DNA from: Verrucomicrobiia bacterium
Lineage (GTDB): Bacteria; Verrucomicrobiota; Verrucomicrobiia; Palsa-1439
Assembly (NCBI GenBank): GCA_035516795.1
Contig: DATIZX010000076.1
Location: 1,145 to 65,144, forward strand
DNA length: 64,000 nucleotides
Direction of reading: 5' to 3'
Within the stretch, counting starts at the first letter, position 1. Every line of letters starts with the position of its first letter. This document shows positions 1 through 64,000 of this stretch, in pieces. The position numbers and the translations under genes were made by a program. The notes under the pieces are model-generated. The model was not told the origin of the DNA and did not search any database. It saw nothing but the letters and a program-made list of their open reading frames with translations.

Positions 1-960
1 GGAAGATGACCGCATTGCGATGATAAATGCCAAGGCGCATGAGACGATGGTGAATATGATCGCGGTCGGCGACAAACATTGCCTTGCTCCGCATAAAGAA
101 CACGCGATACGTGCCTTGCCCGGTCGTTTCCCACACGTGCATCGCGCGGAGAAAACGTCGAATCATGGCCAACAGCGCATCCATAATCGGCAACCCGAAA
201 GCCAGCATAGGGATCAGAATCGAAACGGCCACCGTGCTTTTTTGTGAAGTAGTGATGCTCAGTACGGCCAGGGTAAAGCCGAGGAACAAGCTGCCGGAAT
301 CGCCTAGGAAGATCGAGGCCGGGTGGAAATTATAAGGCAGAAACCCCAAGAGACAACCAGCTAACGCCGAACAGATCAGGGCCAATTCGACATTTTGTCC
401 AAGCAGGGCGATCCCTACGAGCGTCAATGAGGAAATCAATGCAATGCCGCTGGCGAGACCATCCAAACCGTCGATGAGGTTGAAAGCATTCGTCAATCCA
501 ACGATCCACAGCAGCGTGATGGGAATACTCCACATGCCGAGGTTGATCGATACTCCCCAAGGAAGGTCCAGCCGATTGATGACATAGCCGAAGCACATGG
601 CACAACAGGCAGCCAGCGCTTGCGTCAGGAATTTTACTCGCGCGCCGAGGGGACGAAGATCGTCAAAGATGCCCAGCGCCACGATAATGGAGGCGGCACC
701 AAGATAGCCGGTCCACCAATGCTTCCCAATCGTTGCGATGGGGTGCGAGACCAGGGCAAATGGTGAGAGCGTGAGGAACAGCATCAACGTAAACGAAATG
801 AAAATGACTACGCCACCCAGACGAGGAATGGGCCGGTCGTGAACTTTCCGCTCATTCGGGAGATCCATGGCATTCACGCGCACCGCCAACCAGCGGACTA
901 GGGGAGTTAGCGCGAATGATACTGCGAACCCACCGATGAACAGTAGAATGTATTTGCCCA
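1..960 (-). CDS. Initiating sugar-phosphate transferase (WecA/WbpL-like, MraY superfamily UDP-HexNAc:undecaprenyl-P HexNAc-1-P transferase); 3' end cut by window edge
   Basis: Not in the ORF track because there is no stop inside the window. My translation of the reverse strand from ATG at 958-960 reads MGKYILLFIGGFAVSFALTPLVRWLAVRVNAMDLPNERKVHDRPIPRLGGV...FNLIDGLDGLASG...VADRDHIHHRLMRLG, in frame to position 1. It is polytopic, with DDxxD-like, NxxNxxDGxDGL and HIHH motifs typical of the MraY/WecA family. It lies at the 3' end of the operon. Confidence 0.8.
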
Positions 961-1016
961 TACCCTTTGTACGCTCGCCTCTTTCCAATCCTACAATATG
1001 TTGGCCTTCAAGGCAA

Positions 1017-1991
1017 CTAATGTTCGCTTAATTGTTGCTCATACCAACGGATGGTAGTGCGAAGCCCATCTGGCAAACTTGTTTTTGCGGAAAAACCGAA
1101 CTCCCGTGCGGCTTTCTCAGTATCCAGACAGCGTCGTGGCTGGCCATCCGGCTTTGCAGGGTCCCAGCGAATCTCACCAGTGAAATTTGTCAACTTGGCG
1201 ATGATGCTGACCAAATCTTTAACGGAAATCTCCTTTCCGCTACCAACGTTCACGGGGTCGGCTTTATTGTAACGTTCCGCAGCTAGGAGGATGGCTTCTG
1301 CCGCATCGGCCACGTACAAGAACTCACGAGTCGGGGTGCCAGTGCCCCAGCATTCGATGAATCCGTCGCCCCGCGCGCGAGCATCGATACATTTCTTGAT
1401 AAGAGCAGGGATTACGTGGGAAGACTTAGGATCGAAATTATCCCGCGGTCCATAGAGGTTAACGGGCAGAAGATAGATCGCATTCAGACCGTATTCCTGG
1501 CGGTACGCCTGACACTGCACCAGCAAGGACTTCTTCGCAATTCCGTAAGGCGCATTGGTTTCCTCAGGATAACCGTTCCACAGATCTGTTTCTTGGAAGG
1601 GAACCGGGGCGAATTTCGGGTAGGCGCAAATCGTACCGACGACAACCAACTTGGGGAGCCGAAATTGCCTTGCTTGCTCGATCAGTTCGATCCCCATGAT
1701 GGCGTTTTCATAAAAAAACTGGCCCGGATGCTCTCGATTCGCGCCAATCCCTCCGACCACTGCTGCTAGGTGCAGCACCAAGGTTGGGCGAGCATCTTTG
1801 AACAGGCGAGCAATGTCTGCACGGTCGCGCAAGTCGTATTCTTTGCTGCGCGGCGCAAAGATCTTGCCGCAACCAGATTCCTTCATGGCGTCCACGACGA
1901 ATGAGCCGAGAAACCCTCTCCCACCAGTTACGACCACGCGTTGATTTCGCCAGAATTGCATGTTGGTCTGATCTTTCAAAGTTTGCTTCAC
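1017..1991 (-). CDS. fcl: GDP-L-fucose synthase (GDP-4-keto-6-deoxymannose 3,5-epimerase/4-reductase)
   Basis: 324 aa. Has the [12 protein letters not shown] Rossmann motif, a YxxxK region and the GDP-fucose synthase signature blocks ([26 protein letters not shown]). Overlaps gmd by 4 nt (ATGA). Confidence 0.9.
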
Positions 1992-3010
1992 TGTTGCCCC
2001 ACATCAACCATCGGCACTTTTCCCGCCAATTGGTCCTGCAGCATGTTCAGGTCTGCGTCCACCATCAATGTTATCAAGTCTTTGAATCGGGTCTTTGGTA
2101 TCCATCCCAGCACTTTTTTCGCCTTGGAGGCATCGCCGATCAGGAGATCCACCTCCGCAGGCCGATAATACCGTTTGTCAATCTCGACATATTGTTGCCA
2201 ATCCAAACCAACATGGTTGAAAGCTTCGGCGCAGAATTCTTTCACCGAATGCGTTTCGCCCGTGGCGATGACGTAATCATCCGGTTTGTCTTGCTGCAAC
2301 ATCTGCCACATCGCCTCGCAGTACTCGGGCGCGTAACCCCAATCGCGCTTGGCGTCCAGATTCCCCAGATACAACTTGTTCTGCAGACCAAGTTTGATGT
2401 GCGCCACGCCCCGCGTGATCTTGCGGGTCACAAAGGTTTCACCCCGGCGAGGGGATTCGTGATTGAACAGGATCCCATTGCAGGCATATAGATTGTAACT
2501 CTCTCGGTAGTTGACGGTCGCCCAATAAGCGAAAACTTTGGACACACCATAGGGGCTGCGTGGGTGAAAGGCTGTCGTCTCTCGCTGTGGGATTTCAGCG
2601 ACTTTCCCATACATCTCGCTGGAAGAGGCCTGATAAAAACGAAGATTACTGCCTGTTTCGCGAATGGCTTCCAAGATGCGAATGGTCCCAACCGCGGTAA
2701 TGTCGGCGGTGTACTCCGGGATGTCGAAACTCACGCGCACATGGCTCTGAGCACCGAGGTGATAGATCTCGTCTGGTTTCAAATCGTACAACATCTTTAC
2801 CAGACTGACCGAATCGCTCAGATCGCCATAGTGCAGAAAGAACTTAACGCCTCGCGTATGCGGGTCTTGGTAAAGATGGTCAATGCGAGCGCTGTTGAAA
2901 GAACTAGCTCGTCGAATGATGCCGTGAACCTCGTAACCTTTGTTCAATAGCAGCTCTGCCAGGTACGATCCATCTTGACCTGTAATTCCCGTGATCATCG
3001 CTCGTTTCAT
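1988..3010 (-). CDS. gmd: GDP-mannose 4,6-dehydratase
   Basis: 340 aa. Reads [39 protein letters not shown]...[16 protein letters not shown], a canonical Gmd. Confidence 0.92.
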
Positions 3011-4248
3011 GCTTCCTCCTTTGCCTCCATAATCTCAATCATTCTCGGCATCAAAGCCGATTTGGATATCTGACCGGCCCATCGATTCACACCCCCTCGC
3101 GGCAACGGTCGTTCGCAAGCAGCCATTTTCAATACATGTTCAATCACCGGCTTTATGTTGCCGTGTTGAACCACACACGCCTGGCCGTCGCGGTTCGTCT
3201 CGCGCAGAATCTCACCAATGTGACTCTCTGTGGGACCGATCGCCAGCACCGGTACGCCGATCATCAGTATATTGTAAATCTTGCAGGGATGCACGATTCC
3301 GGTGAAGGCGTTTCCCATCACAACCACGTGCAGATCAGCGCTCGACAAAGACGCTGATAATTGATCCAAAGGCTGGTAAGGCAGGCAAGTGATATTCGCG
3401 AGGCGTTGGTCGCGCGCGAAAGCTTGCACTTTTCGGAACTCGCTTCCACCACCCACAAAACAAAATGCAATGCGGGACTCTTGACTGAGTTGTTCCGCGG
3501 CGCGCAATAGCGTGTCCAAAGGATGACAGGGACTGTGATTGCCGGAGTACATCACCACAAACTTATTGTTCAAGCCGTGGCGCTCTCGGAAGGACTGCCG
3601 CCCGGAAAGATCGTAAGAGACCATGTCATCATGCGACCAGGGACGGATCACCGCAACTTTCTCTGGCGCAATACCCTTCTGCACAATGCGCTCCTTCATA
3701 AAACGGTCAAGGGCCACAACGTTTTGCGCCTGCCGCAGACTGTAGCGGAGCATGTTCTCCAGAATTCGAGCGGCCAAGGAATCCGCTTTCAACCATCCGG
3801 CGGCGATGGATTCGTCGGGATTGAGGTCCATCACCCAGAAAACGAAACGGCCACCTTTCCAGCGGACAAACAGTGCCCCCAAGAATGAAATCAAAGGTGG
3901 AGAGGTCATCGCCAGCACCACGTCAAATTGAGGCAGCCAAATCAATCGCAGCACGCAACTGAACAGGTAGCTGCCAAAATCCGCCGCGCGGCGCCACTTG
4001 GCACCTTTCCCCAAACCCATACTCGGAATCCGGACAATCTCAATGCCGCGCCACCTTTCGCGTTTGGCGAAACGCGTCGCGGGATTATCGTAGCCACGTT
4101 GGCTGGCGATCACCGTCACCTGGTGCCCACGCTCCGCAAGTCCGACAGCCAGATCCGTCAGGTGCTGTGCGGTCGAGGCCACATCAGGGTAGAAGCACTG
4201 GTTCAGTAACAGGATGCGCATCGCTCGAGCCCGTTCATATCCGCGCAT
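3007..4248 (-). CDS. Glycosyltransferase family 4 (WcaI-like, putative fucosyltransferase given the gmd/fcl neighbours)
   Basis: GT-B/GT4 fold. Reads [21 protein letters not shown] with a C-terminal E-x7-E-like region. The start may be the internal Met at about 4221 (MRILLL). Confidence 0.78.
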
Positions 4249-5071
4249 TTTCCTCGCGCCGTTTGAGTTCCTCCATCTTGAGGACGATCATGTATTCGTA
4301 CATCGAGATCAGCCGGCAATATACCAGTCCAGCCCGTCCGTCCAAAAAGCCCAGGCGGAGCACGTACATGTAAAGGAATCGCAACAAGGGACGGAAAGGA
4401 AGATGGAACGAGAGGGTTTTCAATGCCTTGCGGCGCGACGCTTTATCAGGGCTGAACAAGGAAGGTGACGGGCCGGTTTCCCCGCGCAGAATTTTCATCC
4501 CTTCCATTGCCTCCCACTGCGCGTACTGATTGTGTTTGGCAATCCATTCCGTCAAACCCTTGCTGAAGTTGTAGTGCAACAACTGAGATTGAAGGTGGCC
4601 GTGAGTACCGCGCAGAACCGGCGTAGGGTTCACCAGCCGTTCGAAGCGAATTTTGTCAGGCTGAAAAAATCGCATGATGGCTTCTGTGCGGAACGAATGC
4701 TTCAGCCATTGGCCCATGAAGTAGTTCTTGCGGCCGCAGTAAAAAGCGACGCGCCGCTCGCCAGCGTCTGTTGCAATCGCCACAATCTCCTGACGAAGTT
4801 CCTCGGGCATCCGTTCGTCTGCGTCCAAATAAAAGACCCACGGATGCTTAAACTCGATATGTTCCATCGCCCAATTCTGGTGCGCCGCCCAATTATCGAA
4901 CTTCCGCTGAATGACGCGCCCCCCGGCCGCACGTGCGATTTCTGTAGTCTGGTCGGTGCTGAACGAATCGAGGACGACGATGTCGTCCGACCATTTCACG
5001 GAGTCCAGACAGGCGGGAAGATTTTGCTCTTCATTGAGCGTGAGCACCAAGATGGATACGTTTGCCTGCAT
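4235..5071 (-). CDS. Glycosyltransferase family 2
   Basis: Reads ILVLTLNEEQNLPACLDSV...VVLDSFSTDQT...YLDADE (GT-A DXD). Confidence 0.8.
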   Translation of the reverse strand: MQANVSILVLTLNEEQNLPACLDSVKWSDDIVVLDSFSTDQTTEIARAAGGRVIQRKFDNWAAHQNWAMEHIEFKHPWVFYLDADERMPEELRQEIVAIATDAGERRVAFYCGRKNYFMGQWLKHSFRTEAIMRFFQPDKIRFERLVNPTPVLRGTHGHLQSQLLHYNFSKGLTEWIAKHNQYAQWEAMEGMKILRGETGPSPSLFSPDKASRRKALKTLSFHLPFRPLLRFLYMYVLRLGFLDGRAGLVYCRLISMYEYMIVLKMEELKRREENARI

Positions 5072-5077
5072 CTGTAC

Positions 5078-5752
5078 TCAGGGTTTCTTTGCTTCCACGA
5101 GAAGCGTGTGCGGTGCCTCGGGCGTATTCTCGTATTCGCTGGAAAGCAATTGGTTGTCGATGAGAAGCGGGTAGGCCGTGTCGGTGATCGGCCGGCACTG
5201 ATGAATGTCCACGAATCCAATCTGGGACGCGAGCTCCTGCAAATAGGAAAAAGTCAGTATGGTGAGATGTTCGCCGCGACATAGGAGGAAATTGGCGAAG
5301 CGACCTCCGACACTTTCTCGTTTGTCTGGAAAGTCAGAAAACCACGCGGCATCACCTTCCACCAGCTTCTTCGCGGCGGCATCACCATTCGGGCCGCCAA
5401 TTCGTATGATTCCACCAGGCTTCAGGCACCGAAATAAATCCTCCAAATGGGAAGTCAAGTTGCTGTCGGGCAGATGTTCAATGACGTGATGAGAATAGAA
5501 GGCGTCCACGGTTCCATCATGAAAGGGCAACCGATTGCGCAGGTCGGCCCACACGTCGATCTTGGCGCTCACGAGATTCGCGTCGACGTTGATCCAGCCG
5601 TCCAGATAATGGGCTTGGCCGGGACCCAAATGGACTTTGACGGTGGCGGTGCCGTTCCGAGGCGCTCGGAAGTGCTTATATACCAAGCCACTCAACCACA
5701 TTGGCCAACGCATCAGGCCAAAGTAGGCGGCCTTGGTTCTCCTTCTGATCAT
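5078..5752 (-). CDS. Class I SAM-dependent methyltransferase
   Basis: Methyltransf_11-like motifs (VIEHLPD...LKPGGIIRIGGPN). Confidence 0.7.
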   Translation of the reverse strand: MIRRRTKAAYFGLMRWPMWLSGLVYKHFRAPRNGTATVKVHLGPGQAHYLDGWINVDANLVSAKIDVWADLRNRLPFHDGTVDAFYSHHVIEHLPDSNLTSHLEDLFRCLKPGGIIRIGGPNGDAAAKKLVEGDAAWFSDFPDKRESVGGRFANFLLCRGEHLTILTFSYLQELASQIGFVDIHQCRPITDTAYPLLIDNQLLSSEYENTPEAPHTLLVEAKKP

Positions 5753-5782
5753 CGGTTGTTCCGATCGACGAGGCGCGCCGTG

Positions 5783-7534
5783 CTAAGACAGCTTGGAAAC
5801 AACATAATGTCCCAGAGCAAGGGTATCGATATCGTTCCTCGAAAAACAGGCCACGGCTTGTTCCGGCGTATCCACGATCGGTTCGTTCTCATTGAAGCTG
5901 GTATTCAAGAGAGTTGCGACACCGCTCCGACGACGGAAAGCCTCAATCAAGTCATAATAAAGCGGATTATGTGAACGTTCGATGCTCTGTAATCGGCCCG
6001 TGCCATCCACGTGAGTAATGGCCGGTAATTTCGGCCGCCATTCAGGTCGAATCTTCACAACATGCATCATGAACGGACTCAGGATGTCTTGCTCGAAATA
6101 CGTGCTGACATATTCCTTCAAGACAGTCGGAGCAAATGGGCGGAACGATTCGCGCCGCTTGATCTTCGTATTGATGATGTCTTTCATGTTGGGGATGGAA
6201 GGATTCGCCAGAATCGATCGGTTGCCCAATGCGCGCGGCCCCCACTCGCTACGTCCTTGATACCAGCCCACCACTTTCCCTTGAACCAGCAAGTCAGCGA
6301 CAGCCTCCACAAGCTGTGCGTCGGTGGGGTAATGATGAACAGCATGCCCGCTCGATTCCGCAGTCTGCTTCAATTGCGACTCCGGATATTCCGGTCCCCA
6401 GTAGGCATGGTTCATGTAAAACCGCTTGTTTTGTCCCAATATTTCATGCCAGCAGTAGTACGCTGCTCCGAGACATGTTCCGTCATCTGACGCGGCGCAC
6501 TGGTTGTAGTACTTCTGAAAACGTGATTCGCGTAGAATGCGTGCATTGGCGACACCATTGAGGGCGCACCCCCCAGCCATCACCAACTGATCGGTACCGG
6601 GCACCAGTTGCTCCAGCTTTCGCATGCAATGCATTGCTACATCTTCAAAACGCACCTGCACCGAACGCGCGATGTCTTTATCACGTTGCTGCAGCGGCTC
6701 GGTGCGTTGACGCGGTGGGCCGAGCCGCTTCACGATGGCGTCGGTGTAGAGGCGGCCCATGATGATGTGATTGCGATCATCCACGGCGCCACTTTGACCG
6801 CCTTCATGCATCCCGAAATAGCCGGGCTTGAGGTGGAACCATCCACTCCCATTCAGCGAGACCCACTCTTGCATCAGATCCGCGTACCGATCCTCACCGT
6901 ACGGCGCCAAACCCATGACCTTGTATTCTTCGCCAAATTCATCGAACCCAATAAACTGACAAAGAGCCGTGTAGAAGAAACCGAGACTGTGGGGCAGATA
7001 CACTCGATCCAAAACCTCGATGTGCGAACCTTCGCATCGGGCCGCCATTGCACTCACGAAATCACCCGACGCATCGTAGGAGAACCCGGCGGTCAAGCTC
7101 TCAAAGGGCGATACATAATAAGCGCTTGCGATATGTGCCAGATGATGTTCGACCCACACCGTCTCGAATTTCACCCGAGCCGCATCTTCTTCACAAATTG
7201 CCGCGAGCTGGTCGATTGTGCTCTGAGTTTTTGAATTGCGCCGAAAATGTTCCCACACGGCGCCGGCGGCCTTCACCGGCCGTCTGGCCACATAGGCCAT
7301 CTTCGCCCGGTAATTGGCCTTCGGATTGCGTGCAATTGCGACGTGCGTCACATCGTTCAAGCTCACGCCGGATTCCTGCAACGAACGGCGAATTGCGTTC
7401 TCGGGGAAGCGCGGACAATGTTTCTCCCGTTGCTCGAGTCGCTCCTCCGCGACGGCGAACTTCAATTCGCCATCGATCACTACGCAGGCCGCCGAATCAG
7501 CGTGAAACGCATTAATTCCCAAAATCACCGCCAT
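5783..7534 (-). CDS. Carbamoyltransferase (NodU/CmcH family)
   Basis: 583 aa. Reads MAVILGINAFHADSAACVVIDGELKFAVAEERLEQREKH, with the C-terminal carbamoyltransferase domain present. Confidence 0.85.
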   Translation of the reverse strand: MAVILGINAFHADSAACVVIDGELKFAVAEERLEQREKHCPRFPENAIRRSLQESGVSLNDVTHVAIARNPKANYRAKMAYVARRPVKAAGAVWEHFRRNSKTQSTIDQLAAICEEDAARVKFETVWVEHHLAHIASAYYVSPFESLTAGFSYDASGDFVSAMAARCEGSHIEVLDRVYLPHSLGFFYTALCQFIGFDEFGEEYKVMGLAPYGEDRYADLMQEWVSLNGSGWFHLKPGYFGMHEGGQSGAVDDRNHIIMGRLYTDAIVKRLGPPRQRTEPLQQRDKDIARSVQVRFEDVAMHCMRKLEQLVPGTDQLVMAGGCALNGVANARILRESRFQKYYNQCAASDDGTCLGAAYYCWHEILGQNKRFYMNHAYWGPEYPESQLKQTAESSGHAVHHYPTDAQLVEAVADLLVQGKVVGWYQGRSEWGPRALGNRSILANPSIPNMKDIINTKIKRRESFRPFAPTVLKEYVSTYFEQDILSPFMMHVVKIRPEWRPKLPAITHVDGTGRLQSIERSHNPLYYDLIEAFRRRSGVATLLNTSFNENEPIVDTPEQAVACFSRNDIDTLALGHYVVSKLS

Positions 7535-7535
7535 A

Positions 7536-9425
7536 TTAGCCTTTCACCGCAATTATTCGCTCCGGTACAACGTGAAGCGCTTGCTGTTGGGGAAGATTAT
7601 TGTTTATCCAGTGGCCCAGCACAACAAACTGCCACACGCGAGACCACTGCAATCGCCCACGTTGAAACTCGGCGAACAATTCCCTGGCCTTGACGTTCTG
7701 CAAGATACCCGCGCGGTCAATAACGGCCAGCCCATCGTTCACAAATCTCTTTAGCGGACCATTCATCCATTCAGCCATCGGGAGGGCGAATCCCTGTTTA
7801 GGACGGTCCGCGACACCTTCTGGCAATAGATCACGTCCGGCCCTCAGCAGCCAGGTTTTCTTCAAGGCGGAGCCATCCTGATCCGCGACGTTGTATTTCA
7901 AGCACGTTTCCACCAGCACGTGGTCAAGGAAGGGGACACGCAGTTCCAAACCGTGGGCCATACTGAGAACATCGCTATCGCGTAGCAGCACGCTGCGCAT
8001 ATATCCCGTCAATTCCAACACGCTGATACGCGCCGGCAGTGACAACTCGCCGTCTGTCGCGTCTCCCCAATCCGGGGCCGCGGCGAGCCCCATCTCCGTC
8101 AACTCACGTCGTGACCACAACGAGCGCAAACAGGCGTAACGCGCTGGCAAAGAAGCGTTTCGTTCAAACAATTCCGCTGCTCGCCAACCTCGGTTGCCAC
8201 CCCCGGCAAAAGCGGCGCGCCATGAGGCGGGCACCAACCCTACTGATTGGCCCCAGCGTTCGGCCCACGCTGCCCGTTGAAAACTCGGATAGCCGCCGAA
8301 CAATTCGTCGCCGCCCAAGCCAGAAAGAACTACTTTCAGGCCCCGTTCCGCTACCACCTTGGAAATAACGAACGTATTCGCGCCGTCCATGCTCGGCAAA
8401 TCCATTGCGCTCACGGCAGCCGGGATTTGCGCTGCCACCTCGTTATGGCTCAATCGCACCAACTCGTGCCTGGTCCCATACTTGAGAGCCACGGCTTCCG
8501 CGTACTCGGATTCATCCGATTCAGTTTCGTGGAATCCCAGCGTGAATGTTTGCAGTCGCGGGCCCAGTTCACGGGCAGCAATTCCGGTAATGACCGACGA
8601 ATCGATCCCGCCGCTCAAGAAACAGGCGACCGGCACATCGGAAATGAGGTGCTCGTGCACGGCGCGCTCGAGTTCCGCACGAACTTCCTTCACGATCGAT
8701 TCACGCTCGACCCTCACGGGCTGAGGTGCTGGTTTCCAGTACGGCTGAATCGTTTCGATTTGTCCAGCATGGATCGTCATCCAGTGTCCTGCCGGAAAAG
8801 ACCGCACGCCCTCCCACAGCGTGTACGGCTCTGGCGTTGCTCCGAAGCGGACGTAGCCCGCCAGGCCGAGTCGATCTATTTCGCGCGGAATCCAGCCCGT
8901 TGCCAACAGCGCCCGGACTTCCGATGCGAAGAGCAATCTCTTGCTTTGCGCGTAGTAGTAGAATGGTTTGATGCCCAGTCGGTCGCGAGCGCACCACAAT
9001 CGGTTGTCAGCCGTATCCCAGATCGCAAAGGCGAACATGCCGCGCAGCTTGCAGACACATTCACGGCCCCAAAGCCGATAGGCGCGGAGAATGGTTTCCG
9101 TATCACTTGTAGAAACCCATCGCCCAGCGCGCTCGCCAATCTCGCTTCGAACGTCGAGATGGTTGTAGATCTCTCCGTTGAACACGATCCAATTCCCAGT
9201 CTCCGAATCCTGCATGGGCTGATGACCTGCAGGGCTCAGATCGAGAATTGCCAGCCGCGTATTGGCCAGTCCGACTTCGCTTTTGACGCCTCGCATCGAG
9301 ATAAGTTGCGCCCCTTGATCGTCAGGGCCACGATTGCGCAAGGCGGCAATCATGCGTTTCAACGCGGCCTCAACTTCGGAGGTGGCGACGGAATTTGAAG
9401 TACAGATTCCAGCTATCCCACACAT
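7536..9425 (-). CDS. Asparagine synthase (glutamine-hydrolysing)-family amidotransferase (WbpS-like)
   Basis: N-terminal MCGIAGI nucleophile Cys, plus the PP-loop SGGIDSSVI. The start was set at the internal Met before Cys (MCGIAG); the ORF track extends to 9473. Confidence 0.85.
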   Translation of the reverse strand: MCGIAGICTSNSVATSEVEAALKRMIAALRNRGPDDQGAQLISMRGVKSEVGLANTRLAILDLSPAGHQPMQDSETGNWIVFNGEIYNHLDVRSEIGERAGRWVSTSDTETILRAYRLWGRECVCKLRGMFAFAIWDTADNRLWCARDRLGIKPFYYYAQSKRLLFASEVRALLATGWIPREIDRLGLAGYVRFGATPEPYTLWEGVRSFPAGHWMTIHAGQIETIQPYWKPAPQPVRVERESIVKEVRAELERAVHEHLISDVPVACFLSGGIDSSVITGIAARELGPRLQTFTLGFHETESDESEYAEAVALKYGTRHELVRLSHNEVAAQIPAAVSAMDLPSMDGANTFVISKVVAERGLKVVLSGLGGDELFGGYPSFQRAAWAERWGQSVGLVPASWRAAFAGGGNRGWRAAELFERNASLPARYACLRSLWSRRELTEMGLAAAPDWGDATDGELSLPARISVLELTGYMRSVLLRDSDVLSMAHGLELRVPFLDHVLVETCLKYNVADQDGSALKKTWLLRAGRDLLPEGVADRPKQGFALPMAEWMNGPLKRFVNDGLAVIDRAGILQNVKARELFAEFQRGRLQWSRVWQFVVLGHWINNNLPQQQALHVVPERIIAVKG

Positions 9426-9584
9426 GATGGTTGTCCAGCCTTTACTGCCCGGGTGATGCTGTGCCTCCTCCAATCACAAGAACAGGATTCGCGCCGGCTT
9501 TGTAATGCGTCTGCGGAACAGACAATCCGATGATGTCCCTTCGAATGGCCACCACGGCGTTCAGACCAGCCACTTTGCCAAAGG

Positions 9585-10517
9585 TCATGATCGACTCTCC
9601 TTGACCACGGTGCACACCAGCATCGAGCCCATCTGGCACATGTTAAGCCATGCGCGAGTCAGCGAGTCCGGCACCAAACGCGCCACGAAATCCTTGAGCC
9701 GACCACTGGGAATCGGAATCGCTTCGGCTTTACTGCCATAAATCCGGAGATCCTGTATTGCGAACAAGTTGCCAACCAGATCCTTCCACTGCTCAATCGT
9801 GTAGAATCGGGCGAGCGCACCATCCGTCCATTTTTGCATGATCATGTGAATGGATCTGGTTTTCCACAGTTCGCCTTGCAGGATGCCATGAAGCAGTCCG
9901 GCCACGACAAAAGCGTTCCAGAAACTTCGATGATAAACCATGATCGTGGCAGCCCCGTGCGGGCGCAGTACGCGATGGATCTCACGAAGGATTTGTCCCG
10001 TATTCGCGGAGTGATGAATGACGCCCCAACTCCAGACGAAATCGAACGACGCATCGGCAAAATCGAGATGCTCCGCATCCATCCGCACGACCTTGCCGTT
10101 CAAGCCGCGCAGTTTCAAACGGGCGGAGGTACTGTGGACAGCGTATTCAGTGAGATCAATCCCCGTGAAGGAGCGACTGTGACTGGCCAACAGTTGTGCG
10201 TGGCTGCCATTACCAACGCCGATTTCCAGCACATCCTTGCCCTGGAGCCCCTCGAAATCAATCAGCGGATCAAAAGGGATCAACGACCACGGCATGTAGG
10301 TGCGCACGTCGTCAAAAAAACGACGGTCAATCTCCGCATAAAACTCTGGAGTAAAATCAGCGGCAGGGATTTTTGTGCGCCAATCGTAGCGCATTGGATT
10401 GCTCTCCCACCAACCGCGGTTCGTCTGCTGCCACAGCTTCCACTGTTCAGGAGTTGTTGGTTCTGCCGTTGCGGTGGTGAATCCTTGTGGGACTTTATCT
10501 TTGAGATGTGATTTCAT
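9585..10517 (-). CDS. Class I SAM-dependent methyltransferase
   Basis: Reads VLEIGVGNGSHAQLL...FDFVWSWGVIHH. Confidence 0.7.
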   Translation of the reverse strand: MKSHLKDKVPQGFTTATAEPTTPEQWKLWQQTNRGWWESNPMRYDWRTKIPAADFTPEFYAEIDRRFFDDVRTYMPWSLIPFDPLIDFEGLQGKDVLEIGVGNGSHAQLLASHSRSFTGIDLTEYAVHSTSARLKLRGLNGKVVRMDAEHLDFADASFDFVWSWGVIHHSANTGQILREIHRVLRPHGAATIMVYHRSFWNAFVVAGLLHGILQGELWKTRSIHMIMQKWTDGALARFYTIEQWKDLVGNLFAIQDLRIYGSKAEAIPIPSGRLKDFVARLVPDSLTRAWLNMCQMGSMLVCTVVKESRS

Positions 10518-10525
10518 CTAATCTC

Positions 10526-11617
10526 CTATTTTTCGGTCCTCTGATCCAATGCTTCGAGGAACCGCTGCCGGAAATGGGACTCTGTAAAGTAATTCAAAAA
10601 GCGCTTCTTGCCCGCACGCCCCATCTTCGTTCGCCGATCAGAATCGACGAACAAACCAGTGAGCGCATTCAACAAAGCCGTGCTATCACCCTCCTCGATG
10701 ATGAACCCCGTCTCAGCGTGGACGATTACTTCGTTAGCCGCGCCGTCCCCGCCGATGCAGGCTTTCCCGGCGCGCATCGCCTCCAAAAAAGCCAGGCCAA
10801 AACCTTCCAAACGGCTGCTCGGCATCACGTAAAGTGCACAGTCTTGATACATTTGTTGAAGTTGCCTGTCATCAATCCGGCCAAGAAACTCGACCGTATC
10901 GCCGAGCCCGAGGGCGGCAGCCTTGTGTTGCAGCCGCACACGGTCGTCTCCATCGCCTACGACCATCAAGCGCGCGGGCGGAAACCTCTGTATCACCTGC
11001 GGCCAAAGCTGGAGCAAAAGGTCATGTCCTTTGTGCCGTTCTGTCGAAGAAATGCGACTGACAATCAGTGCAAAGGGCTTCCGGTGGGCAGGAGATTCCG
11101 AAACACAATCCAAAGTGGGGACCCCCAATGGACAGATCACGATTTCTCGATCTGTAAACGCCGGGTTGACGGCCTTAAACTTCCGTATCGTAAATGACGT
11201 GTTGGCGATCAAAACGCTCGACCGACGCAAGGCGGCTGTCCTGACTCTGCTCAGCGGCACCCATCCCTCACTCCCGTGCAGAAATACAGCCAGTTCGGCG
11301 CCCCGCGCCACCAGCGGCAGGGCGACGGGAGCGAGGTGTAGGTGCATGGCCACAATGAGAGTGTGTTTGCTGAGACGCAAGCCTGTCTGCACACTCCACA
11401 TTGCGGGGATGGCCTTTCGTCCATACGCGTAACGCACCTTCCAGTTTTCCGAATGGAATCGGCTGCCGTTGCGAGCGGGCGACCCCAGATTCCACACTTC
11501 ACCTCCGCCATACTGAGATTGGAGGGCAGCGAATGCCATGCGCGACACAGCTCCGATCCCACCAACCTCGTGCAGGTCTGGGCAAAGCATCACGACGCGT
11601 TGCGGTCGGCTAGGCAT
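10526..11617 (-). CDS. Glycosyltransferase family 4
   Basis: GT4 C-terminal motifs (VVGDGDDRVRLQ..., LYVMPSSRLEGFGLAFLEAMRAGKACIG). The ORF track's N-terminal extension is Arg-rich and probably not translated; the start was set at MPSRPQRVVML. Confidence 0.75.
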   Translation of the reverse strand: MPSRPQRVVMLCPDLHEVGGIGAVSRMAFAALQSQYGGGEVWNLGSPARNGSRFHSENWKVRYAYGRKAIPAMWSVQTGLRLSKHTLIVAMHLHLAPVALPLVARGAELAVFLHGSEGWVPLSRVRTAALRRSSVLIANTSFTIRKFKAVNPAFTDREIVICPLGVPTLDCVSESPAHRKPFALIVSRISSTERHKGHDLLLQLWPQVIQRFPPARLMVVGDGDDRVRLQHKAAALGLGDTVEFLGRIDDRQLQQMYQDCALYVMPSSRLEGFGLAFLEAMRAGKACIGGDGAANEVIVHAETGFIIEEGDSTALLNALTGLFVDSDRRTKMGRAGKKRFLNYFTESHFRQRFLEALDQRTEK

Positions 11618-12806
11618 GGACCAACGACGGTTCTTGTTTCTGCACTCTGATGCTCTTATAGCGTGATGCCCATTCGGTCGCGATGCGTGGCCAGGTAAAA
11701 CCTTTGGCGACCAGCGTCTTCGCCGCGGCGCCTCGCGCAGATAATTCGGCGGGATCACGGGTGGCTTCGACGAGTTCCTTACCGAGGCTGACTACGTCGA
11801 GCTTGGTCACCCAGCCGGCTCGGGCGTTTTCGATTTGCGTTGCCAAACCCACCTGCTGGCTTAACAACACGGGCGTCCCGCAGGCCATCGCTTCTACCGC
11901 CCCAATGCCAAAGTTTTCCTGATGTGAACTTAGCACGAATAAATCGGCTTCCGCCAGGGCATCGAGTTTTGCCTGATCTGCAAGCCAGCCCGTCCAATGC
12001 ACGAACGAATGGGCGTTTGTGCCGTTCAGCAAGCTTTTCAAGTATTGGACGTAAGCGGCCTCTCCGTCGCCGGCAACCACGAGGTGCCAAGCCCGCAGTT
12101 GGCTTTCTCCCTTCAATTTTGCAAAGGCCTTCAGCAGAAGGTCGAGACCCTTTTTGGGATGGAGCCGTGAAAGTGTGAACAGGATTGGCGCCCCGTCGGG
12201 AATGCCGTGCGTCTTGCGAAACCGACCACTGTTCTGCACGGCCAGCAAAGACTCGTCGACTCCGTTCGGGATCACAATCCCACCGCGCAAGCCCAGCGAT
12301 TCTTCGGTCCACTTGCGTTCCTGCTCGGTGGTGTAATGGATCAGTCTGGCGCCACGGACAAGGTTGCGAAACACAAGACGCCAAGCGATCTGTTTGCGTA
12401 TCGGTTTTTGGGACATGCTCCAGGGCTCCAACGTCCCCAGCGGCCGGACAATATAAGGCCTACTACTTTCGTGACATGCCTGCGCGGCGGCATAAGTTGA
12501 GTACGAGAACACCGCGTGGATGTGTGCGACATCGTAGGCACCGATGTTCGCGTTTAGCCAATCTGCCATGGACCGGGAATATTTGAAGGCTTCGCTACAG
12601 TCGCGACGGAAGAAATGACAGCATACGTCCTGATACCTGACTGGTTTACCGAGTTTCACCGGCAAGCGCGCTTGGCCATTTGCATCCGTCGTGCAGATCT
12701 CCGCCTGTACGCCCCCATCTTGTAGCGCGCGACACAATTCTAGGACGACCTGACTCGGGCCGCCGTAACACGGGCCAACCGCCGGGATGACGTGAAGGAT
12801 TCTCAT
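11610..12806 (-). CDS. Glycosyltransferase family 4
   Basis: Reads MRILHVIPAVGPCYGGPSQVVLELCRAL...SSHQENFGIGAVEAMACGTPVL. The internal start has an ATGA overlap with the upstream gene. Confidence 0.75.
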   Translation of the reverse strand: MRILHVIPAVGPCYGGPSQVVLELCRALQDGGVQAEICTTDANGQARLPVKLGKPVRYQDVCCHFFRRDCSEAFKYSRSMADWLNANIGAYDVAHIHAVFSYSTYAAAQACHESSRPYIVRPLGTLEPWSMSQKPIRKQIAWRLVFRNLVRGARLIHYTTEQERKWTEESLGLRGGIVIPNGVDESLLAVQNSGRFRKTHGIPDGAPILFTLSRLHPKKGLDLLLKAFAKLKGESQLRAWHLVVAGDGEAAYVQYLKSLLNGTNAHSFVHWTGWLADQAKLDALAEADLFVLSSHQENFGIGAVEAMACGTPVLLSQQVGLATQIENARAGWVTKLDVVSLGKELVEATRDPAELSARGAAAKTLVAKGFTWPRIATEWASRYKSIRVQKQEPSLVHA

Positions 12807-14152
12807 GAATCGCTCGTATGGACCGTGGACAACAGGTTCGACTCGTCTTGCCTGTTGTCGAGAGCAGAGTTTACGAAAAGGTGCCGCAATCCGGCCGTCC
12901 AAGCCACGGCCAAAATGATACCAGGGGTGACGTCGATGAGCGATCCGCCGACCGTAAGCAACGGAATTCCAATCAATGCCCATCTCGCAAAAAGAAGTGG
13001 GGAGCCCCAGCGTAGTTCTTCGCCCGCACGACGGTCGGTATAGCCAACGACAATTCCCATCACGAACATTCCAAACAAAACCCCGTAGGTGCCAAAATTC
13101 GCGTAGAACTCAAAAATCAAGCCCATTCCAACGGAAGTCCCCTCGGCAAATTTCAATCCGGTATAGTGGCTTACAAAATCCATGCTCCCGGCTTGGATCG
13201 GCTTGTTCGGCCAGACAGCGCGCGGAATCAGGGCCAGCACGCTCATCCAAATCGTTTCGCCATTTCCGAAGGCCCTGGTGGCATCGAGATGCGAGATTTC
13301 TGCACCGACCAGCCAGTTGTAATTCAGCCTGTTATTTACCGCATTCAAATGCTGATCGTTGTGTAAATTGAACCACTCGAATCTCCCAAAAGTCCTCTTG
13401 GTTTGGTCCACCCGCTCTTCGAGTTTGCTGCCACCCCATACTACGTCGCGGATTTCATCGCGATCACGCATGTAGGTTACATACACCGACAGCCCCACAT
13501 AAATCAGCGGAAGAACCAAAAGGGTGGCCCACAAGCGCGGCCGATAAATGGCCACAAGAAAACAAAGCACAATGATTGCGTAGCCGACTCCAAACCCGAG
13601 AAAGCCCTGCAGCACCACAGTCAACAGCGGAAATATTGGGGTGACCGCCAGTAGAATCCACATTTGCCGACGGTTCTGCCGCAAATAGGCCTGCCATAGT
13701 CCAAATCCTAAGGCGACGAAAACGAAGCTTTGTCCGCTCGCAAAGAAGGCACTGAGTGTGGGGATCTTGGCGAGCCCGATTGCGCCGAATGCGAAGCAAC
13801 AAAGACCGATCGCCAAAAAGATACGGAAGATCCGCGAATCGTTCGCTGCCGGGACAGACTCCGAGGCGTGGTCGGGTCTTCGCGTGAGCAAGGGCGTAAC
13901 CCCGAAACAGCCGATGGCAAAAGCGACAATGCCAACGGTGCTCGTCTGGAAACCGGCTACCGTACTATTATACTCCGCCGGATAGTACCATGGCAGCAGG
14001 AGAATCATTCCGCTGAACCAGTGGAGCAACGACAGGTTTAGGAAAAAAGCCAGAGTAAATCCTGCCCCCGACCAGCGGCGCCCCATCGTCGTAGAATACG
14101 CGAGGGCGCCGACTACTCCCCAAATGAGAACGCAAAGGAAATTCAGATCCAT
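12803..14152 (-). CDS. O-antigen ligase/polymerase-like polytopic membrane protein (Wzy_C family)
   Basis: About 10-12 hydrophobic helices and a large periplasmic loop. It is the only such protein in the locus. No Wzx-like flippase is seen. Start set at MDLNFLCVLIW. Confidence 0.5.
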   Translation of the reverse strand: MDLNFLCVLIWGVVGALAYSTTMGRRWSGAGFTLAFFLNLSLLHWFSGMILLLPWYYPAEYNSTVAGFQTSTVGIVAFAIGCFGVTPLLTRRPDHASESVPAANDSRIFRIFLAIGLCCFAFGAIGLAKIPTLSAFFASGQSFVFVALGFGLWQAYLRQNRRQMWILLAVTPIFPLLTVVLQGFLGFGVGYAIIVLCFLVAIYRPRLWATLLVLPLIYVGLSVYVTYMRDRDEIRDVVWGGSKLEERVDQTKRTFGRFEWFNLHNDQHLNAVNNRLNYNWLVGAEISHLDATRAFGNGETIWMSVLALIPRAVWPNKPIQAGSMDFVSHYTGLKFAEGTSVGMGLIFEFYANFGTYGVLFGMFVMGIVVGYTDRRAGEELRWGSPLLFARWALIGIPLLTVGGSLIDVTPGIILAVAWTAGLRHLFVNSALDNRQDESNLLSTVHTSDS

Positions 14153-14219
14153 GATCGAAATTCGATTCGCGACGGTCGTGAATGCTGCGGCTGATAGAAC
14201 GACTGAACTTCGACGGAGC

Positions 14220-15413
14220 TCATGTTGAGCAGCATACCCCCTGTCGGGCCACCCGCTGCAAAAACGCGCTTTCGTGGTCGCGAGCAACGTCATCCCAGGT
14301 GCGGGGATGGAAATTGTGGACGATACTGGCGACCATTTTGGCCAACTCCTCTCGATACTGGTCGCACCATTCCAGCTTTTCGACAAACGCCGCCGGACAT
14401 CGAATAGGGAGAATCCATCCGGTTCCTCCTTCGTGAATCAAATCGGGAGCAGCGCAGTTGGACGTGGCCAGAATTGGTAATCCGTTGGCATGGGCCTGCG
14501 CCAAGACCATCGCGAAGCCATCCTCGATGGTGGGGAACACAAACAGGTCGCCCCAAGCGTAAATCTCACGCAGCTTCGCCTCGGGGACCGCTGGTTGGAC
14601 CTCCGTCCTCTTTCCGAGATCGTTGACCAAGGAAATCGCCGCGCTTTCTGTCGGACCGACCAATCTAATCTCAAACCTGCCCGCGGCCCGTCGGGTAATT
14701 TCAGCCAGGTCAAGCAGCCCCTTGCGAAATGACTTCGTTCCCACGAATAGCACCCGCAACTTGGCCCCATTGCAGATCCGAAACTGGCGTCCCGCGATTT
14801 CCTCCTTCGACGCGCGGAAGCTCTCCACGTCAACGCCCAACGGAATACAGAGAACCCTTTCCGCGAGCGATTGCGGGAAAGATGCGGCGGCGAAAGTTGA
14901 CTGAGTCACGATAACGTCTGCGAGTGAATACTCTCGTTCTTCCCGGTCGATCATCCATGGACTGGGTTTGTCGATCGGCACACCGGCACGCCGTTCTTCT
15001 TCCTGAAGCAGGCGCGCCTGTGTCCGGATATGTGTCGAACCTCGCGCGAGCCAGCAACTGATTCCCGAATATCTCAGCGCGCGAAACAGTTCCTCAGCAC
15101 CACCACTGTAGCAATATACGAAATCCCAACGCTGCCGCGCGACAGTTCGGGCTGCCCAGCGGCCAAAAGTCTCGTGCAACCAGCGTTCCGGATAGAATCC
15201 GTTGTGCCAGTTGCGGGCGACGCTGCAAAGCCGGGAAGTGATCCCATGAATCCCGAAAGCATCCACTCGATCCGCCGGGAAGCCAAAGCGGGGCACGAGC
15301 GTTCCCGGGTAATTTGTAAACAGGTGCACATCATGACCGCGCTCCAAGAGCGCCCTGGCCAACTGAAACGTGGTGAAGCGTCCGTGGCCCACAATGGCAA
15401 TCTTCAATTTCAT
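14220..15413 (-). CDS. Glycosyltransferase family 4
   Basis: Reads MKLKIAIVGHGRFTTFQ...FVFPTIEDGFAMVLAQAHANGLPILAT. The internal start gives an ATGA overlap with the upstream CgeB-like gene; the ORF track's 5' extension is an out-of-register overlap. Confidence 0.75.
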   Translation of the reverse strand: MKLKIAIVGHGRFTTFQLARALLERGHDVHLFTNYPGTLVPRFGFPADRVDAFGIHGITSRLCSVARNWHNGFYPERWLHETFGRWAARTVARQRWDFVYCYSGGAEELFRALRYSGISCWLARGSTHIRTQARLLQEEERRAGVPIDKPSPWMIDREEREYSLADVIVTQSTFAAASFPQSLAERVLCIPLGVDVESFRASKEEIAGRQFRICNGAKLRVLFVGTKSFRKGLLDLAEITRRAAGRFEIRLVGPTESAAISLVNDLGKRTEVQPAVPEAKLREIYAWGDLFVFPTIEDGFAMVLAQAHANGLPILATSNCAAPDLIHEGGTGWILPIRCPAAFVEKLEWCDQYREELAKMVASIVHNFHPRTWDDVARDHESAFLQRVARQGVCCST

Positions 15414-16432
15414 GCGGCAACTTGCTGGAGTATCGCTTCCAGACGGTCCCGATACGTATTGTGCCCACCGGTGATCACGCGATGAGCCGCTTCTCTTAGT
15501 CGCTGCCGGGCATCTTCGTGCGCCAATAACCAGCGGAGTTTTTCCACCATCTCCTCGCGCGTCCGAAAAAATGCCACCGCTTCGCCGTCGTCGCCAAAAA
15601 TCTCCCGATGTTCTTCTGTGTCTTCCGCCAGCAGACAGCCGGCCATCGCCGGCAGTTCGAAACTGCGCATGACATTCCCATCGCGGTTCGCGCGACGCAC
15701 CAAACAGAGCGAAACCCGGGCAGCGCTGACCGCCTTGCGGAGCGTTGAGGCGTCGGCCAGTCCGCGTGCCGCCGGCGCTGTTTGCGGGTATCGTTCCCAA
15801 TAACCACCATAGAGCGCCACGTCAAAGCCGGCCTGAATCAGTGCTTCCATGTACGGCACGCGATCGCGATCTGCCCCGCCAGCGAAGATGATATCGGAAG
15901 CCAGACGGATGCGTTCGCCGTCACTCGCTTGTTCCGGGAAGTGCAATTCCGACGCATAAGCGAACGGCAGATAACAGGCGCTCATGCATCCGAGCCGGCG
16001 CAGATCGCCGAGCGTCGCGCGCCGCGGTGAAAAAATGTAGTCATAATGCGGCGCGGCGCGCAAGAACCAGGGCGCTCGATGCGCCGGATTCCAAGGATCA
16101 TCCGTCAGATAGTTCAATCGCAGCACATCCATTTTCCCGATTTCCCTGAGCGCCGCTTCTTCAATCGGGGCAATGCCGGTGGCCAAAAGCCACGTGGGTC
16201 GATGATTCCGGCACGCCTCCAGTACCTTTGCGCTGAACGCTTCCAACCGCGTCGGCCTCCGTCCGCGCACCCACCAGTTGACCCGGTTGCGCCATAGAGC
16301 GCCTTCGTAGGCCTCGGTCAAATCGCACACCGCCGTTTGCAGGCCGAGCGTTTCCGCGGCATGCAAGAAGTGGGCTCCGATATGAATCGGGTCGGGATTG
16401 CCCACGAGTAGCAGAATATCCTTCATGCGCAT
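15410..16432 (-). CDS. CgeB-like glycosyltransferase (Glyco_trans_1_2 / DUF3880 family)
   Basis: C-terminal block (ELPAMAGCLLAEDTEEHREIFGDDGEAVAF...) resembles the CgeB family. Confidence 0.6.
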   Translation of the reverse strand: MRMKDILLLVGNPDPIHIGAHFLHAAETLGLQTAVCDLTEAYEGALWRNRVNWWVRGRRPTRLEAFSAKVLEACRNHRPTWLLATGIAPIEEAALREIGKMDVLRLNYLTDDPWNPAHRAPWFLRAAPHYDYIFSPRRATLGDLRRLGCMSACYLPFAYASELHFPEQASDGERIRLASDIIFAGGADRDRVPYMEALIQAGFDVALYGGYWERYPQTAPAARGLADASTLRKAVSAARVSLCLVRRANRDGNVMRSFELPAMAGCLLAEDTEEHREIFGDDGEAVAFFRTREEMVEKLRWLLAHEDARQRLREAAHRVITGGHNTYRDRLEAILQQVAA

Positions 16433-17628
16433 TGAACCATCGGTCGTGGATGAAGGGCGGCGCCGGAATAAGCCTGCGCGATTCCTTCTGCCGCTTTCTC
16501 AATGGTATAAGCGCCCACCTTCATTCGGCATTTCGCGCGTATTTCAGCCAAATTCATAAGTGGCAGAAATCCGGCGATGGCCGTGGCGAGCCCACTCGCT
16601 GAACCGCTTGGGAACATTCCGCCGGTCACCCCCGGCTCGATCAGGTCCGGAGCGCAGCCCACCGCATCCGAAACGATACAGGGCAGACCGTGATGCAACG
16701 CATCGTTGACCACCAACCCCCAGGTTTCCGAATTCAGGCTCGGTAACACCAACAAATCCGCAGCATGATAATATTGGCTCAGTTGCTTCTGGTTTTGGAA
16801 TCCGACGAAGCGCGTGCCAATGGCCGGTGGCTGGAGGGCCAATGTCTGAAGCCGCGGCTGAAGATTGCCGCTACCAACAAAAAGCACCACCACGCGATCG
16901 CGCATTGGGGCGGCCAAGAGCTTGATTGACTGCAGAAGCAAGTCGGGTCCCTTACGTTTGCTCAGCTTGCCCGAGAAAAGGATTACTGCTTTGTCCGTCG
17001 GAATATTCAGTGCCGCTCGCGTCGCGCCACGCAACCGGTCGCGAGCCGATTCGTCAGTCTGAAATGGCGTCGCGTCGACGCAGTAGGGAGAGAAGACGAG
17101 TTTGCTCTCCGGACAGCCAAGCCGCTCAAAATGCTGCTTCGATCTTTGACCGATGTACAGCAATCGTTGACAACGCGCGTAGAGCCACCGCAGCGCTTGG
17201 TCTCGCATCCAGACCTTGAGGCCGCCCGATCTTTGGTCACTATCATTTGTCTCCGCGCGGAACAAAATCGGATAGCCAGCGCGCCAGGCAGTCAAAAAAG
17301 CTCGGCGATGAAATCGTGGACTGTAGCCCACGATCAAAACCGCTTCGGGCGCAGCCTTCCGCAGAGCGTCTCGCAGTCCGCGCGTTGTCGCTTCGGTATC
17401 GCAGCGCGCCCCGCCTGCGGCACTGCGCGACAGGAAATGGGAAGTGTAGCCGGTAAGCAGGTCCGTATCCCAAGCGAACACCGCACCAAATTCGCCGTCG
17501 CGATAACCGGCCACACTGAAGTCCGAGCCGTAAATCGCCGTCACCGGAACGCCGAGATTCTGCTGCAAGGCGCGGTAAACCGGTGCGTGATATTGGATCG
17601 GATGAGTTTCGATTACGGCGAGCGACAT
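16423..17628 (-). CDS. Glycosyltransferase family 4
   Basis: Reads MSLAVIETHPIQYHAPVY...LVLPSLNSETWGLVVNDALHHGLPCIVSD. Confidence 0.75.
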   Translation of the reverse strand: MSLAVIETHPIQYHAPVYRALQQNLGVPVTAIYGSDFSVAGYRDGEFGAVFAWDTDLLTGYTSHFLSRSAAGGARCDTEATTRGLRDALRKAAPEAVLIVGYSPRFHRRAFLTAWRAGYPILFRAETNDSDQRSGGLKVWMRDQALRWLYARCQRLLYIGQRSKQHFERLGCPESKLVFSPYCVDATPFQTDESARDRLRGATRAALNIPTDKAVILFSGKLSKRKGPDLLLQSIKLLAAPMRDRVVVLFVGSGNLQPRLQTLALQPPAIGTRFVGFQNQKQLSQYYHAADLLVLPSLNSETWGLVVNDALHHGLPCIVSDAVGCAPDLIEPGVTGGMFPSGSASGLATAIAGFLPLMNLAEIRAKCRMKVGAYTIEKAAEGIAQAYSGAALHPRPMVQCA

Positions 17629-17636
17629 CGGACTGA

Positions 17637-18500
17637 TTACGCCAGCAATTCTGTAAGGACAGCCTTCTTTTCTTGAGGACACAGAAACAGCGTGCCCCAA
17701 ATTCCTGCCGGATCGGGATGTACCGCTTGCGGGGCGCTGACCCATTTGTGGTTATTTAATCGGAAGGCAGCATAATCGCCTTGCATGACGAGATTGCTGA
17801 TTGCGCGGTCCTCTTCCGGAGTGTGAGATTCAATCAGGAAATACGGTCGAGCCTGAACGCAGCGCTCGCACTTTTGCAGGGCAAATACGCCGCCACCTTC
17901 AATGTCCATTTTGATGAAGGACGGCTGCAGATCTGATCGTGGCCCAAAGAAGAAGTCGTCCAACGTCGTGCTGTCTACGGCGATCTTGCGGGCCTGTCCA
18001 CGTTCGCCAGCAGCCCAGGCTGCGTTCAGGGAAGAGACGTGGTGATGAAATCCAAGGAAGAACTCGACTGAGCCACATCTGTCGGAGCAAGCCAATGGTT
18101 CAAGATGGACGTTCGTGGCATTGTTCAACGCCATGGTATCCTCCAGATCCTCAAAAGTGTCTGGCGCTGCCTCGAAGGCATATACGTGCCCATTCGGCAC
18201 GCACCAACGCGAAAGCCAAAGGGAAAACAAGCCGATGTTTGCCCCGACGTCGCAGGCGATCGAATCTTGACGGAGAAGTCCTCCCTCCACCAGGGTTCTG
18301 GTCAAAAACCGGAAGTTTTCGGGCTCCCATAATCCCAGCATCGCGTGATAATTGATCCGTTCGTGATAACGCAGCTTGCAACCGCGCAAGAAACCAAACG
18401 GCACCGTGTAGATCTCTCCCTCCGCGTAACAGCGATGCAACAGGGCGCGGATCACCGCGGAGTTGATCTCGGCATTGCGAAGACGGTTCAGAAACTTCAT
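17637..18500 (-). CDS. FkbM-family methyltransferase
   Basis: Reads DVGANIGLFSLWLS...YAFEAAPDTFEDLE...IKMDIEGGG, the FkbM signature. Confidence 0.8.
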   Translation of the reverse strand: MKFLNRLRNAEINSAVIRALLHRCYAEGEIYTVPFGFLRGCKLRYHERINYHAMLGLWEPENFRFLTRTLVEGGLLRQDSIACDVGANIGLFSLWLSRWCVPNGHVYAFEAAPDTFEDLEDTMALNNATNVHLEPLACSDRCGSVEFFLGFHHHVSSLNAAWAAGERGQARKIAVDSTTLDDFFFGPRSDLQPSFIKMDIEGGGVFALQKCERCVQARPYFLIESHTPEEDRAISNLVMQGDYAAFRLNNHKWVSAPQAVHPDPAGIWGTLFLCPQEKKAVLTELLA

Positions 18501-18518
18501 AAACGGAATTGCCGCGGA

Positions 18519-19682
18519 TCAATTTGCAGTTTGGGGATTACCTAAAAGCGCCAAGATGCGCGCGAATTGCGTCTCATAATTCCACTCGGCCAGGATGCGT
18601 TGACGCCCACGTTCCCCCATCGCCCGCATTTCCGAAGGATGTTTCTGGAGCCAATCCAAAGCCGCAGCGATCGCCTTGGCGTCGTCCGGGTCAACCGCCA
18701 TGGCGTATCCGTTGTCGACATACAACGCCCGCCATTCGGGCAGGTCTGATACCAGCAAGGCCAACCCGCACGCCAGATAGTCGAACGGCTTGTTGGACGC
18801 CCCGGTCATGGATTGTTCGTTGAAATCGTCGCTGTGCCGAGGCATGAATGCCAGACCGACATCTCCAGTGTGGCAGTGGTCAAGCGAATTGCTGCGCGGG
18901 ACTGCGCCGATAAATTCCACCCGATTCACCACACCCAATTCTTCGGCCAACTTTCGCAATCGCCCGGTGTAACCTTGGTGCCCGGGGGTCTCGTACCCGA
19001 TAATCCGCAACCGAACTCGCTGCGCGAGAGACAACGCCTCAATCACGCTGGCGGGGAGTCGTGCGGGAACCAGCGAGCCGTGATAGACAATCCACAGATC
19101 TTTTCGCTCGTAGTGCGGATGCGGCTCTTGAACCTCGGTTTTCCGCGGGCAGTTCCAGACGCACTTCACTTGCGCCCCATCGCCGATATCCTGGCGAAAA
19201 CGCTCCGCGCGCTTTTCATTGGGCAGAATGCAAAAGGCCGCGCGCCGTGCGAGTTGACGGCGTGTCCACAAGATGATGCGCATGAAACAGGACCTCTCGT
19301 CCGGCCGGCCGTTCACAGGAGAGGGAGAATCGTGTTCGTGATAAATCACCCGAATTCCCGGCATGTAGCTCAACAATAATCCCGGCGGACAAGCAAACTT
19401 ATCAGACGCATAAATCCAGCTTGATCGCCAAAATAGACTGTGGAGCATGGCCCAGAAGACATATCGGGTGTAGTGAAGTTTTTGACGCCAGCCGGGACGA
19501 CAAAGCGGAAGTTGTCGAATCGCTATATTCGAGTGCCGGGGAAACTGCAATGAACCGATGTTTTCCATCTCGACCCCGAGAAACAGCACGCGCCACCCCG
19601 CATCTGCGAGAATTCGAGAGCTATGTTCGAGCGGCGGATACGCCGCCGGGTTGGTGTATTGGATGTAGGAGATGCGATGCAT
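18519..19682 (-). CDS. Glycosyltransferase family 4
   Basis: GT-B fold with a conserved C-terminal EX7E-like region. Confidence 0.72.
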   Translation of the reverse strand: MHRISYIQYTNPAAYPPLEHSSRILADAGWRVLFLGVEMENIGSLQFPRHSNIAIRQLPLCRPGWRQKLHYTRYVFWAMLHSLFWRSSWIYASDKFACPPGLLLSYMPGIRVIYHEHDSPSPVNGRPDERSCFMRIILWTRRQLARRAAFCILPNEKRAERFRQDIGDGAQVKCVWNCPRKTEVQEPHPHYERKDLWIVYHGSLVPARLPASVIEALSLAQRVRLRIIGYETPGHQGYTGRLRKLAEELGVVNRVEFIGAVPRSNSLDHCHTGDVGLAFMPRHSDDFNEQSMTGASNKPFDYLACGLALLVSDLPEWRALYVDNGYAMAVDPDDAKAIAAALDWLQKHPSEMRAMGERGRQRILAEWNYETQFARILALLGNPQTAN

Positions 19683-21062
19683 TCAACCGGTGTGGGTCGA
19701 GAACGCGGAGAGGGCTGATTTTGTGGATGACGCGTTCGATTTGAGCAGCGAAGCGTAAAGATCGAGCATCTCGCGGGCAATTTGTGCGCTGGTTCGAGGC
19801 GGACGTACTCCTGCCTTTAGCTTGGCCAGCAGAGTGCGGTCGGCTGCCAGCGCCTGCAACACGTCTACCCAAGACCGCGGAGCATCCGGCTCGATCAGCA
19901 GCCCGTTAACTTGGTGCTGAACAATTTCTGCAATGCCGCCGATATTCCAGCCAATGACCGGTGTACCGGCGGCAAAGGCCTCCAGCGCTACCAACGGACC
20001 CGTTTCCAACCATTGCGACGGGACAGCCAGAACGTCGTAGTCGCGCAATCGAATCACAACTTGACCCGTTGGAAGCGGTTCGCAGAAATTAATGCGTGGG
20101 TCCTCGTTGGCGAGCAACCGAACTCTTTGTGAATACTGTTTGTTCGCGGCGCTTTGCACCACCCCGTAAATATCGAGCTGGGCGTTCATGCTGGGTGCGG
20201 CACGCCAGGCTTGAATGAGGACATGGACACCTTTCGTTGGATCCAGCCGGCCAAAGAAAGCAACGCGCAACGGACCGCGAGGATCGCGCAAAGGAGCGGC
20301 AGGCTTCGTCCGAGCGCCTTCTGCGAGACGAATCCCGTGGCGACAGAGCGTTATTTTCTCCGCGGGAATATCATTCAGCAGCAGAAGGTCGCGCACCCAA
20401 CGGCAAACCGCGACGATTCGATCGGCCTCTGCGGAGAGAGAGCGAAACGTAGCCTGACGCAGCGCAACCAGCTCACTCATGCGCAAGGCTGTCCATATCC
20501 CTCCATGAAGTCCCGCATTTCCGAGGCTACGACCCACTGCAGGAGGAAGCGCACCCGCGAGCCATGCCGCCGGTTGATTCAGACCCAAGCCGTGCAAGGT
20601 GCACCCGGCGCACTCTCGCACGCTCATTTTTCCATCACAGAATTCCTTTCCCCACCGCAGCAATGTGCCCCGCTGACAGCTTACCGTAGGCGTATGATAG
20701 GTGAACACCACCGGCAGCCGGCGCTTTTTCGCCGCGCGTAGAAGACGGATCGATGCCCCTTGGGTAAACGCATGCAAATGCAGCAGATCCGCCTTTTCGT
20801 CGTCCAGAATCTCCTCAAATTCAGCAGCGGCATGGGGGTCGCCTTCGCCGTAGAGTTGGCGAAGATCAACGCTGCCGCCGCAGACGGCGAACCGCCGGAC
20901 GCGCAGTCCATTCAGAGAGTGGCTCCCGGAAACCGTGGCCGGTGCGGCCACCACCGTCTCGACGCCCATTTCGAGAAGGTCGCGGGCCAAACCGTCCACA
21001 TAAACTTCGGTGCCGCCCATGGAGTCCGGCGCGAAACAGAAAGGAACATGGATAATTTTCAC
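19683..21062 (-). CDS. Glycosyltransferase family 4
   Basis: Reads MKIIHVPFCFAPDSMGGTEVYVDGLARDL and has a GT4 C-terminal domain. Confidence 0.75.
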   Translation of the reverse strand: MKIIHVPFCFAPDSMGGTEVYVDGLARDLLEMGVETVVAAPATVSGSHSLNGLRVRRFAVCGGSVDLRQLYGEGDPHAAAEFEEILDDEKADLLHLHAFTQGASIRLLRAAKKRRLPVVFTYHTPTVSCQRGTLLRWGKEFCDGKMSVRECAGCTLHGLGLNQPAAWLAGALPPAVGRSLGNAGLHGGIWTALRMSELVALRQATFRSLSAEADRIVAVCRWVRDLLLLNDIPAEKITLCRHGIRLAEGARTKPAAPLRDPRGPLRVAFFGRLDPTKGVHVLIQAWRAAPSMNAQLDIYGVVQSAANKQYSQRVRLLANEDPRINFCEPLPTGQVVIRLRDYDVLAVPSQWLETGPLVALEAFAAGTPVIGWNIGGIAEIVQHQVNGLLIEPDAPRSWVDVLQALAADRTLLAKLKAGVRPPRTSAQIAREMLDLYASLLKSNASSTKSALSAFSTHTG

Positions 21063-22015
21063 AGGCTTTTCGAGAGGGAGAGAACCTCGGCCGGCGTTAA
21101 GCCCAGAAGGGAAGCGCCGCTGTTGCGAATTCGACCGCGGACCCCGTACAAGTCGGACACCATCTCGCAGTATTCGGCATTGGGCAAGACCAGGAACGCT
21201 TCGGCTGCACCCGAGCGGCGACTTGACAGCGCCGCGTGATAGGCGCGGACGCGAGCGAGGCCGGAGGCATAGCTCGCATAATCAACCGTGCGCAATTGAC
21301 TTTGATAGTTTTCGATCAGTGCGAGCTTCGCGGACAGGAACTGGGTAATGTCAAAAATCGCATTCGGTTCCAACAGAGACCAGACCTCATATCCAAGCAC
21401 CATCGCATCGAGATCGGCGCAGGCCCAAGCGTAGAGAAGATTGGTCCACCGGTGGTCGGCTTGATCATCCAGAAACCAGGGCAACAGCACCGTATCCGGC
21501 CGAATTTCTGCCACGGCCGATTGCAGGAGTTCCACTGCTGACGGGAAAAAAGGAAGATCGCCGTCCGGGAAGTCAAGATGGCGAACCGACGCGGCCTGCA
21601 ACGCCTCCGCAGTCTTGCGAAACTCGGCTTTGCGAGTTTCGACCAATTTGGCTCGGGCCTCGGCAGCGGCAGTTTCGAAGTGTTCCACCCCACGCTCCCC
21701 ATTGCAGAGACAGACCAAATGGATGCTGGCCAGACCGCGATGCGCCAGTAACAACCCGCCTGCGCCGATGCTCTCGTCGTCCGGATGCGGAGAGAGCACC
21801 AAGATGCGTTGGCCGATTGGAGCCTTGAGTTGACGGGGTTCCCAAGCTCGCGCCAGCAATTTGCGGCGCACCAGATACTCCTCTTTGGAGCCAGTCATTA
21901 GTTGCGGCTTTACGTAACCGAGGAAACGTGAGTAGGAGAAAAATCCACTCAACCAACGGCGCGGATGAACCCCCTTTTGATGCAGCAAGTGCTTGATCGA
22001 CGATGGAAAACTCAT
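21059..22015 (-). CDS. PIG-L/LmbE-family N-deacetylase
   Basis: Reads RILVLSPHPDDESIGAGGLLL...HxxH-type motifs. Confidence 0.75.
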   Translation of the reverse strand: MSFPSSIKHLLHQKGVHPRRWLSGFFSYSRFLGYVKPQLMTGSKEEYLVRRKLLARAWEPRQLKAPIGQRILVLSPHPDDESIGAGGLLLAHRGLASIHLVCLCNGERGVEHFETAAAEARAKLVETRKAEFRKTAEALQAASVRHLDFPDGDLPFFPSAVELLQSAVAEIRPDTVLLPWFLDDQADHRWTNLLYAWACADLDAMVLGYEVWSLLEPNAIFDITQFLSAKLALIENYQSQLRTVDYASYASGLARVRAYHAALSSRRSGAAEAFLVLPNAEYCEMVSDLYGVRGRIRNSGASLLGLTPAEVLSLSKSL

Positions 22016-22017
22016 AA

Positions 22018-23016
22018 TTATGAGTGTTTTCGTGAGCAAGAATGACGCCCGCTGGAGGAAGCTTTCAGGAGTGCCTTGCTCTTGCGGTAGGTGAGCGCCA
22101 ACCCTTCCGCGCGGCGATAGCCGACGATTCTGGCGGCCAGCGCCAGTCGCTTCGGGTGAGATGGAGCATATCCCCCCGGACTGAGCCGGTTCAGCGCCCC
22201 GTAAGCCGCCTCGAACGTATCGGGATTATTCTCGTAGGTGGCGCGAGCCACCTGCTCGAAAACGCGGATGAGCGCGGCCCGGCGTTTCTCCGTCAAACCG
22301 CCGTGACCGTGGAACCATTCCTCAACCTCACAGGCGTTGCGGAAGCAGTCCGCAACAAACGCAGCAGGATCCCTCCGTGAGAGAGACGACTGTGAATGCA
22401 CCCGATAATACGCCACAATACCCCGGCAGTAAGTGAATTCAGCATTGTGTAGGGCGCAGTCGAGCGCAAACCGAGCGTCCTGAATGATCGGCAGATTCTC
22501 ATTCCAGCCTCCCACGCGCTCCACGATGCTCCGGCGAAATAGGTAGGCCGCCGGCGGGCACCAGAAATCGACGAGCAACGCAATTTCCGGCTCTTCTTCC
22601 ATCCGCCGCTGCATGACATCGCCGGGCTTGAACCCGCTGTTCTCGTGGACAATTAACCCCTGCCAATCACCGTAGGCCACATCCGCTCCGGTGTTTTCGA
22701 GCGCCTGCACCTGGCGCATGAGTTTGTCTCGCACCAGCAAGTCGTCAGCATCGAGATACTGGATGAACTCGCCCCGGGCCTCGCGGGTTCCGGCGTTGCG
22801 AGCCTGGCTTGCGCCTTTGCTTTCCGCTCGCAGCAAACGAGCGGTGGGAAATTTCGTGCTGACGATCTCCGCGCTGGCATCCGTCGAATTATCGTCAACG
22901 ACAATGACTTCGATAAGGTGCCGCGGATACGTTTGCCCCTCGACGCTGGCGAGGGTTTCCTCAATCCAGCGCTCGGCATTGAACATCGGAATGATGACAC
23001 TGACGAGATGATTCAT
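22018..23016 (-). CDS. Glycosyltransferase family 2
   Basis: Reads MNHLVSVIIPMFNAERWIEETLASVEGQTY...VVDDNSTD...YLDADD. The start is internal; the ORF track's N-terminal extension is implausible. Confidence 0.8.
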   Translation of the reverse strand: MNHLVSVIIPMFNAERWIEETLASVEGQTYPRHLIEVIVVDDNSTDASAEIVSTKFPTARLLRAESKGASQARNAGTREARGEFIQYLDADDLLVRDKLMRQVQALENTGADVAYGDWQGLIVHENSGFKPGDVMQRRMEEEPEIALLVDFWCPPAAYLFRRSIVERVGGWNENLPIIQDARFALDCALHNAEFTYCRGIVAYYRVHSQSSLSRRDPAAFVADCFRNACEVEEWFHGHGGLTEKRRAALIRVFEQVARATYENNPDTFEAAYGALNRLSPGGYAPSHPKRLALAARIVGYRRAEGLALTYRKSKALLKASSSGRHSCSRKHS

Positions 23017-24038
23017 GCGTTGGCTTCCCGTTGGTGGTGGCGCCGTCCATTCGGGAACAGCAAGCACCTGATTGCACCGAGCGTGAAGCGCGTCATGCGA
23101 ACCTGCGGATCTCGGCAAGCGGCAAGAGCGATTCGCGCGGCACGCGTCAGACGAGGGCGGCGCGTATCCTCCGTGAACTGTGGGAGAAGCTTCCACCAGT
23201 CCAACGTGCGCAGTCGCCAGTCACTGGCGCGGCGTGTGGGAGCTGTCGGCCCGGCGGTGCGCAGCTTGACAATCACCCGGTAGAAATCGTCGATCATATG
23301 CTGGTGGGCACTGACGGTCTTGGACCGCGAATGCAGGCGGAAATGCGCCAAGACGTCGGGAAGATAGTTCAGCCGCGGAAACAGGCTGAGATAGCGTAGC
23401 GTCAGATCCCAGTCGAACGCGTATTGGAAGGATTCGTCGATGCCGCCGCAGGCGATCACTTTGTCACGCCTGAGCCAAAGGCCGGGTTGGTGATAGACAC
23501 TCGACTGATTTCCGCGGATCAATTTTCCTGCTTCGAGTTCTTTCGATACGAGCGGCTCCCAATAGCCATGATCGTCGAAGTTGATCACCGTACCAGCAAC
23601 TCCGTCAGCGTCGCCAAAGCTTCGAGCGATCCTGCCCAGCGCGTCCGGTAGGAGGTAGTCATCAGAATTAATCCAATTGAAGATTGCGCCTGTGCAGCGC
23701 GCCAAGCCTTTGTTAATGGCATGTGCTTGTCCCTCGTCGCGCTCGCTTACCCAATAGGTCAACCAAGGTTCGTATTTCTTGATGATCCCGATGCTGCCAT
23801 CCGTGGAACCGCCGTCGATTATGATGTATTCCAGTTGAGGATAGCCCTGCAGCAAGATCGAACGAATCGTTTCTTCCAGGAAGGCGCCTTGGTTAAACGA
23901 GGGCGTCACAATGGAAATGGTTGGCCACGCGGCCGTCTCTTGCGCAGTAGTCGCCAAGACAGGGCTTTCTTCCGTCCATGGCCAGCCGCTGCATCCTGAC
24001 GGGGGCGGCGGCAATTCAGTTAGACGCGGTGTTACCAT
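23013..24038 (-). CDS. Glycosyltransferase family 2
   Basis: Reads ISIVTPSFNQGAFLEETIRSILLQGYPQLEYIIIDGGSTDGS. Confidence 0.8.
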   Translation of the reverse strand: MVTPRLTELPPPPSGCSGWPWTEESPVLATTAQETAAWPTISIVTPSFNQGAFLEETIRSILLQGYPQLEYIIIDGGSTDGSIGIIKKYEPWLTYWVSERDEGQAHAINKGLARCTGAIFNWINSDDYLLPDALGRIARSFGDADGVAGTVINFDDHGYWEPLVSKELEAGKLIRGNQSSVYHQPGLWLRRDKVIACGGIDESFQYAFDWDLTLRYLSLFPRLNYLPDVLAHFRLHSRSKTVSAHQHMIDDFYRVIVKLRTAGPTAPTRRASDWRLRTLDWWKLLPQFTEDTRRPRLTRAARIALAACRDPQVRMTRFTLGAIRCLLFPNGRRHHQREANA

Positions 24039-24769
24039 TGGGTGAGCGGCGGGTAGTACCAGTCTTGCTTCACGGGCCGCGCACACTGAAACATTTCTGG
24101 AAGGGTCACAAACCGGTAGCCTTTGCCGGCTGATGCGAGAAAGATTTCCAGCGCCGTCAGCATCGAGTCTCGTTCGGGACGCGGCAAGGGATTCTCTTCC
24201 GGACTGGGCGGCTGAAACAGTGAATCATGCAACAGCACTACGCTGCCCGGTCGCACACCTTTCGCCAGGCCATCCGCCATCCGCTCTGGTTCGCTGTCCC
24301 ACCAGTCGCCGACTTCCAAACTCCAGGCGATGACTTCAAAGCCTGCCAGCAGGGAATCCAAGCGCGAAGACCTGTTCTGGCTGCCCCACGGGGGTCGAAA
24401 CAATCGCAGCCCGTAAGGCGCCAACGCACGGTGACAGTCCCGCAGTTGGGCGCGTCGTTCGACGGAGGGAATCTCGATAAACGACGGGTGACTCCAAGAA
24501 TGATTGGCAATCGCGTGGCCGGCTTGTGCAACCTGAGCCACGAGCTGATGATGCTTCTGCGCGGCTTGCCCCACCATGAAGAAAGTCGCGCGTGCTTCGA
24601 ATTTCTCCAAGATCTCGAGCACGCGGGGCGTGTACACGGGATGCGGCCCGTCGTCAAACGTCAAGGCTGCGATCGATTCGTCCGTCTCGAAGTACATGAC
24701 GGTGCCAATCACATGACGGGCAACGCGCCCGACACGATTGCGCACCGCTGCTCTAATTCTGCTGGTCAT
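24032..24769 (-). CDS. Polysaccharide deacetylase (CE4 / NodB homology domain)
   Basis: Reads TFDDGPHPVYTPRVLEILEKFEARATFFMVG...ANHSWSHP. The start is uncertain (several in-frame Met). Confidence 0.78.
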   Translation of the reverse strand: MTSRIRAAVRNRVGRVARHVIGTVMYFETDESIAALTFDDGPHPVYTPRVLEILEKFEARATFFMVGQAAQKHHQLVAQVAQAGHAIANHSWSHPSFIEIPSVERRAQLRDCHRALAPYGLRLFRPPWGSQNRSSRLDSLLAGFEVIAWSLEVGDWWDSEPERMADGLAKGVRPGSVVLLHDSLFQPPSPEENPLPRPERDSMLTALEIFLASAGKGYRFVTLPEMFQCARPVKQDWYYPPLTQW

Positions 24770-25733
24770 AACGTTGCTGGCTGGAATGCGCGACCGGTGA
24801 TCCGAGCAACCGTCCGAGGACGCGATCAAGCTTGTTTCGTCGTTTGGGCGGTGGATTCAAGGACGTCTGCTCGAGGAAAAAACGATCCGCAGCGCCATCC
24901 GGAATCATGTGGGGCGGATGCCGCAGAGGGAACTCCATGGGTGCGGTGGCGACATTGGCCCACTTATCTTTCGCATGTCTTGTGTGCGTGGCATCCTTGC
25001 TGAACCCAATATTCGTCAGCAATTCGACATTGGGTACGGCGGCGAGACCGCTCTGTGTCCAAAAGCTAAACGTCCACTGATAATCCCAATAATCGGCCGA
25101 CTTCCCATCGCGATGAGCTTGATCGAAGATTTTCATCCAGTGATCGACGTGCCGACGCTCCGCTAGAATGTCCAGAAGCCAGGGTGTAGAACGCAGATTC
25201 TCCCACTTGGTGATTTCGGGGTCGAAGTGCCGCCAGGCACGCCGCCATGTGGCCCAACCACCCGCACAGATATTATGGCGCGAGAAATAGTAACTATACG
25301 AGCCGCGTCGCTGACCAAGCTGGAAATTATTCCCTGCGACATGCATCACCCGTTCGTCCTCCGCATATCGTTCCAGCAATTCATCGCAGAACCGGAAGAA
25401 TGTCAGGTGCGGTACGCAGTCGTCTTCGAGAATAATTGCGCGATCGACGTTCTCGAATACCCAGTCGATACCGGTGGCCGGGCGCTGTCCGCAACCGAGA
25501 TTGATGTCCGAGAAATTTCGCCGTACCTCGCATTCCCAATCCACGTCCTCAACAATTTTCCGCGCCGCCGCACACCGTTCGATATCGCCGGGCACGTTCG
25601 CGCGCGGACCGTCGGCGATCAAAAAAAGCTCTCGCGGCTGAGCCGCTCTGATTTCGGCGAACACGCGCCCCGTGGTATCGGGACGGTTGAAAAGCACAAA
25701 CGCGATGGGAGCTTTCATGTCGAGATGGGGCAA
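24753..25733 (-). CDS. Putative GT-A fold glycosyltransferase (HlpA-like / GT2-like family)
   Basis: Reads IAFVLFNRPD...LIADGPRAN...AIILEDDCVPHLTFFRFCDELLERY. It is a paralog of the gene at 29481..30461. Confidence 0.5.
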   Translation of the reverse strand: MPHLDMKAPIAFVLFNRPDTTGRVFAEIRAAQPRELFLIADGPRANVPGDIERCAAARKIVEDVDWECEVRRNFSDINLGCGQRPATGIDWVFENVDRAIILEDDCVPHLTFFRFCDELLERYAEDERVMHVAGNNFQLGQRRGSYSYYFSRHNICAGGWATWRRAWRHFDPEITKWENLRSTPWLLDILAERRHVDHWMKIFDQAHRDGKSADYWDYQWTFSFWTQSGLAAVPNVELLTNIGFSKDATHTRHAKDKWANVATAPMEFPLRHPPHMIPDGAADRFFLEQTSLNPPPKRRNKLDRVLGRLLGSPVAHSSQQRYDQQN

Positions 25734-25740
25734 TGCGTTC

Positions 25741-26997
25741 TTATTGCGAATGACGCCAACTGTGGCGGACCAGCACAGCTTTTCCGCGCCAGCCCGGTGG
25801 ATAATTGCGTCCCGTGCCGTAGAAATCGCCGTCCACCACCGACATCTCTGCTGCTCGTTCCACCCAATCCTGAATGTCGGGGCCCGATTGGATATAGGTC
25901 GTCAAATCGTACGTGCTGGCCGTCAGCGGTAACTTGTCCACGGTGAAATCAATAAAACCTTCGTCGTGAAGATCGAGTTGCGTTTTATCGACGAGGTCGG
26001 TGGACAGAAGGAAATACGGCGTGTCCGCCTTGTGAACGGTGACGCTGACGCGGCAATTCCGAAGCACCTTTCCCGTCTCGCACCGGTAATGCAGGCGAAA
26101 CACGAGATGCTGGCCCGAGATTGGATGGCCAACGGCGTTCCCAGAGGCATCCAACAATTCCAACGAAATCGTCCGGGCGTGACCCTGACCCTGCCGGTCC
26201 TTCCGATCTGCAATCGATATCGCGGAAGACTTTGAAAGGTCCGAAAGATAGGAGGCGATGACCTCGGAAGGTTCGCCATCCTGAGCCATCAGCCCGTTGC
26301 GGAGATAAATCGCCCGCGTGCAGAGGTTATCGATGGCTGCCATGTTGTGGCTGACAAAAAGAACGGTGCGGCCTTCGTGGCTGGCGACATCGCCCATCTG
26401 GCTCAAACATTTCCTTTGAAAGGCCGCATCTCCCACGGCCAGCACCTCATCGACGAGAAGTATCTCCGTCTCAAGATGGGCGGCGACGGCAAAGGCCAAA
26501 CGCACGTACATGCCACTTGAGTACCGCTTGACCGGCGTGTCAATGAACTTCTCGGTTTCTGCAAAATCGACAATCTGGTCGAATTTCCGGTCGATCTCGG
26601 CTTTAGACATACCGAGGATCGCTCCACTGAGATAGATGTTTTCGCGCCCGGTCAGTTCGGAATGAAAACCCGTTCCAACTTCCAGGAGAGAGCCGACGCG
26701 TCCACGAATCGTTGCTGAGCCTTCCGTCGGGTCGGTAATCCGTGACAGCAATTTCAGCAGGGTGCTTTTGCCGGCGCCATTCCGACCAATCAGACCGACT
26801 ACTTCCCCCTGACGCACATCAAAGGTCGCGTCTTTTAATGCCCAGAGAATATCATCTACATTTCCCTGGCCATTTCGACGAAAGAGGGAGGTCAGCCTCT
26901 CCGTCAGTTGGTCGCGCAACGTGTTGTGCCGGCGCTGCGCGTGGCCAATATGATAGAGCTTCGAGAGTTTCTTGGCCTGAATAGCGAGATCGTTCAT
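25741..26997 (-). CDS. wzt: O-polysaccharide ABC exporter ATP-binding protein with C-terminal glycan-binding domain
   Basis: Walker A GRNGAGKST, signature YSSGMYVRL, Walker B LLVDEVLAVGD, plus an extra C-terminal domain of about 170 aa (Wzt_C-like). Confidence 0.85.
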   Translation of the reverse strand: MNDLAIQAKKLSKLYHIGHAQRRHNTLRDQLTERLTSLFRRNGQGNVDDILWALKDATFDVRQGEVVGLIGRNGAGKSTLLKLLSRITDPTEGSATIRGRVGSLLEVGTGFHSELTGRENIYLSGAILGMSKAEIDRKFDQIVDFAETEKFIDTPVKRYSSGMYVRLAFAVAAHLETEILLVDEVLAVGDAAFQRKCLSQMGDVASHEGRTVLFVSHNMAAIDNLCTRAIYLRNGLMAQDGEPSEVIASYLSDLSKSSAISIADRKDRQGQGHARTISLELLDASGNAVGHPISGQHLVFRLHYRCETGKVLRNCRVSVTVHKADTPYFLLSTDLVDKTQLDLHDEGFIDFTVDKLPLTASTYDLTTYIQSGPDIQDWVERAAEMSVVDGDFYGTGRNYPPGWRGKAVLVRHSWRHSQ

Positions 26998-27857
26998 TAA
27001 ATGATGTCCGCGAAGGTCCGCTCTGTCCGGCGGAAGTAAACCAGTCCGCCGAACAAGAGGGCGATGACCATGATAGTACTGACGGCGATGGCGGGAAAGT
27101 CCGGCTGTTCCTTGCCCAGCAAAGCCCAGCGAAATCCCTCGATGACACCTGCCATCGGATTGAGACTATATAGAAGACGCCACTTTTCGGGGATCAGGTG
27201 CAGAGAATAAACAACCGGGGAGGCATACATCCAAAACTGCACAAGGAAAGGGATAGCATGACCGACGTCTCGGTATTTCACGTTCAGAGCCGAGAGATAC
27301 AGGCAGGACGCGAGCGCAGTGAAAAAGGCGAGCAAAAGAAAAAACGGCAAAGCCAATACGCCCCAGGTCGGTGCGATGCCGTACCAGGCCATCATTCCCA
27401 ATAAAATGAGAAACGAGATGGCAAAATCTACGACAGGGCCGAGTGCACCTGAGATTGGAACAATCAGACGTGGGAAATAGACCTTGCTGATCAGGTTGGC
27501 GTTGCTGACCAAACTCGTTCCACTGCGACTGATCGCCTGGGCGAAATAGTTCCACGGTAGCAATGCGACGAAAGTGAAGATGGGGTAGGGGAGACCGTCG
27601 GACGGTATTTTGGCGAACTGTCCAAAGATCACCGTGAAGACGATCATGGTGAGCAAGGGCTGCAGCACCACCCAGGCAATCCCGATCGCAGCCTGTTTGT
27701 AACGCACCTTCACATCTCGCCAGGTCAGAAAGTACAGCAACTCCCGGTACCGATAAAGCGAGGCAAGATCGAAATCGAACCATCGTTTGCGGGGCTGAAT
27801 CAGCACCACGGGGACAGAGGTCTCCTGCGAAAAGGTGGCCAAGGGGATGCCGTTCAT
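26997..27857 (-). CDS. wzm: ABC-2 type polysaccharide exporter permease
   Basis: Reads LYRYRELLYFLTWRDVKVRYKQAAIGIAWVVLQP, with 6 predicted TM helices. Confidence 0.85.
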   Translation of the reverse strand: MNGIPLATFSQETSVPVVLIQPRKRWFDFDLASLYRYRELLYFLTWRDVKVRYKQAAIGIAWVVLQPLLTMIVFTVIFGQFAKIPSDGLPYPIFTFVALLPWNYFAQAISRSGTSLVSNANLISKVYFPRLIVPISGALGPVVDFAISFLILLGMMAWYGIAPTWGVLALPFFLLLAFFTALASCLYLSALNVKYRDVGHAIPFLVQFWMYASPVVYSLHLIPEKWRLLYSLNPMAGVIEGFRWALLGKEQPDFPAIAVSTIMVIALLFGGLVYFRRTERTFADII

Positions 27858-28738
27858 AATTGCTGCTCCGCGGTTTGCCTGTTTACGGCACGGCTATTTT
27901 TCAGCAGGTGTGGCTCCCAAAAGCCTCGGTCATAACGCGCCCAAGCATGGCAACCGAAAGGCAATTGCTGGTGGTTCCGCTGGAAACACACGCGCGGCGA
28001 TACCTCAAAAGCGAATCTTAATCCCGTTTCCACGTCGGCAATCTTGAAGTCGCGGTAATAGTGGATGGCTTCTTCGGACCAGAAGATATCCGCCTCGGTC
28101 CGACCCTGCAACCAACGATACATGTGCCACCGGGAGGAGTTGAATATCGGCAACCGTTTCAGATATTTCTTTGGCAGATTCACGTATTGCACGAGTTTGG
28201 GCTTATGCGCGTAGTATTTGTGCCAATACTGGTCCGGATCCATCATGGGCCGCGTGGAATACAGAACCCGCAGGAAACTGGCCACCTTCATCAGGGCGAA
28301 GCCACTGTTGCCAACCCTTTCATGTTTCACCCAGGGCGAGTCAGGGCAGTGAATCCAGGGAGGCCCGATATAGTCGAGGTCGGTTTGGCACCATTGCTCA
28401 AGCTGATCCGATAACACCAGACTGTCGAGGTGATACATGAAGATGTACCGATAATCGGCAAACGCCTCATAGAACTTCGCCGAGGTCACGAGCCGCGCGT
28501 GCGCGGCTGCGCTGCCGAAGAATCTCTTTGGGAATCGCTTGATTTCAAAATCAGGGAAGTCGATCAACAAATCTCGCGGCGCAACCATGTATTTGTCGTA
28601 CCGCTGCAGGAAGTGCCGGGCTTGTTGCAGCGAGACCTCTTCGTCGGGAGTCAGGTTTCGCCGCGTCGAAAGCGGAATGACCACGGCCACCAACTTGCTG
28701 GGCACCGTGAACTCAGGTTGATTTCCTTCCCGCATCAT
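27854..28738 (-). CDS. Hypothetical protein (possible DUF5672-like GT-A fold)
   Basis: Start set at MMREGNQPEF, giving an ATGATGA overlap with the upstream gene. No confident family assignment. The ORF track's N-terminal extension is Arg-rich. Confidence 0.4.
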   Translation of the reverse strand: MMREGNQPEFTVPSKLVAVVIPLSTRRNLTPDEEVSLQQARHFLQRYDKYMVAPRDLLIDFPDFEIKRFPKRFFGSAAAHARLVTSAKFYEAFADYRYIFMYHLDSLVLSDQLEQWCQTDLDYIGPPWIHCPDSPWVKHERVGNSGFALMKVASFLRVLYSTRPMMDPDQYWHKYYAHKPKLVQYVNLPKKYLKRLPIFNSSRWHMYRWLQGRTEADIFWSEEAIHYYRDFKIADVETGLRFAFEVSPRVCFQRNHQQLPFGCHAWARYDRGFWEPHLLKNSRAVNRQTAEQQL

Positions 28739-29484
28739 CCTGCCGCTCTTTGAAATTGCGTTCGCTCGGTTTTGACCGGGTCGGTGCGCATTTTTACCAC
28801 GCGGGCTGGGGTGCCCACCGCCACCGCATTGTCGGATATATCCTCTGTGACAACCGAGCCGGCACCGATCACTGCCCCTTTGCCGATACGTACGCCCGAG
28901 AGCACGATCACACCGAAACCCAGCCAGGCGTCGTCTTCGATAACGATCGGGCCTTTGGATTGTAGCGGTTGAGCGTAGATCAACTGATCGGCTCGCAGAC
29001 CGTGGTCGTAGGAATAAAACGCGCACCGCGGCGCGATTTGAACGCCTTTGCCAATTACGATAGGCGCGACCGCAGACGTAAAATGGCATCGTGGCTGAAC
29101 GGTCGTGCCAGCGCCAACCCGGAGGGCGCCGCCTTCGAGTATCTCGATGATAGTTTCATCAAAAAGCAACGTTCGATCCCCCAATTCAACCGGACCGCCG
29201 CGTTCGTGCTGATAAATCACCACTCGTTCACCAATGAAGGTATGATTGCCGAGTCGCAAATCGTCATGACGAATCGTTGCATTGGGGGAGACGTAACCTT
29301 TCGGTTGAATGTTGGCCAGTTCGAGGCGGCCTTTGTACGGTGGATAGCCAAGCGCCGCGAGACGGCCGGCCAGGCGGCCGAACCGACTCCAACCGGCTCG
29401 CCGCAGCCAAAAATTCACCCAAATCCAATGCAACCGCTTCCTGACTCGCGCGGCCAAACTGCTGTTTTGTGCGGGTGAGGTCAT
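28735..29484 (-). CDS. Hexapeptide-repeat (LbH) acetyltransferase
   Basis: Repeated [LIV]GxxxxI hexapeptide units (IGKGVQIAPRCAFYSYDH...VIEDDAWLGFGVIVLSGVRIGKGAVIGAGSVV). Confidence 0.75.
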   Translation of the reverse strand: MTSPAQNSSLAARVRKRLHWIWVNFWLRRAGWSRFGRLAGRLAALGYPPYKGRLELANIQPKGYVSPNATIRHDDLRLGNHTFIGERVVIYQHERGGPVELGDRTLLFDETIIEILEGGALRVGAGTTVQPRCHFTSAVAPIVIGKGVQIAPRCAFYSYDHGLRADQLIYAQPLQSKGPIVIEDDAWLGFGVIVLSGVRIGKGAVIGAGSVVTEDISDNAVAVGTPARVVKMRTDPVKTERTQFQRAAG

Positions 29485-30461
29485 GAGGAAGAACGCAAAT
29501 TCCGCACGAGCATTCTTGCGGGCTCGGGAATGGCAGCCGCATAGACATTTCGCAGCTTCTGCGCCATGCGCCGCCACAGGCTTTCCGGTTGCGCCAGATC
29601 TGTCAAAACAACTTCCTTCACAAAGAAATCATCTGCTTCCTTGTCACGGATCACGATCGGCGGATGCTCCAACGGGAACGAGATTTCTTGCAGCGGCAAA
29701 CGCGCCCAACGACTTTCTGTCGAGGTCGTATGGGTCGCCTCCGCATCGAATCCGACGTTGGAAACGAGATTCGCGTTCGGCATGATGCAGAGCCCATTTT
29801 GTGCCCATGTGGAAAAAAGCCATTGGTAATCCCAGTAGTCCACCTTTCCGCCGGCTCGATAGGCGTGATCGAATTTCTCGGTCCAATGTTGTACCGCGCG
29901 AATGTCACCGACCAGATCGCGCAACCACGCGCCCTCGCGAAATTCAGACCACAGTTTCACTCCCATATCCATGTGCCGCCAAGCACGCCGCCACGTGGCC
30001 CAGCCCCAGCAAATTTTGAAGCGCGAGAAAAAATAGCTATACGCACCGCGACGGTGGCCACACTGGAAATTGCTGCCGGCAATCTGCATGATGCGCTCGT
30101 CATCGCAGTACTTCTCCAGCAGTTCATCGCAATATCGGAAGAAACTCGGGTGTGCGAGGCAGTCATCTTCGAGGATGATGGCGCGGTCCGTATGCTCAAA
30201 GACCCAGTCGAGGCCCGTCGCCGGCCCCATTCCGCAACCGAGATTGACATCCGCGTACTTCCTGATCACTTCACACGGCCAATCAATGCGGTCAATAATA
30301 GCTCGGGTTGCGACACATTTCTGGACGTCCTCGGGACGGTTTGAGCGGGGACCATCTGCCACGACGAAAACTTTGGGCGGTCTGGCCTTGGCGATCACGC
30401 CCGCGACCCGCGCAGTGACGTCAGGACGATTGAAAACAATCAGTGCTACGGGAGATTGCAT
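29481..30461 (-). CDS. Putative GT-A fold glycosyltransferase (HlpA-like), paralog of 24753..25733
   Basis: Reads VALIVFNRPD...VVADGPRSN...AIILEDDCLAHPSFFRYCDELLEKY. Confidence 0.5.
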   Translation of the reverse strand: MQSPVALIVFNRPDVTARVAGVIAKARPPKVFVVADGPRSNRPEDVQKCVATRAIIDRIDWPCEVIRKYADVNLGCGMGPATGLDWVFEHTDRAIILEDDCLAHPSFFRYCDELLEKYCDDERIMQIAGSNFQCGHRRGAYSYFFSRFKICWGWATWRRAWRHMDMGVKLWSEFREGAWLRDLVGDIRAVQHWTEKFDHAYRAGGKVDYWDYQWLFSTWAQNGLCIMPNANLVSNVGFDAEATHTTSTESRWARLPLQEISFPLEHPPIVIRDKEADDFFVKEVVLTDLAQPESLWRRMAQKLRNVYAAAIPEPARMLVRNLRSSS

Positions 30462-30480
30462 GAAGGATCCATTCGCTTGG

Positions 30481-31374
30481 TCACGATTGTCTTTGGAGGA
30501 TGCAATGGCGCCAGGAGTGCGCTCGCAGATCGATCAGGTTCATGTCCACGAGCGAGCCACCGCCAAAATGCAGGAAAAAGCTGTTGGCCATGACGGCATT
30601 CAGACACGTGCGCCGGACATCGGAATGTCGCAAACCGCCCAAGTCCGCGGCGAGTTTCCGTCGGATTCGCGTCGTCATGGGAAGCTGAGGTTGCTCGTTG
30701 ATGAGGAATGGGTAGTGCAAACAAATCTGGTCGAAGAGCGTGACATTGAAACGCGGATCGATCCAGTGCACGGCTTTGGCGCGAAGCAATTCGTAGGACA
30801 GGGGACGCATCTCGTAATTCCACTCCGGGCCGCCCTTTTCCTCATGGGTGCAATACGTCATTTGGAATAAATCCCGATGATGTTGAGGAGAGAACACCAG
30901 AACACCGCATTGGACAACCTCATCGAATTCTGCTGGCAAGCCGTAGTTTGCGTAATACTGTTTGGCGGTGTCATTGCGTATGGCCCGTTCACCCCAAAAC
31001 TCCTGCAGCCGCTGCAAAATCTGGGCATACTCCGTCGCCGACGGAGTGGCCCATTGATTTACCGCACCAACTTTGTCCGCCGGCACCGCGGCGAAGATAC
31101 ACGGTGCGGTAGCCGTGTTGATCAATACATCAGAATCGATCCAAACGACTTGTTCGTAGTTCTTTACGGCTTGGTGACTGGGGATCAGGCATTTTTGCCA
31201 TGAAGGAGATCGTTTGCATGCACGCTCGGAGGTGTCCAAAGGTTGATCGATACAGATCAGGTCGTAGTTATGTTCTTCCGCATATTCGCGCCAATTTGCT
31301 TCACACGATTCCTTCCATGCCCCAAGGTAGCGGTCCCCGATGGCCATGGTGACAATTGCCCTGGACGGTTTCAA
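30481..31374 (-). CDS. Putative nucleotide-diphospho-sugar transferase (GT-A, DxD motif)
   Basis: Has a VVWIDSDVLIN DxD block. It is a tandem paralog of 31405..32292. Confidence 0.45.
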   Translation of the reverse strand: MKPSRAIVTMAIGDRYLGAWKESCEANWREYAEEHNYDLICIDQPLDTSERACKRSPSWQKCLIPSHQAVKNYEQVVWIDSDVLINTATAPCIFAAVPADKVGAVNQWATPSATEYAQILQRLQEFWGERAIRNDTAKQYYANYGLPAEFDEVVQCGVLVFSPQHHRDLFQMTYCTHEEKGGPEWNYEMRPLSYELLRAKAVHWIDPRFNVTLFDQICLHYPFLINEQPQLPMTTRIRRKLAADLGGLRHSDVRRTCLNAVMANSFFLHFGGGSLVDMNLIDLRAHSWRHCILQRQS

Positions 31375-31404
31375 TCTTCAGCAATCCCGCGGTTGCTCAA
31401 TTAT

Positions 31405-32292
31405 CTAGAACTGCAAATCCCGCCACGATTTGATGTTCGGGTCTATCAATTCCATTTCACCGGCGGCGGGCCCCCCGAAATGAAGAAAGAAACTGTTGAG
31501 ATAGGTTGCCGTCAGACACGTTTGCTTCATCGTGGTGAAGGACGGCAGGTCCAGAACCGTCGCCAGCTTGCGTTTGAGTCTCGCGCGGAAGCTGTGGTTC
31601 GCTCGCGGTTTGATCAGAAACGGATAGTGCAGGAACAAGACTGCGGGCCACATAACATTAAAACGCGGGTCAATCCACTGGACGGAATCAGACTTGACCA
31701 ACTCGTAGGAGAGGGGACGCATCTCCATTTGCCATTCTCGCCCGCCTTTTTCTTCGTAATTGGAGTATGTGCGTTCGAGAAGGGAACGATGATGGCGGGG
31801 CGATAGCACCAACACGCCCGTATTCACAACTTCGTCAACGCCCGCGGAAAAGCCATACGTGGTATAGTACTCGGGCGCCGTATAGTTTCTGATCGCCTTG
31901 CCTTCGAAGAACTCGTAGATCCGATCATGAATCGCTTCGCGGTAGTGATGCCATTCTCGCGAATACGGATATTCTTCAACGGCCCCCACCTTCTCCAATG
32001 GTACGCCAGAATCAATCGCCGGAGCAGCGTGATTGTTGATCAGGATGTCTGAATCGATCCACACGATTCGCTCGTAACGCTGGGCAAAATCCTGGCTGAG
32101 AATCAGACATTTTTGCCACGCCGGCGATCGCTTGCGAGCACGCTCCGAATTGTCGAGGGGCTGCTCGATGCAAATGAGATCGAAGCCGTGTCGAGAAGCA
32201 TAGGCTCGCCAGTTGGATTCGCACCTGCGCTTCCAGTGTTGCTGATATGGTTCACCCATCGCCAAGGTGACGATCGCTTTGGAAGAGTTCAT
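31405..32292 (-). CDS. Putative nucleotide-diphospho-sugar transferase (GT-A, DxD motif), paralog
   Basis: Has an IVWIDSDILIN block. About 50% identical to the gene at 30481..31374. Confidence 0.45.
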   Translation of the reverse strand: MNSSKAIVTLAMGEPYQQHWKRRCESNWRAYASRHGFDLICIEQPLDNSERARKRSPAWQKCLILSQDFAQRYERIVWIDSDILINNHAAPAIDSGVPLEKVGAVEEYPYSREWHHYREAIHDRIYEFFEGKAIRNYTAPEYYTTYGFSAGVDEVVNTGVLVLSPRHHRSLLERTYSNYEEKGGREWQMEMRPLSYELVKSDSVQWIDPRFNVMWPAVLFLHYPFLIKPRANHSFRARLKRKLATVLDLPSFTTMKQTCLTATYLNSFFLHFGGPAAGEMELIDPNIKSWRDLQF

Positions 32293-32307
32293 CTACTCCC
32301 ACCAGCA

Positions 32308-33021
32308 CTATGCTTTTTGCATGGGACGAATGTCGATTTCCGTGATTTCGGCGGTGCGTGGCAGGCAGAGCGCATGCAGCACTGTCGCGGCAACATCCGC
32401 CGGCTGCAACAACCGCTCCGGTCGGTATTCTTTGCCTTCTGCTTGGTGAAGAGCAGCTTGCATGGGGGTTGCCGTCCGACCGACAAAAACACTCAGCACC
32501 CGAACTCCATCGACGTTCACTTCCTGGCGCAAACTATCGGCCATCGCCTTCAGGGCTGCTTTGGTTGCCGCATATTGGCTGATCAACGCCGCAGGCGTCA
32601 GGCGCGCGACGCTGGAATTGATGAAAACAATCTGACCATGCCGTTGACGCAGACCGGGCAAGAGCGCCTGCGTCAGTACGAATGGCGCGCGGACGTTGAC
32701 GCGGTACTGCCGGTCAAGGTTGGCCGGAGATGCGGTGGTAGTGCTTTCCCTCACAAACACGCCCGCACTGTGGACCAGAATATCCGCCCCTCCGAATTCC
32801 TTTTGGATGGCACTGGCGGCATCGAGAATCTGACGTTCCACGTCCAAATCAACGGTAAACCGGGCAGAATGAGGGGCCGAAACGTGAACTCGTTCCACGT
32901 GACGGCCGAGCAAGCACAGCGTTGCCCCTTCGGCGCCGAGTGCCAGCGCGATGGCTTTGCCAATGCCGCTGCTGGCACCAGTGACGACCGCAATCTGGTC
33001 CGTGAGTGGACCACGCATCAT
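32308..33021 (-). CDS. SDR-family oxidoreductase
   Basis: Reads VTGASSGIGKAIAL...YxxxK. Confidence 0.8.
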   Translation of the reverse strand: MMRGPLTDQIAVVTGASSGIGKAIALALGAEGATLCLLGRHVERVHVSAPHSARFTVDLDVERQILDAASAIQKEFGGADILVHSAGVFVRESTTTASPANLDRQYRVNVRAPFVLTQALLPGLRQRHGQIVFINSSVARLTPAALISQYAATKAALKAMADSLRQEVNVDGVRVLSVFVGRTATPMQAALHQAEGKEYRPERLLQPADVAATVLHALCLPRTAEITEIDIRPMQKA

Positions 33022-34304
33022 TCAAGTTCCTTCAACAGTGAGTGATCGAGCAACGCGTCGGCCGCTTTGCGAATCAGAGCAAATTCCATTTCCGAACGCT
33101 CGGCGATATCGAGCAGGAAATGTTTGCCATCGGAGAGGTTCAGTACCCAGAGCATGGCCAGTTCAAAATTCCGTGAACCAGTTTGGCCGCCGACGTTTTG
33201 ATAAAGCCCGCGCCGGCCCAGTTGGGGTTCGCATTTCGGATTGAGATTCACGCAGGTTCGGTTGCCTTCCAATACATCGAGTACCGCGAGGCATTTCTGG
33301 AAGGAATCGGCGAGGCTCGCCGGTTTCACGAATTCCAGGTTGTCCGCCGACGTGTGATACTCGGGGTAACGACCGTTCGGGGTGCGCATGAAGCAACCGA
33401 CCGGGAGATCGAAACCCGGCGAGCAATACTGGCGCTCATCGTACCCGTAGGGAGAGAAATTTTGGATCTCAAATTGTTGGCCGGAATGCTTCAGAACGTG
33501 CGCGACAGCCCGGTCAATCTCAGCATTGCCGCGCCGGCTCTTCTTATAGGTCGATGGGCCTGCGTCGCCGACGCAAGTGATTACCAACCCGTGCTTGATC
33601 TTGGCGGCGTTCGATTCGTTGCGGCTGAGCCAGGTAATGGAGCCGATGGTGCCCGGAATGAAGAGAAATCTGTACGAATACCGCCGAGTCACAGCACCAA
33701 GGTGCTTTGCCAGAAAGGTCGTCAATGCGATGCCGGACAAATTATCATTGGCGAGCGAAGGATGACAGGTGTGACAAGAGAGCAGAACCTCGTCGCAGCT
33801 GTGACCGGGCAGGTAAAGCTCTCCATACGTGAGATGGCCGTCCTGTAATGTCGAATCGATCGAAACTTCATATTCGTCATCCGGCAGGGAAAGCAATTGG
33901 CTGTGACTCAAACAAAAGCCCCAGCGCTCTGCATAGTAGGACGTGCGATAAGGAATCCAGTCCGGGTGCTCTGGAAGAGAATAAAGATGCGGTTTCAATT
34001 CGGGCAGACGCATCCTCGCCTTGACTGGAATGCTGTATTGGAGCACGTGCAGGTTTGACTTTTGGAAATCGATGACCCGCTCGCCTTTGCTGTTTTTGAT
34101 GTAGGCATCGCGGATATTCCATTCCTTCGGCACGATCCAGTCGAACACCCGCGTTCCGCTCGGGACCTCCTGCACGTCCAGGGAAACATGACGCTTCAAT
34201 GCTTTCAGCGTCTCGCGGAAACCAGTGCCGGTAATGCTCCGGCAGAGAGGGTACAACTCCCCGATCAGACGGTGCATCTCGTGACCAGTATGTTCGGCGG
34301 TCAT
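33018..34304 (-). CDS. Aminopeptidase-like domain protein (DUF4910/DUF2172-like, M28-like metal site)
   Basis: CHTCHPSLANDNLSGIA resembles the M28/M20 metal-binding block. This family is typically found in sugar-modification clusters. Confidence 0.45.
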   Translation of the reverse strand: MTAEHTGHEMHRLIGELYPLCRSITGTGFRETLKALKRHVSLDVQEVPSGTRVFDWIVPKEWNIRDAYIKNSKGERVIDFQKSNLHVLQYSIPVKARMRLPELKPHLYSLPEHPDWIPYRTSYYAERWGFCLSHSQLLSLPDDEYEVSIDSTLQDGHLTYGELYLPGHSCDEVLLSCHTCHPSLANDNLSGIALTTFLAKHLGAVTRRYSYRFLFIPGTIGSITWLSRNESNAAKIKHGLVITCVGDAGPSTYKKSRRGNAEIDRAVAHVLKHSGQQFEIQNFSPYGYDERQYCSPGFDLPVGCFMRTPNGRYPEYHTSADNLEFVKPASLADSFQKCLAVLDVLEGNRTCVNLNPKCEPQLGRRGLYQNVGGQTGSRNFELAMLWVLNLSDGKHFLLDIAERSEMEFALIRKAADALLDHSLLKELE

Positions 34305-34831
34305 CCTTTGAAGTACGGGTAATTATCGTCGCGGTCGGTGATCACGGTCACCTCACCGGGCCAGCGGACCCGGAACGCGGGGTCATTCCAGCGTACACCG
34401 GCCGCATGGGGGGGAGCGTAATAAGCCGACATTTGGTAGAAAATTTCGGTGGTGTCTTCGAGAGTCAGGAAACCGTGCGCGCAGCCCGGGGGAATCACCA
34501 TCATGCGATGATTGGCGGCTGACAAGGTATCACCTACCCATTGTTTGAACGTTGGAGAATCAGGCCGCAGGTCGATCGCCACATCGTAAAGAGAACCCAT
34601 CGTGCAACGGACAATCTTGGTTTCTGCGTGCGGTGGTTTCTGGTAATGCATGCCGCGCAGGGTGCCCTTGCGTTTGTTGAACGAAATATTGCATTGCACC
34701 AGGCGCGAGTCGATTCCCTGCTCTTCGAATTCAGTCTGGCACCACGCGCGGGCAAAGAAACCACGCGCATCGGGAATCAGTTCGGGGTCGAGTACAAATA
34801 CGCCCTGGATCTTTGTCTTTGTGAAAAGCAT
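34301..34831 (-). CDS. NDP-4-dehydro-6-deoxyhexose 3,5-epimerase-like cupin (RmlC family)
   Basis: Reads GVFVLDPELIPDARGFFARAW...KGTLRGMHYQ...MMVIPPGCAHGF. Confidence 0.8.
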   Translation of the reverse strand: MLFTKTKIQGVFVLDPELIPDARGFFARAWCQTEFEEQGIDSRLVQCNISFNKRKGTLRGMHYQKPPHAETKIVRCTMGSLYDVAIDLRPDSPTFKQWVGDTLSAANHRMMVIPPGCAHGFLTLEDTTEIFYQMSAYYAPPHAAGVRWNDPAFRVRWPGEVTVITDRDDNYPYFKG

Positions 34832-34837
34832 GTGTTT

Positions 34838-35494
34838 CTATCCGATGAGCACCTTGGGACAATAAAACGCTTCCGCATACTTGCTGGGGGAATTGGATTC
34901 GAGTCCGCGCAAGCGGAGCAGCGCCAGAAACGTGTCGGCGTCGAACCACTGCTTATTCTTCTGTGTTTTGAACGTCTCGCAGATGTAATGAACTTTGCGT
35001 TCGGCCAGGGATTTCTCCACATGGACGTAGGCATTGGGGGTCCCCATGTCGCCATCATATTTTGGGATTTCGTATTCGAGAATCAGATGGTTGCGAAACG
35101 CATTCCACGTCAATTCCGCAATCAGCCGGTGGTCTTGGTGCAGGTCGCGCCGGTGATGGGTAAAGATGATGTCCGGAGAGATCTGCTGGCTCAATTGCTG
35201 GACGAATTTTTTGATCCGATCGCCCGCGAACGGAAAATAACTGTCGCGGAATTTCCTGATGACAAGACGTTTCTGCCGGGCATTCCGCAGAAACAACTGC
35301 GCGCCTCTCCGCGCTTCCCGGGTTCTTGCAAGGTTCGCGCTCAAAACGATCCAATGAACGCAAAGGTTGGGATCCAACTCAGTTAGCTTCAGCAACGTGC
35401 CGCCGCAGCCGATTTCGATGTCATCGGCGTGGGCGCCGAGACACAATACCGTAAGCGGTGAGCCACTCTTGTGATTGAAACTTAGCGTGAGCAT
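34838..35494 (-). CDS. PIG-L/LmbE-family deacetylase
   Basis: Reads LCLGAHADDIEIGCGGTL...HHRRDLHQDH. Confidence 0.75.
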   Translation of the reverse strand: MLTLSFNHKSGSPLTVLCLGAHADDIEIGCGGTLLKLTELDPNLCVHWIVLSANLARTREARRGAQLFLRNARQKRLVIRKFRDSYFPFAGDRIKKFVQQLSQQISPDIIFTHHRRDLHQDHRLIAELTWNAFRNHLILEYEIPKYDGDMGTPNAYVHVEKSLAERKVHYICETFKTQKNKQWFDADTFLALLRLRGLESNSPSKYAEAFYCPKVLIG

Positions 35495-35515
35495 CAGAAC
35501 CGGGAGGACACTATC

Positions 35516-36316
35516 TCAATTGGCTTCGGCCTCATGCAAGGGATTCTTCCAAACTTCCCACGGGGCATTGCCGCGGGCGTGGAGTTCCTCGAGTTGCTGT
35601 TTGTCCTTGAAAGTGTCCATCGCGGCCCAGAATCCATCGTAACGAAAGGCGGCCAGTTGATGGTCCTGAATAAGCCGCTGGAATGGACCCTGCACGAGTT
35701 CTTCACCGTTCTGGACATAGTCGAAGATTTCTTTACGAAACACGTAGAAGCCGCCATTGATGCGGATATTGGACCGATGAATGTCACGGATATCGGTGAC
35801 CGCTCCTTGCTCGCTGAGCGAAACGAAATGATAGGTCAGGTTCGGCTTGACGCACAAGAAGGTAGCGATGGTGTTCTGCTGCTTGGCGAAATCGAGCAGG
35901 TCGGGCAGAGGCATGTTGGTCAGGCCATCGCTGTAGTTGGTCAGGAATACGTCTTCGCCATTGAGATAACGCTGCACGAGTTTCAACCGCTGCCCGACCG
36001 TGCAATACATGCCGGTATCCACGAATGTGATTTTCCAGTCTCGCATATCGCTACTCAGCAGTTCGACATTGCGCCCGCCATCACTGAGCACGAAATCGTT
36101 GAGCAGACATTCATTGTAATTGAGAAAGTGCTGCTTGATCAGGTCAGCCTTGTAACCGAGGCACAGGATAAACTCGTTATGACCGTAATAGGCATAATAC
36201 TTCATGACATGCCAGAGGATGGGCATGTTGCCAATCTTCACCAGGGGCTTGGGCAGGCTTTCCTCGGTATCTTTCAACCGCATGCCCAGCCCTCCACAAA
36301 ACAAAACAACCTTCAT
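35516..36316 (-). CDS. Glucose-1-phosphate cytidylyltransferase-like nucleotidyltransferase (RfbF paralog)
   Basis: Reads MKVVLFCGGLGMRLKDTEESLPKPLVKIGNMPILWHVM. The start is internal; the ORF track's 5' extension overlaps the upstream gene. Confidence 0.75.
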   Translation of the reverse strand: MKVVLFCGGLGMRLKDTEESLPKPLVKIGNMPILWHVMKYYAYYGHNEFILCLGYKADLIKQHFLNYNECLLNDFVLSDGGRNVELLSSDMRDWKITFVDTGMYCTVGQRLKLVQRYLNGEDVFLTNYSDGLTNMPLPDLLDFAKQQNTIATFLCVKPNLTYHFVSLSEQGAVTDIRDIHRSNIRINGGFYVFRKEIFDYVQNGEELVQGPFQRLIQDHQLAAFRYDGFWAAMDTFKDKQQLEELHARGNAPWEVWKNPLHEAEAN

Positions 36317-36345
36317 AAGCCGGCTCCTTTTTTCTTTCCTTGACT

Positions 36346-37614
36346 CTAAGAAATATCCAGCGGCGAAAACACCTGCACCTCGGGTATGGGCACCACGAAT
36401 TGTCCACCCCAATTCTTGATAAATGCCATTTGCTGCATGATCTCGTCTTTGATGTTCCAAGGTAGGATCAATACAAAATCAGGTTTCGTTTCGCGAATCT
36501 TGTCCGGCGCATAAACCGGAATGTGGGTGCCGGGCAGAAACAACCCTTGTTTGTGTGGACTCCGGTCTACCGTGTAATCGAGGAAATCCGTTCTCGTGCC
36601 GCAGTAGTTGAGCAGCGTGTTGCCCTTGGCCGGGGCGCCGTAACCGGCAATGGTTTTGCCATTGCGTTTGGCAGCAATCAGAAAATCCAGCAGCTTGCGC
36701 TTGGTTTCCTTTACGCGTTCCGTGAACGAGAAATACGTCTCAAGTTGATCGAAACCAGCGGTCAATTCGCGCTGACGGAGTTCTTGCACGCGCGAAGTCA
36801 CCGGATGCGACCCCTCCGCTGTATGCCGAACGTAAATTCGCAAGGACCCGCCGTGCGTGGGCAATTCCTCCACGTCGAACACGGTCATCGCGTGCGCTCC
36901 GAATATCTTCCCGACCACGAGCAGGGACAAGTATTGGTAATGCTCGTGGTAAATGGTGTCGAACTGGTTTTCCGCCATTAACCGCATCAGGTGCGGGAAT
37001 TCCATTGTCAGCACGCCGGTCGGCCTGAGAAGAATCCGCAAACCCTCGACAAAATCGTTAATATCAGGCACATGGGCCAGCACGTTGTTGCCCACGAGGA
37101 GATCAGCCTGCGAATGGTCGCGCACGATTTCACGCGCCGTTTGTTCGCCGAGGAATTTCATCACGGTAGGGATGCCCTTTTTCTCAGCAGCGGCAGCAGT
37201 GTTGGCAGTGGGCTCGATTCCCAGAACGGGAATCCCCTTCGCCAGAAAATACTGCAGCAAATATCCATCGTTGCATGCAACCTCGATCACCTGATGTTGT
37301 GGGCCCAGCGCGAGGCGCCCGGTAATCATTTCGACGTATTTTTTTGCATGCTCCAGCCAACTATCGGAGAAAGACGAGAAATACGCATAGTTGTCGCTGA
37401 AGATGTGTCGGGCGCTGATGCAATCAGCCACCTGTACCAAAAAGCAACTGGCGCAGACCTTCACATGCAGCGGATAGAATGGCTCCATCTCGCCCAATTG
37501 CGCCGCATTCAGGAAATCATTTGAAATAGGCGATGCACCCAAATCAATGAACGTGTGCGCTAGCGGTGCACCACAAAAGCGACAGGATGGAGAGGTCAAG
37601 ATGAATGCCTCCAA
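36346..37614 (-). CDS. NDP-hexose C-methyltransferase (TylCIII/Methyltransf_13+14-like)
   Basis: Has an N-terminal Zn-ribbon (CRFCGAPL...CASC), a class I methyltransferase core and a C-terminal C-methyltransferase domain. The start is probably TTG at about 37614 or 37599, overlapping the upstream stop. The ORF track's Arg-rich N-terminal extension is rejected. Confidence 0.72.
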   Translation of the reverse strand: MEAFILTSPSCRFCGAPLAHTFIDLGASPISNDFLNAAQLGEMEPFYPLHVKVCASCFLVQVADCISARHIFSDNYAYFSSFSDSWLEHAKKYVEMITGRLALGPQHQVIEVACNDGYLLQYFLAKGIPVLGIEPTANTAAAAEKKGIPTVMKFLGEQTAREIVRDHSQADLLVGNNVLAHVPDINDFVEGLRILLRPTGVLTMEFPHLMRLMAENQFDTIYHEHYQYLSLLVVGKIFGAHAMTVFDVEELPTHGGSLRIYVRHTAEGSHPVTSRVQELRQRELTAGFDQLETYFSFTERVKETKRKLLDFLIAAKRNGKTIAGYGAPAKGNTLLNYCGTRTDFLDYTVDRSPHKQGLFLPGTHIPVYAPDKIRETKPDFVLILPWNIKDEIMQQMAFIKNWGGQFVVPIPEVQVFSPLDIS

Positions 37615-38627
37615 TAGAAACGCTCGTCGATTTGCGCGGACTGCAGGAGGTGTTCGAGTTGTTTCAGCCGAGTGAACGCTCGGAACTCGAACACCTCGCG
37701 TGTCAGATTGATTTTCTCGAACACAGCCCGCAGTTCGCGCGCGCCGGTGTGCGCGTCGCGCTGGCAACGAAAACCGGGGAGACGGGAGGTGATTTTGTCG
37801 AAATTGACGCGATAACTCCGGTTATCCGCGCCCCGCGCGCCGAAAGTCAGCGCGCAGCCGGGGAAAGCTTCCGCGACAATTTCGGCGATCTCCCGCACCC
37901 GATAGTTCTGGCCGTTATCGCCAACGTTAAACACCTGATTGTGTATGACCTCGCGCGGTGCCTGGAGAGTGCAGGCTATCGCGTCACAGATGTCCAGGAC
38001 GTGAACGAGAGGGCGCCACGGTGTGCCGTCACTGATCATTTTGATTTCCCTGGTTGTCCAGGCAAGACCGGCCAGGTTGTTGAGAACGATGTCGAAGCGC
38101 ATGCGCGGCGACGCACCAAACGCCGTGGCATTGCGCAAGAAAGTCGGCGAAAAACTGTTGTCCGCCAACTCCCCGATATCGTGTTCCACGAGCACCTTGC
38201 ATTGGGCATAAGCGGTCTGGGGATTGGGCGGCGATTCTTCCGTGACATTCTCGGACGAGGCGACCCCATAAACGCTGCAGGAAGATGTGTAAACGAAGCG
38301 GGTGACCCCGACGTCTTTGGCTTTCCGGGCCAGGGCCACGCTGCCGACGTGGTTGATTTCGAATGTGAGTTCTGGATTGTGCTGTCCCAGCGGGTCGTTG
38401 GAGAGTTCTGCCAAGTGCACGACTGCATCGTATCCGCGCAGATCGTCATGAGTGATTCGCCGGATGTCTTTCTTGACGTGGTGTGCGACAGATGGGATTC
38501 CGTCATAAAGGAGACCATCGAGGTAAAAGCCGGTGTCCAAGCCTGTCACCTTGTGGCCCCGCTCACGAAGCATTGCCTCCAGCAACACCCCGATGTAGCC
38601 GTCGGTTCCGGTGACGAGTAGTTTCAT
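37596..38627 (-). CDS. NAD-dependent epimerase/dehydratase (extended SDR; CDP-sugar pathway enzyme)
   Basis: Reads MKLLVTGTDGYIG...YAQCK. Its exact activity (4,6-dehydratase, 2-epimerase or reductase) cannot be determined from the sequence alone. Confidence 0.78.
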   Translation of the reverse strand: MKLLVTGTDGYIGVLLEAMLRERGHKVTGLDTGFYLDGLLYDGIPSVAHHVKKDIRRITHDDLRGYDAVVHLAELSNDPLGQHNPELTFEINHVGSVALARKAKDVGVTRFVYTSSCSVYGVASSENVTEESPPNPQTAYAQCKVLVEHDIGELADNSFSPTFLRNATAFGASPRMRFDIVLNNLAGLAWTTREIKMISDGTPWRPLVHVLDICDAIACTLQAPREVIHNQVFNVGDNGQNYRVREIAEIVAEAFPGCALTFGARGADNRSYRVNFDKITSRLPGFRCQRDAHTGARELRAVFEKINLTREVFEFRAFTRLKQLEHLLQSAQIDERFYWRHSS

Positions 38628-38654
38628 GTCTTGCTCAGGCCAAGGGACACTCGA

Positions 38655-39428
38655 TCACTTCCAGATTTTCCACGGAACATTTCCAGAGTGCCACATGTCT
38701 TCCAGAAGATTCTTTTCCTTCAAGGTATCCATGCACGACCAGAATCCGGTGTGCCGGTACCCCATGAGTTGGCCATCGCGGGCGAGGTTTTCGACGGGCG
38801 CATGTTCCCAAACCGTGTCATCGCCTTCGATGTAATCCAGGCATTTGCGGTGGAGCACAAAATAACCTCCATTGATCCAGCCTTCGCTGGCTTCCGATTT
38901 TTCGTAGAACTCCCGCACGCGCTCGCCCTCGAATCCGATACGGCCGAATCGGGCTGGTGAGTGCACGGTAGTCACCGTCGCCAGCTTGCCATGCTCGTGA
39001 TGAAACGCGGTGAGCGCCGTAAGGTCGAGGTCGGCCACGCCGTCCCCATACGTGAACATGAACGTTTCATCTTTGGCGATCCATTTCGCGAGGCGTTTCA
39101 AACGGCCGCCGGTGTTGGTATTTAATCCCGTATCGATCAGGTGCACTTTCCATCGCGGTTGATTGCCATCGTGAATTTTGACCTTGCCTCCGGCGAGATC
39201 GACAGTCATGTCGTTGTTGAACGCGTAAAAATTCAGGAAATAATCTTTGATGATTTCCCCCCGATAACCGAGCGCAATGATGAACTCGGTGATGTTGTGG
39301 GCGGCGAAGATGTTCATGATGTGCCAGAGGATGGGACGACCCCCAATCTCGACCATGGGTTTGGGACGCAACATCGTCTCTTCGGATAACCTCGAACCGA
39401 ATCCGCCTGCCAGAATAATCGCTTTCAT
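38655..39428 (-). CDS. rfbF: Glucose-1-phosphate cytidylyltransferase
   Basis: 257 aa. Reads MKAIILAGGFGSRLSEETMLRPKPMVEIGGRPILWHIMN...FWSCMDTLKEK, a canonical RfbF. Confidence 0.85.
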   Translation of the reverse strand: MKAIILAGGFGSRLSEETMLRPKPMVEIGGRPILWHIMNIFAAHNITEFIIALGYRGEIIKDYFLNFYAFNNDMTVDLAGGKVKIHDGNQPRWKVHLIDTGLNTNTGGRLKRLAKWIAKDETFMFTYGDGVADLDLTALTAFHHEHGKLATVTTVHSPARFGRIGFEGERVREFYEKSEASEGWINGGYFVLHRKCLDYIEGDDTVWEHAPVENLARDGQLMGYRHTGFWSCMDTLKEKNLLEDMWHSGNVPWKIWK

Positions 39429-40741
39429 TGCCTCATCTCACTCAGTTTATACACTCCTGATTCGTAAACCTCGACCCCGCAGTCATTGCGAATTTGCATG
39501 TACCAGCTTCCGATTTGTGCCGCCGCCTGCACCCGGGCTTCGGCTGTTCGCGATGGATCGTAGCGCTCAAAGTATTCAACAATGCTCTCCACGGCATGTA
39601 CTTGGTCCAGATGTTGCAAGGAAAGAATTGGGACTGTTTGGTTACCCGTGTAACGATCGAAATCGGCGTACTTGTAATCGTAATAAGGACCAGAGGTCAC
39701 CGGCACCGCGGGGCAGCCCCCCATCATGGAAAAGAGGCAGCCATGAAAGGACATGGAGATGGTGCCGTACGCTTGTTCCGATAAATCAATCAGGTCATAC
39801 TCGTCTTTCAATCGCGCCACTTCGACGTTCAGTCGTCCCCCATTCGCATTCTGCAGATGGGACAAGATTTGCAGGTCATCGCAAAATGCAGGATCACTCA
39901 TCCCAAACAGCTTGAAAGGCAGGGCCAACCTTTGGTCGAGCGCTGCCAAGAAGGCGGCAAAGGCTTTCATCTCTGAGGCAGTGATGGCCCGCACGAAGTT
40001 GGTGCTCCGAAAATTGATCAAGATAAATGACCGGGCACGTTGGTACCGATGCTTCACCGGATACAAACGTGTGCAGGCGAACACCTCGTCGAACAGGAGT
40101 TGGTGACCCGCAAATCCAAATTCTTCCACACACCGGGCGTTGCGACAGCGCACGTCTGTGAACAACGGTCGAATGAAGAAGCGGAAAAACCACCGTTGCG
40201 CCAATGTTTGCCGACCGTACTGTTGCGGACCGCAGAACACGTCTTTGTGATAAAAACGGCAGAGCGCAAAATGCCAGAATAAGGGACAGGCGTTCGTCCA
40301 AAAAAACTGGGCCGACCACGCGCTCCCGCCATAGAAATAGCACGCCTCACAGCGCTCAATGTCGGCAGCGATGCCTTTGAGCAGCGAACGGTTCTCTCGC
40401 GTCGACAAGAGATGGAAGGGCAGATACAGAAACGCAGCCAACGCTCTGAGTGGCTCTGGGAACCGCAGGTGTCGCGCTTTGTTAAATAGTCTGGCATAAA
40501 CATATAACAGGCCGGGTCGACAACTCAATTGGACTTTTGGCGCCGCTGCTGTTTCTGCCCGTTCGCATTGTGTCTTGTTGAATTGATCGTCGAACCATCC
40601 GCACTGTTCTTCTGAATGGATCAGACACTCCACGCCTTCCGAATCGCCCAGGCCGGCAATGACGCTGCGGAGAATGCATTCGTCTCCGAGAGAGGCCATG
40701 CCATTATACGACCCGAGCACTAGAAACAATTTCGTTTGCAC
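39425..40741 (-). CDS. Polysaccharide pyruvyl transferase family protein
   Basis: A GTG start at 40741 gives MQTKLFLVLGSYNGMASLGDECIL, matching the pyruvyl-transferase N-terminal GxYGxxNxGDxxIL motif. The ORF track's longer 5' part overlaps the upstream gene. Confidence 0.6.
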   Translation of the reverse strand: MQTKLFLVLGSYNGMASLGDECILRSVIAGLGDSEGVECLIHSEEQCGWFDDQFNKTQCERAETAAAPKVQLSCRPGLLYVYARLFNKARHLRFPEPLRALAAFLYLPFHLLSTRENRSLLKGIAADIERCEACYFYGGSAWSAQFFWTNACPLFWHFALCRFYHKDVFCGPQQYGRQTLAQRWFFRFFIRPLFTDVRCRNARCVEEFGFAGHQLLFDEVFACTRLYPVKHRYQRARSFILINFRSTNFVRAITASEMKAFAAFLAALDQRLALPFKLFGMSDPAFCDDLQILSHLQNANGGRLNVEVARLKDEYDLIDLSEQAYGTISMSFHGCLFSMMGGCPAVPVTSGPYYDYKYADFDRYTGNQTVPILSLQHLDQVHAVESIVEYFERYDPSRTAEARVQAAAQIGSWYMQIRNDCGVEVYESGVYKLSEMRQ

Positions 40742-40743
40742 AT

Positions 40744-42051
40744 TCAGTTGCGGACGGCTCTCATGAAACGCAGTATGGGTGGTGGTACCATCGGCCGAAG
40801 CAGGGCTTTCATTTGCCTGCGCCGCTGTTGCCAGCGAGCTTGCTGAAGACAACGGGCAAGGAAGCGTTCGACGTCGGATTTGTTCTGCTCAACGGCCGTC
40901 TTAAGCAACGTCTGATACGTATCCTGCCGATACTCACCATCAAGAAGTTCATCAAAAACGGTACAGCCAGGCTGTGCCAAATTGGACAGAAACCTTTCTT
41001 CGTTGAACTCCACTGTTTCGAAGGGTACGCCATAAAGCCGGTACAAAACATAGTAGCGAAAGCATTTCTCGCAGTTCAGGCACCAGCGTTCGCCGCGATT
41101 GGCATAGCAAGAATATTGATAATGGCCGATGGAGGGATGGCGAGTCCATAAATTTTCAAACACAGTCAGTTTGTTCATTTCGCCGAGCCAGGGTTGATAA
41201 TCGAATAGCGGAGCGAAGATTGCGGAGAGTGGTCCTGTGATCTCCGGGGTAAAGCAATGGAAGCTGAGATCCTCTCCAAATTGTTGGATTTCGTTCCCCT
41301 GACACACCGTGCTCAACTCTTCGTCGACCACGAGGGGCGCGACCAGCGCCAGCAATGATGGCGTGAACGAAACGGCGTTGGCGAACAGCGTACCGGTCAC
41401 GATTCGTTCCTGAAGCGCCGGCTGCAATTGGGCCAACACGCCGTATACGTTGCTATGGATATGCCGGAGCTGAAGCCCCAATTGGCTTGCGATACGGGAA
41501 TCTTGCTCAAGTTTCGTTGGATTTCGTACAGGATCGCTCCCGATCCAGCCAGGGCCAAGAAAACTGATTAAGATCGGCTTGATGCCCTTGGCCAACAATT
41601 CACCAAGTACCAACAGACTTTCAGCCCCGCCGCCAAAAAAGAGACCGGTTTTACGCTGCGCGCTTTCCAATGAATGACATGGCGTATCTGCACCGGGCAA
41701 CATCACCGGCGGTTCCATGTGGATTTCAACAGCTCTGCCAAAATGCCGCGCCGTTATGTTCTTCACGAAATGTGGCCATCCGTTCAGGATTTGACGTAAG
41801 GCGTCAACTTCGTTGCCGCCGGCCTGCGGCTCGATCAAGGACGACTCTATCCGAAACCGGCTTTCAGTGAAACTCAGGGGCAGTGAGGCTGGCAGGGCCA
41901 GATACAAGCTTGTCACACCCGCTGCTCGCTTGAGTGTGGACGGATACTCGACCCAAAATGAGTTTGGATAACCCGGGAAAGGATTGGGTTCCCAACGACA
42001 TTCCAGTCGCCGAGAGGAGATCTCCTCGATGGAAATGACGTACTCGTTCAT
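40744..42051 (-). CDS. PP-loop superfamily (QueC/ExsB-like) protein with degenerate P-loop
   Basis: LFFGGGAESLLVLG sits where SGGxDS is expected. The C-terminal SCYANRGERWCLNCEKCFRYYVLYRL resembles the QueC-type Zn-binding Cys cluster. Confidence 0.4.
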   Translation of the reverse strand: MNEYVISIEEISSRRLECRWEPNPFPGYPNSFWVEYPSTLKRAAGVTSLYLALPASLPLSFTESRFRIESSLIEPQAGGNEVDALRQILNGWPHFVKNITARHFGRAVEIHMEPPVMLPGADTPCHSLESAQRKTGLFFGGGAESLLVLGELLAKGIKPILISFLGPGWIGSDPVRNPTKLEQDSRIASQLGLQLRHIHSNVYGVLAQLQPALQERIVTGTLFANAVSFTPSLLALVAPLVVDEELSTVCQGNEIQQFGEDLSFHCFTPEITGPLSAIFAPLFDYQPWLGEMNKLTVFENLWTRHPSIGHYQYSCYANRGERWCLNCEKCFRYYVLYRLYGVPFETVEFNEERFLSNLAQPGCTVFDELLDGEYRQDTYQTLLKTAVEQNKSDVERFLARCLQQARWQQRRRQMKALLRPMVPPPILRFMRAVRN

Positions 42052-42063
42052 GTAACCGGCGCT

Positions 42064-43863
42064 CTATTCATGATCCTTGGCCCATAACAGCAAACCCAGG
42101 AGAAGTTTGGGCCCGGAGGCATCGGCCAGGCCGTCATGGAAGGACACTGTCGCCTGCGGAGGCGGCAGCAATTCATTCAGCACTTCGCTGTGGAACAGAT
42201 GCTGAACGCACGACCGATATGGTTCACCTTCCTGGCGAACTGCCCGCCACGAGGCGCCATTGAAATCGTAGGTCCGGCAATAATAGCGCCGATCGACCGG
42301 GTGTACTTTTCGTCGGAGCGCTTCCCACGCCCGGCCATAGAGGTGCCAGGCAAGCATCCAGCGGAACCGCGGGTGAATCGGCAGCGCATAGTCCGCATTC
42401 CGATCCAGTGGAAGAGCGGCCAAGTGGGGAAACCGGCAATGCAGCAACTCCAACTGTAGTCGTCGTTCTTCCAAGGTGACGACGGGCATCCCGCTCATGA
42501 CTTCCAGGACTTTCTGATCGACATAAGGCTGCACCGGCCAGGCGCCAAAACAAAGCGGCCACAGCGCGCTTCCAACATGGAATCGCTGCCGGTGTTGCAG
42601 ATGGGAGCACCAAGCCCGGTGCGATTCTTGATCGGCAGATCTCAGGTAAGCCGTTTCAAGCCCTGCAATCGTTTCGTCCACCAGGTCGCCAAACACTTCT
42701 CGCAGGAGCAGCTTCTTTAAAACTTTGGGTCGAATCGCCCACTCGTTGTGATGGGCAAAGTAAGTCCGGAAAGAAAAGTTGCCTTGGGAGGGTGAATAAG
42801 CTCCCTCGAGATGAGCGCCGCCCAAAATTACGTTCCCGAGATAACCGGTAACCACTCGCGGGTTGACTGCCCCCAAGGCCGGCGGAGTGCCCCAGTTCAT
42901 GATCGTATTAAAGCCGTTGGCCAGATGCTCCCAACGAGCCTGACACTCCGCGTACCGGGGATAAGAACTGCCCGCGACATGAACGGGATGATGAGGAAAC
43001 CCCAAAGTCCGCGCGACTCGCGAAGCACACCTGAAATCAATGTCGCTGGGCAACCCAAACGTCACCGCGACTGTATCGCGACGCCCTTGGCGTTTCAAAA
43101 ATCCCCCCAGCATCCGTGAATCCAATCCGCCCGAGAGCAAGAGACTGTGGGATTGAGTTGCGCGCGCATGGCGCGTCACCGCCTCGTCAAGTGCGCCATC
43201 GATGAGACGCACCTGGGCTTCCAGCGGCAGATCGTAATATCTTGCAGAGAACGGGATTCGATACTGCAACTTTTCTTGTGGCAATGCACCGGGACTCCAT
43301 GCAAGGCAATGCCCCGGGGCCAACCGCCGCACGTTACGCCATAGGGTTTGACCATTGATCAGGTGCATGGTGAGCAAGATGCCGACCAATCCAGCCGCAT
43401 TCAGCTCCATGTGGAAGCAAGGATGATATCGAAAGAGTTCCGGGCTTGAACCTACCAGCAAAACGTCCGGCCACCCGCAGTAATAGACGGGAAACAATCC
43501 GAGGATATCCGCACTGACAATAACCCCGTTATCTTGAAGGTGAACCACACCGGCATGAAAACCGTCATAAGGCTCCGGCAAAGTTGCCGGCCAGACACTC
43601 CAATGATCCCGCATCTGCCGAGCGCTCACAGGCTGGATAGCCGACTTGGGAATCGCGTCTCCCCAAAGCACCGCGGCCCCGGTTTCATCAGCGCTTTGAC
43701 TGACCGGCGCTTGCGGGTGGGCGGCCCAGAGGGCACAGAAATCGCCGCGAGCGCAACGATCGGTCTTTAGCCCTTTCACCGGCGGCAACAACGGTTCGAC
43801 CGTTTGGATAAACCGGTTGCGGCGCGTGGCGTCAGCGTCCACAATGATGAGAAAACTGGCCAT
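42064..43863 (-). CDS. Asparagine-synthetase-like protein lacking the N-terminal nucleophile Cys
   Basis: 599 aa. Has the PP-loop LLLSGGLDSRMLGG and an AsnB-like N-domain, but begins MASFLIIVD with no Cys2. Confidence 0.65.
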   Translation of the reverse strand: MASFLIIVDADATRRNRFIQTVEPLLPPVKGLKTDRCARGDFCALWAAHPQAPVSQSADETGAAVLWGDAIPKSAIQPVSARQMRDHWSVWPATLPEPYDGFHAGVVHLQDNGVIVSADILGLFPVYYCGWPDVLLVGSSPELFRYHPCFHMELNAAGLVGILLTMHLINGQTLWRNVRRLAPGHCLAWSPGALPQEKLQYRIPFSARYYDLPLEAQVRLIDGALDEAVTRHARATQSHSLLLSGGLDSRMLGGFLKRQGRRDTVAVTFGLPSDIDFRCASRVARTLGFPHHPVHVAGSSYPRYAECQARWEHLANGFNTIMNWGTPPALGAVNPRVVTGYLGNVILGGAHLEGAYSPSQGNFSFRTYFAHHNEWAIRPKVLKKLLLREVFGDLVDETIAGLETAYLRSADQESHRAWCSHLQHRQRFHVGSALWPLCFGAWPVQPYVDQKVLEVMSGMPVVTLEERRLQLELLHCRFPHLAALPLDRNADYALPIHPRFRWMLAWHLYGRAWEALRRKVHPVDRRYYCRTYDFNGASWRAVRQEGEPYRSCVQHLFHSEVLNELLPPPQATVSFHDGLADASGPKLLLGLLLWAKDHE

Positions 43864-45144
43864 CTAGTTGTTCTTGGGTTCCTTGACCAAATCCCAGGAA
43901 TGTTCGACCAATGCCGTGGAGTATTCGATTGACGGCATGAACGCCGTCGCAAAAAAAACACTCGACTCAACGTCGAACACACAGGCGGTAGGCACCCAAT
44001 CCAATTGGTTGATGTGATCCTCAGCCAGCACGGCGATTTTGTACTGTCCCTGCGGCAAAGGCAATTTGGGAATCCGGCAGATCACCTGACCGCGACCGTG
44101 CGCGAGCCGGAACCGCTTGCCTTCGGCGTCCATGTTGCAGTGTGTGACGGCAATGCCGATGTGGTTGAAAATGGTGAGCATGAATTGCACCTGTGCGAGT
44201 TCCTCTTGTGTCTCAAATTCCAGCACGATGTCGATCGGATGGCCCGACACTGGCAGAGCGGTGCGCCCACCGGTTTCATTGCGAAGATATGCCGCCACGA
44301 ACCGCAGACGACCATCGCCGCTACGCCGCTGCGCATACCGCAAATTGGTCGACTCCTGCCGCACGATGCTGGCAAGATATTCCTGGGTAGCTTGGCGAGC
44401 CGTCCCGCGGCTGATCAGCCGTCCCTGATCCAGGATAATCGCGGTAGGACAAAGCTCCATAATGGCGCCCATGTTATGGCTCACAAACAGTACTGTCCGG
44501 CCTTGCCTGGCAACGTCATCCATCTTGCCGAGGCATTTCTTTTGAAACGCGGCATCGCCCACAGCCAGGACTTCGTCCACAAGGAGGATTTCGCTTTCCA
44601 GATGGGCCGCTACCGCAAACGCCAATCGCATGTACATGCCACTCGAATAATGCTTTACCGGCGTGTCGAGGAATTTCTCCAACTCAGCGAACGCAACCAT
44701 TTCGTCGAATTTCCGATTAATCTCCTGGCGGCGCATCCCGAGAATTGCGCCGTTTAGGTAAATGTTCTCGCGTCCCGTCAATTCCGGATGAAACCCGGTG
44801 CCGACCTCGAGCAAACTGCCTACGCGTCCCTTGAGACAAACACGTCCGGTTGTCGGCTCGGTGATCCGCGCAAGAACTTTCAGCAGCGTGCTTTTGCCGG
44901 CACCGTTGCGGCCGATGATGCCCACCACATCGCCGCGCTTTACCTCAAACGAAACGTCCCGCAAGGCCCAGATTTCGTTGGGCAGCTCATCGTTCGCGTG
45001 GCCGTTCCAAGCGGCAGCAACGCGCCTAAATGGCGTCGTCACCGCTTGCATCAGGGAATCGCGCAAGGTGACGTAACGTTCCTTTCGCGTACCGAGGCGA
45101 AACCGTTTGGTGAGATTCTCGACGCGTATGGCCGTTTGGCTCAT
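43864..45144 (-). CDS. wzt: O-polysaccharide ABC exporter ATP-binding protein with C-terminal glycan-binding domain (second copy)
   Basis: Reads MSQTAIRVENLTKRF...GRNGAGKST...YSSGMYMRL...LLVDEVLAVGD, plus a C-terminal domain of about 190 aa. Start at the internal Met (ATG at 45142-45144). Confidence 0.85.
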   Translation of the reverse strand: MSQTAIRVENLTKRFRLGTRKERYVTLRDSLMQAVTTPFRRVAAAWNGHANDELPNEIWALRDVSFEVKRGDVVGIIGRNGAGKSTLLKVLARITEPTTGRVCLKGRVGSLLEVGTGFHPELTGRENIYLNGAILGMRRQEINRKFDEMVAFAELEKFLDTPVKHYSSGMYMRLAFAVAAHLESEILLVDEVLAVGDAAFQKKCLGKMDDVARQGRTVLFVSHNMGAIMELCPTAIILDQGRLISRGTARQATQEYLASIVRQESTNLRYAQRRSGDGRLRFVAAYLRNETGGRTALPVSGHPIDIVLEFETQEELAQVQFMLTIFNHIGIAVTHCNMDAEGKRFRLAHGRGQVICRIPKLPLPQGQYKIAVLAEDHINQLDWVPTACVFDVESSVFFATAFMPSIEYSTALVEHSWDLVKEPKNN

Positions 45145-45148
45145 CCGA

Positions 45149-46016
45149 TCAGACCGTATCTGCGAAAATCTTCTCCATGCGACGGAAATAAAAGGCGCCG
45201 ATAACAAAGACGAGAACAGCCGCAAGCCCGGACACCCAAAGGATTGCTCCGGGCGCCGGTGCGCCAAGCAACGCCCAGCGAAATCCTTCGACCACGCCCG
45301 CCATCGGATTGAGGCCGTAGAGCGAACGCCATGGCTCGGGCAACAAGCTGCTCGGATAGGCAATCGGCGTGCAGAAGAGCCAGGCTTGAATTAGAAAACT
45401 GACGGTGTGCCGTACATCACGATACCGCACGTTCATGGCTGACAGCCAAAATCCCACTCCCAGCGATGTAATGAACGCCAATAGGAAAAACGCAGGGAGA
45501 AGAATGAGATGGATTGTCGGCCAAACGTGAAAGTACGCCATCATTCCAATCAACACGATGAACGCCAGCAGGAAATCCACGGCGCCTGAAAGGACGGCGG
45601 AAATCGGCACAATCAGCCGCGGAAAATAAACTTTCTTGATCAGATTGGCATTGCCCACGAGGCTTTCCGCCGCTCCAACAAGGCCGTTGGCGAAAAAATT
45701 CCAAGGGACCAACGCCGCATACGCAAAAATCGGATAGGGGAGACCGTCGGATGGAATTTTTGCCAGCCGTCCAAAAAACAAGCTGAAAACGACCATGGTG
45801 AACACCGGCTGTAGAATGGCCCACGCAGCGCCCAGCGCAGTCTGCTTGTAGCGAACCTTGATGTCGCGCCAGATCAGAAAGTAAAGCAACTCGCGAAATT
45901 CCCAAATCTCCTGCAACCGCAGGGATACCCACCCGCGCGACGGCTCGATTACAAGATCGAAATCGGAATCAGGCGGATTCTGGATGACGCTGTTCAAGAC
46001 TTTCACTTGGGCAGAC
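45149..46016 (-). CDS. wzm: ABC-2 type polysaccharide exporter permease (second copy)
   Basis: A GTG start at 46016 gives MKVLNSVIQNPPDSDFDLVIEPSRGWVSLRLQEIWEFRELLYFLIWRDIKVRYKQT. The ORF track's 480-aa version has an Arg-rich non-coding-like N-terminus. Confidence 0.8.
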
Positions 46017-46101
46017 TTCCGGTTAATCACGCGACAACTTCGACAAGCCTGCAAAGCTTGCGAACCAGAGGTTGATTGCGAATGGAGGCGTTCCTGCTGC
46101 G

Positions 46102-46674
46102 TCAGGAAGCGTCCACCAACTGCGAGCGACTGACGATCAAGCGCGCCTGACAACCGAGCGTAGATAACAGCACGGCCACGCGATCGCGGTCGCTCATTTC
46201 CTGCAAAACGACGGCCTGCAATCCGCGTAATGGTCCGTCGGCAATCTCGACGAGGTCGCCCGGTCGAAAACCGGGGCGGACCGTGACCACGTCGACGGCT
46301 TCGCCGGCCCATTCTTTGAGCTGTTCGATAATCCGCTCGTCGACAATTGTAGGCTTGCCGCCAAAACTGACCACGCCCACGACTTGCGGAGCGTATTGCA
46401 CGGCGCGAAAGCTCTGGGACAGATTCAGACGACAAAAAACGTAGCGCGGGAATAAAGGTCCGATAACCCAACGCTTCACGCGGCGAATCGTCTTGAGGCG
46501 TTTGAGTCGAGGATAATACGTTTCCAGACCGAGGGATTCCCGGCAGTACTGCTCGGCACTGGCTTCCTTGCGCGGTCGCGTATGAACGCACAACCAGCCC
46601 GTTGTGTTGGGAAATGCTCCGTTCTGGGACGGGACCGCCGCCGGAGAGGCTGAAGACATGGCTTCGTTATTCAC
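46102..46674 (-). CDS. NusG/RfaH-family transcription antiterminator paralog (UpxY/LoaP-like)
   Basis: NGN-like N-terminal domain (WLCVHTRPRKEASAEQYCRESLGLETYYPRLK) and a KOW motif (FRPGDLVEIADGPLRGLQAVV). Confidence 0.75.
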   Translation of the reverse strand: MNNEAMSSASPAAVPSQNGAFPNTTGWLCVHTRPRKEASAEQYCRESLGLETYYPRLKRLKTIRRVKRWVIGPLFPRYVFCRLNLSQSFRAVQYAPQVVGVVSFGGKPTIVDERIIEQLKEWAGEAVDVVTVRPGFRPGDLVEIADGPLRGLQAVVLQEMSDRDRVAVLLSTLGCQARLIVSRSQLVDAS

Positions 46675-46820
46675 TGGTTATCGTTGTTCTCGGAGTCAGC
46701 GGTGGCGTCTGGGCACGCTGCCGCCATTCCGGTGCTTTCCTGTTTGTGCAACAAGAACCCGGTTTTTCTGTTCCTTGGCCGGCCGACAGCCCGGCCATTT
46801 CAGCGCCTCATTCAATTACA

Positions 46821-48950
46821 TCAAGCGGCGCCGTTTCGCTTCCCCTTCTTGTGATAATAGGAATAGCGGTACGGATAGTAATAGAATCCGTGCAATTCCT
46901 GATCGATGTTGTTCATGACGACTCCGACCAGCGGAGCGCCACACTCCCGCAGCTTCTGCATGGAGCGGGAAACAATCTCGCGACTCACTTTACCGAATCC
47001 AATGACGTAAACGACCCCTTTCACATGCGGCAACAGCAGGAGCGGATCGCTGACCGCAGTGACCGGCGGGCTGTCGATAATGACGCGATCATATTGCCGA
47101 CAAGCTTCCTGGATGAGTTCTGCCAAACGGTCGGATCCAAGTAGTTCGGGCGCGTTGGGGGGTACGTCACCCACTTGAAGAACGTCCAGGTTCGGAATGT
47201 CGGTCGCCGCAACCACATCCTCCAGCTTCGAATGATTGGTCAAATACAACGAAAGTCCTTTGTCAGCACGGGAACGGAAGACCTTGTGTTGCACGGGATG
47301 ATGCAGATCGCAATCGATCAATAAAGTCCGTTGCCGGTTGGAAGCGAAAGCGATCGCCAGGTTGGCAGACACGACCGATTTGCCTTCGCCGGGAGCTGTG
47401 CTGGTGACGAGCAACGATTTCGCGGCATTCAACTCTGGCTTCAGAGTGATGGTGGCCCGCAAATTTCGAAAGGCCTCGGCGGAAATGGAATGCGGCTGCA
47501 ATTGGAGCACGCGGCCATTCTGGGTACCGTCGGGCAGCTCAATGCGCGGTACACCGGTCAGTAAGGGCAGGCCCAGCAAATCCACGTCCTCGTACGACTT
47601 AATCTTGTCGTCGAACGAATTCATCAGGAAGCTCAAACCCACCGCGGCTCCCAATCCCAAAATAACGCCCATCGCGAAATTACGCGTTTTTCTCGGTTTG
47701 AACGGCGCTCCGGGCACTTGCACCGGATCGACCAGCCGTATGTTGTTAGACTCCAGTTTGCCAGCGACACTGGCTTCCTTCATCCGCGTGAGGATCGCGT
47801 TATACATCTGGCTGTCCGCATCGGCATTGCGCTTCAACGTGTTGTACTCCGCCTGTTTGCTGTCCATTTGCAGCGCCTGCTGCTCCTGATCCTTGAGTGC
47901 GCCCTGCAAACTGTCCTCGTTAGCCTTCGCAAGGGAATATTGCGACTGCAGCGAATTGACGACATCGTTGCAGGCGGCCAAGAGCCGGCCGTTGAGGGCC
48001 TTCAGCTCAGCTTGCAGAGCCACGATTAACGGATGCTGGTCTTTGTAGCGTTCGCGCAAGACGGCCAATTGCACTTGTTTCTCGCTCAATTGTTGACGGA
48101 TGGCAGCCACCTTCGGGTTGCTCAGAATGGCTGGAATCTCCGTGACTTTGCGACCGTCTTCCAATTGCTTCTTCACCACATCCCAGTCAGCTTCAGCCGC
48201 GAGCCGCGTTTTCTCGGCTTGCGTAACGGCGGCGTTGAGTTCTTTGAGCTTGTCAACAACGATGTCCTGCCGCTCTTCCACCGAAACCGCGTGAGAACGC
48301 TGCCGGTACTGGGCCAGAGCCGCTTCCGATTTTTCGAGCTTGGACCTGTATTCGTCTGCTTGCTGCTGTAACCAGCGGACGGCGTCGCTGGCTGCGGCCA
48401 TTCGTCTATCGAGATTCTGTTTGATGTACTGCTGCGCCACGCCAGTGGCCAACAGCGCTGCCAATTGCGGGTCGGCGTTGTCTACATTAATGGCAATCAA
48501 CCGGCTGCCGCGAATCGGCTCAACGCTGAGACAGCCTTGTAGCACACCCGCCAAATCAGTATTGCCTCCGGCGCCGGCGAGAAATGCGGCGTTCTGGTCG
48601 AGCTTCAACGCTTGGACCACCAATTCGCATAACGTCCGGCTCTGGATGAGCTGCATCTGCGTGTTCATGTACTCCTCGTCCCGTGTGTCGGAGGTCAATA
48701 CGTCCTGGATGTTCAGAACCTTCACTGTATCGGAATCCACCTGGACGACAGCAGTGGCTCGATAAGTGGGAGTTTGCCGATAAGTCCAAACGACAGCACC
48801 GATGACCACTGTCAAAAACGCCGCCAGCGCCAGATATTTGTGTTCAACGAGAACAACGAGGTATTGTTGCCACGGAAAACGTCGTTGTTGTGGGCGTCCG
48901 ATCATCGGCCGGGGTGCCGTGGTAGAAATTGCAGGAAGGGTTGTTTGCAT
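46821..48950 (-). CDS. wzc: Polysaccharide co-polymerase / tyrosine autokinase (Wzc/ExoP/GumC-like BY-kinase)
   Basis: Two TM helices flank a large coiled-coil periplasmic domain. The C-terminal kinase has Walker A TAPGEGKSVVSANLA and a Tyr-rich tail YYYPYRYSYYHKK. Confidence 0.85.
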   Translation of the reverse strand: MQTTLPAISTTAPRPMIGRPQQRRFPWQQYLVVLVEHKYLALAAFLTVVIGAVVWTYRQTPTYRATAVVQVDSDTVKVLNIQDVLTSDTRDEEYMNTQMQLIQSRTLCELVVQALKLDQNAAFLAGAGGNTDLAGVLQGCLSVEPIRGSRLIAINVDNADPQLAALLATGVAQQYIKQNLDRRMAAASDAVRWLQQQADEYRSKLEKSEAALAQYRQRSHAVSVEERQDIVVDKLKELNAAVTQAEKTRLAAEADWDVVKKQLEDGRKVTEIPAILSNPKVAAIRQQLSEKQVQLAVLRERYKDQHPLIVALQAELKALNGRLLAACNDVVNSLQSQYSLAKANEDSLQGALKDQEQQALQMDSKQAEYNTLKRNADADSQMYNAILTRMKEASVAGKLESNNIRLVDPVQVPGAPFKPRKTRNFAMGVILGLGAAVGLSFLMNSFDDKIKSYEDVDLLGLPLLTGVPRIELPDGTQNGRVLQLQPHSISAEAFRNLRATITLKPELNAAKSLLVTSTAPGEGKSVVSANLAIAFASNRQRTLLIDCDLHHPVQHKVFRSRADKGLSLYLTNHSKLEDVVAATDIPNLDVLQVGDVPPNAPELLGSDRLAELIQEACRQYDRVIIDSPPVTAVSDPLLLLPHVKGVVYVIGFGKVSREIVSRSMQKLRECGAPLVGVVMNNIDQELHGFYYYPYRYSYYHKKGKRNGAA

Positions 48951-48957
48951 GGCAATC

Positions 48958-49674
48958 CTAAAAGACGGATTCTGGCACGAAGACCACGTCGTCGGGAATC
49001 AGTTCGACATCTTTGCTGCTGTCGCCGCTGCTGATGATAGCGGCGACGTTCACGGTGATCTTCTTCTCGAGGCCGTTTTCGGTCCGAGAGATGCTGACCC
49101 GGCTGGGAGCTGCGATCGGCGTGAAGCCCCCAGCCCGAGCGATGGCCTGCAATAACGTGAGTTTCTCATCCGCGGAGAAGTCGATTGCCCCCGGCGAGCG
49201 TACCTGCCCGAGAATGAAAACTCGGCGGCTGTTCGCCCGATCGACGAGCACGGAAACCTGTGGATGCACCAGATAGTCGCGACCGAGCCGCTGTTTCAAC
49301 AAATGCTCCGCTTCACTGACACTGAGCCCACCGACGAGAACCGCTCCCAGCATCGGGTAGTTGATCATTCCTTGAGTCGAAACGCGGGTCTTGACAGACA
49401 AATCGGGTTCGTTGAAGACATTGATTTGAAGAGTGTCCAACGGCTGGATCCGGTAGTCGGACGGCGAGGACGCAGATGTAGATGCCGCTTGTGCCGACGA
49501 GTGAACGACCGCCGACGATTCACTGGATGACGGGCCCGGCTGTATGACGCGGCTGCTCGAGTATGTTTCTGCGCAGGATACAAAACCGAGACAAAGCGCC
49601 AGGGAGATCATTAATCTCACCAGGGCACTAGCCGGCCCGTACATTTTGACACCCTCTATTCGACCCTTGGCCAT
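48958..49674 (-). CDS. wza: Polysaccharide export outer-membrane/periplasmic protein (Wza/GumB-like; Poly_export + SLBB)
   Basis: Reads PLDTLQINVFNEPDLS...RVFILGQVRSPGAIDF, with an N-terminal signal/lipobox-like LGFVSC. It is the first gene of the operon. Confidence 0.8.
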   Translation of the reverse strand: MAKGRIEGVKMYGPASALVRLMISLALCLGFVSCAETYSSSRVIQPGPSSSESSAVVHSSAQAASTSASSPSDYRIQPLDTLQINVFNEPDLSVKTRVSTQGMINYPMLGAVLVGGLSVSEAEHLLKQRLGRDYLVHPQVSVLVDRANSRRVFILGQVRSPGAIDFSADEKLTLLQAIARAGGFTPIAAPSRVSISRTENGLEKKITVNVAAIISSGDSSKDVELIPDDVVFVPESVF

Positions 49675-50173
49675 GATTCTTCAGTTCGCTTGACTCAAAG
49701 CCCAACCCATTTCGCCTAGTGCTGCCGGGGATTTGATCGTGAACAGAACAGTTCGACTTCGCAAGACGTCTGTTCCGATCCCCAAACTCCGGCATGCCAC
49801 CTTTGCTGGCAAATTATACTGAACAATGTGCCTTTTCACAATAGCGTCAATAGAAAACGTGCCGGGCTCACATGCGCACAAGATCGGTAAGCCTCACGCG
49901 TTCGCAGTGCCCCGAATTATCTCATTATTATCCAGCGGGGCGCGTGCCAAATGGATCGGTGAAGTGCCCTCCTTTTCAACAGTGAATCTCCTTGTGTAAG
50001 TTATTGACTACACGGAGGTTCACGTTACCGCAATCCCAAGATTGCGCGACCATCTTGTCGCCAGTCCGCCGGCATTGTCCATATTGTGGTCACCGATGTT
50101 CGTGCCATGAACGAATTTGCTGGAGGGCGAGCGTTCCACAAAAGCAAAACTCCCGGACGGTTCCGCTCCGAGT
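49675..50173 (-). promoter_or_regulatory. Operon leader / promoter region upstream of wza (lower GC, AT-rich patches, contains the palindrome at 50216-50227 nearby)
   Basis: About 500 bp non-coding stretch with clearly lower GC than the flanks (e.g. tctcattattatccag, aaattatactgaacaatgtgcc). It is the only sizeable gap in 50 kb. Confidence 0.35.
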
Positions 50174-50893
50174 TCATTCTGCTGACTCTGAAATCAGTCG
50201 GAACGTCCGGTCGCGATTTGTGATCACAATTGTGCAGTTAGCGAGCGCGCGAGAATCGCCCTTCGAGAGCATAGATGTATTGTAGCGCGGTGCTGTGTGT
50301 GGGATCAAGTTGTAAGGCTCTGCGGAATGACGCCAAGGCTTGTTCTCTTTTGCCCTGTCCGGCAAACACAACACCGAGTAACGAATGTGCCGGGACGAAA
50401 TCGGGCCGCTCATTTCGTTGTTGCCCATGTAGATCACGGAAAGGTCGCCATCGTGCGCGATGGGCAGAATTATGTTCGAATTAATTGCTGTTATCGCCAC
50501 GCAAATGACTTGAAATCGCGTGTCCGGAAATCGCTCGCTCAAGAGTACTTGCAGGGACCGGCCAACGCCGTAACTCATATCCGGATCGCCGAGGGCCGCG
50601 GATTCGCCGAAAAGAAAAATCCGGTACGAACCCGGGCCTTTCGTGGCGGCGATCCGTTGCGGCATGGGAGTGCGAACCAGTGGCAGCGGAGCAAGCCGAT
50701 AATCGAACGCCAGATTTGGGACGTAAAAGTTCCGGCCGGCGGTTTTCGCGGGAAGGAAGAAGTCGGTGGGATAACCATATCCCGCTACTGGCAGTCCCAA
50801 TTCCATCGCGCCAAGAATCACTAGCGGCACGCCGAACATTGTCAGGAGCCGCAACGCCCCCCGACGACCGGGTGAAAGACTTCGGTGGCTCAC
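50174..50893 (-). CDS. Membrane-anchored SGNH-hydrolase-like protein, possibly truncated/remnant
   Basis: N-terminal TM helix. Has block I RIFLFGESAALGD and block III YMGNNE, but no recognisable DxxH block. The C-terminal 70 aa read like non-coding translation. Confidence 0.3.
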   Translation of the reverse strand: MSHRSLSPGRRGALRLLTMFGVPLVILGAMELGLPVAGYGYPTDFFLPAKTAGRNFYVPNLAFDYRLAPLPLVRTPMPQRIAATKGPGSYRIFLFGESAALGDPDMSYGVGRSLQVLLSERFPDTRFQVICVAITAINSNIILPIAHDGDLSVIYMGNNEMSGPISSRHIRYSVLCLPDRAKENKPWRHSAEPYNLIPHTAPRYNTSMLSKGDSRALANCTIVITNRDRTFRLISESAE

Positions 50894-51282
50894 GCTACGA
50901 GGTGCGGGCGACTGTGATGGCCCGCGTTATACGTGGCAACACCGGAGTCAGGGAATTCGGGCAAGTCCGTTATCTGGGCCTTAACGTGCATCGCACCAAT
51001 TTGTGGAATGGAAGGAATCATCAGATTTCATACTTCATGAGCGTTACTGGTTCCAGCCACATCGCGAGTCCGCCCGGCTCAAGCGCCGCCTTTCAAGGGT
51101 AACGCGTATTCTTTCCCCCTTTCGCCAAAACTGAAGTTGAAATGCTTAACTTCACTACGCAGCAAATAATCCAAGGGCTTTGATCGATTAAAAGGATAAG
51201 TTAAATTTGTGCCTCCCCGTATAGTGAGCTATTGTCGCTGCGGTCGTTTCTGTTCAACTGGTATGGTGCATCGGGAGCCTGA

Positions 51283-53439
51283 ATGCGTTGGCGGAACCTT
51301 TCAACTTTGTCGGGTGGATTGCTCATTTGTCTTGTGGCGGCGGGTCAGATTGCGCATCCCACGAACCTTGCAGCAGTGGATCTTCCCTATAACAGCACCT
51401 GTCCCATCGTTTATGACAACGACTCGCATGATGACATGTACACCGACGAATATCTGCTGGCTCTGGCCAGCGCTGGTGAAATCACACTGAAAGGCATGAT
51501 CACCACCTCGGGTGGCTGGCGGGAGCCGCTATTCCCCGATCCGGTTTTTGTATTTCAATGGCCCTTGGCAGGTCGGAGCGAAATCGTCGGCAAGGCCTGG
51601 CGCAGTGGCTTCACCAATCTTCCAACGCCAGTGGCCGGTTCCGGCAGCGCACTGCTCAAACCCTCCTCGGGGCTTATCGAAGATACTTTGCCCGACGACA
51701 CTCCCGGCGCCCGCCTGATCGTCAATGAAGCGAAGAACGCGAGCCCCAGTCAGCCGCTCGTAGTCGTGATGGGCGGTCCGCCAACCACTTTGGCCAGTGC
51801 CTATCTGCTCGATCCGTCAATTGCCGACAACGTGGTGTTGGCTTGGCTTGGCGGAGGTCCGGGCGAAAACGATATGCAAAACTACAACGATCTCGTGGAC
51901 CGTTGGGCCACATACATTGTCGTTCATCGACTGCGCGTTGTGCTCTTCGGACCGGTGTTTAATCAGGCCCCATTGGTGCCGAAATCGCAGTTGACGGAGT
52001 TGCCGAACACCGAGTTGCGTCCTTGGATGATCGACAAGGAATTGCCCAACGCGAATCTGCCGAACGGATTCGATCACGATGCACCACCAGCCATCAGTCT
52101 GCTACGCCCGGATTATGTCTTTGCCGCAAAGCCCAAATCCTTCAGCAGCGTCGATGCGAGCGGCGTCATTACCCTTCAAGACGACCCGACCGGTAATATC
52201 CTGATGGTCACCCAAGCCGACCAGAACATTGGAACCGAGGAGTGGTGGCGCGCGTTGGAAAACCCGGCGGCGTACGGCTACGACCCGTTGCCTCCCACGC
52301 TCACGCCGTTTGCTGGAACGCCGGCAGTAATACCGGGGGGCATCGAAGCAGAAGATTTTGATTACGGTGGCCCTGAAGTTGCCTACCACGATCTCAATGT
52401 AAAGACGATGGACCAAAATGCGAAGCGAAACATCACAACCTTTCGTGTAACCGACAACGTGGACTTCGATTACTGTTCGGATTTCAATGGCGGTTACGCG
52501 ATTGCCCGGGCTCAGAAGGGGGAATGGCTCAACTACAGCGTCAACGTCACGACAGCCGGTTTGTACACGCTTCACGCTCGCGTCTCCTCATCCGGCAATG
52601 GCGGGATATTTCACGTCGCCTTCGATAGCGTCGATAAAACCGGGCCAATCAAGATTCCCAACACTCACTATTTGCAGAACTGGCGGACCATATCCACGGC
52701 ACCTGTGGCTTTGGATTCAGGGCAACATGTCATGAGTATCATCATCGATGCCAACGGCGCTCACGGCGTGGCCGGTGACATCAACTACTTGGATTTCGAG
52801 TTGGGAGATTCTGTGGCTTCCAACCAGTCTGCTGTGCTTGGAACCTGGGACATTTCCATGAGGGGATCGAAGGACGGCGTGGGCTTGGTCACATTCAACG
52901 AGGACTCCACGTTGACCGGCTACGGAATCCGCACGGATTGTTCCGGCGTCTTCCAACTCTCCGGATCGTGGCAGAAGGGCCGGAGGGGAATTCTGGTCAC
53001 TGCTATTCGGGATTCCGACTGTGGATCCGTTCAGACACAACTGAGACTCACGGTGCAAAGCAACGGGCGTCTTCTTGCCGCGGCGGACGGCAGTAGCAGG
53101 TCTCGCTGGCAAGGTGACAGGGCACCGACCGAACCCATTCTAGATGGATACTGGTTTGGCACAATTCGAATGCCAGGCACGCACACCACTTCGTCTCAAG
53201 TATACAGGCTGATTCCCGAGGGAGATCTGCCTGGCGTATTCGACATCAGCGATGGGAACACGGATGCGCCTCTGGGCGAAGGCATCGTAACTTCGGCGCA
53301 TTTGGTTGAAGCCTATTTGACCATCAACGGGAATCCCGCTGCTTTTATTGGCCGATTCAACTCTGTAAAACGAATCTTGAAGCTGAAAACAGCAAACAGG
53401 GCGGCAAGAAGAATCATCATCAAGGCCAGCCAGCAGTAA
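51283..53439 (+). CDS. Secreted nucleoside-hydrolase (IUNH)-like domain protein with C-terminal CBM6-like carbohydrate-binding module
   Basis: Signal peptide, then IVYDNDSHDDMYTDEYLLALASAGEITLKGMITTSGG (compare IUNH DxDxxxDD...LALA...ITTxxGN), VVVMGGPPTTLA and LAWLGGG blocks. The CBM6-like region includes EAEDFDYGG...GEWLNYSVNVTTAGLYTLHARVSS. Confidence 0.6.
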   Translation: MRWRNLSTLSGGLLICLVAAGQIAHPTNLAAVDLPYNSTCPIVYDNDSHDDMYTDEYLLALASAGEITLKGMITTSGGWREPLFPDPVFVFQWPLAGRSEIVGKAWRSGFTNLPTPVAGSGSALLKPSSGLIEDTLPDDTPGARLIVNEAKNASPSQPLVVVMGGPPTTLASAYLLDPSIADNVVLAWLGGGPGENDMQNYNDLVDRWATYIVVHRLRVVLFGPVFNQAPLVPKSQLTELPNTELRPWMIDKELPNANLPNGFDHDAPPAISLLRPDYVFAAKPKSFSSVDASGVITLQDDPTGNILMVTQADQNIGTEEWWRALENPAAYGYDPLPPTLTPFAGTPAVIPGGIEAEDFDYGGPEVAYHDLNVKTMDQNAKRNITTFRVTDNVDFDYCSDFNGGYAIARAQKGEWLNYSVNVTTAGLYTLHARVSSSGNGGIFHVAFDSVDKTGPIKIPNTHYLQNWRTISTAPVALDSGQHVMSIIIDANGAHGVAGDINYLDFELGDSVASNQSAVLGTWDISMRGSKDGVGLVTFNEDSTLTGYGIRTDCSGVFQLSGSWQKGRRGILVTAIRDSDCGSVQTQLRLTVQSNGRLLAAADGSSRSRWQGDRAPTEPILDGYWFGTIRMPGTHTTSSQVYRLIPEGDLPGVFDISDGNTDAPLGEGIVTSAHLVEAYLTINGNPAAFIGRFNSVKRILKLKTANRAARRIIIKASQQ
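51380..52420 (+). repeat. Paralogous DNA repeat (copy 1) shared with 53560..54600
   Basis: About 80% nucleotide identity in aligned stretches (e.g. cgtttatgacaacgactcgcatgatgacatgtacaccgacgaatatctgctggc versus ggtctatgataacgactcccacgatgatatgtacacggacgagtatctgctcgc). Confidence 0.5.
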
Positions 53440-53459
53440 GTCAAATCACCTCATCTCCC

Positions 53460-55328
53460 ATGTGCTCGCGATTCAGAAATAAGTATTCAAAAGCCACGCT
53501 GCTCGTCGCGATCGTGCTGCCGCTTGCCCTGCAGGAACTCCTTGCCATTTCACTTCCATACGATCACACCTGCCCCGTGGTCTATGATAACGACTCCCAC
53601 GATGATATGTACACGGACGAGTATCTGCTCGCATTGGCCAGCGCCGGTTCGATCGCTCTCAAGGGCATGATTACCAGTTCCTGTGGCTGGAGCGAGCCGC
53701 TGTTTCCCGATCCCGTTTTCGTGTTTGAATGGCCGTTGGCGGGTCGGAGCGAAATCGTGGGCAAAGCCCTACGCAGTGGGATGACGAACGCGCCCACCCC
53801 GGTCGCCGGCTCCGGTGTCGCCTTGGTTAAACCTGTTTCCGGAGTTATCGAAGACACCGCACCAGTGGACACGCCGGGCGCTCATCTGATTGTGGATCAA
53901 GCGAACAACGCCTCCGCCAGTCAGCCGCTGGTTGTCATCATGGGCGCGCCTCCCACGACCGTGGCCAGTGCCTATCTGCTCGATAACTCGATTACCGATC
54001 GTGTCGTCCTCGCTTGGCTAGGTGGTGGTCCTGGTGAAAATCAGATGCAGAATTACAACGATGTGGTTGACCCATGGGCGACGCAGATCGTTGTCCGGCG
54101 CTTTCGCACCTATCTCTTCGGTCCAGTGTTCGACCAATCCCCGGTCGTAACCAAATCTGATCTGGCTGCTCTGTTGCCCCATACCGAACTGCGCCAATGG
54201 ATGATCGACAAGAACTTGCCAAACGCCAACCTGCCCAATGGACGCGATCACGATGCGCCACCAGCAATTACTTTGATGCGGCCGGATTACATCGTTGGGG
54301 CGGAGACGAAGTCCTTCGATTACGCCGATGCGAACGGGAACGTTTTCCTAAAAGATGACGCGAACGGAAATGTCATGATGGTTACGAATGTGAATGAATC
54401 CATCGGCACTTCCGAATGGTGGCGCGCTCTCACAAATCTCGCCGCTTACGGCGGCAGTCCTCTGCCACCCGTGCTAACTCCGTACGGGGGTGTTCCGGCC
54501 CAAATTCCCGGCACCATTCAGGCCGAGAATTACGATTATGGTGGCCCCGAGGTCGCCTACCACGATCTCGATGTCAAAGTCATGGACGATAACGCGACTC
54601 GCTCGATCACGACATTTCGAGTTACCGATTGGGTTGATTTCGATCCGGCCAGTGGCGATGCCGGCGGCTATGCTCTCGCCGTCGCACAGCCCACCGAATG
54701 GGAGGATTATACTGTCAACGTCCTGCAGTCCGGGTTATACACAATCGACGCTCGCGTTGCCTCCAAAGGGGCCGGGGGTTCGTTCCATATCGAATTTGAC
54801 GGATCGAACGTTACCGGCTCCATGTTCGTCCCGGACACGGGCGATTGGCAAAACTGGCAGACAATTACCGCCAGCAATATCAGTCTTACTGCCGGGCAGC
54901 AAACGATGCGCATTGTGATGGATACCGGTGGAGTTTCGAATCTGGTGGGCGACATCAATTACGTGCGCATCTGGACCGCCGGTGAAAACGGGCCCGACGA
55001 CGATCCCGATGGCGATGGCTTCAGCAATTCACAGGAAGACATGCTGGGAACCGATCCGCTCGACGCCGACAGCCATATCGCGTTGGAAATTTCGCCGCAG
55101 AACGATGACTCCATAAAGTTGGACTACCAATCAGTCGTCCGTCGACTCTACACCATCGAGTACAAAGACGGTTTTGCGGAGACGAATTGGACATCGATTA
55201 CGAACTGCGAAGATATCGCCGGCACGGGTTCGATCACCAGTTATATCGACGATGGCAGCGGCACCGGCTCTGCGCCCACGGCAACGACGAATCGCTTCTA
55301 CCGTCTGCGAGTGACTTTGCCTCCCTAG
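53460..55328 (+). CDS. Secreted IUNH-like + CBM6-like protein, tandem paralog, with Asp-rich Ca-binding (thrombospondin-type-3-like) segment and C-terminal beta-domain
   Basis: About 75% identical to the upstream paralog over the N-terminal domain. Has VVYDNDSHDD..., the CBM6-like block (TEWEDYTVNVLQSGLYTIDARVAS) and DDDPDGDGFSNSQEDMLGTDPLDADS. Confidence 0.6.
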   Translation: MCSRFRNKYSKATLLVAIVLPLALQELLAISLPYDHTCPVVYDNDSHDDMYTDEYLLALASAGSIALKGMITSSCGWSEPLFPDPVFVFEWPLAGRSEIVGKALRSGMTNAPTPVAGSGVALVKPVSGVIEDTAPVDTPGAHLIVDQANNASASQPLVVIMGAPPTTVASAYLLDNSITDRVVLAWLGGGPGENQMQNYNDVVDPWATQIVVRRFRTYLFGPVFDQSPVVTKSDLAALLPHTELRQWMIDKNLPNANLPNGRDHDAPPAITLMRPDYIVGAETKSFDYADANGNVFLKDDANGNVMMVTNVNESIGTSEWWRALTNLAAYGGSPLPPVLTPYGGVPAQIPGTIQAENYDYGGPEVAYHDLDVKVMDDNATRSITTFRVTDWVDFDPASGDAGGYALAVAQPTEWEDYTVNVLQSGLYTIDARVASKGAGGSFHIEFDGSNVTGSMFVPDTGDWQNWQTITASNISLTAGQQTMRIVMDTGGVSNLVGDINYVRIWTAGENGPDDDPDGDGFSNSQEDMLGTDPLDADSHIALEISPQNDDSIKLDYQSVVRRLYTIEYKDGFAETNWTSITNCEDIAGTGSITSYIDDGSGTGSAPTATTNRFYRLRVTLPP

Positions 55329-55347
55329 AGAAGCTTGGACGTCACGA

Positions 55348-56421
55348 TCAAGCTCTACGGTGCCGAAGCCGGTCCAAGGCCACCGCGACGATGATGATGA
55401 TGCCGATGACCATTTCTTGCACCCACTTGGGCCAGCCCATTTGTTGTCCGCCCGTGTACAGCATCGTAATGGTCAGCGCCCCGATGATCGTGCCGAGAAT
55501 GGAACCTTCCCCGCCAGTAAAACTCGCGCCACCGATAATCACTGCTGCAATCACGAACAGCTCATACATTACCGCCGTGGTTGGTTGCCCGATACCGCCG
55601 ATGTAGGAGAATTGCATTAACCCGGCCACGCCACAGAAAAATCCGCTGGCTGTGTACACGAATAATTTCGTCCGCCCCACCGACACACCGCACAATCGAG
55701 CAGTTTCTTCGTTGGAACCGACGGCGAAGATATGCCGGCCCAAACGTGTATATCGCAGTAGCAACGCCGCAATAACGACCCCAACGATCAGAATCCACAC
55801 CCCGGTCGGCAAAAGAATGCCGCTATGCCCATGCGTCGATAACGTTGGGTCCATGATTCTATTGATCCAGGTGTCTTGCGGCGGGTAAATGTCGCGTTCG
55901 CGAGCAATGCCTTTGGCCAGCCCGCGAAACATTCCCATCGTGCCGAGAGTCACGATAAACGGCACGAGCCGCAGCCCAACGATGATGCCTCCATTCGCCA
56001 AACCAGCCACCGTAGTGATGACGACGCCAGCCAAAACCGCGAGAATGGGCGCGAGCACCGGATGCAGGGCCACCACGCTCTGCACCGAACCGTCCGCACC
56101 GGCCACGTTCAAATTAAGAACCCACGCCACCGTGACCACCGACAGCGCAATCAGCGAACCGGCGGAGAGATCAATGCCCCCGGCGACAATCACCATCGTC
56201 ATGCCCAGGCCAGCCGTGGCATACACGCAACTCTGGCGCAGGATGTTTTCGAGGTTGCGCAGGGTATAGAATTTCCCGCCCTCGACGAGTACGGCAAAAA
56301 AGATAAACACGGCAAGAAGCGCAATGAACCGCCCAAAAACATTGCCCAAAACAAGTTTGGGTCGCCTGCGGTGCTCCTCCGTGGCGTTCGGCACCAGGGG
56401 AGTTTCAATGGGATCGCTCAT
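55348..56421 (-). CDS. Monosaccharide ABC transporter permease (RbsC-like)
   Basis: About 10 TM helices and the BPD_transp_2 family pattern. Confidence 0.8.
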   Translation of the reverse strand: MSDPIETPLVPNATEEHRRRPKLVLGNVFGRFIALLAVFIFFAVLVEGGKFYTLRNLENILRQSCVYATAGLGMTMVIVAGGIDLSAGSLIALSVVTVAWVLNLNVAGADGSVQSVVALHPVLAPILAVLAGVVITTVAGLANGGIIVGLRLVPFIVTLGTMGMFRGLAKGIARERDIYPPQDTWINRIMDPTLSTHGHSGILLPTGVWILIVGVVIAALLLRYTRLGRHIFAVGSNEETARLCGVSVGRTKLFVYTASGFFCGVAGLMQFSYIGGIGQPTTAVMYELFVIAAVIIGGASFTGGEGSILGTIIGALTITMLYTGGQQMGWPKWVQEMVIGIIIIVAVALDRLRHRRA

Positions 56422-57944
56422 GTTTCTTCCTGTCCGATGGCGGCCGTCATCAGCTTTTGTTCATTCCAATCGTCGCGCTCACGAGCTTCGCCGAGCCGAC
56501 CGCGGCACATGACGGCAATGCGGTCGCACACGCCGAGCAGTTCGGGAATGTAGCTGCTTACCATTAGCACCGCTTTCCCTCGGGCTGCCAGTTCGTCAAT
56601 CAGCCGGTAAATCTGCGCCTTTGATCCCACGTCGATTCCACGGGTCGGTTCGTCCAGCAACAGGACGTCAACGTCGGCATGCAGCAAACGCGCGATGGCT
56701 ACTTTCTGTTGATTGCCGCCAGACAGATCGCCAAGTCGTTGGGACGCATTCAGACATTTGATAGGAATTTGCGCGATCCACGGCTCACAGGCCGCCCGCT
56801 GTCGCGAAGGCAACACGAATCGCCAAGGTCCCAGCCCCTGCAGTCGCGGCAGAGTCACATTCTCAGCAATGCTCAAACCGTACGCCAAACCTTCCATCCT
56901 CCGATCCTCGCTCACCATACCCACGCGCTCTGTCCAGCGTTGCGAAGGCGTCTGCGCACCTTGAAAAACGCCGACGCGAATTTCGCCGCGTTGGACACGA
57001 TCCAGTCCGAAAATCGTGCGCATCAACTCCGTCCGTCCGGCGCCAATCAAACCGGAAATGCCCAACACTTCACCGCGCCGCAATCGCAAGGATGCTGCAC
57101 GAGGTTTCGCGAAGCCGCTCAGTTCCTTGATCTCGAGAACGACGTCGCCCGGCGTCCGCGACGAACGCGGGTATAACTCGTTTACCTCACGACCCACCAT
57201 CAGCGCAATGATTCGATCCAGGGATGTGCCTACCGTTTTCCCCGTGCCGACAGTCTCACCGTCGCGTAACACCGTAAACCGGTCGGCGATTTGCTGCGCT
57301 TCCTCCAAAAAGTGAGAAATGTACACGACGGAAATGCCGCGCGACTTCAAGCGGCGGATGAGCGCGAACAATCTCTCGATGTCTTTTGCCGTCAAAGAAC
57401 TCGTTGGTTCATCCAGCACCAACACCCGACAGTCGAGAGCGACCGCACGCGCGATCTCGACGAGTTGCTGCTGCGCGACAGACAACTGGCGCACCTGAAT
57501 CTCGGGCACAATTTGGTCCAGCCCGACCGTGCTCAACGCCGCCGTCGCTCGCTGTCGCATGGCCTTCCATCGCACCAGTGGACCGTGCGTCGGCTCGACG
57601 CCCAACAGGATGTTTTCCATCACGGACAAGTGCGGCGCCAGCGCCAGTTCCTGATAAATCATCGCCACGCCGCTGTGCCGCGCCCGCCACGGATTTCCCG
57701 GTGCGAAGGGCTTTCCATCGAGAAACATTCGGCCGTCGTCTGGTCGGAGGGCACCCGCAAGGATCTTCATCAACGTGCTTTTGCCGGCACCGTTCTCCCC
57801 AACCAGCGCCATCACTTCGCCGGGCATCACGACAAGATCGACTCCCCGCAATGCCTCGGTGGCGCCGAAACGCTTGCGCACCCCGCGCATTTCGAGGCGC
57901 GCCGAATCAGGCTTGGCAGATTCGTCGGCGGAGGGGACCATCAA
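56418..57944 (-). CDS. Monosaccharide ABC transporter ATP-binding protein (RbsA-like, tandem ABC domains)
   Basis: Two Walker A / signature sets (GENGAGKST ... LSGGNQQKV). Confidence 0.85.
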   Translation of the reverse strand: MMVPSADESAKPDSARLEMRGVRKRFGATEALRGVDLVVMPGEVMALVGENGAGKSTLMKILAGALRPDDGRMFLDGKPFAPGNPWRARHSGVAMIYQELALAPHLSVMENILLGVEPTHGPLVRWKAMRQRATAALSTVGLDQIVPEIQVRQLSVAQQQLVEIARAVALDCRVLVLDEPTSSLTAKDIERLFALIRRLKSRGISVVYISHFLEEAQQIADRFTVLRDGETVGTGKTVGTSLDRIIALMVGREVNELYPRSSRTPGDVVLEIKELSGFAKPRAASLRLRRGEVLGISGLIGAGRTELMRTIFGLDRVQRGEIRVGVFQGAQTPSQRWTERVGMVSEDRRMEGLAYGLSIAENVTLPRLQGLGPWRFVLPSRQRAACEPWIAQIPIKCLNASQRLGDLSGGNQQKVAIARLLHADVDVLLLDEPTRGIDVGSKAQIYRLIDELAARGKAVLMVSSYIPELLGVCDRIAVMCRGRLGEARERDDWNEQKLMTAAIGQEET

Positions 57945-57947
57945 CGG

Positions 57948-58925
57948 TTACTCGAGGCCGCACAATTTGCGGACTTCGGGATCGGTCGCCAACTTCTCTT
58001 TGGTGACGAGCTCCGTACCGGTGTCGATCACAGCCGGCACCTTCTCCTTACGGATAACCTTTACGAGGGTTTGCACCACCAGGTATCCCATCTTGGCTGG
58101 ATTCTGCGCCACCAGAGCATCGATGGTTCCATTCTGGACATCCTCGACCAACCGCTTGGAAGTGTCGAATCCAACAAACTTGGCGTCCACTTTGACGCCG
58201 CTCTTTTGCAGGTCTTCCAGTGCGGAGGCAAGTCCGATCGTGGAATAAAGATTGCAGGCGAACAAACCATCCAAGTTGAGCCGGCCATCCTTCACGAATT
58301 TCTCCAGCGTGTTGGCCGCGGCAGTTTTGCACCCTTCGATGGTTCCCGTGTCGGGATAGGGATCGGCGACAACGTCATAACCCGCGGCTTTGGCAGCCTC
58401 GATAAACCCGGCGGCACGCGCTTCGGTGCTTCCCGTGCCCTGGACAAACCGCATGCACATGACCCGCGCCGCCTTCTTGTGGCCAATCAATCGGGCCAAT
58501 TCCTGCGCGCCAAGCACGCCACCATGTTTGTTGTCCGTCGCCACAAAGCTGCTCTGCGCGGTGCCATCGACAGCGGAGTCGAACACGACAACCGGGATGC
58601 CCGCGGCCACCGCATCCTCGACTTCCCGGCGTGTGGCAATCTTGTTCAACGGTGCCAGCGCTATGCCTTGCACTCCCATGTTGACCATGTTCTCGATGAT
58701 CTTGTTCTGCTCAGCGATTTCAGTTTCGGTGACTGTACCCTCCCACTTCATCGTCACGCCCAATTCTTGCGCCGCATTCTCAGCACCTTTGTGCACCGTT
58801 TCCCAGAACTCGCCGCCCGTACTCTTCGGAATAACGGCAATGGTCAGCTTGTCTTGCGCGAAAGAACTGCCGAGCCAGCCACCGGTAATCAGGATTGCCA
58901 GGAGTGCGATAACAGTCTTCTTCAT
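57948..58925 (-). CDS. Monosaccharide-binding periplasmic protein (RbsB-like, Peripla_BP_4)
   Basis: Reads MKKTVIALLAILITGGWLGSSFAQDKLTIAVIPKSTGGEFWE, a signal peptide followed by a type I PBP fold. Confidence 0.8.
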   Translation of the reverse strand: MKKTVIALLAILITGGWLGSSFAQDKLTIAVIPKSTGGEFWETVHKGAENAAQELGVTMKWEGTVTETEIAEQNKIIENMVNMGVQGIALAPLNKIATRREVEDAVAAGIPVVVFDSAVDGTAQSSFVATDNKHGGVLGAQELARLIGHKKAARVMCMRFVQGTGSTEARAAGFIEAAKAAGYDVVADPYPDTGTIEGCKTAAANTLEKFVKDGRLNLDGLFACNLYSTIGLASALEDLQKSGVKVDAKFVGFDTSKRLVEDVQNGTIDALVAQNPAKMGYLVVQTLVKVIRKEKVPAVIDTGTELVTKEKLATDPEVRKLCGLE

Positions 58926-59073
58926 GGTGCTCTCCGTGATCGTTTTCAGCCAGACTAAGACTTTTCCAGACGTTGGCAAGCTTTGCGTGACACGAATTGC
59001 CTTCCCAGGCCCCGGTGACGATCGCGACCTTACCAACGAGTTTCTTTGAGTCTGCACTCGTTGCGTTGCTTCA

Positions 59074-60085
59074 TCATTTCATCGTCAGCACGACACGAAA
59101 TCGCGCCTTACCACTCAGCATACGGTCATAGGCTTCGTTCACGCGGTCCAGCGGAAAAACTTCATTCATCGAGCGCACGCCGGCGTGGGCGCTGAAAGAC
59201 AGGGTGTCTTGCGAGTCAATGGATGTACCGGAATACCAGCCTTTCACCGAGCGTTGCCCGACAATCAACACCAACGGCGAGATTTGCAGAGCCTCGGCTG
59301 CGCCGACGACAATCAACGTGCCCTTCACAGCCAGTCCGCCCTGAACCACCCTCATGGCCGCGCCAGCGGCGACTGTCGAAATGATGACGCTCGCACCACC
59401 GAGCTTCTGCAACTCTGCGGCGAGATCCTGCGACTGGCTGTCGATGTAGACCGCTGCACCCAACTGCCGGGCGAGCGGTTCTTTGTCCTTGCCACGAGCG
59501 ATGGCGACAACGTTGAAGCCCATCTTCGCGGCGTACTGCACCCCCAGATATCCCAACCCACCAATTCCAAGCATCGCGACAATGTCGCCCGCGCGCCCCT
59601 GAGTTTCGCAAGGCATTGAACGTCGTTACCCCGGCGCACAGCAGCGGCGCAGCGTCCACGGGAGGCAATTCATTTGGAAACCTCGCCACGGCGCTCACGG
59701 GGGCGATCATGTACTCACCGTAACCCCCGTCGAAGCTGATGCCCGTGACTTGCTGAGTCTCGCACGCAAACTGATCCCCGCGCCGGCACGGGTCGCACCG
59801 ACCGCAGTAACCGCCGTGCCAACCGACACCCACGCCTTGGCCCGGCGTCCATCCAATCACGTCCGCGCCGATGGCATCGATGGTGCCGGCCACTTCATGC
59901 CCCGGAACGCGCGGGTATTGAATCCCGGGCCAATGGCCCTCCTTCACCAGCGAATCGCTGTGACAAATGCCGCAAGCCGCCATCTTGATCCGGACAACTC
60001 CCGGCGACGGCTGGGGTATTGGTTTTTCGACAATCTCAAACTGTCGTTTCGGCGCTGAAATTTGTGCCACACGCATTGTAGTCAT
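59074..60085 (-). pseudogene. Zn-dependent alcohol dehydrogenase, disrupted by a 1-nt frameshift near 59590-59610
   Basis: Two overlapping ORFs in different frames (59216..60085 and 59074..59616). Together they read GICHSD...GHEVAG...CGRCDPCRRG...LLCAGVTTFNALRNSGA / RAGDIVAMLGIGGLGYLGVQYA. The frame switches inside a ggggcgcgcggg run. Confidence 0.6.
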
Positions 60086-60510
60086 AATTGTTCTGCCTTC
60101 TTTGATTTTCCGTTGATTCCACGCGTGTTGTCTTCGACCCTAATTGAGGTCGCGTTTATTCACCTCACTTCACGTTTGCCATCACGCCAGCTTCGCAAGT
60201 TCGTCCAGACGCGAGCGCATGCCAAGTGGATAACCTGCTAAAGGAAGGACAGGAAGATTTCCTGCCGCGCGCCGATGCTGGTCCAAATGGTCGTGAAGTG
60301 CTCTCCGAAGCGCATGCCAGCGCGCGGGCCCGGGGTTACCCGCGTCACCATGCGCGCCAAACTCATCCACTTCAGTTTGCATCTTGGTCAGGACCAAGAC
60401 TCCAAGGCGTGAGGGGCTGTTTCGTCCAAGTCAGTTCCACGACATGGTTTGGATCCGCCGCATGAATGTTTTGACCCTTCGACATCCCCATTGCATTTGC
60501 AGAAGCACGC

Positions 60511-63471
60511 ATGCTAGCGTACGAGTTGTCTCGATTTATGGATTCGTTTGGGTCACTAGGGCATCTAGGCCAATGCAGGTTGGCGCTCTTGCTATGCATC
60601 GGAATTCTCTTCAATGTTGCCGAGCGAGTGCTGGGGGTCCAAATCCTGCACGGTCATGTGCCGGCGGCAGTGGCGCATTTGCAGCCAATCAGGCGCCTGT
60701 CAGCCACCACGAATTTGGATCTGGCGATCGGGTTGCCGCTGCGCAACAAAGAAGGACTTAGCGAGTTGCTCGAACAGATTTATACCCCGTCCAGTCCCCA
60801 TTACCGTCACTACCTGACTCCGGAACAGTTTACCGAAAGGTTTGGTCCGACAGAGCAGGATTACCAGGCTCTCATTGATTTCGTGAAGACGAACGGCTTG
60901 ATTGTCACCGGCACGCATCCCAATCGGGTCCTGCTGGACGTGAGAGGCTCGGTGGCCAACCTTGAAAAGGTTCTCCATGTGAAGATGCGCGTTTACCAAC
61001 ACCCGACGGAGGCCCGCACGTTCTATGCGCCCGATATCGAGCCGTCGCTTGACCTGGCGATACCGGTGCTGAGTATCAGCGGTCTGAATAACTACAATGT
61101 GCCGCATCCGAAGCGTCTCATTCGGAGACCCAGCACTAGGATGCCGAACGCCACGCCGAACACCGGCTCGGGGCCAAGCGGTGCTTATATGGGGTACGAT
61201 TTCAGAGACGCGTACGTCCCGGGCGTCACTCTCACCGGTGCCGGGCAAGTAGTCGGACTGGTGGAGTTTGATGGCTACTACTCCAGTGACATTACGGCAT
61301 ACGAGAATCAGACCGGGTTGCCGGGAGTCCCCTTGGCGAATGTGCTGCTGGATGGGTTCAAAGGGACCCCGACCACCGGCGCCAACAGCGGAAACACCGA
61401 GGTGGCTCTGGACATTGAGATGGCGATTTCCATGGCGCCGGGCTTGTCCAAGGTGATCGTCTATGAAGCCGGTCCGAATGGCATTGCGAACGACATTCTG
61501 AGCCGGATGGTCTCGGACAATCAGGCCAAACAAATCAGTTGTTCTTGGGCTTTTGGCGTGGCTGGTCCCGATCCGACAGCCGATCAACTCTTTCAAGAAA
61601 TGGCGGCACAGGGACAGTCTTTCTTCGACGCTTCGGGGGACAGCGATGCCTTTGTCGGTTCGACAGCCGGAGAATTTCCTTCGGATGATCCGTACATTAC
61701 GCAGGTCGGTGGAACCACGTTGACAACCACCGGTCCAGGCGGCTCCTATGTTTCGGAAACCGTCTGGAATTGGGGTTTTGTCCGCCACAGCGGTTATGTT
61801 GGCAGCAGCGGCGGAATCAGCACCGTTTATTCCATTCCCAGTTGGCAACAAGGCATCAGCACGTCCGCCAACCAGGGATCGGCTACCATGCGGAACATTC
61901 CGGATGTTGCGATGGTCGGAGATAATGTTTCGATCATCGCCAACAATGGCCAACAAGCAACGTACGGCGGCACCAGTTTGGCGGCTCCCTTATGGGCAGG
62001 CTTCACTGCGTTGGTCAATCAGGACGCCTTGGCGAATGGCCAGCCAGTGGTGGGGTTTGTCAACCCATCCCTTTACGTGGTCGGCAAGGGGGCGGACTAC
62101 CTGTCCGATTTCCATGATATCACCACCGGCAATAACGAATGGCCTTCCAGTCCGACCCAGTTCTCCGCGGTGGCCGGTTACGATCTCTGTACCGGCTGGG
62201 GCACCCCGACCGGCGGCAACCTGATCGATGCTCTCGCCGGCGTTACGAATCCTCCACCCACCGGCGCGCTGCAGGTGAGCATCAGCCCCGCAGCCGCCGT
62301 CAACGCCGGGGCGCAATGGCAGGTTGATGGCGGCGCCTGGCAGAACAGCGGTGCAATGGTTGCCGGGCTGGCCCTTGGTGGCCACACGGTTCACTTCAAT
62401 GCGATCGCCGGCTGGACGTCCCCAGCGGACCAGAACGTAACCATCGACTCCGGCACAACCACGATGACGGTGGGGACCTACACAGTCACGGACACCACTC
62501 CACCCGCGCTCGTTGTAGTGAGCCCAACGGATTACCAGATCTTCACCAACGCCAGCGTGAATGTGGCGGGCACAGCCAGCGATGCCAGCGGGATCGAGAG
62601 CGTGACCGTGAATGGCATCGGCGCATCCCTTGTCGGCACCAACTGGTCGCAGACCGTCAACCTGTCCCTGGGTACCAACAGCATCATGGTGATTGCCACG
62701 GACAACAGTCCGAACCTGAATGCGGTCACGCAAATGGTGCACGCAGTTTATTCGACAGTGCTGATCACCTCGAATCCCACCGTCACCAATGCACTGCTTC
62801 AGGTCGGCGATGTGGTGGCGGTCGTCGCCGGCGAGACCAACGCTTTTACGGTAAACGCGGTTGATTCGGAAGTAGGCACCCTGAGCTATCAATGGTTGTT
62901 CGGGGACGGGACCAGCAATGATTGGTCGTCTTCGAGCACGACACTCCATGCTTATCCCACCAACTGCGGCCCGTATTTGGCGAGCGTGGCTGTTTCGGAC
63001 GGACAGACGACAATGACGAGCAACTTGAACGTGGCTGTCGCTTGCCAGTTGGCCATCACCAGACTCAGGATGAGATTGGACTTTGCCAAACCGAATGCGG
63101 ACAGAGTCAGACTCAGGGGCATTCTTGACCTCGGCACGAACTACGATGTAACGGCCAAGCTGGTTACGCTGGACGTCGGCGGTGCACAGATGGGGTTCAT
63201 TCTCAATGCCAAGGGGCGTAGCGCGAATCCCTTGGGAACCTGCCGGCTGGTCTACCACAAGAGGACGCAACTGTGGACGTTGCACGCGAGACTCAAGAAA
63301 GGCTCATGGCAAACAGCGTGGGCGGCATTTGGTTTGACAAAAGCCCACGTCCGCGAACCGGGCATTCAGGTCACGCTGCCGGTCATTGTTGTCATCGACA
63401 ACGAGGCTTTCGCCGATGAGCGCACCATGACCTATACAGCCACTTTGAACAAGTACGGTTGGGCAAAGTGA
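60511..63471 (+). CDS. S53-family (sedolisin/kumamolisin-like) serine peptidase with pro-domain, Ig-like and PKD domains
   Basis: Pro-kumamolisin-like activation domain (HYRHYLTPEQFTERFGPTEQDYQAL), a catalytic GGTSLAAPLWAG block, and a C-terminal PKD motif WLFGDGTSNDWSSSSTTLHAYP...YLASVAVSDG. Confidence 0.8.
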   Translation: MLAYELSRFMDSFGSLGHLGQCRLALLLCIGILFNVAERVLGVQILHGHVPAAVAHLQPIRRLSATTNLDLAIGLPLRNKEGLSELLEQIYTPSSPHYRHYLTPEQFTERFGPTEQDYQALIDFVKTNGLIVTGTHPNRVLLDVRGSVANLEKVLHVKMRVYQHPTEARTFYAPDIEPSLDLAIPVLSISGLNNYNVPHPKRLIRRPSTRMPNATPNTGSGPSGAYMGYDFRDAYVPGVTLTGAGQVVGLVEFDGYYSSDITAYENQTGLPGVPLANVLLDGFKGTPTTGANSGNTEVALDIEMAISMAPGLSKVIVYEAGPNGIANDILSRMVSDNQAKQISCSWAFGVAGPDPTADQLFQEMAAQGQSFFDASGDSDAFVGSTAGEFPSDDPYITQVGGTTLTTTGPGGSYVSETVWNWGFVRHSGYVGSSGGISTVYSIPSWQQGISTSANQGSATMRNIPDVAMVGDNVSIIANNGQQATYGGTSLAAPLWAGFTALVNQDALANGQPVVGFVNPSLYVVGKGADYLSDFHDITTGNNEWPSSPTQFSAVAGYDLCTGWGTPTGGNLIDALAGVTNPPPTGALQVSISPAAAVNAGAQWQVDGGAWQNSGAMVAGLALGGHTVHFNAIAGWTSPADQNVTIDSGTTTMTVGTYTVTDTTPPALVVVSPTDYQIFTNASVNVAGTASDASGIESVTVNGIGASLVGTNWSQTVNLSLGTNSIMVIATDNSPNLNAVTQMVHAVYSTVLITSNPTVTNALLQVGDVVAVVAGETNAFTVNAVDSEVGTLSYQWLFGDGTSNDWSSSSTTLHAYPTNCGPYLASVAVSDGQTTMTSNLNVAVACQLAITRLRMRLDFAKPNADRVRLRGILDLGTNYDVTAKLVTLDVGGAQMGFILNAKGRSANPLGTCRLVYHKRTQLWTLHARLKKGSWQTAWAAFGLTKAHVREPGIQVTLPVIVVIDNEAFADERTMTYTATLNKYGWAK

Positions 63472-63596
63472 AGCTCTCTCCCAAACCTGCCGCGGGATAC
63501 ATCAGGCAACCTTGAGCCAAACAACACCGGCTTCGAATCGCTGACGTCAAAGTTGCCTTCGTCAAGCCCGGGCCTCTTTCCGAATAGTAGTGGTGG

Positions 63597-63625
63597 TTGA
63601 CAGGATGAGCGCGATATATTAAGCA
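63597..63625 (+). promoter_or_regulatory. Candidate sigma70-like promoter for the TetR gene (TTGACA-N17-TAAGCA)
   Basis: TTGACA at 63597-63602. The -10 element is weak. Located about 30 bp upstream of the ATG. Confidence 0.2.
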
Positions 63626-63651
63626 GACGTTTCAAATTGGCGTTTAACTTT

Positions 63652-64000
63652 ATGAAACAGGGCGAGCGAAGTCTACAAATGCGTCGCAGATTGCTGGAAG
63701 CCGCCGGTGAGGTGTTCGCGGATAAGGGGTTCGCCAAAGCAACGGTGCGCGCGATCTGCGACCGCGCCGGGGCAAACGTCGCGGCCATCAACTACTACTT
63801 TCAAGACAAGGAAGGGTTGTATCGGGAGGCGATCAAGTATTGGTCCGAGATCAGTCGCGAGAAATATCCAGCGGACTTCGGCTTGGGTGCGAATCCAACA
63901 GCAGAACAGCGATTGGGAGCGTTTGTCCAATCCTTCTTGTTTCGGATTCTCGACGCGAGCCGTCCGGGGTGGCATGGGAAATTGCTGACCCGGGAGATGG
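63652..64000 (+). CDS. TetR-family transcriptional regulator (5' part, runs off window)
   Basis: My translation reads MKQGERSLQMRRRLLEAAGEVFADKGFAKATVRAICDRAGANVAAINYYFQDKEGLY, the TetR_N HTH signature. Confidence 0.75.
   Translation, partial: MKQGERSLQMRRRLLEAAGEVFADKGFAKATVRAICDRAGANVAAINYYFQDKEGLYREAIKYWSEISREKYPADFGLGANPTAEQRLGAFVQSFLFRILDASRPGWHGKLLTREM

Follow-up and report, generated by a model that had tools for sequence, protein, structure and literature searches.

A long surface-glycan operon of an uncultured soil Verrucomicrobium encodes two Wzm/Wzt exporters together with PCP-2a, OPX and Wzy-family proteins

The DNA analyzed here, a stretch of 64 kb referred to as the window, belongs to an uncultured soil Verrucomicrobium and harbors a glycan operon (positions 1–49674, minus strand) that merges parts normally divided between two textbook export routes, in which PCP-2a pairs with Wzx/Wzy and Wzm/Wzt pairs with WaaL. 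The window contains a core system into which a second module, bringing its own exporter, has been inserted. As the core layout recurs in Acidobacteria, the locus looks like an undescribed variant route and not an accident. The reading preferred here for the core and insertion operon, held with slightly less than even confidence, is that lipid-linked glycans are exported by ABC transporters, may be processed by a Wzy-family enzyme at the periplasmic face and exit via PCP-2a/OPX. The core would comprise a short Class 3 OPX, a PCP-2a BY-kinase, a Wzm/Wzt pair with a C-terminal glycan-binding domain, ∼12 single-domain glycosyltransferases (GTs), the Wzy-family enzyme, a WecA-type initiator, a carbamoyltransferase, methyltransferases and the enzymes for GDP-6-deoxyhexose synthesis. 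The insertion (module A, 42–28 kb) would contribute CDP-sugar, C-methyl-sugar and acyl-transfer genes.

The original prediction described a one-strand, near-gapless locus of at least 44 genes. The refined gene models agreed with the co-directional, near-gapless arrangement, but the actual count is 46 ORFs, transcribed from 49674 to 1, and a NusG-family gene at 46102–46674 had been overlooked. The coding share of 1–49674 in the refined ORF listing is 98.2%, with a non-coding sum of 887 nt, and the widest gaps are 159 bp (9426–9584), 146 bp (46675–46820) and 95 bp (46007–46101). Some of the gene models (GT4c/Glyco_trans_1_2/GT4d and GT2c/GT4g) are backed by public gene calls. About a dozen 4-nt stop/start overlaps occur across the operon. 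The ATGA overlaps proposed at 12803–12806, 15410–15413, 23013–23016 and 28735–28738 were found on the minus strand, but that at 1988–1991 reads GTGA; further ATGA overlaps are present at 3007, 16423, 27854, 33018, 34301 and 39425, and a TTGA overlap at 37596. No intergenic terminator-like sites were found within the operon, which ends 1.1 kb past position 1 with a 634-aa initiating transferase, followed by a convergent gene. An assembly artefact was rejected because independent ENA and Logan contigs are 100% identical to the window over the parts covered, and in a related long-read MAG (62–66% protein identity) a single contig of 189 kb shows the same arrangement of two transporters.

The gene originally read as Wza does encode an OPX protein (48958–49674, minus strand), but a short lipoprotein of 238 aa with a Poly_export domain and one SLBB domain (Pfam HMM matches PF02563, 1.9e-23; SLBB_2, 6.7e-10). 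It carries a lipobox-like GFVSC motif, and its C-terminus lies 5 residues past the SLBB domain, leaving no room for an outer-membrane helix; it is of the Class 3 type. The BY-kinase Wzc was borne out as a full PCP-2a protein of 709 aa (46821–48950, minus strand) with Wzz, GNVR and AAA_31/ParA matches, scoring 177.6 bits against TIGR01007 (cut-off 108). Its kinase motifs are complete, with Walker A (GEGKS), A′ (LLIDCD) and B (VIIDSPP) and a C-terminal Tyr cluster (YYYPYRYSYY). A beta-barrel partner gene for the OPX was not found in the window, nor was a Wzb-type phosphatase in Pfam scans of the window; in relatives of the locus, a PF10082 beta-barrel gene lies directly upstream of the OPX gene. 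Similar to the Wza-Wzb-Wzc systems of group 1 capsules and colanic acid, the locus encodes a PCP-2a with Walker A/A′/B motifs and Tyr cluster, an OPX and a Wzy-family protein; unlike them, it has no Wzx or Wzb and an OPX without an outer-membrane helix, and ABC exporters occupy the position of the flippase. The short Poly_export-SLBB lipoprotein also resembles the OPX of the Class 3 OPX and beta-barrel translocons for Myxococcus xanthus EPS, BPS and MASC, whereas the studied M. xanthus translocons are Wzx/Wzy-dependent and the beta-barrel gene is missing in this window (PMC9601211, PMC9603273, PMC12819527). In this translocon literature, 14 of 453 Class 3 OPX and beta-barrel couples adjoin ABC transporters (Schwabe et al.). 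A further likeness is to XrtA/PEP-CTERM EPS loci: the top NCBIfam models for the OPX (pepcterm_export, EpsE and EpsY, every score below cut-off), PCP, kinase domain, AsnB-like and Wzy-like proteins are PEP-CTERM/exosortase-associated, relatives carry the PF10082 beta-barrel, and acidobacterial versions of the locus have a sigma-54 activator gene upstream. Unlike in those loci, all scores are below the equivalog cut-offs, and no exosortase gene is present in the window.

Both ABC exporters are complete, as originally read. Wzm1 (45149–46006; 285 aa, GTG start; PF01061, 1.8e-20) and Wzm2 (26997–27857; 286 aa; PF01061, 1.7e-19) are ABC-2 permeases, and Wzt1 (43864–45144; 426 aa; ABC_tran, 1.7e-22; Wzt_C, 3.8e-16) and Wzt2 (25741–26997; 418 aa; ABC_tran, 1.9e-21; Wzt_C, 3.5e-10) are ATPases, all encoded on the minus strand. 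The presence of a C-terminal glycan-recognition domain in each Wzt was confirmed, with Wzt_C scores of 59.8 and 40.5 bits (cut-off 30.4), and both retain Walker A, the YSSGM signature, Walker B and the H-loop; neither pair is the decayed pseudo-copy that had been considered as a counter-argument. Wzm1 is 83% identical to the Wzm of the related locus L003 and 54% to Wzm2. The best solved relative is the full-length Aquifex Wzt (8dku), which Wzt1 matched over residues 56–404 (E 7e-73). The proposed comparison of the two Wzt proteins gave 64% identity for the NBDs and only 23% for the C-domains. Between the window and the related MAG, where module B is conserved too, the C-domains of Wzt2 and of the second Wzt share 66% identity; for Wzt1 and its positional ortholog in that MAG, which is followed by a different downstream module (A), the figure is only 24%. 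The C-domain divergence and the co-conservation of exporter and module support the reading that two polymers may be made, in which the head exporter Wzm1/Wzt1 would serve module A and Wzm2/Wzt2 the conserved module B.

The ABC-2 permease with a Wzt_C-bearing ATPase and the WecA-type initiation are shared with E. coli O9a, Klebsiella and Aquifex aeolicus, the methyltransferases here being candidate chain-end caps. Unlike the present locus, those loci lack a PCP-2a, an OPX and a Wzy-family protein, their product is ligated by WaaL, and they have few polymerising GTs compared with ∼12 single-domain GTs here. Co-encoding of an ABC exporter with PCP and OPX is likewise seen in E. coli group 2 capsule and Vi loci (KpsMT-KpsE-KpsD; VexABCD), where PCP and OPX take the polymer through the periplasm and the outer membrane. 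However, their PCP is a PCP-3 with no kinase, as against a BY-kinase PCP-2a and a short Class 3 OPX here, KpsT has no glycan-binding domain, and the lipid anchor is made by KpsS/KpsC; on the present locus, the KpsM and VexB models fall well short of their cut-offs, and no KpsS/C homologue was found in Pfam scans of it. That one operon combines two exporters differing in their C-domains with only one initiating transferase could also point to dual-chain assembly of one composite glycan, the exporters delivering a backbone and a side-chain or cap polymer that the Wzy-family enzyme would join outside the cytoplasm, for which the lactococcal and enterococcal rhamnan-type wall polysaccharides are Gram-positive precedents. 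This is considered quite improbable, as locus versions with one exporter (L096, L097, L014, L015, and L036) carry the Wzy-family gene just as well, so that a second exporter cannot be required for its role.

It had been stated that no Wzx was visible. In agreement, Pfam showed no Wzx/MOP match in 1–49674, and the only proteins with at least seven hydrophobic segments were the two Wzm, the Wzy-like protein and the initiating transferase. A Wzx just outside, which would have spoken against the original prediction, was found neither past the left edge, where the operon closes, nor in 49675–64000, the search covering 64 kb plus 1.1 kb of the 86 kb contig. A Wzx could be encoded elsewhere in this genome, since in one relative (L043) a Polysacc_synt_3 flippase adjoins the same cassette. 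Plain juxtaposition is an alternative: OPX, PCP-2a and the Wzy-family protein would form a conventional Wzx/Wzy-dependent exopolysaccharide route with Wzx encoded elsewhere, the Wzm/Wzt pairs would export O-antigen-type chains ligated to LPS by an unlinked WaaL, and the shared strand would reflect no more than genomic packing. We judge it unlikely, even though it follows the textbook pairing and a separate Wzy_C (WaaL-like) gene lies close by in L084. In four loci seen in full, from two phyla (Verrucomicrobia L003 and L013; Acidobacteriota L096 and L097), the genes run without interruption as beta-barrel-OPX-PCP-2a-(NusG)-Wzm-Wzt. PCP-2a is thereby followed immediately by Wzm-Wzt, which apparently also holds for L036, where a partial Wzc-like ORF lies directly upstream of Wzm-Wzt. 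The Wzy-like gene is located inside the GT block behind PCP-2a/Wzm-Wzt and is joined to the flanking GT4 genes by overlapping stop/start codons. When ∼10 kb on the upstream side of the Wzy-like gene was inspected in ∼19 independent loci, Wzm/Wzt was present in 8–9, a fused ABC exporter in one and a MOP flippase in L043 only, and ten had no transporter within 10 kb. In Acidobacteriota and Verrucomicrobiota, beta-barrel-OPX-PCP-2a-Wzm-Wzt-GTs-Wzy-like-GTs forms one collinear block, in which a Wzx is hardly ever present. In the acidobacterial L097, the genes GT2b, GT4a, GT4b, GT4c, GT1_2, GT4d, Wzy-like and GT4e/f are collinear with the window (41–54% identity), directly behind OPX-PCP-2a-Wzm-Wzt; GT2b has 42–44% identity to its collinear counterparts in L096 and L097. 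This recurring contiguous order supports the hand-off of an ABC-exported glycan to the OPX/PCP complex. The original prediction posed two polymers and such a hand-off as alternatives; the comparative evidence supports the two together.

The gene at 12803–14152 (minus strand), earlier called ligase/polymerase-like, encodes a polytopic protein of 449 aa with ∼11 TM segments. The proposed check of Wzy against WaaL yielded HMM links to Wzy polymerases and none to WaaL, pointing to the polymerase half of the label. The matches are to PF14296 (22.4 bits, below cut-off), NF046084 (1.9e-13) and TIGR04370 (1.8e-6), and 58 of 64 relatives match PF14296 and none Wzy_C. From these sub-threshold scores, the product is assigned as a putative Wzy-family protein and not a WaaL-like one. 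An AF2 model (pLDDT 90.6) predicted a large periplasmic loop at about residues 227–345, into which the invariant Arg/Asp motifs of the family would fall; the model had no structural relative in the PDB. In characterised systems, chains are already fully polymerised when the Wzt C-domain recognises their cap; a later polymerase would be unnecessary, which argues against a Wzy-polymerase step. The protein could instead be a ligase that, once ABC export has delivered the completed and capped chain, moves it from undecaprenyl-PP onto lipid A-core or another acceptor; module B would then be an O-antigen-type locus with its own unconventional ligase, and OPX/PCP-2a would serve only capsule-like retention or export. 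The presence of Wzt C-domains implies that the chains are complete and capped and would call for transfer, not polymerisation; the topology, with Arg-rich motifs in the periplasmic loop, is compatible with either activity, and polymerases and ligases are hard to separate by sequence. Nevertheless, a low probability is assigned to the ligase in view of the family matches of the 64 relatives, the consistent co-encoding of the BY-kinase PCP-2a and the separate WaaL-like gene in L084.

The remaining genes are all on the minus strand. Module A includes an asparagine-synthase-like adenylating enzyme without the glutaminase domain (42064–43863; PF00733, 2.7e-11; TIGR01536 partial) and a soluble 435-aa protein with no Pfam/NCBIfam match (40744–42051). 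Then follow a weakly matched polysaccharide pyruvyl-transferase-like protein (39425–40699; PF04230, 6.6e-5; CsaB, 1.7e-6), a glucose-1-phosphate cytidylyltransferase (38655–39428; TIGR02623, 366 bits, cut-off 300), an NAD-dependent sugar epimerase/dehydratase (37596–38627; PF01370, 1.3e-38), a sugar C-methyltransferase with Zn-binding, MT and C-terminal domains (36346–37599, TTG start at 37599; PF08484, 4.6e-69; PF08421, 6.8e-23), a second nucleotidyltransferase (35516–36316; PF00483, 3.6e-8), a PIG-L/LmbE-type de-N-acetylase (34838–35494; PF02585, 1.2e-15), an RmlC-type 3,5-epimerase (34301–34831; PF00908, 7.9e-65), a DUF4910/DUF2172 aminopeptidase-like protein with wHTH (33018–34304; PF16254, 1.1e-117) and a short-chain dehydrogenase (32308–33021; PF00106, 2.1e-39). 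Two tandem GT8-like paralogs (31405–32292 and 30481–31347; weak GT8/GT34 matches, 52% mutual identity) precede GT-A-like protein a (29481–30461; no significant Pfam match), which is 53% identical to its paralog b (24753–25718), a hexapeptide-repeat acyltransferase (28735–29484; PF00132, 3.6e-14) and a DUF5672 putative glycosyltransferase (27854–28738; PF18922, 1e-41). Downstream of Wzt2 and GT-A-like b lie a polysaccharide deacetylase (24032–24769; PF01522, 9.5e-28), two GT2 glycosyltransferases (23013–24038 and 22018–23016; PF00535, 1e-25 and 4.2e-29), a second PIG-L de-N-acetylase (21059–22015; PF02585, 7.4e-24), GT4a and GT4b (19683–21020 and 18519–19682; 44–46% identity to L097) and an FkbM-family methyltransferase, a candidate for the chain-end cap (17637–18500; PF05050, 8.7e-15). 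GT4c, the Glyco_trans_1_2 protein and GT4d (16423–17628, 15410–16426, and 14220–15413; 45–54% identity to L097) precede the Wzy-like gene, and GT4e and GT4f (11610–12806 and 10526–11617) follow it. The operon continues with a class I SAM methyltransferase (9585–10517; PF08241, 9.2e-23), a full asparagine synthase-type amidotransferase (7536–9425; PF00733, 2.7e-79, and GATase_7) and a NodU/CmcH-type carbamoyltransferase (5783–7534; PF16861, 2.7e-69; PF02543, 1.4e-41), a conserved cassette member that many loci encode ∼4 kb downstream of their Wzy-like gene. The last genes encode a small methyltransferase (5078–5752; PF08241, 1.2e-8), GT2c and GT4g (4235–5071 and 3007–4221; HMM matches), a GDP-mannose 4,6-dehydratase (1988–3010; PF16363, 4.9e-147), a GDP-6-deoxyhexose reductase/epimerase (1017–1991; PF01370, 6.2e-55) and the initiating WecA-type polyprenyl-phosphate HexNAc-1-P transferase (1–961, cut by the window edge; PF00953, 1.5e-45), whose full length in L001 includes a C-terminal WbaP-like TM and CoA_binding_3 part.

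From the observed gene content, intactness, synteny and conservation, we infer the functional steps of the ABC-export and PCP-2a/OPX-exit reading. Each glycan would be assembled on undecaprenyl-PP-HexNAc at the cytoplasmic face and finished by a terminal modification, which the cognate Wzt C-domain would recognise for export by Wzm/Wzt, Wzx not being involved. The Wzy-family enzyme would take the module-B product at the periplasmic face, most likely joining exported blocks under PCP-2a control and less likely transferring the glycan to an acceptor, and the polymer would exit via PCP-2a/OPX and a beta-barrel encoded elsewhere in the genome.

The locus is probably transcribed as a single long surface-glycan operon from a conserved promoter at ∼49.8 kb. 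A sigma-70-like promoter (TTGTGA-17-TATAAT, 10/12 consensus match) is positioned at 49813–49841 on the minus strand, ∼140 nt upstream of the OPX start, and both hexamer positions are kept in L003 and L004. The overlooked gene at 46102–46674 (minus strand) encodes a specialised RfaH/UpxY-like NusG paralog of 185–190 aa (PF02357, 2e-14), 86–88% identical in L003 and L004, which scored 86.6 bits with RfaH TIGR01955 and 75.9 bits with UpxY NF033644, both below the cut-offs. An ops-like element, GGCGGCAGCGTG, is present at 46714–46725 (minus strand) in the Wzc-to-NusG-paralog intergenic region, the only match to GGCGGCAGNNTG in the window, and is one base off the E. coli ops sequence GGCGGTAGCGTG. 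In L003 and L004, conservation of that intergenic region is confined to a 19–22 nt block around this site; the site is absent from L013. The paralog may keep transcription processive by loading at this site just upstream of its own gene. Long polysaccharide operons with a NusG paralog of their own are known from RfaH-ops of E. coli and UpxY of Bacteroides and, as for UpxY, the putative loading site here immediately precedes the gene of the factor; unlike RfaH and UpxY, this gene follows those for OPX and PCP as the third of the operon, and its model scores are below the cut-offs. The block TTTGGCACGCG...CGCTG is invariant between the leader of the window and the beta-barrel-to-OPX intergenic region of L003 and L004. 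Together with the sigma-54 activator gene of the acidobacterial loci, it is the evidence for a possible sigma-54-like element of the leader, TGGCAC-N7-GC with -24/-12 spacing at 49934–49949 (minus strand), which is offered only as a lead.

All long ORFs between positions 1 and 49674 were found on the minus strand in the ORF listing. Following refinement of start codons from overlaps, public gene calls and homologues, this region comprised 46 genes with 98.2% coding sequence and a total of 887 nt of intergenic DNA, the widest gaps being 159, 146 and 95 bp. This is in agreement with the original prediction of at least 44 co-directional genes nearly without intergenic DNA. Four of its five ATGA overlaps were also recovered on the minus strand, but the one at 1988-1991 reads GTGA; at least seven further 4-nt overlaps are present. 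Simple, crude scans of the coding strand revealed no intergenic terminator-like sites, and fewer such sites than in shuffled sequence, and an Rfam search of the window returned no matches. The sequence stems from a Verrucomicrobiae MAG, and one protein of it matches an NCBI entry at 100% identity. Independent ENA and Logan contigs were 100% identical over the parts covered, and an assembly chimera was ruled out, as independent assemblies and a long-read MAG of a relative agree.

Read from 49674 to 1, the operon begins with genes for a lipoprotein OPX (48958-49674; 238 aa, Poly_export and one SLBB), a Wzc-type PCP-2a (46821-48950; 709 aa, Walker A/A'/B, tail YYYPYRYSYY) and a NusG-family protein (46102-46674; 190 aa, PF02357), the last of which had been overlooked in the original prediction. 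These are followed by a first exporter, Wzm1/Wzt1 (45149-46006 and 43864-45144), module A (42-28 kb), a second exporter, Wzm2/Wzt2 (26997-27857 and 25741-26997), and module B (26-0 kb). Module A encodes, in order, an AsnB-like enzyme, an unknown protein, a pyruvyl-transferase-like protein, glucose-1-P cytidylyltransferase, an epimerase/dehydratase, a sugar C-methyltransferase, a second nucleotidyltransferase, PIG-L, an RmlC-like epimerase, DUF4910, an SDR, two GT8-like paralogs, a GT-A-like protein, a hexapeptide acyltransferase and DUF5672. Module B starts with a GT-A-like paralog, a polysaccharide deacetylase, two GT2 and PIG-L, and continues with two GT4, an FkbM methyltransferase, GT4, Glyco_trans_1_2, GT4 and the Wzy-like membrane protein (12803-14152). 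It then carries two GT4, a methyltransferase, AsnB, a carbamoyltransferase, a second methyltransferase, GT2 and GT4, and ends with Gmd, a GDP-6-deoxyhexose reductase/epimerase and a WecA-type initiating transferase. As L001, a locus overlapping the left end of the window, reaches 1144 bp past position 1 and shows a convergent gene after the initiating transferase, the operon ends there. The full-length initiating enzyme (634 aa; L001 9159-11063, corresponding to window 1-961 and beyond) is a WecA-type polyprenyl-phosphate HexNAc-1-P transferase fused to a WbaP-type N-terminal half, with the TM and CoA_binding_3 part present and the Bac_transf catalytic domain absent; the same fusion was seen in three related loci (L007, L008 and L017).

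Both exporters consist of an ABC-2 permease with an adjoining ATPase. Both Wzt proteins retain intact Walker A/B, signature and H-loop motifs, and both carry a Wzt_C domain (59.8 and 40.5 bits, cut-off 30.4) that is predicted to bind glycan, the closest solved relative being the full-length Wzt of Aquifex, in which the carbohydrate-binding domain is present as well. The two complete exporters with Wzt C-terminal domains proposed from the sequence were thus confirmed, and a decayed duplicate was ruled out by the completeness of both pairs and their intact ATPase motifs. Wzm1 and Wzm2 share 54% identity. Comparison of the two Wzt C-domains, which had been put forward as a check, showed just 23% identity, as against 64% between the nucleotide-binding domains. 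The two-exporter form also occurs in the related long-read MAG on a single 189 kb contig (loci L003 and L007), in which the head Wzm (locus L003) is 83% identical to Wzm1 and the head Wzt C-domain just 24% identical to that of Wzt1, while its second Wzt C-domain shares 66% identity with that of Wzt2. The Wzt2 C-domain and module B are conserved in this MAG and the Wzt1 C-domain and module A are not, so that module B is assigned Wzm2/Wzt2 as its exporter and the variable module A is assigned Wzm1/Wzt1. In this MAG, the second Wzt (L007 1-991) appears as two gene calls, ABC_tran then Wzt_C, probably owing to a sequencing-error frameshift rather than true decay. Two further paralog pairs were observed in the operon, 24753-25718/29481-30461 with no significant family match and 30481-31347/31405-32292 with only sub-threshold GT8/GT34 matches. 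Identity within each pair (52-53%) reflects about the same divergence as that of Wzm1 and Wzm2, which suggests an old module-level duplication or parallel acquisition.

In the loci examined, the Wzy-like gene was always found in the same cassette, namely, GT4, methyltransferase, GT4, Glyco_trans_1_2, GT4, Wzy-like, GT, GT4, GT2 and carbamoyltransferase, which ranges over Verrucomicrobia, Bryobacteraceae and many metagenome contigs. A cassette variant with a separate Wzy_C (WaaL-like) gene was noted at L084 8861-10615 (-). In a survey of ~19 independent loci, each covered for about 10 kb upstream, Wzm/Wzt was located at the 5' end in 8-9, a fused ABC exporter in one and a MOP flippase in one (L043), the remaining loci having no transporter within that reach. 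Wzm-Wzt, in places preceded by the NusG gene, directly follows PCP-2a in the verrucomicrobial loci L003 and L013; in L036, the ORF ahead of Wzm-Wzt is partial and Wzc-like. The complete single-exporter version was found in one run in two Acidobacteriota loci, L096 (part of a 5.1 Mb genome) and L097. Their order is NusG paralog (L096 only), sigma-54 activator, PF10082 beta-barrel, short OPX, PCP-2a, Wzm, Wzt, GT2, a GT4-family run (including Glyco_trans_1_2 in L097), Wzy-like and more GT4. L097 is collinear with module B of the window at 41-54% protein identity. In gene order, the window therefore corresponds to this core system with module A and a second exporter inserted. The parsimonious reading of these conserved neighbours, to which we would give slightly less than an even chance, is that they work together in an ABC-fed, Wzx-free export route. 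The presence of two exporters in one operon could also be explained by dual-chain assembly of a single composite glycan; this appears quite improbable and is weakened because the single-exporter loci keep the Wzy-like gene.

No Wzx/MOP protein (Polysacc_synt type, Polysacc_synt_3 type or MurJ type, 12-14 TM) was detected among all window ORFs of at least 100 aa, and the hydropathy scan of the operon identified only the two Wzm proteins, the Wzy-like protein and the initiating transferase as polytopic. Nor was a MOP protein present in the 1144 bp of L001 just past the left edge. The absence of a visible Wzx noted in the original prediction therefore holds within the window and just outside it, and the Wzy-like protein has no Wzx partner in its locus over the same extent. 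Among the ~19 related loci, a MOP flippase occurs in just one, L043, where a Polysacc_synt_3 protein (1458-3206) sits at the usual Wzm/Wzt position. A hidden flippase shared by the metagenome loci was rejected because the unannotated polytopic proteins near the cassette are unrelated to one another and lack Pfam matches. The missing flippase would also be accounted for by conventional pathways that are merely juxtaposed here, with Wzx and WaaL encoded at unlinked sites. This alternative is considered unlikely; the core genes recur in one run in Acidobacteriota and Verrucomicrobia.

The Wzy-like protein (449 aa) gave matches below the cut-off to PF14296 (22.4 bits, cut-off 26.6), TIGR04370 (27.2 bits, cut-off 40) and NF046084 (49.9 bits, cut-off 420), and PF14296 was matched, weakly, by 58 of its 64 relatives. 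Wzy_C (PF04932, the WaaL family) matched neither the protein nor any of the 64 relatives, and solved WaaL structures were matched neither by sequence nor by Foldseek. Of the earlier label 'ligase/polymerase-like', the polymerase part is hence favored by the weak Wzy-family matches, and the WaaL part was not borne out. The family is large, with 631 cluster representatives (E <= 1e-30). Applying the positive-inside rule to the model helices, the invariant motifs YMRDRxEIR and PRAxWPxKP would lie in a periplasmic loop of ~120 residues, a placement that would fit an enzyme whose substrate is lipid-linked glycan after export. Such a placement could also suit an unconventional ligase, an explanation we regard as improbable in view of the Wzy-family matches.

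The OPX matched PF02563 (82.9 bits) and, above their cut-offs, PF22461/PF10531. By length it belongs to Class 3, with its SLBB stopping at residue 233 of 238 and without a C-terminal outer-membrane amphipathic helix. Short Class 3 OPX proteins have been described for Myxococcus (PMC9601211, PMC9603273, PMC12819527), and ABC transporters were reported beside 14 of 453 short-OPX/barrel couples (Schwabe et al.). A PF10082 beta-barrel gene adjoins OPX directly upstream in L003, L004 (another relative), L096 and L097. No homologue of the L003/L004 barrel was found anywhere in the window, so that the partner is encoded elsewhere or missing. The corresponding stretch of the window (49675-50893) contains a gap of 499 bp and a minus-strand ORF of 239 aa (50174-50893), which has an N-terminal motif like that of SGNH hydrolases and a tail of low complexity. 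This ORF matched no family and may be a decayed gene. The PCP-2a shows two TM segments around a Wzz/GNVR periplasmic domain, a Walker A/A'/B kinase and a C-terminal Tyr cluster; no Wzb/PHP-type Tyr phosphatase (LMW-PTP or PHP) was matched among the 46 operon proteins. Current reviews continue to assign PCP-2a to Wzy pathways and PCP-3 to those based on ABC transporters. The locus differs from Group 2 capsule (Kps) systems, as the KpsM model scored 39-42 bits (cut-off 300) and the window PCP, unlike the PCP-3 KpsE, bears a kinase domain; Pfam scans of the operon proteins gave no Capsule_synth match indicative of KpsS/KpsC.

In the proposed ABC-fed route, cytoplasmic assembly of the glycans on a lipid carrier would be followed by their recognition by a Wzt C-domain and their export by Wzm/Wzt, with no need for Wzx. 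The module-B product would then be handled by the Wzy-family enzyme under the control of PCP-2a, and the polymer would exit via OPX and barrel. Textbook schemes separate Wzx/Wzy-PCP-2a pathways from ABC-transporter pathways. We tentatively suggest, while considering it rather doubtful, a fourth assembly logic for surface polysaccharides of Acidobacteriota and Verrucomicrobiota, in which a glycan-reading Wzm/Wzt takes the place of Wzx and feeds the Wzy-family polymerase completed, end-marked, large lipid-linked blocks, the BY-kinase PCP-2a gates polymerase output, exit occurs by a Class-3 OPX/beta-barrel translocon and the locus-encoded NusG paralog drives the whole. The components are all of known kinds; judged from the genomes, what appears new is their combination, its conservation in two phyla and the lack of a flippase, and no description of loci with PCP-2a, Wzm/Wzt and a Wzy-like protein was found in the literature searched. 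One collinear operon type in two abundant soil phyla joins BY-kinase PCP-2a, Wzy-family protein and Class-3 OPX with Wzm/Wzt. If these parts cooperate, this would change what ABC exporters can feed and BY-kinases regulate. Pathway calling from genomes would also be affected, as current rules would mis-assign such loci, and a widespread, structurally related exopolymer of soil Acidobacteria and Verrucomicrobia would bear on soil aggregation. The acidobacterial single-exporter version offers a simpler test bed.

The NusG paralog scored best with the RfaH (86.6 bits, cut-off 144.5) and UpxY (75.9 bits, cut-off 100) models, both below cut-off. The sole conserved stretch in the spacer between the PCP-2a and NusG-paralog genes is GCACCGGAATGGCGGCAGC, 19-22 nt long, with GGCGGCAGCGTG inside it. 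The GGCGGCAGNNTG block is common to three related loci (window 46714-46725 (-), the position of GGCGGCAGCGTG; L003 12234-12245; L004 12233-12244) and is one base off the E. coli RfaH ops consensus. This ops-like site, which was not found in L013, is a lead as the putative loading site of the NusG paralog. If the parts cooperate, the in-locus paralog and this site would bring the PVC group within the range of RfaH/UpxY-type operon control. A further cassette variant, L060 (115-6755), has a NusG-like gene closely followed by a GGCGGYAGNNTG match, together with a fused TMD-NBD ABC exporter. The OPX leader of the window shares homology with the spacer between the barrel and OPX genes of L003 and L004, and a sigma-70-like promoter (49841-49813, minus strand) and a TGGCAC-N7-GC block of sigma-54-like spacing (49949-49934, minus strand) are conserved in all three. 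A sigma-54 activator gene lies upstream in the acidobacterial loci (L096 2849-4300, L097 2696-4111), but the TGGCAC-N7-GC element remains a lead because a simple regular expression found no such pattern upstream in L096 and L097. In some Verrucomicrobia, the NusG paralog occurs at loci without glycan genes; these genes may be a variable island whose site is conserved. At L011 10001-10570 and L012 7528-8085, the same paralog (69-78% identity) is found without OPX, PCP or ABC genes. Genes for an epimerase, a KpsF-like SIS/CBS protein and EF-P come after it; the gene before it in L011 is that for the purine nucleoside phosphorylase, which in L003 and L004 stands beside the beta-barrel gene.

Divergent from the glycan operon, 51283-55328 (+) encodes two tandem paralogous secreted proteins with a nucleoside-hydrolase-like N-terminal region (sub-cut-off) and CBM6/CBM35, one of them with a TSP3 repeat. 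A sugar ABC importer is next (55348-59057, minus strand), and a zinc-type alcohol dehydrogenase (59074-60085, minus strand) is present as two overlapping ORFs in different frames, with ADH_N in 59216-60085 and ADH_zinc_N in 59074-59616, owing to a frameshift or, alternatively, to an error in the assembly.

Follow-up and report, generated by a model that had tools for sequence, protein, structure and literature searches.

A widespread AsnB-like/QueC-like enzyme pair of glycan operons probably decorates surface sugar chains at their end

A stretch of 64,000 nucleotides from a Verrucomicrobiia bacterium (hereafter the window, meaning the whole stretch that was analysed) carries a glycan operon in which two adjacent genes encode proteins resembling the asparagine synthetase AsnB and the PP-loop protein QueC, and the question raised by this locus is what such proteins do directly behind the genes of a glycan exporter. 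In general terms, the pair probably decorates the terminus of a sugar chain at the cell surface, since the two genes keep together in many phyla and mostly have a pyruvyl transferase and a cap-reading exporter as neighbours. The features on which the analysis is based are the following:

45149..46000, minus strand: Wzm, ABC-2 permease of the glycan exporter (open reading frame; start approximate, GTG near 46000)
43864..45144, minus strand: Wzt, ATPase of the ABC exporter, whose C-terminus is a carbohydrate-binding domain (Wzt_C); likely start MSQTAIR at 45144
42064..43863, minus strand: AsnB-like protein, 599 aa, with an Ntn-like N-terminal domain lacking Cys2 and a PP-loop synthetase domain
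43108..43134, minus strand: PP-loop SGGLDSRML of the AsnB-like protein, residues 244-252 (with L243, LSGGLDSRML, residues 243-252, about 43108-43137)
40744..42051, minus strand: QueC-fold protein, 435 aa; alpha/beta domain at the N-terminus, Rossmann core of the PP-loop type whose loop is variant, zinc ribbon and, at the C-terminus, a basic helix
41617..41637, minus strand: variant PP-loop FGGGAES of the QueC-like protein, residues 139-145 (from aligned homologues)
41062..41109, minus strand: zinc motif C315-x8-C324-xx-C327-xx-C330 of the QueC-like protein, sequence SCYANRGERWCLNCEKC (from aligned homologues)
39425..40741, minus strand: polysaccharide pyruvyl-transferase-like protein; likely start GTG at 40741, 2 nt past the QueC-like stop
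7536-9473: canonical AsnB, MCGIAG start at 9425, GATase_7 plus full Asn_synthase domain

The junctions read in the sequence leave gaps of 0, 12 and 2 nt between wzt and the AsnB-like, QueC-like and pyruvyl-transferase-like genes, and these four genes are translationally coupled. In addition, genes for a G1P cytidylyltransferase, an epimerase/dehydratase and a C-methyltransferase adjoin the module in the window and at the loci L001 and L003.

The 599-aa protein had been described in an earlier note as possessing the loop SGGLDSRML and a glutaminase-like N-terminal domain without the catalytic Cys2, and the open reading frame, the AF2 fold and the family alignment all bear this out. It begins MASFLII, so that position 2 is not Cys, and no upstream start could supply one, since the wzt stop (TAG, 43866-43864) lies in the same frame and abuts the ATG at 43863. 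The same holds for the family: M-[AV]-[NS]-F opens 19 of 19 aligned members, M-A-N-F being near-invariant across the family, Cys2 occurs in none of the 19, and L243, S244, G245, G246, D248, S249 and R250 are invariant among them. Structure prediction, which the earlier note had proposed, gave an AsnB two-domain fold (pLDDT 87.1), both domains matching TsnB9, CarA, beta-lactam synthetase and AsnB (Foldseek: TsnB9 TM 0.67; the other three all at E <= 1e-14, with AsnB 1ct9 at E = 2e-15), and in this model the chain starts with a buried beta-strand, the first one of the Ntn fold. Nevertheless, identity to these structures is only 13-16%, and the protein scores far below every curated cutoff; TIGR01536 gives 60.9 bits against a cutoff of 267.1, and Pfam Asn_synthase covers only residues 222-299. 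An ordinary glutamine-hydrolysing AsnB is thus ruled out by the missing Cys2 and the TIGR01536 score, despite the SGGxDS loop and the two-domain fold. A canonical Cys-containing AsnB is present elsewhere in the window, as had been reported.

Within the superfamily, the closest solved structure is that of the hydroxyamidotransferase TsnB9, for which no lack of Cys is claimed, while CarA and beta-lactam synthetase are the Cys-less members that share with the 599-aa protein the two-domain fold, the SGGxDS loop and the absence of an N-terminal Cys. The likeness extends to the position of AsnB Glu348, occupied by Tyr, His or Asn, and to a 'GY' aligning with the CarA motif TGYGSD. Unlike these two enzymes, the AsnB-like protein belongs to a large family of its own starting M-A-N-F, is set in glycan operons and has an obligate QueC-fold neighbour.

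This neighbour, of 435 aa, does carry the QueC-like Cys cluster and the FGGGAES loop attributed to it earlier, GGGxES and the four Cys being invariant in 27/27 homologues. The spacing of its four Cys is exactly that of the QueC zinc motif, defined as C(x)8CxxCxxC (PMC13329287). A QueC fold was obtained in its AF2 model (pLDDT 88.9), with structural matches to QatC, YcfA, QueC (3bl5, TMt 0.73) and Cap9; the best full-length match is QatC (9y02_B, 395 aligned columns), with a TM-score of only 0.40 and 13-14% identity. The protein shares with QueC the Rossmann PP-loop fold, the zinc-motif spacing and a conserved Lys ahead of the zinc ribbon, but it has GGGxES for SGGxDS and extra residues at both ends (about 130 N-terminal and about 90 C-terminal). 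Pfam, NCBIfam, PADLOC and PDB-sequence searches returned only noise, with no match to PF06508 or TIGR00364, and an NCBIfam search with eight relatives, the SGGVDS type included, gave a sole, sub-threshold match to LarE on the L088 partner (E=0.0066, 15.7 bits against a cutoff of 150). Moreover, neither of the two substrate motifs of QueC, YxQxHxxE and VPxRN, is present, the corresponding stretches being LGPGWIGSDP and QGNE. The lack of a family match, the missing substrate motifs and GGGAES in place of SGGxDS rule out an ordinary QueC acting in preQ0 synthesis. Neither protein therefore scores as an ordinary AsnB or QueC, and the earlier view of the pair as something other than housekeeping within a glycan operon is sustained.

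One part of that description has to be revised, namely that the P-loop of the 435-aa protein is degenerate. GGGxES is a conserved loop variant and not a product of decay: G140, G141, G142, E144 and S145 are invariant in all 27 close homologues, and the variant defines one clade of an uncurated superfamily in which SGGVDS is retained by the remaining members. FGGGAES aligns with FSGGvDS of this canonical-loop sister clade, and a profile of the SGGVDS-type partners recovers the 435-aa protein at E = 6.9e-32, the two partner types being only about 15% identical to each other. Among the 172 family proteins with listed motifs (the 27 homologues and 145 representative clusters), about 80 have GGGxES together with the four Cys, and these motifs do not arise by chance; the zinc Cys are invariant both within the GGGxES clade and across clades. 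In QatC, ATP is coordinated at its beta- and gamma-phosphates through the first Ser and the Asp of the loop, and the S156A/S161A mutant is inactive (PMC13279940). As the variant loop lacks both of these residues, the use of ATP by the 435-aa protein is putative.

The AsnB-like/QueC-like pair is a widespread cross-phylum module and not a peculiarity of this operon. A QueC-like partner, in most cases with the canonical SGGVDS loop, was found at 42 of the 46 AsnB-like loci having at least 2.5 kb on both flanks, and within 300 nt in 28, the paired loci coming from Cyanobacteria, Chloroflexi, Planctomycetes, Acidobacteria, Gemmatimonadetes, Verrucomicrobia and Bathyarchaeia; the module was matched in at least 333 stretches of species-representative genomes of many phyla. 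The complete order Wzm, Wzt, AsnB-like, QueC-like, PS_pyruv_trans is seen in the window and at L001-L003, L045, L013, L026 and L086, as well as at L091, where the QueC-like partner is 27% identical, and rearranged gene sets occur at L006, L087 and L085. Wzm lies beside the module at about 20 loci (jackhmmer), its orthologues in L001 and L003 carrying PF01061 (ABC2_membrane) at the same position. Most cyanobacterial loci consist of the pair alone, with neither pyruvyl transferase nor Wzm/Wzt adjoining. No description of the module was found in the literature searched on QueC-like proteins with polysaccharide and on asparagine synthase with pyruvyl transferase and Wzt.

The link with the adjacent pyruvyl-transferase-like gene, also suggested in the earlier note, is strengthened both by recurring gene order and by gene fusion. 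AsnB-like, QueC-like and PS_pyruv_trans genes follow each other in this order in Verrucomicrobia and Planctomycetota, and in Chloroflexi and Gemmatimonadota the same trio is present but arranged differently. The window protein itself lies under the PF04230 gathering cutoff (23.4 bits against 25.3) and matches TIGR03609 (CsaB) at 8.2e-08, while the syntenic genes at L001, L003, L086 and L087 carry PF04230. QueC-like and PS_pyruv_trans domains are fused in two proteins, P0154 and P0156, and in P0150, a tandem of GGGTES-type and SGGVDS-type domains, a PS_pyruv_trans gene comes directly next; further QueC-like fusions are to GT2, FkbM and GNAT domains. The P0156 fusion lies in a Wzx/Wzy cluster lacking an AsnB-like gene, which implies that the QueC-like/pyruvyl-transferase unit can work without the AsnB-like protein and outside ABC export.

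The connection with export is given by Wzt, in which PF00005 (1.7e-22) and PF14524 Wzt_C (59.8 bits against a cutoff of 30.4) are recognised. When its last 175 aa are compared with the C-termini of Wzt proteins of other phyla whose genes end at most 124 nt ahead of an AsnB-like gene, identity is 50-69%; the binding domain is 50-58% identical across phyla only in Wzt proteins that the module follows, and only 23% identical to that of the second Wzt of the window (Wzt2), whereas the nucleotide-binding part ranks in the opposite way, with 55-60% identity to the module-adjacent Wzt of other phyla and 64% to Wzt2. On sequence comparison, one Wzt binding-domain clade is co-inherited with the module; at L006 and L087, both from Chloroflexi, the module is present and the C-terminus of Wzt is unrelated. 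Wzt binding domains read a cap at the non-reducing end, and Wzt proteins with such a domain export capped chains; methyl, (methyl-)phosphate and Kdo are the caps named in PMC9445017. The coupling of the module to a specific binding-domain clade points to a chain-end cap, and the Wzt domain would read a modification made there by the adjoining enzymes. In the position of its genes, directly after a wzt bearing a carbohydrate-binding domain, the module resembles the WbdD-type chain-terminating enzymes of ABC-dependent O-antigens, but those cap enzymes belong to unrelated families (kinase/methyltransferase or Kdo transferase), while here PP-loop enzymes and a pyruvyl transferase would take the role.

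In the reading we favour, with a probability of about 0.5, the trio makes or derivatises a cap with a carboxylate, probably a pyruvate ketal, on the ABC-exported glycan. The AsnB-like and QueC-like proteins would form the core of a conserved glycan-tailoring module acting, with the pyruvyl-transferase-like enzyme, on a cytoplasmic lipid-linked glycan exported by Wzm/Wzt. The substrate, amide chemistry, order of steps and cap role that we infer are as follows. The pyruvyl transferase would place a carboxylate-bearing pyruvate ketal on the non-reducing terminal sugar, and the AsnB-like enzyme, with an intact PP-loop and no glutaminase nucleophile, would adenylate a carboxylate, which free ammonia or a substrate amine could then convert into an amide. 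The zinc-binding QueC-fold enzyme may either activate or ligate this group a second time or present the substrate, and the finished end-group would be the chain cap read by the Wzt carbohydrate-binding domain. A bolder version is a long shot: two successive ATP-dependent activations would take the ketal carboxylate to a carboxamide and on to a nitrile or amidine, the two-step QueC chemistry being split between the two proteins, and the resulting glycan cap would belong to a class not known before, with a phylogenetically widespread clade of Wzt binding domains as its dedicated reader. Amidated pyruvate ketals were not mentioned in the pyruvylation review or in the wider literature searched.

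Among PP-loop enzymes that tailor glycans, the closest analogy in function is offered by the WbpG/PseA-type N-acetyl-sugar amidotransferases of glycan loci, which convert a carbonyl into an amidine with ATP and ammonia. Membership of the WbpG family (TIGR03573), which the earlier note had put forward for checking, is ruled out by the lack of a match at E <= 0.1 and of a HisH/HisF-family partner among the window ORFs scanned.

The loop variant itself raises a real, if minority, possibility, that the 435-aa protein with its GGGxES loop is a pseudoenzyme without catalysis, an adaptor that recruits or positions tailoring enzymes such as the pyruvyl transferase or the AsnB-like protein on the lipid-linked glycan, with the AsnB-like enzyme alone doing ATP-dependent chemistry. 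In fact, the loop has lost the very Ser and Asp whose counterparts bind ATP phosphates in QatC and that the SGGVDS sister clade keeps; the family is fused to transferases as different as pyruvyl, GT2, FkbM and GNAT; and a canonical PP-loop enzyme accompanies the GGGxES protein in the cases examined (AsnB-like in the window, the SGGVDS domain in P0150). The AsnB-like protein also stays 46-55% identical whichever type of partner it has, while the partners differ as widely as stated above, and the basic C-terminal helix of the AF2 model suggests membrane tethering. Nevertheless, the 27 homologues show no variation at all in GGGxES, D173, N177, E254, K294 or the zinc site, as is typical of an active site and not of a decayed one, and the 17.8-kb contig of P0156, with its GGGSES loop, encodes no canonical PP-loop enzyme.

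That the pair acts on another carboxylate, either a uronic acid of the chain or a CDP-sugar intermediate from the neighbouring genes, pyruvylation being an independent decoration, is unlikely. AsnB-type uronamide formation in O-antigens is established, the cytidylyltransferase, epimerase/dehydratase and C-methyltransferase genes adjoin the module in the window, L001 and L003, and the cyanobacterial pairs do without an adjoining pyruvyl transferase. However, the CDP-sugar genes are not kept beside the module in Planctomycetota and Gemmatimonadota, where PS_pyruv_trans recurs, this last domain being fused to the QueC-like one elsewhere, and no UDP-sugar dehydrogenase, as would supply uronic acid, was present among the window ORFs scanned.

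It is very improbable that the QueC-like protein works as do QatC and Cap9, the protein-modifying QueC family of anti-phage systems, which would mean ligation of a carboxylated small molecule (e.g. 7-deazaguanine) to an amine of a protein; this amine could be the N-terminus of the AsnB-like protein at its conserved Ala2. The extensions around the QueC core, the adjoining dedicated partner gene and the structural matches to QatC and Cap9 recall these enzymes, whose target is the N-terminus of a partner bound tightly to them, and the M-A-N-F start could be viewed in this light. Against this stand the low TM-score and identity, the absent QueC substrate motifs, a partner whose N-terminus is a structured, buried strand instead of the flexible Gly tail of QatB/CdnD, the lack of any PADLOC match and the glycan-synthesis context throughout, and the last two rule out a defence QatC; the variant PP-loop is a further difference from QatC and Cap9. 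Finally, a RiPP system, in which a small precursor peptide would be the substrate of a macrolactam cyclase of the lasso or another type, raised in the earlier note as an alternative, is effectively refuted: lasso cyclases do belong to the Cys-less AsnB homologues, but the AsnB-like protein scores only 43 bits with NF033561 (cutoff 300) and 13.8 bits with NF033535 (cutoff 525), the intergenic gaps leave no room for a precursor gene, and the annotated neighbourhoods, consistently of glycan synthesis, hold no B-protease or RRE family.

The capping role proposed for the trio has to be considered in the context of ABC-transporter-dependent glycans, which leave the cell only after a chemical cap has been added. 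The module is a conserved and uncurated enzyme pair, often a trio with the pyruvyl transferase, genetically tied to one Wzt binding-domain clade, and GGGxES is a conserved variant of the PP-loop found in it. The QueC fold, for which repurposing towards protein modification in phage defence was shown recently, is now extended into polysaccharide biosynthesis, and new chemistry of a cap or side group has in this module a concrete candidate that can be tested.

The two genes which the earlier note had read as an adenylating module were found where it had placed them, both on the minus strand and directly behind the first Wzt gene of the window (Wzt1):

40744-42051, minus strand: QueC-like gene, 435 aa
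42064-43863, minus strand: AsnB-like gene, 599 aa, protein beginning MASFLII

The larger protein lacks the catalytic Cys2, as had been claimed, and no upstream start could supply it, since the wzt stop codon TAG (43866-43864) is in frame with the AsnB-like ATG and immediately adjoins it. In fact, all the aligned members of the family (n=19) begin M-[AV]-[NS]-F, none having Cys2, and LSGGLDSR is invariant among them. Alignment with the canonical AsnB paralogue of the window showed that the glutamine-binding positions are not kept, while the catalytic Glu of the AsnB motif SGEGSDE is replaced in the family by Tyr, His or Asn, which matches the TGYGSD pattern of CarA. Pfam Asn_synthase covers just the PP-loop region (residues 222-299, E = 2.7e-11), and the NCBIfam AsnB-type models all remain far under their cutoffs (TIGR01536, 60.9 vs 267.1 bits). 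In the AlphaFold2 model (pLDDT 87.1) both domains of the AsnB architecture are complete, and the fold resembles that of TsnB9, a hydroxyamidotransferase (TM 0.67), and those of carbapenam synthetase, beta-lactam synthetase and AsnB, a likeness also seen at the sequence level. The family is large: the homologue search gave 596 matches, species-representative genomes contain at least 333 matching stretches, and across the phyla of the module loci the protein keeps 46-55% identity.

The 435-aa protein had no match in Pfam, NCBIfam, PADLOC or the PDB sequences, and a word-indexed search retrieved only 27 homologues. In all 27, G140-G141-G142-x-E144-S145, D173, N177, E254 and K294 are invariant, together with Q312-Y-S-C315 and R322-W-C324-x-x-C327-E-x-C330, the Cys spacing being exactly that of the QueC zinc motif, C(x)8CxxCxxC (PMC13329287). 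The earlier description of a QueC-like Cys cluster with a changed P-loop was therefore correct, but not that of the loop as degenerate: judged from the alignments, GGGxES is a strictly conserved PP-loop variant. The AF2 model is also QueC-like (pLDDT 88.9), its best structural match being QatC, over nearly the full length (395 columns, TM 0.40), followed by YcfA, QueC (TMt 0.66-0.73) and Cap9. Identification of the pair as ordinary AsnB and ordinary QueC, which the earlier note would have counted against its proposal, was examined by HMM and rejected, as each protein fails a defining feature or a curated score cutoff.

An exhaustive profile search extended the QueC-like superfamily to 353 representative clusters. 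Among the 172 proteins with listed loop motifs (the 27 homologues and 145 representatives), roughly 80 carry GGGxES, and SGG[VK]DS is found in more distant ones. The AsnB-like gene of cyanobacteria, and of most other phyla, has as its neighbour a gene for a protein of about 400 aa which shares the zinc ribbon and has a canonical SGGVDS loop. A profile of these partners retrieves the window protein at E = 6.9e-32, pairing FSGGvDS with FGGGAES; identity between the two clades is about 15%, with F139, G141, G142, S145, G166, the four Cys, E328, K329 and R332 invariant across both. No curated NCBIfam family covers the eight relatives searched, SGGVDS type included. The GGGxES domain is also fused to a PS_pyruv_trans domain in two proteins (P0154 and P0156, the latter in a Wzx/Wzy cluster from which the AsnB-like gene is absent), and elsewhere to GT2, FkbM methyltransferase and GNAT domains. 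In another cluster without an AsnB-like gene, P0150 (locus L093, 9001-12650), an 810-aa tandem of GGGTES-type and SGGVDS-type domains, is directly followed by a pyruvyl transferase gene; since both loop types occur in one protein, they are not redundant. A more distant GGGVES-type protein with the zinc motif RWCGxCxKC (P0175; locus L092, 4169-5245) stands alone near GmrSD_N and HEPN genes, and its subclade may have a role in defence instead of glycans.

The association of the two genes is close. Of the 46 loci which encode a close AsnB-like protein and extend at least 2.5 kb to either side of it, the fetched flank includes a QueC-like gene in 42, and in 28 the distance is within 300 nt. Module loci occur in Cyanobacteria, Chloroflexi, Planctomycetes, Acidobacteria, Gemmatimonadetes, Verrucomicrobia, Deltaproteobacteria and Bathyarchaeia. 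In the window the gaps are 0 nt (wzt/AsnB-like), 12 nt (AsnB-like/QueC-like) and, if the GTG at 40741 is the start, 2 nt (QueC-like/pyruvyl-transferase-like). The order Wzm-Wzt-AsnB-like-QueC-like-PS_pyruv_trans recurs at homologous loci in other Verrucomicrobia (L001-L003, L045) and in Planctomycetes (L013, L026, L086), and the same set is rearranged in Chloroflexi (L006, L087) and Gemmatimonadetes (L085); a GGGSES homologue of just 27% identity lies in the order Wzm-Wzt(Wzt_C)-FucT-AsnB-like-QueC-like. Cyanobacterial pairs often stand alone, but may also adjoin sulfotransferases, or GT2 and PS_pyruv_trans genes. A cultivable carrier is Allocoleopsis franciscana PCC 7113, with the pair at CP003630 5,907,436-5,910,458 (L004). 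In Lyngbya aestuarii (L088, 10001-17261) two tandem AsnB-like/SGGVDS-type pairs have sulfotransferase genes between and after them, a hint that such pairs may be connected with sulfated cyanobacterial polysaccharides and that the paralogues may differ in specificity. The interpretation in the earlier note is supported in part: comparative genomics lends good support to the glycan-tailoring role and to the tie to pyruvylation.

Wzt1 carries a Wzt_C carbohydrate-binding domain; domains of this type recognise a chemical group that caps the non-reducing end and licenses export (PMC9445017). The last 175 aa of Wzt1 (binding domain), encoded at roughly 43867-44391, and the remainder (nucleotide-binding part) were compared separately with Wzt encoded at most 124 nt upstream of AsnB-like genes in Planctomycetes, a deltaproteobacterium and an unclassified bacterium. 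Identity to these was 50-58% in the binding domain and 55-60% in the rest, whereas the second Wzt of the window (Wzt2) gave 23% and 64%. Since the two parts rank their relatives in reverse, the binding domain has been co-inherited with the module beyond transporter relatedness, which is what would be expected if it reads the module product. Counter-examples are the Chloroflexi module loci, where Wzt has an unrelated C-terminus. The coupling of module, PS_pyruv_trans and binding-domain clade was sampled on about 85 loci.

Other features of the window are:

7536-9473, minus strand: canonical AsnB ORF, MCGIAG start at 9425
25741-27857 and 17637-18500, minus strand: second Wzm/Wzt pair and downstream genes, within the ~49-kb super-operon of glycan genes that also carries the module
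33018-37767, minus strand: C-methyltransferase, NTP transferase, PIG-L deacetylase and M28-like protein, a block common to L001 and L003
46102-46674, minus strand: NusG-family paralogue (PF02357), between the Wzc-like tyrosine kinase/co-polymerase gene and wzm

The canonical, Cys-containing AsnB already noticed in the window has GATase_7 and a full Asn_synthase domain; a NodU/CmcH-type carbamoyltransferase gene follows immediately (5783-7534, minus strand), and the two (5783-9473) suggest further amide or carbamoyl decorations on the second glycan. Wzt2 likewise carries a Wzt_C domain (40.5 bits), and its pair is followed by genes of the GT2 and GT4 families and by one for an FkbM-type methyltransferase, plausibly a methyl-cap enzyme; one operon may therefore export two separately capped glycans. 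The common block (sugar C-methyltransferase, Methyltransf_13/14; M28-like protein, DUF4910/DUF2172/HTH_47) resembles an uncharacterised pathway to a branched or amino CDP-sugar. The NusG-family paralogue, whose position is conserved in L001 and L003, is likely an operon-specific antiterminator for the very long transcript. Five sizeable glycan-operon ORFs (29481-32292, 24753-25733 and 12803-14386, all minus strand) matched no Pfam family at E <= 1e-4. Adjoining the locus, two adjacent paralogues of unusual architecture (51283-55328, plus strand) combine CBM6/CBM35 modules with a nucleoside-hydrolase-like (IU_nuc_hydro) region, a sub-threshold match.

In both superfamilies a carboxylate or carbonyl oxygen is adenylated and then attacked by ammonia or an amine, the nucleophile of CarA and beta-lactam synthetase being a substrate amine. 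The AsnB-like protein has the ATP loop and no glutaminase nucleophile, so that only free ammonia or a substrate amine can serve it as the attacking group. Enzymes of the QueC fold normally convert an acid first to the amide and then to the nitrile, each step being ATP-dependent, and in Cap9 and QatC the fold joins an acid to a protein amine (PMC13329287, PMC13279940). On the simplest interpretation, a carboxylate would be placed on the terminal sugar by the pyruvyl transferase and derivatised, perhaps to an amide or amidine, by the AsnB-like and QueC-like proteins, both of the PP-loop type. The basic C-terminal helices of the 435-aa protein, seen in its AF2 model, may tether it to the membrane. 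The main rival is that the GGGxES protein is a pseudoenzyme or adaptor. Amidino formation of the WbpG type was rejected, as TIGR03573, the family proposed for checking, gave no match and no HisH/HisF partner was found among the window ORFs scanned. The RiPP or lasso alternative fared no better: the gaps leave no room for a precursor, B and RRE genes are absent from the annotated neighbourhoods, and the NCBIfam lasso and macrolactam cyclase models score far sub-threshold on the AsnB-like protein (13.8 vs 525 and 43 vs 300 bits). Phage defence was dismissed, PADLOC being negative and the context glycan throughout.

No account of the AsnB-like/QueC-like module emerged from the literature searches. 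The module is widespread and uncurated, lies within known enzyme superfamilies, and is tied to a specific clade of Wzt binding domains.

Follow-up and report, generated by a model that had tools for sequence, protein, structure and literature searches.

The window, meaning the whole 64-kb stretch of DNA analysed here, contains an array of approximately 44 co-directional open reading frames (ORFs) that runs from position 49674 to the start of the window and spans about 49 kb (all coordinates given below are on the minus strand unless marked with a plus sign). The array opens with a wza-like gene for outer-membrane polysaccharide export (48958..49674; Poly_export and SLBB domains), followed by a wzc-like gene (46821..48950; Wzz, GNVR and P-loop tyrosine-kinase-type domains), a non-coding gap, a gene encoding an RfaH-like specialised NusG paralog that we call NusG-SP (46102..46674) and, after a further gap of 95 nt, the genes of an ABC polysaccharide exporter, wzm (~45149-46006; ABC2_membrane) and wzt (43864-45150; ABC_tran and Wzt_C). 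Positions 1017..43863 are filled by some 40 more co-directional genes of polysaccharide biosynthesis, which would presumably be the cargo of antitermination and which include a Gmd gene near the array end (1988-3010) and, at the end itself, an epimerase gene (1017-1991) whose ortholog is the next gene after that of NusG-SP in most genomes that lack the cluster. The domain census of the array comprised nucleotidyltransferases, epimerases, dehydratases, RmlC, a C-methyltransferase, GT2/GT4 glycosyltransferases, a carbamoyltransferase, Gmd and a second Wzm/Wzt pair, NDP-sugar enzymes being among the functions represented. Together with the domains of the neighbouring genes this bears out a preliminary description of the same DNA, which had placed a NusG paralog inside a very long polysaccharide array. 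The gap between wzc and the NusG-SP gene (46675-46820), also pointed out in that description, is real and, at 146 nt, is the largest non-coding gap of the array, the others mostly measuring ≤30 nt. Two antisense ORFs overlapping it (46602-47144 + and 46604-46918 +) had no family support, and no Rfam family reached its gathering score anywhere in the 64-kb window.

The NusG-SP gene was found at exactly the position, between wzc and wzm, at which a 190-amino-acid NGN plus KOW protein had been described. The 190-amino-acid ORF starts with GTG; an alternative ATG at 46659 would give the 185-amino-acid product found in public gene calls (P0001, 100% identical), although the longer version is reasonable since most orthologs have an ATG at the position of the GTG. 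An NGN domain was detected at residues 27-119 (46318-46596; Pfam PF02357, E=2e-14). The Pfam search returned no stand-alone KOW match, and the KOW-like C-terminal domain (approximately residues 133-186, 46117-46278) was recognized by other means: the RfaH and UpxY HMMs cover the protein over its full length to residue ~185, NCBIfam alignments to four models span residues 27-185, and solved NusG KOW domains match residues 131-184. NusG-SP thus has the architecture of RfaH, i.e. an NGN domain and a single C-terminal KOW-type domain within ~160-190 amino acids, and its sequence and fold matches were to solved NusG and RfaH structures only (NusG and RfaH were the top Foldseek matches), with 28% identity to E. 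coli RfaH. The RfaH equivalog model (NCBIfam TIGR01955) scored best, with 86.6 bits against a cut-off of 144.5, followed by UpxY (NF033644; 75.9 bits, cut-off 100), housekeeping nusG (TIGR00922; 46 bits, far below its cut-off of 135.7) and LoaP (NF033641; 38.5 bits, cut-off 125). RfaH was also the top model by best E-value, always under the cut-off, in 25/25 aligned family members, and six further relatives reached 77-122 bits on it, UpxY coming marginally first in one of them (L039). The protein is therefore a specialised NusG paralog, as had been proposed, with RfaH as the best and UpxY as the second-best model, and one that by the curated cut-offs falls outside the RfaH, UpxY and LoaP families. 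We see next to no chance that it is instead the organism's housekeeping NusG. The NGN plus KOW-like architecture would suit such a role and the view is confined to a 64-kb window rather than the rest of the genome, but the nusG equivalog score is far too low, all 25 family members score higher on RfaH, no secE or rplK context surrounds the gene within the window (its neighbours being wzc and wzm), and in related genomes a second such paralog is found within 10 kb of the first.

On the coding (non-template) strand of the wzc-nusG gap, at 46714..46725 and downstream of wzc, lies the ops-like core GGCGGCAGCGTG, which differs from E. coli ops GGCGGTAGCGTG by a single mismatch in 12 positions, at position 6. 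The RfaH-type ops element, i.e. GGCGGTAGnnTG carried by the non-template strand within the leader of the genes under control, hence has an 11/12 counterpart here, with the start codon of NusG-SP 39 nt downstream of it. Fused to the 5' side of the core is an invariant extension, GCACCGGAAT (46726..46735), for which the family consensus is GCACCGnrAT, that of the core being GGCGGYAGCnTG. The pattern GGCGGYAGNNTG has one match in the 64-kb window, inside the 146-nt gap, compared with a chance expectation of ~0.3 matches over the whole 64 kb, so that location and conservation, and not the count, carry the argument. No canonical GGCGGTAG occurs in the wza leader, in agreement with the preliminary description; the recruitment signal, which on this ground had been thought possibly novel, turns out to be a near-canonical ops with an upstream hairpin, much like opsX of Bacteroides.

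The consensus and functional anatomy of ops are well characterized (PMC5995543, PMC11880322): RfaH recruitment requires G4, G5, A7 and G8, the C3:G8 pair has an architectural role, pausing is induced by T11-G12, and a T6A change costs only ~3-fold (PMC5995543). Among instances gathered by protein similarity and not by motif, all of these mapped positions (G4, G5, A7, G8, C3:G8 and T11-G12) were invariant except for A7->C in one locus (L017). Position 6 was C in 42/53 and T in 11/53 de-replicated instances, and the perfect GGCGGTAGnnTG, with T at this position, was present in two loci (L035 and L039). The most specifically read base of ops, T6, is thus usually C in the motif linked to NusG-SP. 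Conservation ended exactly after the TG of the core, the next bases varying among distant loci.

Loci for comparison were gathered through exact-protein look-ups and a scan of GTDB species genomes, with synteny determined by tblastn, and the homologs of NusG-SP come from Verrucomicrobiia MAGs. The close orthologs (71-86% identity) split into two synteny classes. Class A comprises the window and L006, L007, L011-L014 and L018 and has the order wza-wzc-NusG, with wzm-wzt next in 6/8 loci and no match to wzm or wzt detected in the remaining two (L014 and L018). Class B comprises L001, L004 and nine others, in which a PNP_UDP_1 gene lies upstream and the NusG gene is followed by an epimerase (absent in three), a SIS-domain protein and EF-P, and it has neither wza/wzc nor an ABC transporter at the syntenic site. 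When the 260 nt upstream of the start codon were aligned over both classes, the block GCACCGGAAtGGCGGCAGCnTGCCCGG was present in all class-A loci and, in a variant form, in L017. The strict pattern GCACCGnrAT-GGCGG[C/T]AGCnTG occurred upstream of the NusG-SP gene in 9/21 close loci and also in ~18 distant verrucomicrobial loci (44-62% identity), a count that a profile search raised to ~24 of 28. With the nhmmer profile the motif was found once per locus and always on the strand of the gene, with E-values down to 5e-10, and no second copy was detected elsewhere in the window. Horticoccus sp. (L038), a cultured relative, is among the loci that have the motif. Outside the Verrucomicrobiota, one Nitrospirales MAG (L052) carries the strict motif just downstream of a NusG-family gene, and Bradyrhizobium-type relatives (35-40% identity; ≤122 bits on the RfaH model) have the related form CACCCCGAGT-GCGGTAGCTTG ~90 nt after the gene.

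An exact search of metagenome contigs with the 22-mer pattern yielded 80 loci. A NusG-family gene was immediately downstream of the motif, as in the window, in 34 of these and immediately upstream, with the motif 30-330 nt past the stop codon, in 16; nine had too little flanking sequence to judge, and in 21 no NusG-family gene was detected. The gene-adjacent share of the informative instances was therefore 50/71 (70%). Most of the 21 gene-less motifs resembled chance matches, lying within long ORFs and in many cases containing a CCATGG palindrome. Only L122, L147, L151 and perhaps L150 looked intergenic, the genes that follow being of GT4/WecA type (L122), FemAB/GNAT (L147) or a multi-pass membrane protein.

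Two hairpins are predicted in the gap upstream of the core. Hairpin 2 (CCGGGUUCUUGUU-gcaca-AACAGGAAaGCaCCGG; 46729..46762), a candidate pause hairpin, has a 3' arm that ends in the invariant GCACCGG, and in other loci sequence-variable hairpins likewise lie directly 5' of the core and close on the invariant GCACCG(G). Constrained folding at this position gave a mean z of -1.38 against shuffles (n=23 genome loci) and of -1.27 against dinucleotide shuffles (Wilcoxon p=3e-8, n=53 de-replicated instances), statistics that are inflated by relatedness, though the inner stems differ in sequence. Hairpin 1 (UGGCCGG...CCGGCCA; 46776..46797) lies just after the wzc stop codon and may be an attenuator or an RNA-end structure; it has no U-tract and was not called as an intrinsic terminator, and class-A loci have hairpins of other sequence at the same position. 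A third stem, in which the window fold paired the ops core with downstream GCCACCGC, was rejected, as it is not kept in other loci.

AlphaFold2 predicted the N-terminal domain of NusG-SP with confidence (pLDDT 80-90), and by Foldseek its NGN fold superposes on the RfaH of the RfaH:ops complex at 2.0 Å over 98 columns. The C-terminal domain was modelled in the full-length protein as mixed alpha/beta (strands 141-144 and 153-155, helix 162-174; pLDDT 52-63) and took the same mixed topology in isolation (pLDDT 70-82), which at this low to moderate confidence is neither a clean KOW barrel nor the alpha-hairpin of RfaH; a 'mixed alpha/beta' class has been reported among RfaH homologs (PMC13015549). 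In RfaH, contacts to ops come from K10, H20, R23, Q24 and R73 (PMC5995543). We aligned E. coli RfaH (sequence 100% identical to 2oug_A) to 89 family members and found K10 conserved as R/K33, whereas H20 corresponds to Y43, R23 to V/S/T, Q24 to L48 and R73 to P96/Q97, and E48, involved in autoinhibition, to G72. An invariant R90 and an R/Q93 are located in the region of the mapped contact residues. Of the side chains that make base-specific contacts (K10, H20, R23 and R73), just one in four is therefore kept, and with the other three changed, recognition by NusG-SP cannot be identical to that by RfaH.

The loss of these residues, a very basic beta-hairpin region in the family (RLKRLKTIRRVKR) and the structure-conserved, sequence-variable hairpin that abuts the motif would all suit an element acting as RNA, in which the hairpin and its GCACCGnrAUGGCGGYAGCnUG tail are bound in the nascent transcript, as proposed for LoaP. 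We nevertheless judge this improbable: base by base, the core matches the ops positions that have been mapped as functional in DNA, and its last two bases are the pause TG; the hairpin-plus-core layout of Bacteroides works by a pause hairpin and non-template DNA contacts (PMC11685472), and the match of NusG-SP to the LoaP model is weak (38.5 bits).

A sigma-70-type promoter region was recognized upstream of wza (49813..49850), where TTGACG (49850-49845) overlaps TTGTGA-N17-TATAAT (49841-49813), and all eight class-A loci share TTGACG-N17-(G/C)ATAAT overlapping TTGyGA-N17-TAyAAT at this place; a canonical sigma-54-like site is also present upstream of wza. The preliminary description had allowed for either an internal promoter or a recruitment element in the 146-nt gap. 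The latter part holds, in that the gap contains the recruitment-type element GGCGGCAGCGTG, but an internal promoter is unsupported, since there is no sigma-70-like match on the minus strand of the gap and no -35/-10 pair conserved in class A. The motif itself is strand-specific and upstream of the genes that it would drive, in a gap where no other conserved promoter is visible, and one register, [T/G]GCAC-N7-TGGC, has the -24/-12 spacing of a sigma-54-like promoter. That it is a promoter of this or another kind for the NusG gene and the genes downstream, and not a loading site, is all the same very improbable. The invariant GG (-25/-24) and GC (-13/-12) at exact spacing that define sigma-54 sites are found in neither register: in the first, the base at the place of the required -25 G varies (T 25, G 17, C 7, A 4), and the other (TGGCGG-CAGC-nTGC) has a spacer too short by 1 nt, while distant loci do not keep the C of its -12 GC. 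A sigma-54 site would moreover be expected to vary from -11 to +1, yet conservation continues across this stretch, where it follows the ops positions, and canonical sigma-54-like and sigma-70-like sequences already lie upstream of wza.

The reading we favour, and hold to be probable, is that a composite ops-type site in the wzc-nusG gap, built from a hairpin in the nascent RNA, the invariant GCACCGGAAT and, on the non-template strand, the core GGCGGCAGCGTG, serves to load an RfaH-like NusG paralog onto RNA polymerase during elongation. RNA polymerase would start at the conserved promoter upstream of wza, transcribe wza-wzc and pause at the TG of the ops-like core, where the NGN domain of NusG-SP would capture it; the polymerase so modified would then carry on, resistant to termination and polarity, through the NusG-SP gene and ~45 kb of closely spaced polysaccharide genes. 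With no promoter found in the gap, a polymerase that arrives from the wza promoter and is modified at the composite site is the simplest reading, co-transcription of wza-wzc with the downstream genes being deduced only from the lack of a recognisable conserved promoter there. As the gene lies behind its own loading site, expression of NusG-SP would be self-reinforcing, and the export genes wza-wzc, being upstream, would not depend on the site. Intrinsic terminators along the array were considered as antitermination targets and dismissed, their counts being those of chance (22 vs 21.2 and 15 vs 23.1); given that there is no such excess, the target is assumed here and is presumably Rho or polarity. 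Long-distance suppression of Rho-dependent polarity is a hallmark of RfaH, and the run of 44 co-directional genes would offer a setting for it.

NusG-SP had also been described as an antiterminator 'dedicated' to this operon, which is too strong. Class-B genomes keep orthologs of 71-82% identity at the syntenic site without wza/wzc, the wzm/wzt cluster or a copy of the motif within ±10 kb of the gene, and other targets of the protein must therefore exist or have existed. The window ortholog (73%) of the class-B epimerase is found at 1035-1961 (-), i.e. at the far end of the array, from which it follows that ~44 kb of polysaccharide genes separate the NusG-SP gene from what is its direct neighbour in most class-B genomes, and that this gene stays in place as a conserved anchor while the polysaccharide hot spot varies. 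It is therefore not a component peculiar to this operon. In the set of close orthologs, presence of the motif coincides exactly with a long cluster downstream of the gene, and loci without such a cluster lack the motif. In a neighbour-joining tree, class A and L017 form one clade inside a class-B grade, and the outgroup carries the motif, which is therefore ancestral, having been kept with the long cluster and lost without it; since class A is a single clade, the association of motif and cluster in close relatives represents few independent events. In the distant Opitutae-type relatives the gene often precedes, or diverges from, wzc/wza-like genes.

Carried further, the same evidence could mean that NusG-SP acts in trans as a general regulator of several loci, as chromosomal RfaH does, and that its position in the array is an accident of the hot spot. 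The cluster-less and motif-less class-B orthologs, the displacement of the epimerase by 44 kb and a second RfaH-like paralog 10 kb away in L001 are in keeping with this, as are the few NusG-less motif copies that precede polysaccharide genes (L122 and L147). We regard it as rather unlikely, however, because most motif instances directly adjoin a NusG-family gene and most orphan copies, inside long ORFs, are chance-like; the contigs are short, moreover, and the absence of a NusG gene from them is thus weakly established. It is in any case compatible with loading at the composite site in the gap, since cis-encoded UpxY proteins also act in trans, and in view of class B a trans role in addition to the cis role is likely.

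Taken together, these data point to a concrete candidate site at which a NusG paralog would be recruited in an under-studied phylum, here represented by uncultured Verrucomicrobiia of peat and soil, and the 22-nt motif could serve as a metagenome marker for polysaccharide loci controlled by NusG-SP. NusG-SP genes inside exopolysaccharide operons and cis-encoded factors are already documented (PMC7819879), and hits to the RfaH model outside the Proteobacteria, 5% of all hits, are spread across 23 phyla (PMC7593976). No prior description of the verrucomicrobial clade or of the extended motif was found in the literature searched. The verrucomicrobial case is thus a new-phylum example of a known regulatory device, and not a new device. 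Its most interesting aspect is the conservation across phyla of the RfaH-type ops core despite divergent recognition residues: this core occurs far outside the Proteobacteria, beside proteins that lack RfaH's DNA-contact residues, which bears on the evolution of ops recognition. The composite signal (hairpin, GCACCGnrAT and GGCGGYAGCnTG) was seen in the Verrucomicrobiota and one Nitrospirales MAG, with the related form in Bradyrhizobium. A more far-reaching proposal that we think doubtful is that it represents an old cross-phylum loading site read by NGN domains without the RfaH contacts, and that its position in mid-array divides the array into an export module (wza-wzc) that does not need the antiterminator and a 45-kb synthesis module that licenses itself, with positive feedback and possibly on/off heterogeneity. 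Ops recognition has been placed 'late', in the Proteobacteria (PMC7593976); were the site indeed old and shared across phyla, recognition either would not have arisen late in that group or would have converged on the same 12-mer.

Compared with known systems, the locus resembles RfaH/ops of E. coli in combining a two-domain NusG paralog, for which RfaH is the best family model, with a non-template 12-nt core that is 11/12 identical, including the recruitment-essential positions and the pause TG, and in being tied to long polysaccharide operons. It differs in that the site has a conserved 10-nt 5' extension and a hairpin, with position 6 usually C, in that gene and site are physically coupled, rfaH being a stand-alone gene, and in that three of the four base-specific contacts and E48 are changed in a protein of 28% identity and sub-cut-off score. 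RfaH has an autoinhibited alpha-helical C-terminal domain, with an E48-R138 lock, that refolds into a beta-barrel; the corresponding domain of NusG-SP is predicted, at low to moderate confidence, to have a mixed topology.

The group 1 capsule locus of E. coli (K30 cps) has the order wzi-wza-wzb-wzc, a stem-loop attenuator and then serotype-specific genes under RfaH/JUMPstart control, with ops/JUMPstart upstream of the whole locus and rfaH elsewhere. The window likewise has an export block (wza...wzc), a hairpin and then a long variable biosynthetic block under what would be an RfaH-type factor, but here the ops-like site and the factor gene come after wzc.

The ~40-bp opsX of Bacteroides comprises an upstream pause-hairpin region and a GCG..AGC non-template hairpin, both shown experimentally, with the upxY start codon +9 to +111 downstream (PMC11685472). 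In the window the NusG-SP gene similarly lies directly downstream of a composite opsX-type layout (hairpin at 46729-46762, core at 46714-46725), as the first gene after the site and with its start codon tens of nucleotides away. Control of a capsule/EPS locus with a self-reinforcing logic is a further likeness, one that for NusG-SP is proposed. In contrast to UpxY/opsX, the loop of the core is of the 2-nt RfaH type (GCG-GY-AGC) rather than YGCGNAGCR, no UpxZ-like gene directly follows that of NusG-SP (the next gene being wzm), the score of 75.9 bits stays below the UpxY cut-off of 100, wza-wzc lie upstream in the same orientation, and there is one site per locus instead of many paralogous pairs. 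PrfaH of IncX plasmids, which has an ops-like sequence before the factor's own gene (PMC11880322), and ActX also share with the window an RfaH-type factor heading its target operon, with which its gene is transcribed together (in the window, as proposed), and an ops-like site between promoter and gene (PMC11880322; PMC7819879). Their targets, however, are genes for plasmid conjugation in Enterobacteriaceae, and their sequences stand much nearer to that of RfaH. The internal position that the preliminary description found unusual is, accordingly, a fact as regards the array, in which the gene is indeed internal, and less unusual with respect to the ops-like site, after which it comes first, like upxY and prfaH. 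The joining of an RfaH-type core with a Bacteroides-type hairpin-plus-core layout suggests that the composite design is general. Judged from the DNA and protein sequences, the likeness of the verrucomicrobial locus would lie with RfaH/ops in the core sequence and with UpxY/opsX and PrfaH in the architecture, that is, in the composite site and in the placement of the factor gene first after it.

A second conserved block, CTGTACAAAC-N6-7-GTTTGAGyrATGAT, was found directly upstream of the start codon of the specialised NusG paralog, which it overlaps, in most orthologs of both locus classes, i.e. with and without wza and wzc (comparison loci L001, L004, L006, L011-L013, L015-L018, L020-L023 and L026). 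The block contains a small inverted repeat (CAAAC/GTTTG) and could be a promoter, a 5'UTR or an operator. It is absent from the window (46675-46713), where unrelated sequence is found instead, as in L007 and L014, the three forming a subclade whose proteins start with MNNE.

Upstream of wza, a sigma-54-type -24/-12 element (TGGCACGCGCCCCGCT, 49934-49949, - strand), whose GG and GC are canonically spaced, precedes the sigma-70-like promoter of wza by approximately 90 nt. This element, which may represent a second, enhancer-dependent promoter for the polysaccharide array, is kept as TTTTGGCACGCGGCGCGCTGATGATAAG in six of the eight loci with the wza-wzc-NusG arrangement. An ORF of 239 amino acids (50174-50893, - strand) with no Pfam match separates the promoter region of wza from the divergent genes. 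All orthologous genomes have a PNP_UDP_1 gene flanking the locus, but in the window this gene is missing from the 14 kb upstream of the locus, whose upstream flank is therefore rearranged here. The genes divergent from the array include tandem paralogs (51283-53439 and 53460-55328, + strand) with CBM6/CBM35 carbohydrate-binding modules and an N-terminal region displaying a weak, below cut-off, nucleoside-hydrolase-like match.

The array itself encodes two Wzm/Wzt ABC-exporter pairs (25741-27857 and 43864-46006, both - strand), sharing 54% and 46% identity, suggesting either two polysaccharides or a composite locus built from two clusters. A DUF4910/DUF2172/HTH_47 protein (33018-34304, - strand; E=1e-117) is encoded among sugar-modifying enzymes.

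Within the wzc-nusG gap, the ops-like core is able to pair with the downstream GCCACCGC; this adds to the RNA fold a third stem (46704-46726, - strand) that is confined to the window and not conserved in other loci. The genome of L001, a locus lacking wza and wzc, contains a second RfaH-like NusG paralog (L001 1-506, - strand; RfaH model, 91.7 bits) 10 kb from the ortholog of the specialised NusG gene, and this lineage carries several specialised NusG genes. In Bradyrhizobium and relatives (L061-L086), the RfaH-like gene has directly downstream of it, at a distance of approximately 90 nt, a canonical ops core (GCGGTAGCTTG) with CACCCCGAGT in front of the core. Epimerase and wzm/wzt genes come next, the arrangement there being gene, ops and then targets.
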